From contig JAVLKG010000027.1 in NCBI GenBank assembly GCA_032128875.1, positions 1 through 14,566 on the forward strand: a stretch of DNA of 14,566 bases, in the 5' to 3' direction. This DNA is from Candidatus Melainabacteria bacterium 17Bon1m (GTDB taxonomy: Bacteria > Cyanobacteriota > Vampirovibrionia > Obscuribacterales > Obscuribacteraceae). The translations under genes were made by a program, and so were the position numbers. Every line of letters begins with the position of its first letter. Within the stretch, counting starts at the first letter, position 1. The notes below the pieces were generated by a model. It was not told the DNA's origin. It was given only the letters and a program-made list of their open reading frames with translations, and did not search any database. Shown here piece by piece: positions 1-14,566 of this stretch.

Positions 1-76
1 TTTTAGTGGCGGTTAATTCGAGCCAGAAACAGCGGATGATGTCGCGCCGAAGGATTTATGATGTCACGCCGCTACA
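1..76. mobile_element. Terminal inverted repeat (end) of a transposon whose body lies outside the window
   Basis: 1-76 is the exact reverse complement of 14490-14565. It ends in ...GCTACA, abuts the ACTAAT duplication, and contains two 14-bp internal repeats (36-49, 58-71). Confidence 0.85.
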
Positions 77-1438
77 ACTAATTGGTTGAGTGACAGTAAT
101 TCCAGCCAGATCGGCAGTAAAAAATGCATCGTCATCTTCATAAAACCGAGGAGCATCGGCTGGCTTTGGATTCGATTCCCTCACGAGAAAATAGTCATTG
201 TGGTTCGTGAACTGGAACCAGGTACTATCACTAATTGCTAGCCGGAATGCTGCATCAGTGCCTGATTGCCCTATTGTAATAAGGGTTTGAAGCATGATGT
301 TTTGGAACTGCGGGAATCCGACTGGCGTTACAGTCGAGATGCACAATCTGGCCCTGTCGCGAGGGAACAAGGTCAGACTCGTGGTAATTGGCGCACAGTC
401 GACACCGATCACAGTTGATTCACGGTAGAATGTCTGCTCGTCCGAATTTGAAGCCAGGGTAAGCACGCCGCCCCCACATGTCGCGTGGATGCCAACTTCT
501 GCAAGATCTGCATCGTTGTTCACTTCGGTGCGCAAGCCACATCTGATCTGATTCAGATTGTCGCCAGCTTGCGTAACGTAGCTTACTGTTTTCAGTGAAC
601 CAGGAAGGTCGACGTTGAAGACGGTGAATTGGACGGTTTCGCCCACCACAACCGGTCCGGCAACAGTGATTGTCTGAGCACCGTTTGTTTGCAAGAAGCT
701 ACCGAGCGTCATAGTTTCGGTGCCACCAGCCTTCACTTTTGCCGAATAGCTAGTGAATTTTTGGGTGGTTTCGAACGTCGGTGACTCGATCAGAAGAGTG
801 TTGGAGTCAACTGAGCTAACCTTAGCAGAGATGCCCAAAGCAGCAAGCGTGGTGCTGTTATTGATCTTGTTGCGCAGCCGAATAACGATGTCGGCTAGGG
901 TATCACCCGAGTTTGGCTTGTAAACAACGAGTTCTTTGCCGCCTTCGAGACCAACGTCATAGATGGTCAGAGTCAGTTTATCGTCTACAGTGACGGTACC
1001 ACCGATGGTGAGCGTCTGTCGGATGGCCAGGCGATTCGAACCGCCGCCTGTAGTCGTCTGCCTATAAACGGTGCCATTGGTTGACGTAGAAACAATGGTG
1101 TAATTGGCGCCGTTTTGAAGCGTCGCTGTCACTCCGATGGCTTGCAGTTCGGTATCAGCATTGATCGCCTGGACGATCTTGTTGGCGGTCTGGCGCAGAG
1201 TGTCGCCAGTCTGGAAAGCGTGAGTCACCGGTTTCTGACCGGTGGCAAGTCCGGTGTCAAACACGGTGATTGTGAAAACTGAACCATCCGGAGCAGCCAG
1301 AACCTGGCCAGCTTCGACTGCGTTTACGCGCGGGTTTATCGTCAGTGTTGCGGCATCTGCTTGGCTGGGAGCCAGCATAAGCCCGAAGGACAGCGCGAAC
1401 ACCGTCCCGAGAGCAGCTATTGCTCTTCGTAATTTCAT
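56..1438 (-). pseudogene. 5' part (454 native codons) of an interrupted secreted repeat-domain metallopeptidase gene; the last 6 codons (CSGVTS) and the stop come from the transposon end
   Basis: Sec-type signal peptide (MKLRRAIAALGTVFALSFGLMLAPSQADA), AAGGA RBS and three ~100-aa repeats. The frame ...CAA CCA ATT AGT runs into the element's TGT. Confidence 0.85.
77..82 (+). repeat. 6-bp target site duplication ACTAAT (copy 1)
   Basis: ACA|ACTAAT at 74-82 and ACTAAT|TGT at 14484-14492, directly repeated just inside each element end. Confidence 0.9.
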
Positions 1439-1500
1439 GCTTCTTCCTTTTTTGGAAAGTTGATGGATTTCCCCTCAATTCAAGTCACCAAGACTGAGAC

Positions 1501-1539
1501 GGCAAAAGGCACAACAGCGTTGCTGCCGATCTTTTTGCC
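1501..1539. promoter_or_regulatory. Nested imperfect hairpin in the leader of the peptidase gene
   Basis: GGCAAAA-GGCA-CAAC-agc-GTTG-c-TGCC-gatct-TTTTGCC, about 60 bp upstream of the start at 1438. Confidence 0.35.
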
Positions 1540-1895
1540 TTTGCGATTCCGAAAAGTCTGCGCCGAGCGCGTGGAATACCTGAGTCAGTGAATGTAAAGG
1601 AGGACCATCACCTTAGAAATTACCGCGTGACAATTTCAGCCGAAATTGCAGGCTGTGTGCAACTTTTGATTTTTCGTAATCATGAAAAGCTTGTCAGACT
1701 TGCGCGGACTGATTGGATGTCAGGCGCTCAGAAATATATGCAAGTCAAGGATCAGGGAGAAAGTAAATGCAAGCTAAATCCCTGCGCTAAGTTTGCATTA
1801 TCAAGAGCTAAGGCGCATCTGCCACAGTGCTGCCATGCAAAAGCGGCCAGTGACCGGTACCGGATATTATGTTTCACGCCACCACACATGATGGC

Positions 1896-1935
1896 AAAAC
1901 CGGGAAGGCTCGATAGGTGAGCTTTCCCGGTTTTT
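1896..1935. terminator. Intrinsic terminator, possibly bidirectional
   Basis: AAAACCGGGAAGGCTC-gataggt-GAGCTTTCCCGGTTTTT; A/T tracts on both sides; downstream of the minus-strand gene ending at 2023. Confidence 0.75.
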
Positions 1936-2022
1936 AGAATCCTGTGATACCTGATTTTCTATATTCCCCAAGGTTGTCAGTTATATCCCTGCACATATTT
2001 GGGGTGTCTAAATGCCTTGATT

Positions 2023-2355
2023 TCAGCTCCCATTCGCTTCTTTATCAGAAGCCAGCTTCCGCATCCTCTCTTCCAATCCGCGCCGGTGATAGAAACCACC
2101 ATCCATTTTTGCGGCCTCTGGAAAACACAGATCAAAAGTGGTTTCGACGTAGTCGAGCATTTTATTTACTTCCGGCGTCTCAAGATTTGTCTCCCCATGA
2201 CGCATTTCGTAGTCAAAAATTCCCAACGCGGAAAGCGCTAACAGTCGATCTTTCTCAAATGCCTTGTTTGCTTCATCCACTCCACTCGCTCCCAGGGCAA
2301 AGACGAGACGCAATCTGTCGGCATTGTCTTTCTTTTCAAAGTACGTGGGTAACAT
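2023..2355 (-). CDS. Hypothetical protein (110 aa, start MLPTYFEKK)
   Basis: Strong RBS AAAGGAGGACCC directly before the ATG at 2355; terminator downstream; no recognised family. Confidence 0.7.
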   Translation of the reverse strand: MLPTYFEKKDNADRLRLVFALGASGVDEANKAFEKDRLLALSALGIFDYEMRHGETNLETPEVNKMLDYVETTFDLCFPEAAKMDGGFYHRRGLEERMRKLASDKEANGS

Positions 2356-2499
2356 GGGTCCTCCTTTCTGTGACTCCACCTTTAGCCTAAATGCATTTTT
2401 TTCCAATAGCAAAACTTTTTAGCGGCTTAAGCGGATGCCAGCCTGTGCGGGTTTCAAGACTCCATATCGCTTTTGATTTACAAGTCCTATACTTTCGGA

Positions 2500-2757
2500 A
2501 TGAAGCTGACATCAAAAACTATCATTGTCCTTGCCACGTTCTTTTTCTTTGCTGGCGGTAGCTATTGCGCCTGGATTATGGACGATAACAACCTTCTGCA
2601 AGGTGCTTCCACGCAGAGCGAAATAGCTCGACGCTTTACCGAACGACGCAACGATATTATTCAAGCTTTCCTAATCGGTGGCTGTTGCTCGGGTCTAATT
2701 GCTGGTGGTCTGTTGCTTGCTGTTCAAAAATTTACCAACCGGCATGGTGACTCTTAA
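2500..2757 (+). CDS. Small membrane protein with two predicted transmembrane segments (85 aa)
   Basis: ATG at 2500 (MKLTSK); hydrophobic stretches TIIVLATFFFFAGGSYCAWI and IIQAFLIGGCCSGLIAGGLLLAV; converges on and overlaps the SLT-like gene by 26 bp. Confidence 0.6.
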   Translation: MKLTSKTIIVLATFFFFAGGSYCAWIMDDNNLLQGASTQSEIARRFTERRNDIIQAFLIGGCCSGLIAGGLLLAVQKFTNRHGDS

Positions 2758-3565
2758 TCCAGATGAGTTGCTCGTGTACGTGGTTAAAATGCGCCTTTCC
2801 GCCCGGATTGTAGTCTTGAATCAAAGCTTGATGGGTTATTGGTAAACCAGATGCCTCTCTTCTGCTGATGTTCTCAGCCAGAAGCGCTGCCACAAACCAA
2901 GGCGCTTTTTCTGGATTAAGCGCAGCGCGAAGTGGATTTCCAGCGATGTTGCCCAATTCAGGGTCGTTTAATTGCGGATACGATTGCATCAATCGTTCAA
3001 TATTCTGCTTCTGTATTTGCGCCGGTCCAATGGAAAGGGACTCTTTAGGCAGGTCACCAAAAACGTTCAAGATGCCTTCCACTGGCTTTTCTTTTGCATC
3101 GCTGTAGAAATGAAGTTCATTGCGAATCAGTGCCGGAATAAGCGCGCGGTCAATATTTGGATGCCTCGCGAATTCTGGAAAAGCTGCGTATGCAGCGGCG
3201 CAAGCAGTGTAATGAACCTGTGTATCTTCTTTACCGCGCAATGGAAAAACTAACTGCTCGGTCTTATCTCTCACAAATCCAACGGCCTCGCCTGTTTTTG
3301 TTTTCACATCCTTTAGCGGGTCCCAAGCCACACGCTCCCCTTTTGATGAAACTTCTGTTCCATCACCCATATCAATCAACAGCGGATTGCTATCGGCATA
3401 GGCTTTCATATCACCAAAGGTATTGAATTTGTTTGTTCTCTGGGCCTCTGCTTCTGTCACCTGGTCATTGTTTACAGTTCGATCCTTGCCCAAATTGTCC
3501 AGCCTTTTTAGGGCTGCGTCTGGCTTTTGCTCTGGCTGGTCGGCTGGTTTTTGAATCTCTGCCAT
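2732..3565 (-). CDS. Lysozyme-fold / lytic transglycosylase (SLT, GH23-like) domain protein, 277 aa
   Basis: Ordered SLT-like motifs: IDRALIPALIRNE (catalytic Glu position), SIGPAQI (GxxQ), LNPEKAPWFVAALL and DYNPG (AYNAG-like). ATG at 3565 with GAGG upstream. Confidence 0.65.
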   Translation of the reverse strand: MAEIQKPADQPEQKPDAALKRLDNLGKDRTVNNDQVTEAEAQRTNKFNTFGDMKAYADSNPLLIDMGDGTEVSSKGERVAWDPLKDVKTKTGEAVGFVRDKTEQLVFPLRGKEDTQVHYTACAAAYAAFPEFARHPNIDRALIPALIRNELHFYSDAKEKPVEGILNVFGDLPKESLSIGPAQIQKQNIERLMQSYPQLNDPELGNIAGNPLRAALNPEKAPWFVAALLAENISRREASGLPITHQALIQDYNPGGKAHFNHVHEQLIWIKSHHAGW

Positions 3566-3621
3566 GCCTAGAAGCCTCAAGAATTTGGCACTTTCCCAGT
3601 ATACGCCTCAGTTGGAACGAC

Positions 3622-3978
3622 CTAACGCAATGTGGGATTTCCCCAGTTGTGAAGCTCTTCTTCAACCATCAGAGCACAAACACCTTTCACACTCTTCAAC
3701 AGATTGACGAGTTCTGCACCATCTACGGTTAACGCATATTCCACCCGTGGCGGCACTACTTTAAAGGCCGTCCGTTCAATAAAGCCGTACTTCCTCAAGG
3801 TCGTAAGTCTCTCTGTCAGTGTTTTTGCGGATATAGGAGCCAGGTTCTTTAGCAGCTCCCCTGTTCTTTTCTTTCCTGAAGATAACTGAATCAAGACTGC
3901 AATTGTCCATCGAGGGCTTAGAAGCTTCAGGACGCCATCTATGGCCGGTGTGTCTTGCGGCTTCAAAGTTACTGCCAT
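3622..3978 (-). CDS. HxlR-family winged-helix transcriptional regulator
   Basis: Hallmark pattern RWTIAVL...KRTGEL...ISAKTLTERL...GFIER...VPPRVEYALT; its ATG directly follows the upstream stop (TAGATG). Confidence 0.92.
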   Translation of the reverse strand: MAVTLKPQDTPAIDGVLKLLSPRWTIAVLIQLSSGKKRTGELLKNLAPISAKTLTERLTTLRKYGFIERTAFKVVPPRVEYALTVDGAELVNLLKSVKGVCALMVEEELHNWGNPTLR

Positions 3979-4530
3979 CTATTTGCCCTCGGTTTTTATC
4001 AGCTGAGCCATAAGTCCTTTGTGCCCCATCTCCATAGAAGCTGAATAGCCGCTGGTGGCTCTATTTCCGGCTCTCCAGACTAGCTCCGTTCCGTCGATGA
4101 TCGCCTCATACTTCCACTGGTCCTTATCCCAGGGTGCAGCCTTCTTGTAGTTTGGGTCGTGTCTCAACCACCACCACATAGCGAATTCTTCGCGCTTCTT
4201 GTAAGGAATGTAGGTATCGGTAAGATTGTCCAGGCTCTCACCTTTTTCCCGTGCCCAGTTTTGAAGGTCAAGTGAGAATGCTGCTTTCACATTGTTTGCG
4301 ACTTTACCATAGCCTGATTTGAATTTTCTGGGACCAGTCGGAAACCAGTCTTTACTAGGGTTCTTGTCCTGTTCGCCAGCTATCTCCATTATTGTTTTGA
4401 AAAAGGTCGGACTTCTTTTTTCCGCTCCGGTGTCATTTGGAATTGCCGTCGATGTGTCTGCCAATGCGGCGATTCCGAAAGAAAGACCCAGGACCGTAGC
4501 CGTTATCTTTTGTGCTGTCTGCTTTTCCAC
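3979..4530 (-). CDS. Hypothetical exported protein (183 aa; start re-called to GTG at 4530)
   Basis: GGAGG RBS 6 nt before the GTG, which overlaps the upstream stop (TAGTG). The N-terminus EKQTAQKITATVLGLSFGIAALA is signal-peptide-like. Confidence 0.7.
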   Translation of the reverse strand: MEKQTAQKITATVLGLSFGIAALADTSTAIPNDTGAEKRSPTFFKTIMEIAGEQDKNPSKDWFPTGPRKFKSGYGKVANNVKAAFSLDLQNWAREKGESLDNLTDTYIPYKKREEFAMWWWLRHDPNYKKAAPWDKDQWKYEAIIDGTELVWRAGNRATSGYSASMEMGHKGLMAQLIKTEGK

Positions 4531-5039
4531 TACATACCTCCAGGTGTTTGCGGTCCTAGCTGTGCGCAAGTTCTGATGCGCTTGTTGATCGTTCTGACAA
4601 TATTCGTGTTCAGATAACCGCCCGGCGGAATCTCGTAGATGTGCCAGCGGTAAAGGATTAGAGTTGCTCCATCTTGCTGCGGCTGAAAATCGACGTAGCA
4701 AGTCAGCTGACGAATCACGTCCCGCACGCCTGGAATTTCTTCTGTGTATTGGACCATGGTAGTGATTCTCAAAACGTCCGGATCGGCTTTTGCATTGACA
4801 CCGAGATGCCCGACGTTCGGCGTCAGGTCCCGCATCATCTGCAACCAAAGGTCATCCACAGCGAATTGAGAGTAAAAACTGCCTTCTCTGGCTTCCATCG
4901 CCAGGTCATCTTTTCGCTTCTCTTCGAAGTCGTTGTAAGCTTTCCCAGCCTCATCAGCCACTTTTTTGGCTGCATCTTTGCCGAGGTCGAAGAGCTTCTT
5001 TCCCCAGTCGAGCGCCTTCTTTTTCATTTCCTCGTCCAT
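4530..5039 (-). CDS. Hypothetical protein (169 aa) in the mobilization operon
   Basis: Starts 8 bp after the coupling-protein stop; charged helical N-terminus followed by an alpha/beta domain. Confidence 0.8.
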   Translation of the reverse strand: MDEEMKKKALDWGKKLFDLGKDAAKKVADEAGKAYNDFEEKRKDDLAMEAREGSFYSQFAVDDLWLQMMRDLTPNVGHLGVNAKADPDVLRITTMVQYTEEIPGVRDVIRQLTCYVDFQPQQDGATLILYRWHIYEIPPGGYLNTNIVRTINKRIRTCAQLGPQTPGGM

Positions 5040-5047
5040 TTGTGCCC

Positions 5048-7012
5048 CTAAATGTCCGTGTGATCTCTCTTTGGTTTCTCAGGCTCTGCTTGCTCTTCTG
5101 GTTCTTCGTTTTGCTCGTCCGGATCTTCGGCTTCAATATATTGCTGTCTATCTGAATCCCGTGACGGCATTTCGTCGTTGGACTGCGTTTGCTTTTGAAT
5201 TTCTTCTTTTGCATCCTCTTCGGCCAAAGGCGATTCTCTCATCTCTTCGCGCCTTTTTCTTTCGCCCTGGACCTGCCAGTCCTGCACTTCTTGAAGCTCC
5301 TTGCAGTCCTTCACAAGCCGGTCATCAATTGCCACTACCGGCTTAACGACGCCTGGTACTTTCATCGCCATTTCATAGTCGCGCCAGGTGAATCTCTCCA
5401 TAAGCATTGGCGATGTACGTGGCGTGAATACCAGCATTTTGCTATCTGGCAGTGACATTACCTCACTGGGATCAATGAGAGGCCGTCCGCTTTCTTTCTC
5501 TTGTATTTGTCCTGTGCTCGATACTTTGCGTTCGTAGACTGTGGTTTGACCGGCCATTTTGCTGATTCTCTCAGCCACATCAATTGTCCTGGGCCTAAAG
5601 AAAATCCGGCATCCAAGCTGGCCAAACATGATGGTTGCTTCTTCTCGCCCATATACGCGCTCTAGTTGCATGGCGTCTTGAATGCCCAGCATGACGCCGA
5701 TTTTCTTGTGTCGAATTATTCCTAGCCTGTCGGCTATCCCTGGAATCATGCCGAAATTGGTGAATTCATCTAGGCTCAAAAATAACGGATTCTCGAAATG
5801 TTGCTCTTCGGCGTATTGAAGAACATAGTTGAAGATGAGCGCCGCTACTGGCTTGAGATGCGATTTTCTTGCAGGCACTGCCAGATAGAAAGTGAATTTC
5901 TCTTTTGCCAGTGAGTTCAGATCAATTGTTGTTTTGCTTGTCAGCGCCACCACTCTAGGGTTAACCCAGAGCGCCAGGCGCTGCATCAGACTGGCGAAAA
6001 CGCCGTATCTAAAGCCTTCTCGACTTGTCTTGTGAAAGCCGCCATACTCGCCGCGGACTGCCTCTACTGGGCTTGTCTGCATCTGCGCTACCAGATCGTC
6101 GGGCCCTTCTTTCAAGAGACCCCGGATATAACCTAGGTCTTTGCCGAGCGCTGCCGCATGGGCAATGAACATGGTCAGTAGGTTTGTCTCGGCTTTGGGC
6201 CAGACATCGTCCCCGTAATTGTTCTTGCTCGTTGTGTTCTCAACTATGAGCTTTGCCAGGTTTTGGGCATCTGCATAGCTTTTGACAGCATCGACCGGAT
6301 TGATGCAATCCGATGCCATGTCGTCCGGATTGAAGTAATAAATCTTCTGCCGCCCTGCGCCTTGCCTGTACCCAGAGGTTTTGGCATAAAGGTCGGGCGG
6401 CTCATTTCCTGCTGTTGCCTCTGTGACTATCGCGCTTGAGTCCAGCCTTTCAATCAGATTGGGAATGAAGATGCTTGTAGTTTTCCCTGAGCCTGTCGGC
6501 CCACAGACTAGCGCATGCATTGCCGTGTCTTCAGGCGTCAAGGTCACATAGTTGTCGTCTTCTCCAGGGCTTACAATCATTCGCCTGGAATCTTCCACAC
6601 CAGCCCAATAGTCCGCTTTGACTATGTCTTCATGCGTTGCCCATTTTGCAGATCCGTACCTTGTGGGCTTCGGCTGCTCTTCATTTGCCTGTATTAAAAC
6701 CACTGCGGAATCAGCTATCCGCTGCATAATCTCATCGCACTTTGCCTTGCAGTGCGTAATCGTCCAACGGTTTCTCTCTTCCCTTACTTCCAGCTTGAGA
6801 AGGCACCCTGAGCCGTTCGGCTGCCAATTGAACGTAGCGAAAAACTCATAAGAAAAGGGCCGCTCTGCTTTTATTTGCGTAGCTACAAGCTGTCGCATTC
6901 TGTCGTTCACTGTCACTGGACGCCAGCCAAGCCCGGTCAAACAAACGACAAGTAGCTCTGCCATGTCCGCTGGTGCAACGGCTAATTCCTGTGTTGCTGT
7001 CTCAGCTGGCAT
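5048..7012 (-). CDS. virD4: Type IV coupling protein, VirD4/TraG family
   Basis: YGSAKWAT motif, Walker A GPTGSGKT, FNP..S.CINP, Walker B LSLDEFTNFG, QDAMQLERVYG, VAERISKMAGQTTV, GRPLIDPSEVMSLP; acidic C-terminal tail. Confidence 0.93.
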   Translation of the reverse strand: MPAETATQELAVAPADMAELLVVCLTGLGWRPVTVNDRMRQLVATQIKAERPFSYEFFATFNWQPNGSGCLLKLEVREERNRWTITHCKAKCDEIMQRIADSAVVLIQANEEQPKPTRYGSAKWATHEDIVKADYWAGVEDSRRMIVSPGEDDNYVTLTPEDTAMHALVCGPTGSGKTTSIFIPNLIERLDSSAIVTEATAGNEPPDLYAKTSGYRQGAGRQKIYYFNPDDMASDCINPVDAVKSYADAQNLAKLIVENTTSKNNYGDDVWPKAETNLLTMFIAHAAALGKDLGYIRGLLKEGPDDLVAQMQTSPVEAVRGEYGGFHKTSREGFRYGVFASLMQRLALWVNPRVVALTSKTTIDLNSLAKEKFTFYLAVPARKSHLKPVAALIFNYVLQYAEEQHFENPLFLSLDEFTNFGMIPGIADRLGIIRHKKIGVMLGIQDAMQLERVYGREEATIMFGQLGCRIFFRPRTIDVAERISKMAGQTTVYERKVSSTGQIQEKESGRPLIDPSEVMSLPDSKMLVFTPRTSPMLMERFTWRDYEMAMKVPGVVKPVVAIDDRLVKDCKELQEVQDWQVQGERKRREEMRESPLAEEDAKEEIQKQTQSNDEMPSRDSDRQQYIEAEDPDEQNEEPEEQAEPEKPKRDHTDI

Positions 7013-7015
7013 TCC

Positions 7016-8422
7016 TTAACCTAAGCCCCTGTCGAACCCATCGTCTATTTCCTTCTCTTGCTCTATCTTGGTCTGGTCGCCGGATGCGTCTGCATGAACT
7101 TGATCGATCGCTAAATCCTGATTTGCGCGATCGGCTACTAAATTGCCGCTTCCTGTTGCCGGTTCTCCCGCGCCCTCTCGTTCTTTGCCTTGCTCTAATT
7201 CTTTCTCTGGTGACTTCCAATTCTCCCCTAAAAGCGCGTCAAAATCTTGCCACTTGTCGCCTTTCGGCTGCAATGGATTTAGGTCCTGGTCTAGCTGCTT
7301 CAGTTCTTCCAGCTGCCTCTCGAAGTCTTCTTTTCGGTCTGGAAACCGCTCCATCAAGTCCTTAAGCCGCTGCTCAGCCATTGCGTCTGTATAACTTCGG
7401 TGTTCCGGAGAGAGCCGCCCCTGCTGCTCTCTCATCCATTGCTTGTAGCCTTTTCCAAAGTCGCCGCCTTTCTCCATTTCTTTGAAGGCGCGCTTCAGGT
7501 CCTTGTCCAGCTTCTTAAACTCGCGGTCGTCCTCAAAAGGATCGCGCTCTTTCTCTTTTTTCTTTTCTTTCTTGTCCCACTTTGCGCGCGCTTTGCGCTC
7601 GTAGTGGTCATCTCCATGATTTTCTTTTGTCCAGATCCATTGCCCGAGCTTCTGGTAATGCTCGTCGGGCAAACGTTCAACCTCTGCGCCTTTGAGCTTT
7701 TCGGCTACTTCCTTGAGGTCTTCCAGATTTGAATATTTGCTATAGGTTATGCCGCCCCTTTCGAATTTTTCAGCATCAGGCAAATACTCAACGGCTTTGT
7801 CTTTCTCCCAAGCCTTCGGCTCATACGGCTTCCTGTCTGTTGCTTCGCGTTCGCGCTCCGGATTCAAGTCTTTGATTAATGCCTCAAAGACGTTGTCTCC
7901 GCGATCTCGCTGGTATCCCTGCTCTATTTGCCGGTCCATGTCCCTGGGCAAATACCGCTCTAGGAAGTGATGCCGCTCTAAGTAGCGGTCACCTGCTTCG
8001 CGCATGTTCTTGTAATCGTCGCGATCAAACAGCACTTCTCTGCCGTTCTTGTCTTTGCCGTAGACGATCACATGTGCATGGTCATGGTCTGTATTCCTGT
8101 GAACTACAGCCCGCCAGTCGAGGTCTAAGCCTTTTTCTCTGCCGACATCTTTTAAGACATCGCGCGTGTACTTCTGCATATCGACGTTTTGAAGCCCTGG
8201 CGACAAGATGAGCTTGTGGGCCACTACCTTGGAGCGCTCGCTGTTATCAATGTCTTGCTTAACTTCCCGCCCCTGGATGCCTTCTCTATCCGGGCTGAAA
8301 AACTCTCGGGGCTTTTCGTCTCGGTCGGGTCCGTGCCTGTATTGAATGTAATTGACGTGCGCTTTTGCCCTGGCCCTGCCGCTCGCGCCCTTGATGTAGC
8401 TATGCTTAGCTACCGACCGCAT
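7016..8422 (-). CDS. HUH relaxase, MOB-P / VirD2-like
   Basis: Motif I AHVNYIQYR (catalytic Tyr), motif II AHKLILSP, motif III AVVHRNTDHDHAHVIV; charged C-terminus; a MOB-P nic site lies upstream. Confidence 0.9.
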   Translation of the reverse strand: MRSVAKHSYIKGASGRARAKAHVNYIQYRHGPDRDEKPREFFSPDREGIQGREVKQDIDNSERSKVVAHKLILSPGLQNVDMQKYTRDVLKDVGREKGLDLDWRAVVHRNTDHDHAHVIVYGKDKNGREVLFDRDDYKNMREAGDRYLERHHFLERYLPRDMDRQIEQGYQRDRGDNVFEALIKDLNPEREREATDRKPYEPKAWEKDKAVEYLPDAEKFERGGITYSKYSNLEDLKEVAEKLKGAEVERLPDEHYQKLGQWIWTKENHGDDHYERKARAKWDKKEKKKEKERDPFEDDREFKKLDKDLKRAFKEMEKGGDFGKGYKQWMREQQGRLSPEHRSYTDAMAEQRLKDLMERFPDRKEDFERQLEELKQLDQDLNPLQPKGDKWQDFDALLGENWKSPEKELEQGKEREGAGEPATGSGNLVADRANQDLAIDQVHADASGDQTKIEQEKEIDDGFDRGLG

Positions 8423-8828
8423 CGCTTACTATCTCCGTAGCTTCAGGGTCGCCGCCCTTTCGTTTTTTTCTCAACCGCTCCAGGGCGTTTCGTCTTGCTT
8501 CGTCCCAAAGGTCGTCCCTGTCTTTCTCCGACGCTCTTTTGTAGAAGACTTGCTGTATTGTCCCTACGTCAATTAGCGTCCTGGCTGCCAGTTTTGCCAG
8601 ACGTTCGGTGTCCTTTTTCCGGTCAAGCTGCATTGCCTCAAGTATGTCTGCCAGCCTGTCGCGGGCGTTGTCCTCAGCTTTCTTGTCATAGCTGTCGATG
8701 AATTGCAGCAGGGCCTTACGCGCCAATTCGGTTTCTGTTTTCCCTTCGGCGCGGCAAATTTGTTCGAACTTGTAGCGGTCTTCGACAGCTAACCGGGTCC
8801 GGATTGGGTCTGTCTGCTTCTTCGGCAT
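8406..8828 (-). CDS. Relaxosome accessory protein, ribbon-helix-helix (MobC-like)
   Basis: N-terminal RHH pattern PIRTRLAVEDRYKFEQICRAEGKTETELARKAL; lies between oriT and the relaxase and overlaps the relaxase start. Confidence 0.8.
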   Translation of the reverse strand: MPKKQTDPIRTRLAVEDRYKFEQICRAEGKTETELARKALLQFIDSYDKKAEDNARDRLADILEAMQLDRKKDTERLAKLAARTLIDVGTIQQVFYKRASEKDRDDLWDEARRNALERLRKKRKGGDPEATEIVSDAVGS

Positions 8829-8856
8829 TGAATTTCACCATTTGCATGCAGGCTTG

Positions 8857-8884
8857 CAAGATAGTCGAATATTCGACTATCTTG
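8857..8884. promoter_or_regulatory. Perfect 28-bp palindrome upstream of mobC
   Basis: CAAGATAGTCGAAT|ATTCGACTATCTTG, no spacer, no mismatch. Confidence 0.7.
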
Positions 8885-8885
8885 G

Positions 8886-8990
8886 TACTTTAGGGCATAC
8901 TTTTTCGAGTTACTTTAGTTCAGGGCATCCGTAATTGATGACTCTGTTTCATTATATCACTTTCTAGGGCACAGCCTTTATCCTGCCTTA
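8886..8990 (+). other. Origin of transfer (oriT), predicted nic between 8985 and 8986
   Basis: TATCCTG^C at 8979-8986 matches the IncP/T-border consensus YATCCTG^Y. It is preceded by three ACTTT..AGGGCA repeats (8886-8898, 8911-8928, 8958-8972). Confidence 0.8.
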
Positions 8991-9112
8991 CTACGTAACG
9001 GCGCTGCGCGGTCCCGTGGGTTGCGTCTCGTTGCCTACTCGCCGCCCGTGCCCGCCGGAAGTAGTCGCCACACATTCGGACAGCACGACCGCCTAATCAG
9101 ATCTCTACGCTT

Positions 9113-9181
9113 CCACTCATCTATCGTGCGGCTAAAGCCCCCTCGGGGCGTGCGGGGTTCATCAAGCCACGATGGAAGTGG
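9113..9181 (+). other. Long imperfect hairpin just 3' of nic; candidate single-strand initiation signal
   Basis: CCACT-ca-TCTATCGT-gc-GGCT pairs with AGCC-ACGATGGA-AGTGG around an inner GCCCC-ctc-GGGGC stem. Confidence 0.45.
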
Positions 9182-9358
9182 CGCTTTCTGCTTTGAACGC
9201 AGGCGGAGCACATACCCAAAGCAACCAGCTCAGTCTTTGCCAACATCTAGAAAGCAGTAACGCCGTAACGGCGAGTTTCATCTGTAACTAGGGAATTCCA
9301 CCTACCGAAAAATTACCAATGGGACAAAGATGTCATTAGCTACTTCTGAGGACATGCC

Positions 9359-9619
9359 ATGAAAAACAACGCCGATATGATCAGCCGCGAATCTGTTGAA
9401 AATTGCATGCTCGATACTATGCGTTTGCGGGCGGCGTTGATGATTGCCTGTCTGGAATTGACAGACGGCGATTTGGAGGAAGCTATGGACCTTTCCGAAC
9501 ACTATTACGACTTGGCACCCACACTGATTGATGGACTGACAGAAGAGGGTTTGAGCAATTTACCTGGCGGCCCGGCTCAAATCCTGCCATTCCAAAAGAA
9601 GCCGAAAACCGACAAGTAG
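9359..9619 (+). CDS. Hypothetical acidic protein (86 aa)
   Basis: GAGGA RBS upstream; fills the intergenic space between oriT and the toxin locus; no recognised family. Confidence 0.65.
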   Translation: MKNNADMISRESVENCMLDTMRLRAALMIACLELTDGDLEEAMDLSEHYYDLAPTLIDGLTEEGLSNLPGGPAQILPFQKKPKTDK

Positions 9620-9626
9620 ACGCACC

Positions 9627-9654
9627 AAAGCGGCCCCTCTTCTGAAGAGCCGCT
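9627..9654 (-). terminator. Terminator hairpin of the small toxin mRNA
   Basis: Minus strand GCGGCTCTTC-AGAA-GAGGGGCCGC-TTT; the G-U pairs form on the minus strand; about 20 nt after the peptide stop. Confidence 0.65.
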
Positions 9655-9674
9655 CCAATGCTAGCTTTCAGCCC

Positions 9675-9737
9675 TTAACCTTTGACGGCTAGAACTGCCA
9701 GCGTTATGATGAATAGAACTACGATCAATTCCATCAT
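9675..9737 (-). CDS. 20-aa hydrophobic peptide MMELIVVLFIITLAVLAVKG; putative type I toxin (Ibs-like)
   Basis: Translated by hand (below the ORF-track cutoff). RBS AAGGAGGT 8 nt upstream, own terminator, opposing terminator beyond the RBS. Confidence 0.8.
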   Translation of the reverse strand: MMELIVVLFIITLAVLAVKG

Positions 9738-9766
9738 GGTGGTTTACCTCCTTCTTGGGATTGTGT

Positions 9767-9803
9767 GCAGGGGACGGAGTTACCGCTCTGTCCCTTGCTT
9801 TTT
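9767..9803 (+). terminator. Intrinsic terminator
   Basis: GCAGGGGACGGAG-ttaccg-CTCTGTCCCTTGC-TTTTT; 13-bp stem whose G-U pairs form on the plus strand. Confidence 0.8.
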
Positions 9804-10024
9804 GTGATGTCTGAAGGCTTTTGGCCTTACCCTAATGAATTGTATCGAGGTGGGAAATTTGTCTTTCCTGTCTCAATCAATCCATCTAGAGAGAGTTTAT
9901 CGGGCTCCAAAAGCCAATCAATTCGATTTCAATTTGCCGAACCTGAAAACACTGATTGGGCAAATTTTTCGGAGCTTCTGTCTGTCCCAGCCATCATCTA
10001 GAACCCCTGAAGTATGGTCAACGC

Positions 10025-11695
10025 TCAGGAACTTGGTGGATCTCGTCCAGCATGATTCCAGTGAAATAAAAGAATCTCCCGCTTCCACATCTGCCCTTCT
10101 GCCTGAAGACCGTCAAAACTGGGTCCCAGGGGAAAGCCTTCCGAAGGAACCCGAAGGGCTTGGGCTTTCTGCTGGGGTTTTGATGGTTGGCTATTCGCCA
10201 GGCAGATTGAAAGCGGGACTACCTTAGCTGTAATTGGCTGTTCTTGTTCTTCAAAGTCGAAATCCTGAGAAAAAGGAATTTCTGACTTTTCTTTTTTTTC
10301 AAAACCAACTTCCACAAGCCGAACCGGAAGCAATACCCCCGGATCTAGATCGCCTGCGGCCCTTGGCAATTGAGCACCTGAAGATATACTCCAGATGTCT
10401 TCGTGTTTTTTTACTGTGTGATAGCTGCAACCCGTGAGCCTCATGATTTGCCGCCCAGTTACTCGCCGTCCTTGGTCAAGCAAGAACTGCTTTGCGGTCC
10501 TTATCTTGTCTCGTGCCGAAGCTTCTCGTTTTTGATTTGCTCTCTCCAGGTCTGCCGGTGTCCAGAGGTACCCTGTTTTCTTGGTCAAACCAATTAAGGC
10601 ATCCTGCTGGGTCTCCGTGGTCATATACGGGACATATTCGGATTGGGGCTGCTCTTGTCCCCTCCATTCGCAAGCCCGTCTTATATGCTCGTCTAGCTCC
10701 CTCCAATTGCTACGACGTACATGCCTGCATTTGCCGTTGTGATTTCGGGCCAGCCAGTCTTTTAGAAATTGCTGCCGCCTCTCGTCGTTGTGCTCTCCTG
10801 GCATTTTTGGAATGCCTCTTTCTGCATCTCCAAACCAGAGCAAATGCTGGATTGCATAAATTGCTGAATGTCGTTGACCTTCTTCAGTCAGCCCCTGGTC
10901 AAGGAATTTGCGAGCTTCCTGAATACGTTCGGGAATTCGTTTTGAATGCCAAAGTAATTCGAAACCGTCTAAATCAAGCGCATTCTCATTGCCCTGGGCG
11001 TTGCTGGCGACGCCGGCGCCGGCAGCTCTGCCGGCGGAATGTATTTGGCTGTCTATGAGCCTTTTGGCTTCCCGCCAATTTCTGCAATTTTTTTCGAAGT
11101 CTTGAAGGAATGAGGCTAGCGCCTCGTCTTCTCTAATTTCTTCTCTTCTAACTTTTATGCTTCCATCCGAACTGAGCCAGGCAAAGCCTTTCTGAAGCGG
11201 CAGCCTTAAGGCATTTCCACTTGGAAAAATCTCGAGCTGTCCGGAGATGATTTCATATCCCAAAGATTTCAGCCAGGTCTTTAGCGTCTGGTTTACTTCG
11301 TCACTTTCAGCCCACTCATCAAATGGTAAATACAGGTGCCAGCCGCCTGAATCGCTCGATTGATACGGAATTGCGTATAGACCGACTGCAGTAAAATGCT
11401 CCTGCAGTTTTTGGAGCTCGGCTGCATTTCGGTATCTGCTATTTCTATCGATATCCAAGACTGCATGCCGGGTCTTGTGTGACCAATAGCAGCCTCTAAA
11501 AAGCCCTCGCCCCTCATCTGACATCACGCCAAATATCTGTGCGTCCAAGAGCGGTCCCGCAGCCTTCTGCCAGCGCTCCTGGTCATATGTCTTCCAGATG
11601 AAGCAATCACGACGCGGAAACAGCGACAAAAATTTCTGTCGTAGATCCAAAAGATCTGGCGTCCTTTCGGACGCTCTCAAAGCAATGGAGTTCAA
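10025..11695 (-). CDS. Plasmid replication protein with an archaeo-eukaryotic primase (AEP/prim-pol) domain, PriCT-like helical region and C-terminal HTH
   Basis: Motif I HAVLDID (DxD), motif II QSSDSGGWHLYL (SxxGxH), EIFP..NALRLP, EGQRH (PriCT-like), HTH TGRQIMRLTGCSYHTVKKH. The start codon is uncertain. Confidence 0.8.
   Translation of the reverse strand: MNSIALRASERTPDLLDLRQKFLSLFPRRDCFIWKTYDQERWQKAAGPLLDAQIFGVMSDEGRGLFRGCYWSHKTRHAVLDIDRNSRYRNAAELQKLQEHFTAVGLYAIPYQSSDSGGWHLYLPFDEWAESDEVNQTLKTWLKSLGYEIISGQLEIFPSGNALRLPLQKGFAWLSSDGSIKVRREEIREDEALASFLQDFEKNCRNWREAKRLIDSQIHSAGRAAGAGVASNAQGNENALDLDGFELLWHSKRIPERIQEARKFLDQGLTEEGQRHSAIYAIQHLLWFGDAERGIPKMPGEHNDERRQQFLKDWLARNHNGKCRHVRRSNWRELDEHIRRACEWRGQEQPQSEYVPYMTTETQQDALIGLTKKTGYLWTPADLERANQKREASARDKIRTAKQFLLDQGRRVTGRQIMRLTGCSYHTVKKHEDIWSISSGAQLPRAAGDLDPGVLLPVRLVEVGFEKKEKSEIPFSQDFDFEEQEQPITAKVVPLSICLANSQPSKPQQKAQALRVPSEGFPLGPSFDGLQAEGQMWKREILLFHWNHAGRDPPSS
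10098..10206. repeat. Multi-stem inverted repeat inside the 3' end of the rep gene; candidate origin or priming site
   Basis: Nested arms TCTGCCTG/CAGGCAGA, CCGTCAAAAC/GTTTTGATGG, CCCAG/CTGGG and GAAAGCC/GGCTTTC. Confidence 0.5.
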
Positions 11696-12054
11696 GGCCT
11701 AACGGTCAATCCCTGAAAAAAGGACGCACTTGACCCTAGGAACCCAATCACTTATGATTCAACTGCGACATCGAATACATAAGTTTTCGGCCCCAGCCGC
11801 CTAAATCAGCCGCCAAGCTGATTTTTCGGCTTTTTAGGACTTTTGCGCGGTCGCTCTTCTCCTTTTTTGGTGCCACCATTGCAGGTGGCATATCTGATAA
11901 CCCATAGTTGATCCTACGACGGTAAAAGCCTGAATTCAAGCAGCCTGTTTGAATTTCGGGATATCCAAGAGATCACCCAACGGATATATCGCGCCTTTAC
12001 AGGTGGTGGCACGAAGTCTCATAATGCCCATGTAATCGCACATGAGGACGATCC

Positions 12055-12630
12055 GTGGCAGAACATGCGCAAGAGATCAAATTTGATCCAAGTTCAATCG
12101 AAGGGATGGACGATTTACTGTCCGGTCCGGACCTGCACACCCCCGGATCGGACAAGACTAGTCCGGATCTGACCAGTCCGGACATTGCCCACTGGTGGAC
12201 ATTGCCCGAGGCTACAACAGCCCTTAAGGTTAACGAGCGTACTCTTAGAAGATGGATAAAGAGCGGAAAAATAGAAGCTTCCAAGGTTCAAGGCACATAC
12301 GGTGACGAGTGGCGAATCAAGCCCGGATCAGAGATAACCTGTCCGCCGGTCATAACCGGACCGGGCAAGCCCGATCCGGCGCCCCGCGGTCAAAGCAGTG
12401 CGGACAGCCCGGACATGCCAGCGGATTTGCTAGAGACGAAAATCAGACTTGCCATTATGGAGCAGGAGAACCAGCAACTTAAACAGCAATTGCAGGGCGC
12501 AACGTTCAGAAATGGCTATCTGGAAGCACAGCTTGAAGGCAAGGACACCCAAATCAAACTCCTGACGGACAGCCAGCACAAGCGTGGTTTTTGGGCTCGG
12601 TTTAGCTCTTGGTTTGTGACCGGCAGATAA
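12055..12630 (+). CDS. HTH (MerR/excisionase-like) plus coiled-coil protein; candidate single-protein plasmid partition factor
   Basis: WTLPEATTALKVNERTLRRWIKSGKIEA, coiled coil MEQENQQLKQQLQ...LEAQLEGKDTQIKLL, amphipathic tail KRGFWARF; GAGGA RBS; divergent from rep. Confidence 0.8.
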   Translation: MAEHAQEIKFDPSSIEGMDDLLSGPDLHTPGSDKTSPDLTSPDIAHWWTLPEATTALKVNERTLRRWIKSGKIEASKVQGTYGDEWRIKPGSEITCPPVITGPGKPDPAPRGQSSADSPDMPADLLETKIRLAIMEQENQQLKQQLQGATFRNGYLEAQLEGKDTQIKLLTDSQHKRGFWARFSSWFVTGR

Positions 12631-12820
12631 CCAGGTGTTTCACTTGTCGTCGAAATCACGGTCACTACATAAAGTAATAGTGACAAGCCAAAAGTAAACA
12701 GAGGTGGGTTCTTGAGTCTTCAAAACAAACAAGCCAAGTGCTCTTCAAAGACTTATGGTGTAATGCGTGAAAGAGTACCGACCCAATTGGGCAAAACCTC
12801 TAAACAAAGTTCCTCATGGA

Positions 12821-13714
12821 ATGGACATGCATATGCCAAGATTTCAAATCATTCTTGTTTTGTTGCTTTTGCTTTTCTTTCAATCAAACAGCCTGTCTTT
12901 TGCCTCAACAGAAGTAGCAGCAGTTTCAGAAATAAAAAAAGGAGAGAAGCTGTTTTCTGCTGATTGGCCAGCTGAACGCCCGCCTGGTGATTCTTTATTG
13001 GTTTTCAGTTCGAGTAATTGCGGAGGAGCAAACAGAACACCTCGGTATTTTGCATACTGGATTCACAGTTATTTTGAGCCAAAGAACCTCTCAGAAAAAG
13101 CAAAAGCACAACTTCGGCTTGAGATAAAGACTAAGGACTGGAAAAACTGGTACAAGCTCTGGACAGCAAATTGCACACCAGCGGACATTTTTTACATTGA
13201 ACAGGTAATTTGGGAGGCGTCTCCTTTGGCTCGCACTAATGGTGCGACTTCATCAGGAAAGTGGAGTCTTAGCCACAAAGGAGTGGAATTTATAACGGCG
13301 CAACAGCGACTTGAGAAAAAGGTGAAACCACTTTACGAACCGACTGTTGCAGGAAGTCCGAAAAATGATGTCCTCGGCCGAATAAAAAGCGGCGAGGGGC
13401 TTTGCAACAACTTTTCCTGCAAAACCCTCTACCGTAATGAGCATCCTGATGTTACAAAAGAAATTGCTGTGGTGCATTTTGTTCCTTTGAGCGCAGCACA
13501 GTGCTTTCCTACAGCCATTGAGCAAAATGAATTGCATAGTCTCAAAAATTTGAAGGCGCTGGAGATAGATAAATGCAATTCAGCTCAGTTAGACTCATTC
13601 CGTGATGAGTGGACACAGTTTCTCAAGAAACCCGCAAATACAATGAGTCGGCAAATGGTTCTCAAAGAAGCGGACCGGCTTGCAGCCAAATATCACTCAC
13701 TGTTTTTGAATTAA
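12821..13714 (+). CDS. Hypothetical secreted protein (start at ATG 12821, 12827 or 12833)
   Basis: Signal peptide MPRFQIILVLLLLLFFQSNSLSFA; long open frame; visibly more AT-rich than the mob genes. Confidence 0.75.
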   Translation: MDMHMPRFQIILVLLLLLFFQSNSLSFASTEVAAVSEIKKGEKLFSADWPAERPPGDSLLVFSSSNCGGANRTPRYFAYWIHSYFEPKNLSEKAKAQLRLEIKTKDWKNWYKLWTANCTPADIFYIEQVIWEASPLARTNGATSSGKWSLSHKGVEFITAQQRLEKKVKPLYEPTVAGSPKNDVLGRIKSGEGLCNNFSCKTLYRNEHPDVTKEIAVVHFVPLSAAQCFPTAIEQNELHSLKNLKALEIDKCNSAQLDSFRDEWTQFLKKPANTMSRQMVLKEADRLAAKYHSLFLN

Positions 13715-13787
13715 AGGACAAAAAAGAAGCAGCAGCTAGTATTTGATTCACCAACTGCTGCCAAGTCCATTTAGTACTTCAGGATTT

Positions 13788-14489
13788 TTATGATCCTGGG
13801 AAGATTCTCACTACTTCTGTTGTTCCATCACATTTGTGCACGGTGCCGTTTGGCCCGCTCCCGATCGGTGCAACATAGCCAATACCTGTAATGGTAGGCG
13901 CTCCGTCTTGGATCAAAGTTCTAACTACTTCGTATGTGCACATGAACGGAATGCCGTTGAGACCGTAACTACTACCATTGATTTGATTTCCGTTGTTATC
14001 TACTGTATCGGGGAAGCCAAGTACTACTGCCGCTTCCTCTGCAAATAGTTCAGCGTCCTGGTCGTCTGGGTCGGGCAAGTTAGGATAAAGTCGCGGCCAA
14101 GCCTGCTGTGCAATTTCGACGTTGCTACCACCATAGATCGGTGTACGACCTGCATTCCCCGGTGCGCCACAAATATAGTTTCCATGCGAATCCAGCATGT
14201 TGGTAAAGATTCCATCATACAGAACTGGTGGCTCGCCCGGTAGAGCAGGATCAGAAATCTCGATTGTGCATGCATTGGCGGCGTTCATACCTGTGAGATC
14301 GCGTGTTAGCGCGGCTTGGAAAGTAGCCGTTTTAGAATAACCATCTATATTGCCACCATTATAAATGGAGTCCAGGTGGTGTCCGGTCTCGTGAGCGGTA
14401 ACATGCGACACACTTTCGGTGCGCATTCCACCGGTAGGCGAGGTGTTTTCAAAGATTGCAGATGAGTACACGGTTGATGCACCACTAAT
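13788..14489 (-). pseudogene. 3' part of the interrupted gene: HExxH zinc metallopeptidase domain (gluzincin / lethal-factor-like)
   Basis: The frame ATT AGT GGT GCA TCA ACC GTG TAC begins at the duplication. TAHETGHHLD (HETGH at 14379-14393), S..ATFQAAL..D, and AELFAEE as the third-ligand motif. Confidence 0.85.
14484..14489 (+). repeat. 6-bp target site duplication ACTAAT (copy 2)
   Basis: Immediately precedes TGTAGCGG at 14490. Confidence 0.9.
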
Positions 14490-14566
14490 TGTAGCGGCGT
14501 GACATCATAAATCCTTCGGCGCGACATCATCCGCTGTTTCTGGCTCGAATTAACCGCCACTAAAAG
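14490..14566. mobile_element. Opposite terminal inverted repeat of the same transposon
   Basis: Starts TGTAGCGGCG; internal repeats CGGCGTGACATCAT (14495-14508) and CGGCGCGACATCAT (14517-14530) with a 22-bp period. Confidence 0.85.

Follow-up and report, generated by a model that had tools for sequence, protein, structure and literature searches.

What is a 14,566-nucleotide contig whose two ends are perfect inverted repeats: a linear replicon with telomeres, a product of faulty assembly, or a circular plasmid opened by a transposon? The contig, C27, belongs to an assembly (G000; 35 contigs, 7.55 Mb, 93% complete) of a member of the Obscuribacteraceae, which are non-photosynthetic relatives of cyanobacteria; the window referred to below is this entire contig. 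We report that C27 very probably represents a 14,407-bp circular mobilizable plasmid with one copy of a transposon of ~3.7 kb in the gene for a 685-aa protein, where the insertion has duplicated the target ACTAAT.

Inverted contig ends

The inverted ends that a first-pass annotation of this DNA had pointed out are real. Specifically, positions 1-76 are the exact reverse complement of 14490-14565, and base 14566 is one extra transposon base. The left end (1..76) is the outermost 76 nt of one terminal inverted repeat, the tip of which (...GCTACA) meets plasmid DNA at 76/77, and the right end (14490..14566) is the outermost 77 nt of the other, with its tip (TGTAGC...) at 14490. When the two ends were compared, the arms were reported as 1-80 and 14486-14565 at 99% identity because ACTAAT, which lies next to both tips, is nearly palindromic. 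Two 14-nt repeats, ATGATGTC(G/A)CGCCG, are present in the left end (36-49 and 58-71) and two in the right end (14495-14508 and 14517-14530); these repeats, with 22-nt spacing, were detected in the copy of the element in genome G028 and are readable in the window too.

The length over which the ends are identical, 76/77 nt, reflects an assembler k-mer of 77 and not biology. Exactly 77 nt are common to another end in 44 of the 70 contig ends of G000 (75-77 nt in 47 of the 70), and C2, a contig of 1.13 Mb, has 77-nt inverted ends as well. The window ends are the outermost stretch of a transposon's terminal repeats. For assemblies in general this is a caution: inverted contig ends of exactly k bases indicate an unassembled repeat, not telomeres.

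Perfect inverted ends on a sequence of ~14.5 kb are nevertheless typical of tectivirus-like and linear-plasmid genomes, and the window could be taken for a protein-primed plasmid or phage with the inverted ends as telomeres. This we consider extremely improbable: the repeat length equals the assembler's k, in relatives the repeat is longer than the contig ends show (201-206 nt) and is followed by transposition genes, the same ends are found beside unrelated DNA, contigs of three other runs close the circle without the ends, and no protein-primed polymerase, terminal protein or telomere resolvase was detected by Pfam among the 14 ORFs. The first-pass annotation had named linear telomeres as the finding that would speak against a transposon; in other copies the repeats instead continue into a transposase-bearing element.

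Target duplication and the empty plasmid

ACTAAT is present directly inside both ends, at 77..82 and at 14484..14489, and constitutes a 6-bp target-site duplication, of which a single copy is retained in contigs with an empty site. Such contigs were found in three of four public runs, X3, X4 and X8, which belong to three studies: position 14483 is joined straight to 77 within single contigs, the junction "goes back 14407" and at least 255 nt are present on each side. An empty 14,407-bp circle therefore exists; both its size and its junction with one ACTAAT had been predicted from the window. A search of reads for this junction had been suggested at the same time; it was found in contigs of three runs.

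Besides the junction in X3, X4 and X8, the circular topology is supported by a colinear relative from a congeneric genome, G094:C192 (11,666 nt), which we regard as circular because of its 55-nt terminal direct repeat (overlap). It aligns with the window in five blocks of 74-89% identity that span the insertion site, carries an uninterrupted version of the gene that is split in the window, and is without the transposon. It is ~2.8 kb smaller than the window plasmid, and much of window 2.1-10 kb, with the genes for the coupling protein and the relaxase, lacks a nucleotide counterpart there at the sensitivity used. A linear-looking contig has in this way become a complete closed plasmid of 14,407 bp from an uncultured lineage with few described mobile elements.

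Could the ends have arisen by a mirrored or hairpin misjoin, with no real insertion? Long inverted repeats do cause such misassemblies, and Ga0209174_10007513, a metagenome contig discussed below, is an example. In the window, however, the two flanks differ from each other, and each equals one side of the uninterrupted site that other runs and relatives show, the junctions show a proper 6-bp direct repeat, and contigs of X1, a possible source run, cross both boundaries between plasmid and repeat (47-1292 and 12008-14506). We therefore judge an artefact of this kind to be very improbable.

The split gene

The transposon divides a gene on the minus strand. Its 5' part (83..1438) comprises 452 codons (1438-83+1 = 1356), encodes an N terminus that resembles a signal peptide, together with a repeat region, and gave no match to Pfam or NCBIfam families. 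The corresponding minus-strand ORF (56-1438; 460 aa) passes out of the plasmid DNA at a codon boundary, base 83, and continues for 6 codons and a stop inside the transposon repeat. The 3' part (13788..14489, minus strand) encodes an HExxH motif (HETGH). No stop interrupts the frame of ORF 13788-14471 up to 14489, so that this part has 233 codons, which are severed from the start codon and the signal peptide.

Joined with one copy of ACTAAT, the halves are in frame and give 685 aa. This fusion of the two end ORFs, with a product of about 685 aa, was anticipated in the first-pass annotation, and both halves do lie in one stop-free frame in three genomes of the same genus (G085:C43, G094:C192 and G092:C786). 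Full-length homologues of the fused protein, 682-683 aa long, are thus found in these three genomes, and the halves do not always occur separately. In the alignment with them the N half occupies columns 1-451 and the C half columns 454-685, and identity to the uninterrupted genes is 87-90% for the N half (first 450 residues) and 81-95% for the C half (the C-terminal third). The gene product would be a secreted 685-aa protein with an HExxH motif, and the HETGH motif together with weak language-model leads hints at a zinc-peptidase-like protein, a reading that we give as a lead.

Genes of the plasmid backbone

Beside the split gene is a 315-aa ORF (12767..13714, plus strand), function unassigned, that travels with it in relatives; window 12636-14484 is 98% identical to G085:C43, where this stretch adjoins the intact gene. 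On the same strand, 12055..12630 encodes a DNA-binding protein of the HTH_17 (MerR/excisionase) type (PF12728; 30.3 bits, cut-off 27). The other backbone genes described here are on the minus strand. They include a 282-aa ORF with no Pfam or NCBIfam family match (2732..3580), an HxlR-type transcription regulator (3622..3978; PF01638, E 4.6e-21) and a type IV coupling protein of the VirD4/TraG kind (5048..7012; PF02534, E 5e-55 and PF12696, E 7e-24), which scored 192 bits, under the cut-off of 250, against the NCBIfam VirD4-like CD1115 family. The relaxase (7016..8422) has a MobA/VirD2-like nuclease domain (PF03432; 27.8 bits, cut-off 24.6) and weak matches, under the cut-offs, to RlxS and MobP; it is 35% identical to the relaxase of a second small plasmid, G017:C59. 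Directly upstream, and overlapping it, is a 140-aa ORF (8406..8828) with no family match, a putative relaxase accessory protein judging by its position. Finally, 10025..11695 encodes a 556-aa putative replication protein, a role suggested by weak matches, all below cut-off, to a primase-polymerase (E 4e-5) and KfrA_N (E 0.006); G017:C59 encodes a protein that shares 51% identity with it over 303 aa.

Given the relaxase, the coupling protein and the Rep-like gene, the plasmid looks mobilizable, as far as gene content can tell. Relaxase and coupling protein are present without mating-pair formation genes, and no type IV secretion channel families were detected by Pfam among the 14 ORFs scanned.

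The transposon and its copies

That the ends belong to a transposon, as first suggested from the window, is borne out by other genomes of the family. The same end was found beside unrelated DNA in 13 of 103 of them, and in other copies the sequence inward of it holds the genes for resolvase, transposase and ATPase. Ends with 99% identity are located at contig ends in G017, G080 and G081. The element has also opened G017:C59, another small plasmid, which encodes a relaxase and a Rep-like homologue; the 6-bp duplication there is GATAGC. G000 lacks genes for such a transposase, ATPase or resolvase, and the element body is absent from the assembly; for the window's copy we therefore infer the content from copies with identical tips.

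One such copy is complete in a metagenome contig (Ga0209174_10007513). It is 3,717 bp long, its tips are identical to the window at 77/77 positions and its inverted repeats are perfect for 201 nt, of which ~200-bp repeats 76-77 nt are visible in the window. Its three proteins, a serine resolvase, a DDE transposase of the retroviral-integrase type and an AAA ATPase, are 95%, 89% and 81% identical, respectively, to those of the copy in G028. The contig is palindromic (flank, element, mirrored flank), and since this palindrome is an assembly artefact no duplication of its own can be read. In the G028 copy the repeats match perfectly from position 103, where the contig starts, to position 206, and its ends contain four subterminal repeats of 20-21 nt in addition to the two terminal 14-nt repeats.

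In both copies the only long forward-strand ORFs are the three for resolvase, transposase and ATPase (at least 80 aa in the G028 copy and at least 150 aa in the identical-tipped copy); the remaining listed ORFs are on the opposite strand and overlap these genes. Pfam matches were obtained for the resolvase (PF00239, E 1e-46) and the ATPase (AAA_22, E 6e-15). The transposase had no Pfam match, no TniQ, TnsB or TniA model of Pfam or NCBIfam matched in the element, and the element is without a TnsA-like second nuclease.

The target consensus is NNTANN, with T-A central in 25 of 25 element junctions compared. With this preference allowed for, two unrelated junctions would match over 6 bp by chance in ~1 in 76 cases, and 2 of 210 junction pairs were observed to match. 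Moreover, among five related copies in a finished Nostocales genome three have exact 6-bp duplications and a fourth has a 5-of-6 match, while the remaining one has unrelated flanks.

Simple insertion and cointegrate

The window's junctions would look the same, 6-bp repeat and split gene included, if the plasmid were fused into another replicon between two copies of the element, either as an unresolved replicative product or through recombination between copies. For elements with a resolvase but without tnsA replicative transposition is predicted in the available text of PMC8649781, and passage through a cointegrate is accordingly expected. With 200-bp perfect repeats, 77 nt cannot tell one copy from two. 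Furthermore, X1 shows no empty junction in its contigs and holds at least one further element junction (a loose end at 80). The flank at this extra junction is absent from G000, however, the repeat is neither contained in nor at the end of any other of the 35 contigs (7.55 Mb, 93% complete), the element encodes its own resolvase, and the same plasmid is a free empty circle in three other runs. A persisting cointegrate is thus unlikely, and because no other contig of G000 carries the end we favour a simple insertion, and hence a single copy, in the source sample.

For this simple insertion we propose the following course. The ~3.7-kb transposon would have inserted into the coding region of the 685-aa secreted HExxH protein, its transposase binding the ~20-bp repeat arrays in both ends and its ATPase possibly aiding target capture, with staggered 6-bp joining at an NNTANN site. 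A replicative cointegrate would then have arisen and been split by the resolvase, leaving the simple insertion. Because the repeats are perfect over ~200 bp, a de Bruijn assembler with k=77 cannot pass through the transposon; the plasmid would hence emerge as a linear contig with 76-77 nt of repeat per side, and the body would be missed by the assembly. The finding that the plasmid is filled here and empty in three runs, together with the perfect repeats and the intact duplication, suggests that the transposon moved recently.

Plasmid and element belong to kinds already known. Tentatively, and with somewhat less than even confidence in the statement as a whole, we propose the following. The element would be active at present and would belong to a widespread, formally undescribed family (~3.7 kb; ~200-bp perfect repeats from TGTAGCGGC; resolvase, DDE transposase and ExeA-like ATPase; 6-bp duplications at NNTANN), with members on Salmonella virulence plasmids as well as in cyanobacteria, methanotrophs and Acidobacteria. 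The plasmid would be the first small mobilizable plasmid to be described in full for Obscuribacteraceae, and would recur almost without change, filled or empty, in water-system metagenomes from a dozen studies. On many plasmids, those for Salmonella virulence among them, relatives of the element are annotated just as loose "IS481 transposase / ExeA / recombinase" genes; the ends and the 6-bp target, once defined, would let them be annotated as transposons.

Comparison with known transposons

Tn552 of Staphylococcus aureus has, in the available text of PMC3276174, a serine resolvase, a DDE transposase (p480) and an ATP-binding protein (p271), terminal inverted repeats of ~120 bp and 6-bp target duplications; arrays of binding sites in the ends of the Tn7, Tn5053 and Tn552 groups are described in that of PMC8649781. 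The element is alike in its three-gene module, in its long repeats with several candidate binding repeats, in encoding a serine resolvase and in its 6-bp duplications (ACTAAT in the window, GATAGC in G017:C59, and those of the Nostocales copies). The resolvases of the G028 copy and of Tn552 on pMW2 share 54% identity (E 1.5e-46). The similarity of the transposase to p480 is limited to the catalytic core (24% identity over 140 aa, E 1e-5, in a search of one locus, that of pMW2, where p480 is frameshifted). The ATPase and p271 are both P-loop ATPases (AAA_22); tblastn with the former gave no match at the pMW2 p271 gene, and its top hit was elsewhere (E 0.085). In contrast to Tn552, the element has repeats of 201-206 bp instead of ~120 bp, no bla cargo and a host of another phylum. 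By analogy it resembles Tn552 in architecture and probably in working, a likeness that we do not extend to family membership.

The Tn5053/Tn402 group and other TnsA-less Tn7-like elements share with it a DDE transposase, an AAA+ regulator and a resolvase, as well as TGT ends, subterminal repeat arrays and predicted replicative transposition, as far as described in the available text of PMC8649781. Assignment to the Tn7-like/Tn5053 family was rejected: the element has no TniQ/TnsD target selector and no TnsB/TniA model match. Moreover, its ~200-bp repeats and 6-bp duplications differ from the 25-bp repeats and 5-bp duplications given for Tn402-like elements in the available part of PMC4739549. 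Tn6049 of Cupriavidus metallidurans, compared by description only, is similar in size (3.5 kb) and in its ATPase gene, the ExeA-like gspA, present in all copies (available part of PMC2864759), but differs in its reported 12-bp imperfect repeats and 4-bp duplications (available part of PMC4739549) and in that no resolvase is mentioned in the descriptions seen.

The closest sequence relatives are unnamed elements with genes for a resolvase, an "IS481 family transposase" and an "ExeA family protein" on enterobacterial and cyanobacterial plasmids. Database records annotate them as loose genes and not as a transposon, and no name for the family was found in the literature searched (ISfinder was outside this search). 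The IS481 label does not fit, with 70.6 bits against a cut-off of 224 for the NCBIfam IS481 model and with three genes and 200-bp repeats in the element. The transposase matches 914 PLSDB records, with at least 80% of its length covered in 624, and cyanobacterial copies of ~3.7 kb have 166-280-nt repeats at 17 of the 19 loci examined. Finally, in the element on Salmonella Dublin pOU1115 the gene order is as here, the transposase is 55% identical over 544 aa, the ATPase 49% over 322 aa and the resolvase 46%; this copy is 4.6 kb long, includes a carbonic anhydrase gene, has two flanks that are unlike each other, and is bounded by 205-nt inverted repeats (95% identical) that start with TGTAGCGGC, as do those of the element described here.

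A plasmid gene split between the two contig ends

The 460-aa ORF (56-1438, minus strand) exits plasmid DNA between two codons, at base 83, and is then extended by six codons and a stop within the terminal repeat, and the frame of the 227-aa ORF (13788-14471, minus strand) is open as far as 14489. After removal of the repeats and one ACTAAT, 452 and 233 codons share one frame. The proposal in the first-pass annotation that the two end ORFs are one gene is confirmed by three congeneric genomes (contigs G085:C43, G094:C192 and G092:C786), where both halves are present head to tail in one stop-free open frame. The identity to these three genes is 87-90% for the N half and 81-95% for the C half, and counted from the aligned ATG the uninterrupted genes encode 682, 682 and 683 aa; in the alignment the N half of the window occupies columns 1-451 and the C half columns 454-685. 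At the DNA level, the relatives read ...ACTGTCACCGTGCAAATTGGCGCAGCG... across the insertion site; the window, with one ACTAAT counted, has an additional codon there. The G094 contig (11,666 nt) shares five colinear blocks with the window, junction included, and its 55-nt terminal overlap indicates that it is circular.

The product of the split gene has an N terminus resembling a signal peptide and also contains a repeat region; relatives of the latter were found within giant proteins in 62 of the 104 family genomes. It gave no match against Pfam and NCBIfam. An HETGH motif is present in the C-terminal domain, and the matches of this domain in the Protein Atlas were small zinc-peptidase-like clusters (best scores 0.91-0.92, with recognition below the guide value); on these weak leads, motif and clusters, it might be a zinc peptidase. 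The structure model of this domain, built from a nine-row alignment, was too poor for a fold search (mean pLDDT 47.8, pTM 0.36). Since the insertion parts the catalytic-looking domain from the start and the signal peptide, the copy in the window is almost certainly inactive.

On the 305-kb contig G085:C43, a 3.6-kb segment (approximately 149.3-152.9 kb) corresponds to window positions 12636-14484 plus 141-1884 with 86-98% identity. Both a 315-aa ORF and an uninterrupted copy of the split gene lie in this segment while the remaining plasmid is absent, which indicates that the two genes form a cassette that moves between replicons.

Contig ends and assembly

The window spans an entire contig, C27, one of 35 in the 7.55-Mb genome assembly G000. 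Positions 1-76 and 14490-14565 are exact reverse complements of each other, and ACTAAT is present at 77-82 and again at 14484-14489; the inverted arms are reported as 80 nt at 99% only because these next six bases are nearly palindromic. Exactly 77 nt are shared with another contig end at 44 of the 70 contig ends of G000 (75-77 nt at 47 of the 70), and the 1.13-Mb contig C2 also has inverted ends of 77 nt. Evidently G000 was assembled with a de Bruijn graph and k = 77, and given that the shared lengths match k, the length of the "terminal repeat" is a property of the assembler and not of the molecule. The 76-77-nt ends thus mark a repeat that exceeds k and at which the assembler had to stop. 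The repeat at the window ends was present in no other contig of G000, and a tblastn search of G000 for the three transposition proteins of the element gave no match at E 1e-5 and one chance-level resolvase match at E 1; the transposon body has therefore been lost from the assembly.

The 77-nt inverted ends of C2 are also common to one end of contig C11. Contigs C24 and C26 have 77-mers in common at both ends of each, as expected if they jointly constitute a replicon of approximately 40 kb broken at two repeat copies.

The empty circle and its distribution

The window was compared with Logan contigs of four public sequencing runs. In three of these, from three studies (X3, X4 and X8), position 14483 is joined directly to 77 within single contigs, a step back of 14407; these contigs extend at least 255 nt to either side of the join, and eight bases could be assigned to either flank. 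This empty junction is a 14,407-bp circle with a single ACTAAT, the size that had been predicted from the window, and the X3 contigs tile nearly the entire circle. The fourth run, X1, a possible source run of the assembly, has the filled form only: its contigs covering 47-1292 and 12008-14506 enter the repeat, and the 30-nt loose end at one further element junction was not found in G000. The run depths are contig-wide values rather than copy-number estimates.

That the window might be a linear replicon with telomeric inverted ends is contradicted by the closure of the circle in X3, X4 and X8 and by the nature of the ends, which are transposon repeats found beside unrelated flanks. Likewise, a pure assembly artefact without any real insertion is contradicted by the empty-site contigs, the intact gene in relatives and the same end in other genomes.

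Of 24 listed runs, 20, belonging to 12 studies, have near-identical plasmid sequence in the index (window 1-10000, 0.78-0.99 of the sampled words); eight of these 20 are flagged as possible sources, and the runs are thus not all independent. The habitats of the runs are drinking water, wastewater, aquatic, lake, marine, hydrothermal vent, activated carbon and bioreactor, and two runs are labelled as single organisms; this spread could reflect either a contaminant that recurs or an organism with a cosmopolitan distribution in water systems. No match to the window was obtained in PLSDB using megablast, and a literature search on plasmids in Obscuribacter gave no title or abstract with the plasmid.

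Variation between runs is greatest in 11100-12550, where contigs fragment and several of the substitutions are grouped at 11696-11843; 12042-12551 (508 nt) is skipped in one X8 contig, and 12064-12550 is also missing from the circular G094 contig. This stretch may be a non-coding region, variable or rich in repeats, for instance an origin.

Plasmid backbone

Predicted backbone genes encode a VirD4/TraG-type coupling protein (Pfam E 5e-55), a MobA/VirD2-type relaxase (exceeding the Pfam cut-off), an HxlR regulator and an HTH_17 protein (both Pfam matches), and a 556-aa putative replication protein, which has weak matches only and is conserved in contig G017:C59 (see below). As no mating-channel genes were found on the backbone, the plasmid appears to be mobilizable and not conjugative. 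Within 3979-5039, two long ORFs on the minus strand overlap each other in separate frames, one of 289 aa with a TTG start (3979-4848) and one of 169 aa (4530-5039), neither with a family match.

The transposon and its copies

The 76-nt end of the window was detected by BLAST in 13 of the 103 other family genomes, and an exact search of the genome contigs with the 30-nt tip gave no match. The end lies mostly 60-140 nt from contig ends and is always oriented such that TGTAGCGG... begins where an unrelated flank stops. A nearly complete copy on G028:C159, from another family genome, encodes a serine resolvase (Pfam E 1e-46), a 548-aa DDE transposase with IS481/IS21 matches that are all below cut-off, and a 324-aa AAA_22 ATPase; its ends match perfectly from position 103 (the contig start) to 206. 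Among PDB sequences, phmmer gave zero matches to the transposase at E up to 1 and chance-level P-loop matches only to the ATPase. A complete copy of 3,717 bp is present on the metagenome contig Ga0209174_10007513. Its 77-nt tips are identical to those of the window, its repeats show no mismatch over 201 nt, and its three genes are those of the G028 copy, with 81-95% identity between the proteins. This 6,079-nt contig (L148/L149) is a perfect mirror, with a 1,181-nt flank, the 3,717-nt transposon and the reverse-complemented flank. The 201-nt inverted repeats gave rise to this misassembly, and because of it no target duplication can be read for the identical-tipped copy. The same end beside unrelated flanks and copies with transposition genes verify that the window ends are those of a transposon, and exact coordinates and frames bear out the inverted ends, the ACTAAT duplication and the in-frame join as first described. 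In the five genomes searched for the transposon body, it was present in G020 and absent from G017, G080, G081 and G077.

Close to the tip are two 14-nt repeats 22 nt apart (36-49 and 58-71 in the window), and four 20-21-nt repeats are located deeper inside the ends. T-A is central in the six flanking bases at 25 of 25 junctions read; given this preference, the chance that two unrelated junctions mimic a duplication is approximately 1 in 76. Related copies in a finished Nostocales genome have exact 6-bp duplications in three of five cases and five of the six bases in a fourth. The same element has opened G017:C59 (L021, 1-14540), where each end retains 137 nt of repeat and the 6-bp duplication is a different one, GATAGC. 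This is a different small plasmid from another genus of the family, unrelated in DNA, with a relaxase 35% and a Rep-like protein 51% identical to those of the window; it also encodes TPR proteins and an alpha/beta hydrolase.

Ends with repeat arrays, a 6-bp duplication at NNTANN, a three-gene content, and filled and empty plasmid forms are established for this element. In the proposed mechanism, the DDE transposase would bind the repeat arrays of both ends, the AAA+ protein would help in target capture, and replicative transposition would proceed via a cointegrate subsequently separated by the resolvase. The element has a resolvase and lacks a TnsA-like nuclease, and elements of this kind are predicted to transpose replicatively (PMC8649781). 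The window might accordingly represent such a cointegrate, the expected intermediate of this route, with the plasmid fused to another replicon between two element copies; however, G000 contains no second junction pair, a resolvase is encoded by the element itself and the circle is found free elsewhere, and we regard this as improbable, at roughly the level of an outside chance. The favoured reading is an ordinary one, in which a transposon has interrupted a small mobilizable plasmid and a short-read assembler has broken the sequence at that point. Mildly new are a complete plasmid from an uncultured lineage, a widespread and under-annotated transposon family, and the insertion polymorphism (filled versus empty plasmid), which points to recent activity of the element.

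Comparison with known elements

In architecture the closest element is Tn552, described in PMC3276174 as having a resolvase, the transposase p480, the ATP-binding protein p271, repeats of approximately 120 bp and 6-bp duplications. Compared with Tn552 sequences, the resolvase is 54% identical, the transposase matches in the catalytic core only and the ATPase gave no match; the element works like Tn552 but, as the resolvase alone is close by sequence, we do not file it as a member. Tn6049 of Cupriavidus, as described, resembles it in ATPase type (ExeA/GspA-like, PMC2864759) and size, but differs in repeat and duplication lengths (12 bp and 4 bp, PMC4739549). We found no published name for the transposon family in the literature; ISPa40 was ruled out as a source of one, being a Tn3-family element (PMC9952335).

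Judged by sequence, the true family comprises elements annotated as [quoted passage not shown]. In PLSDB the transposase matches 914 records; Salmonella, Klebsiella and Yersinia account for most of these and Nostoc for 17. Many cyanobacteria, methanotrophs, Acidobacteria and others also encode homologues at 53-62%, and of 19 loci examined, 17 had repeats of 166-280 nt. On the Salmonella Dublin virulence plasmid pOU1115 (L137, 68.3-72.9 kb), where the record annotates the element as loose genes only, the inverted repeats also enclose a carbonic anhydrase gene, apparently as cargo. This copy has the same gene order as our element, a transposase that is 55% identical, and 205-nt repeats starting with the same TGTAGCGGC.
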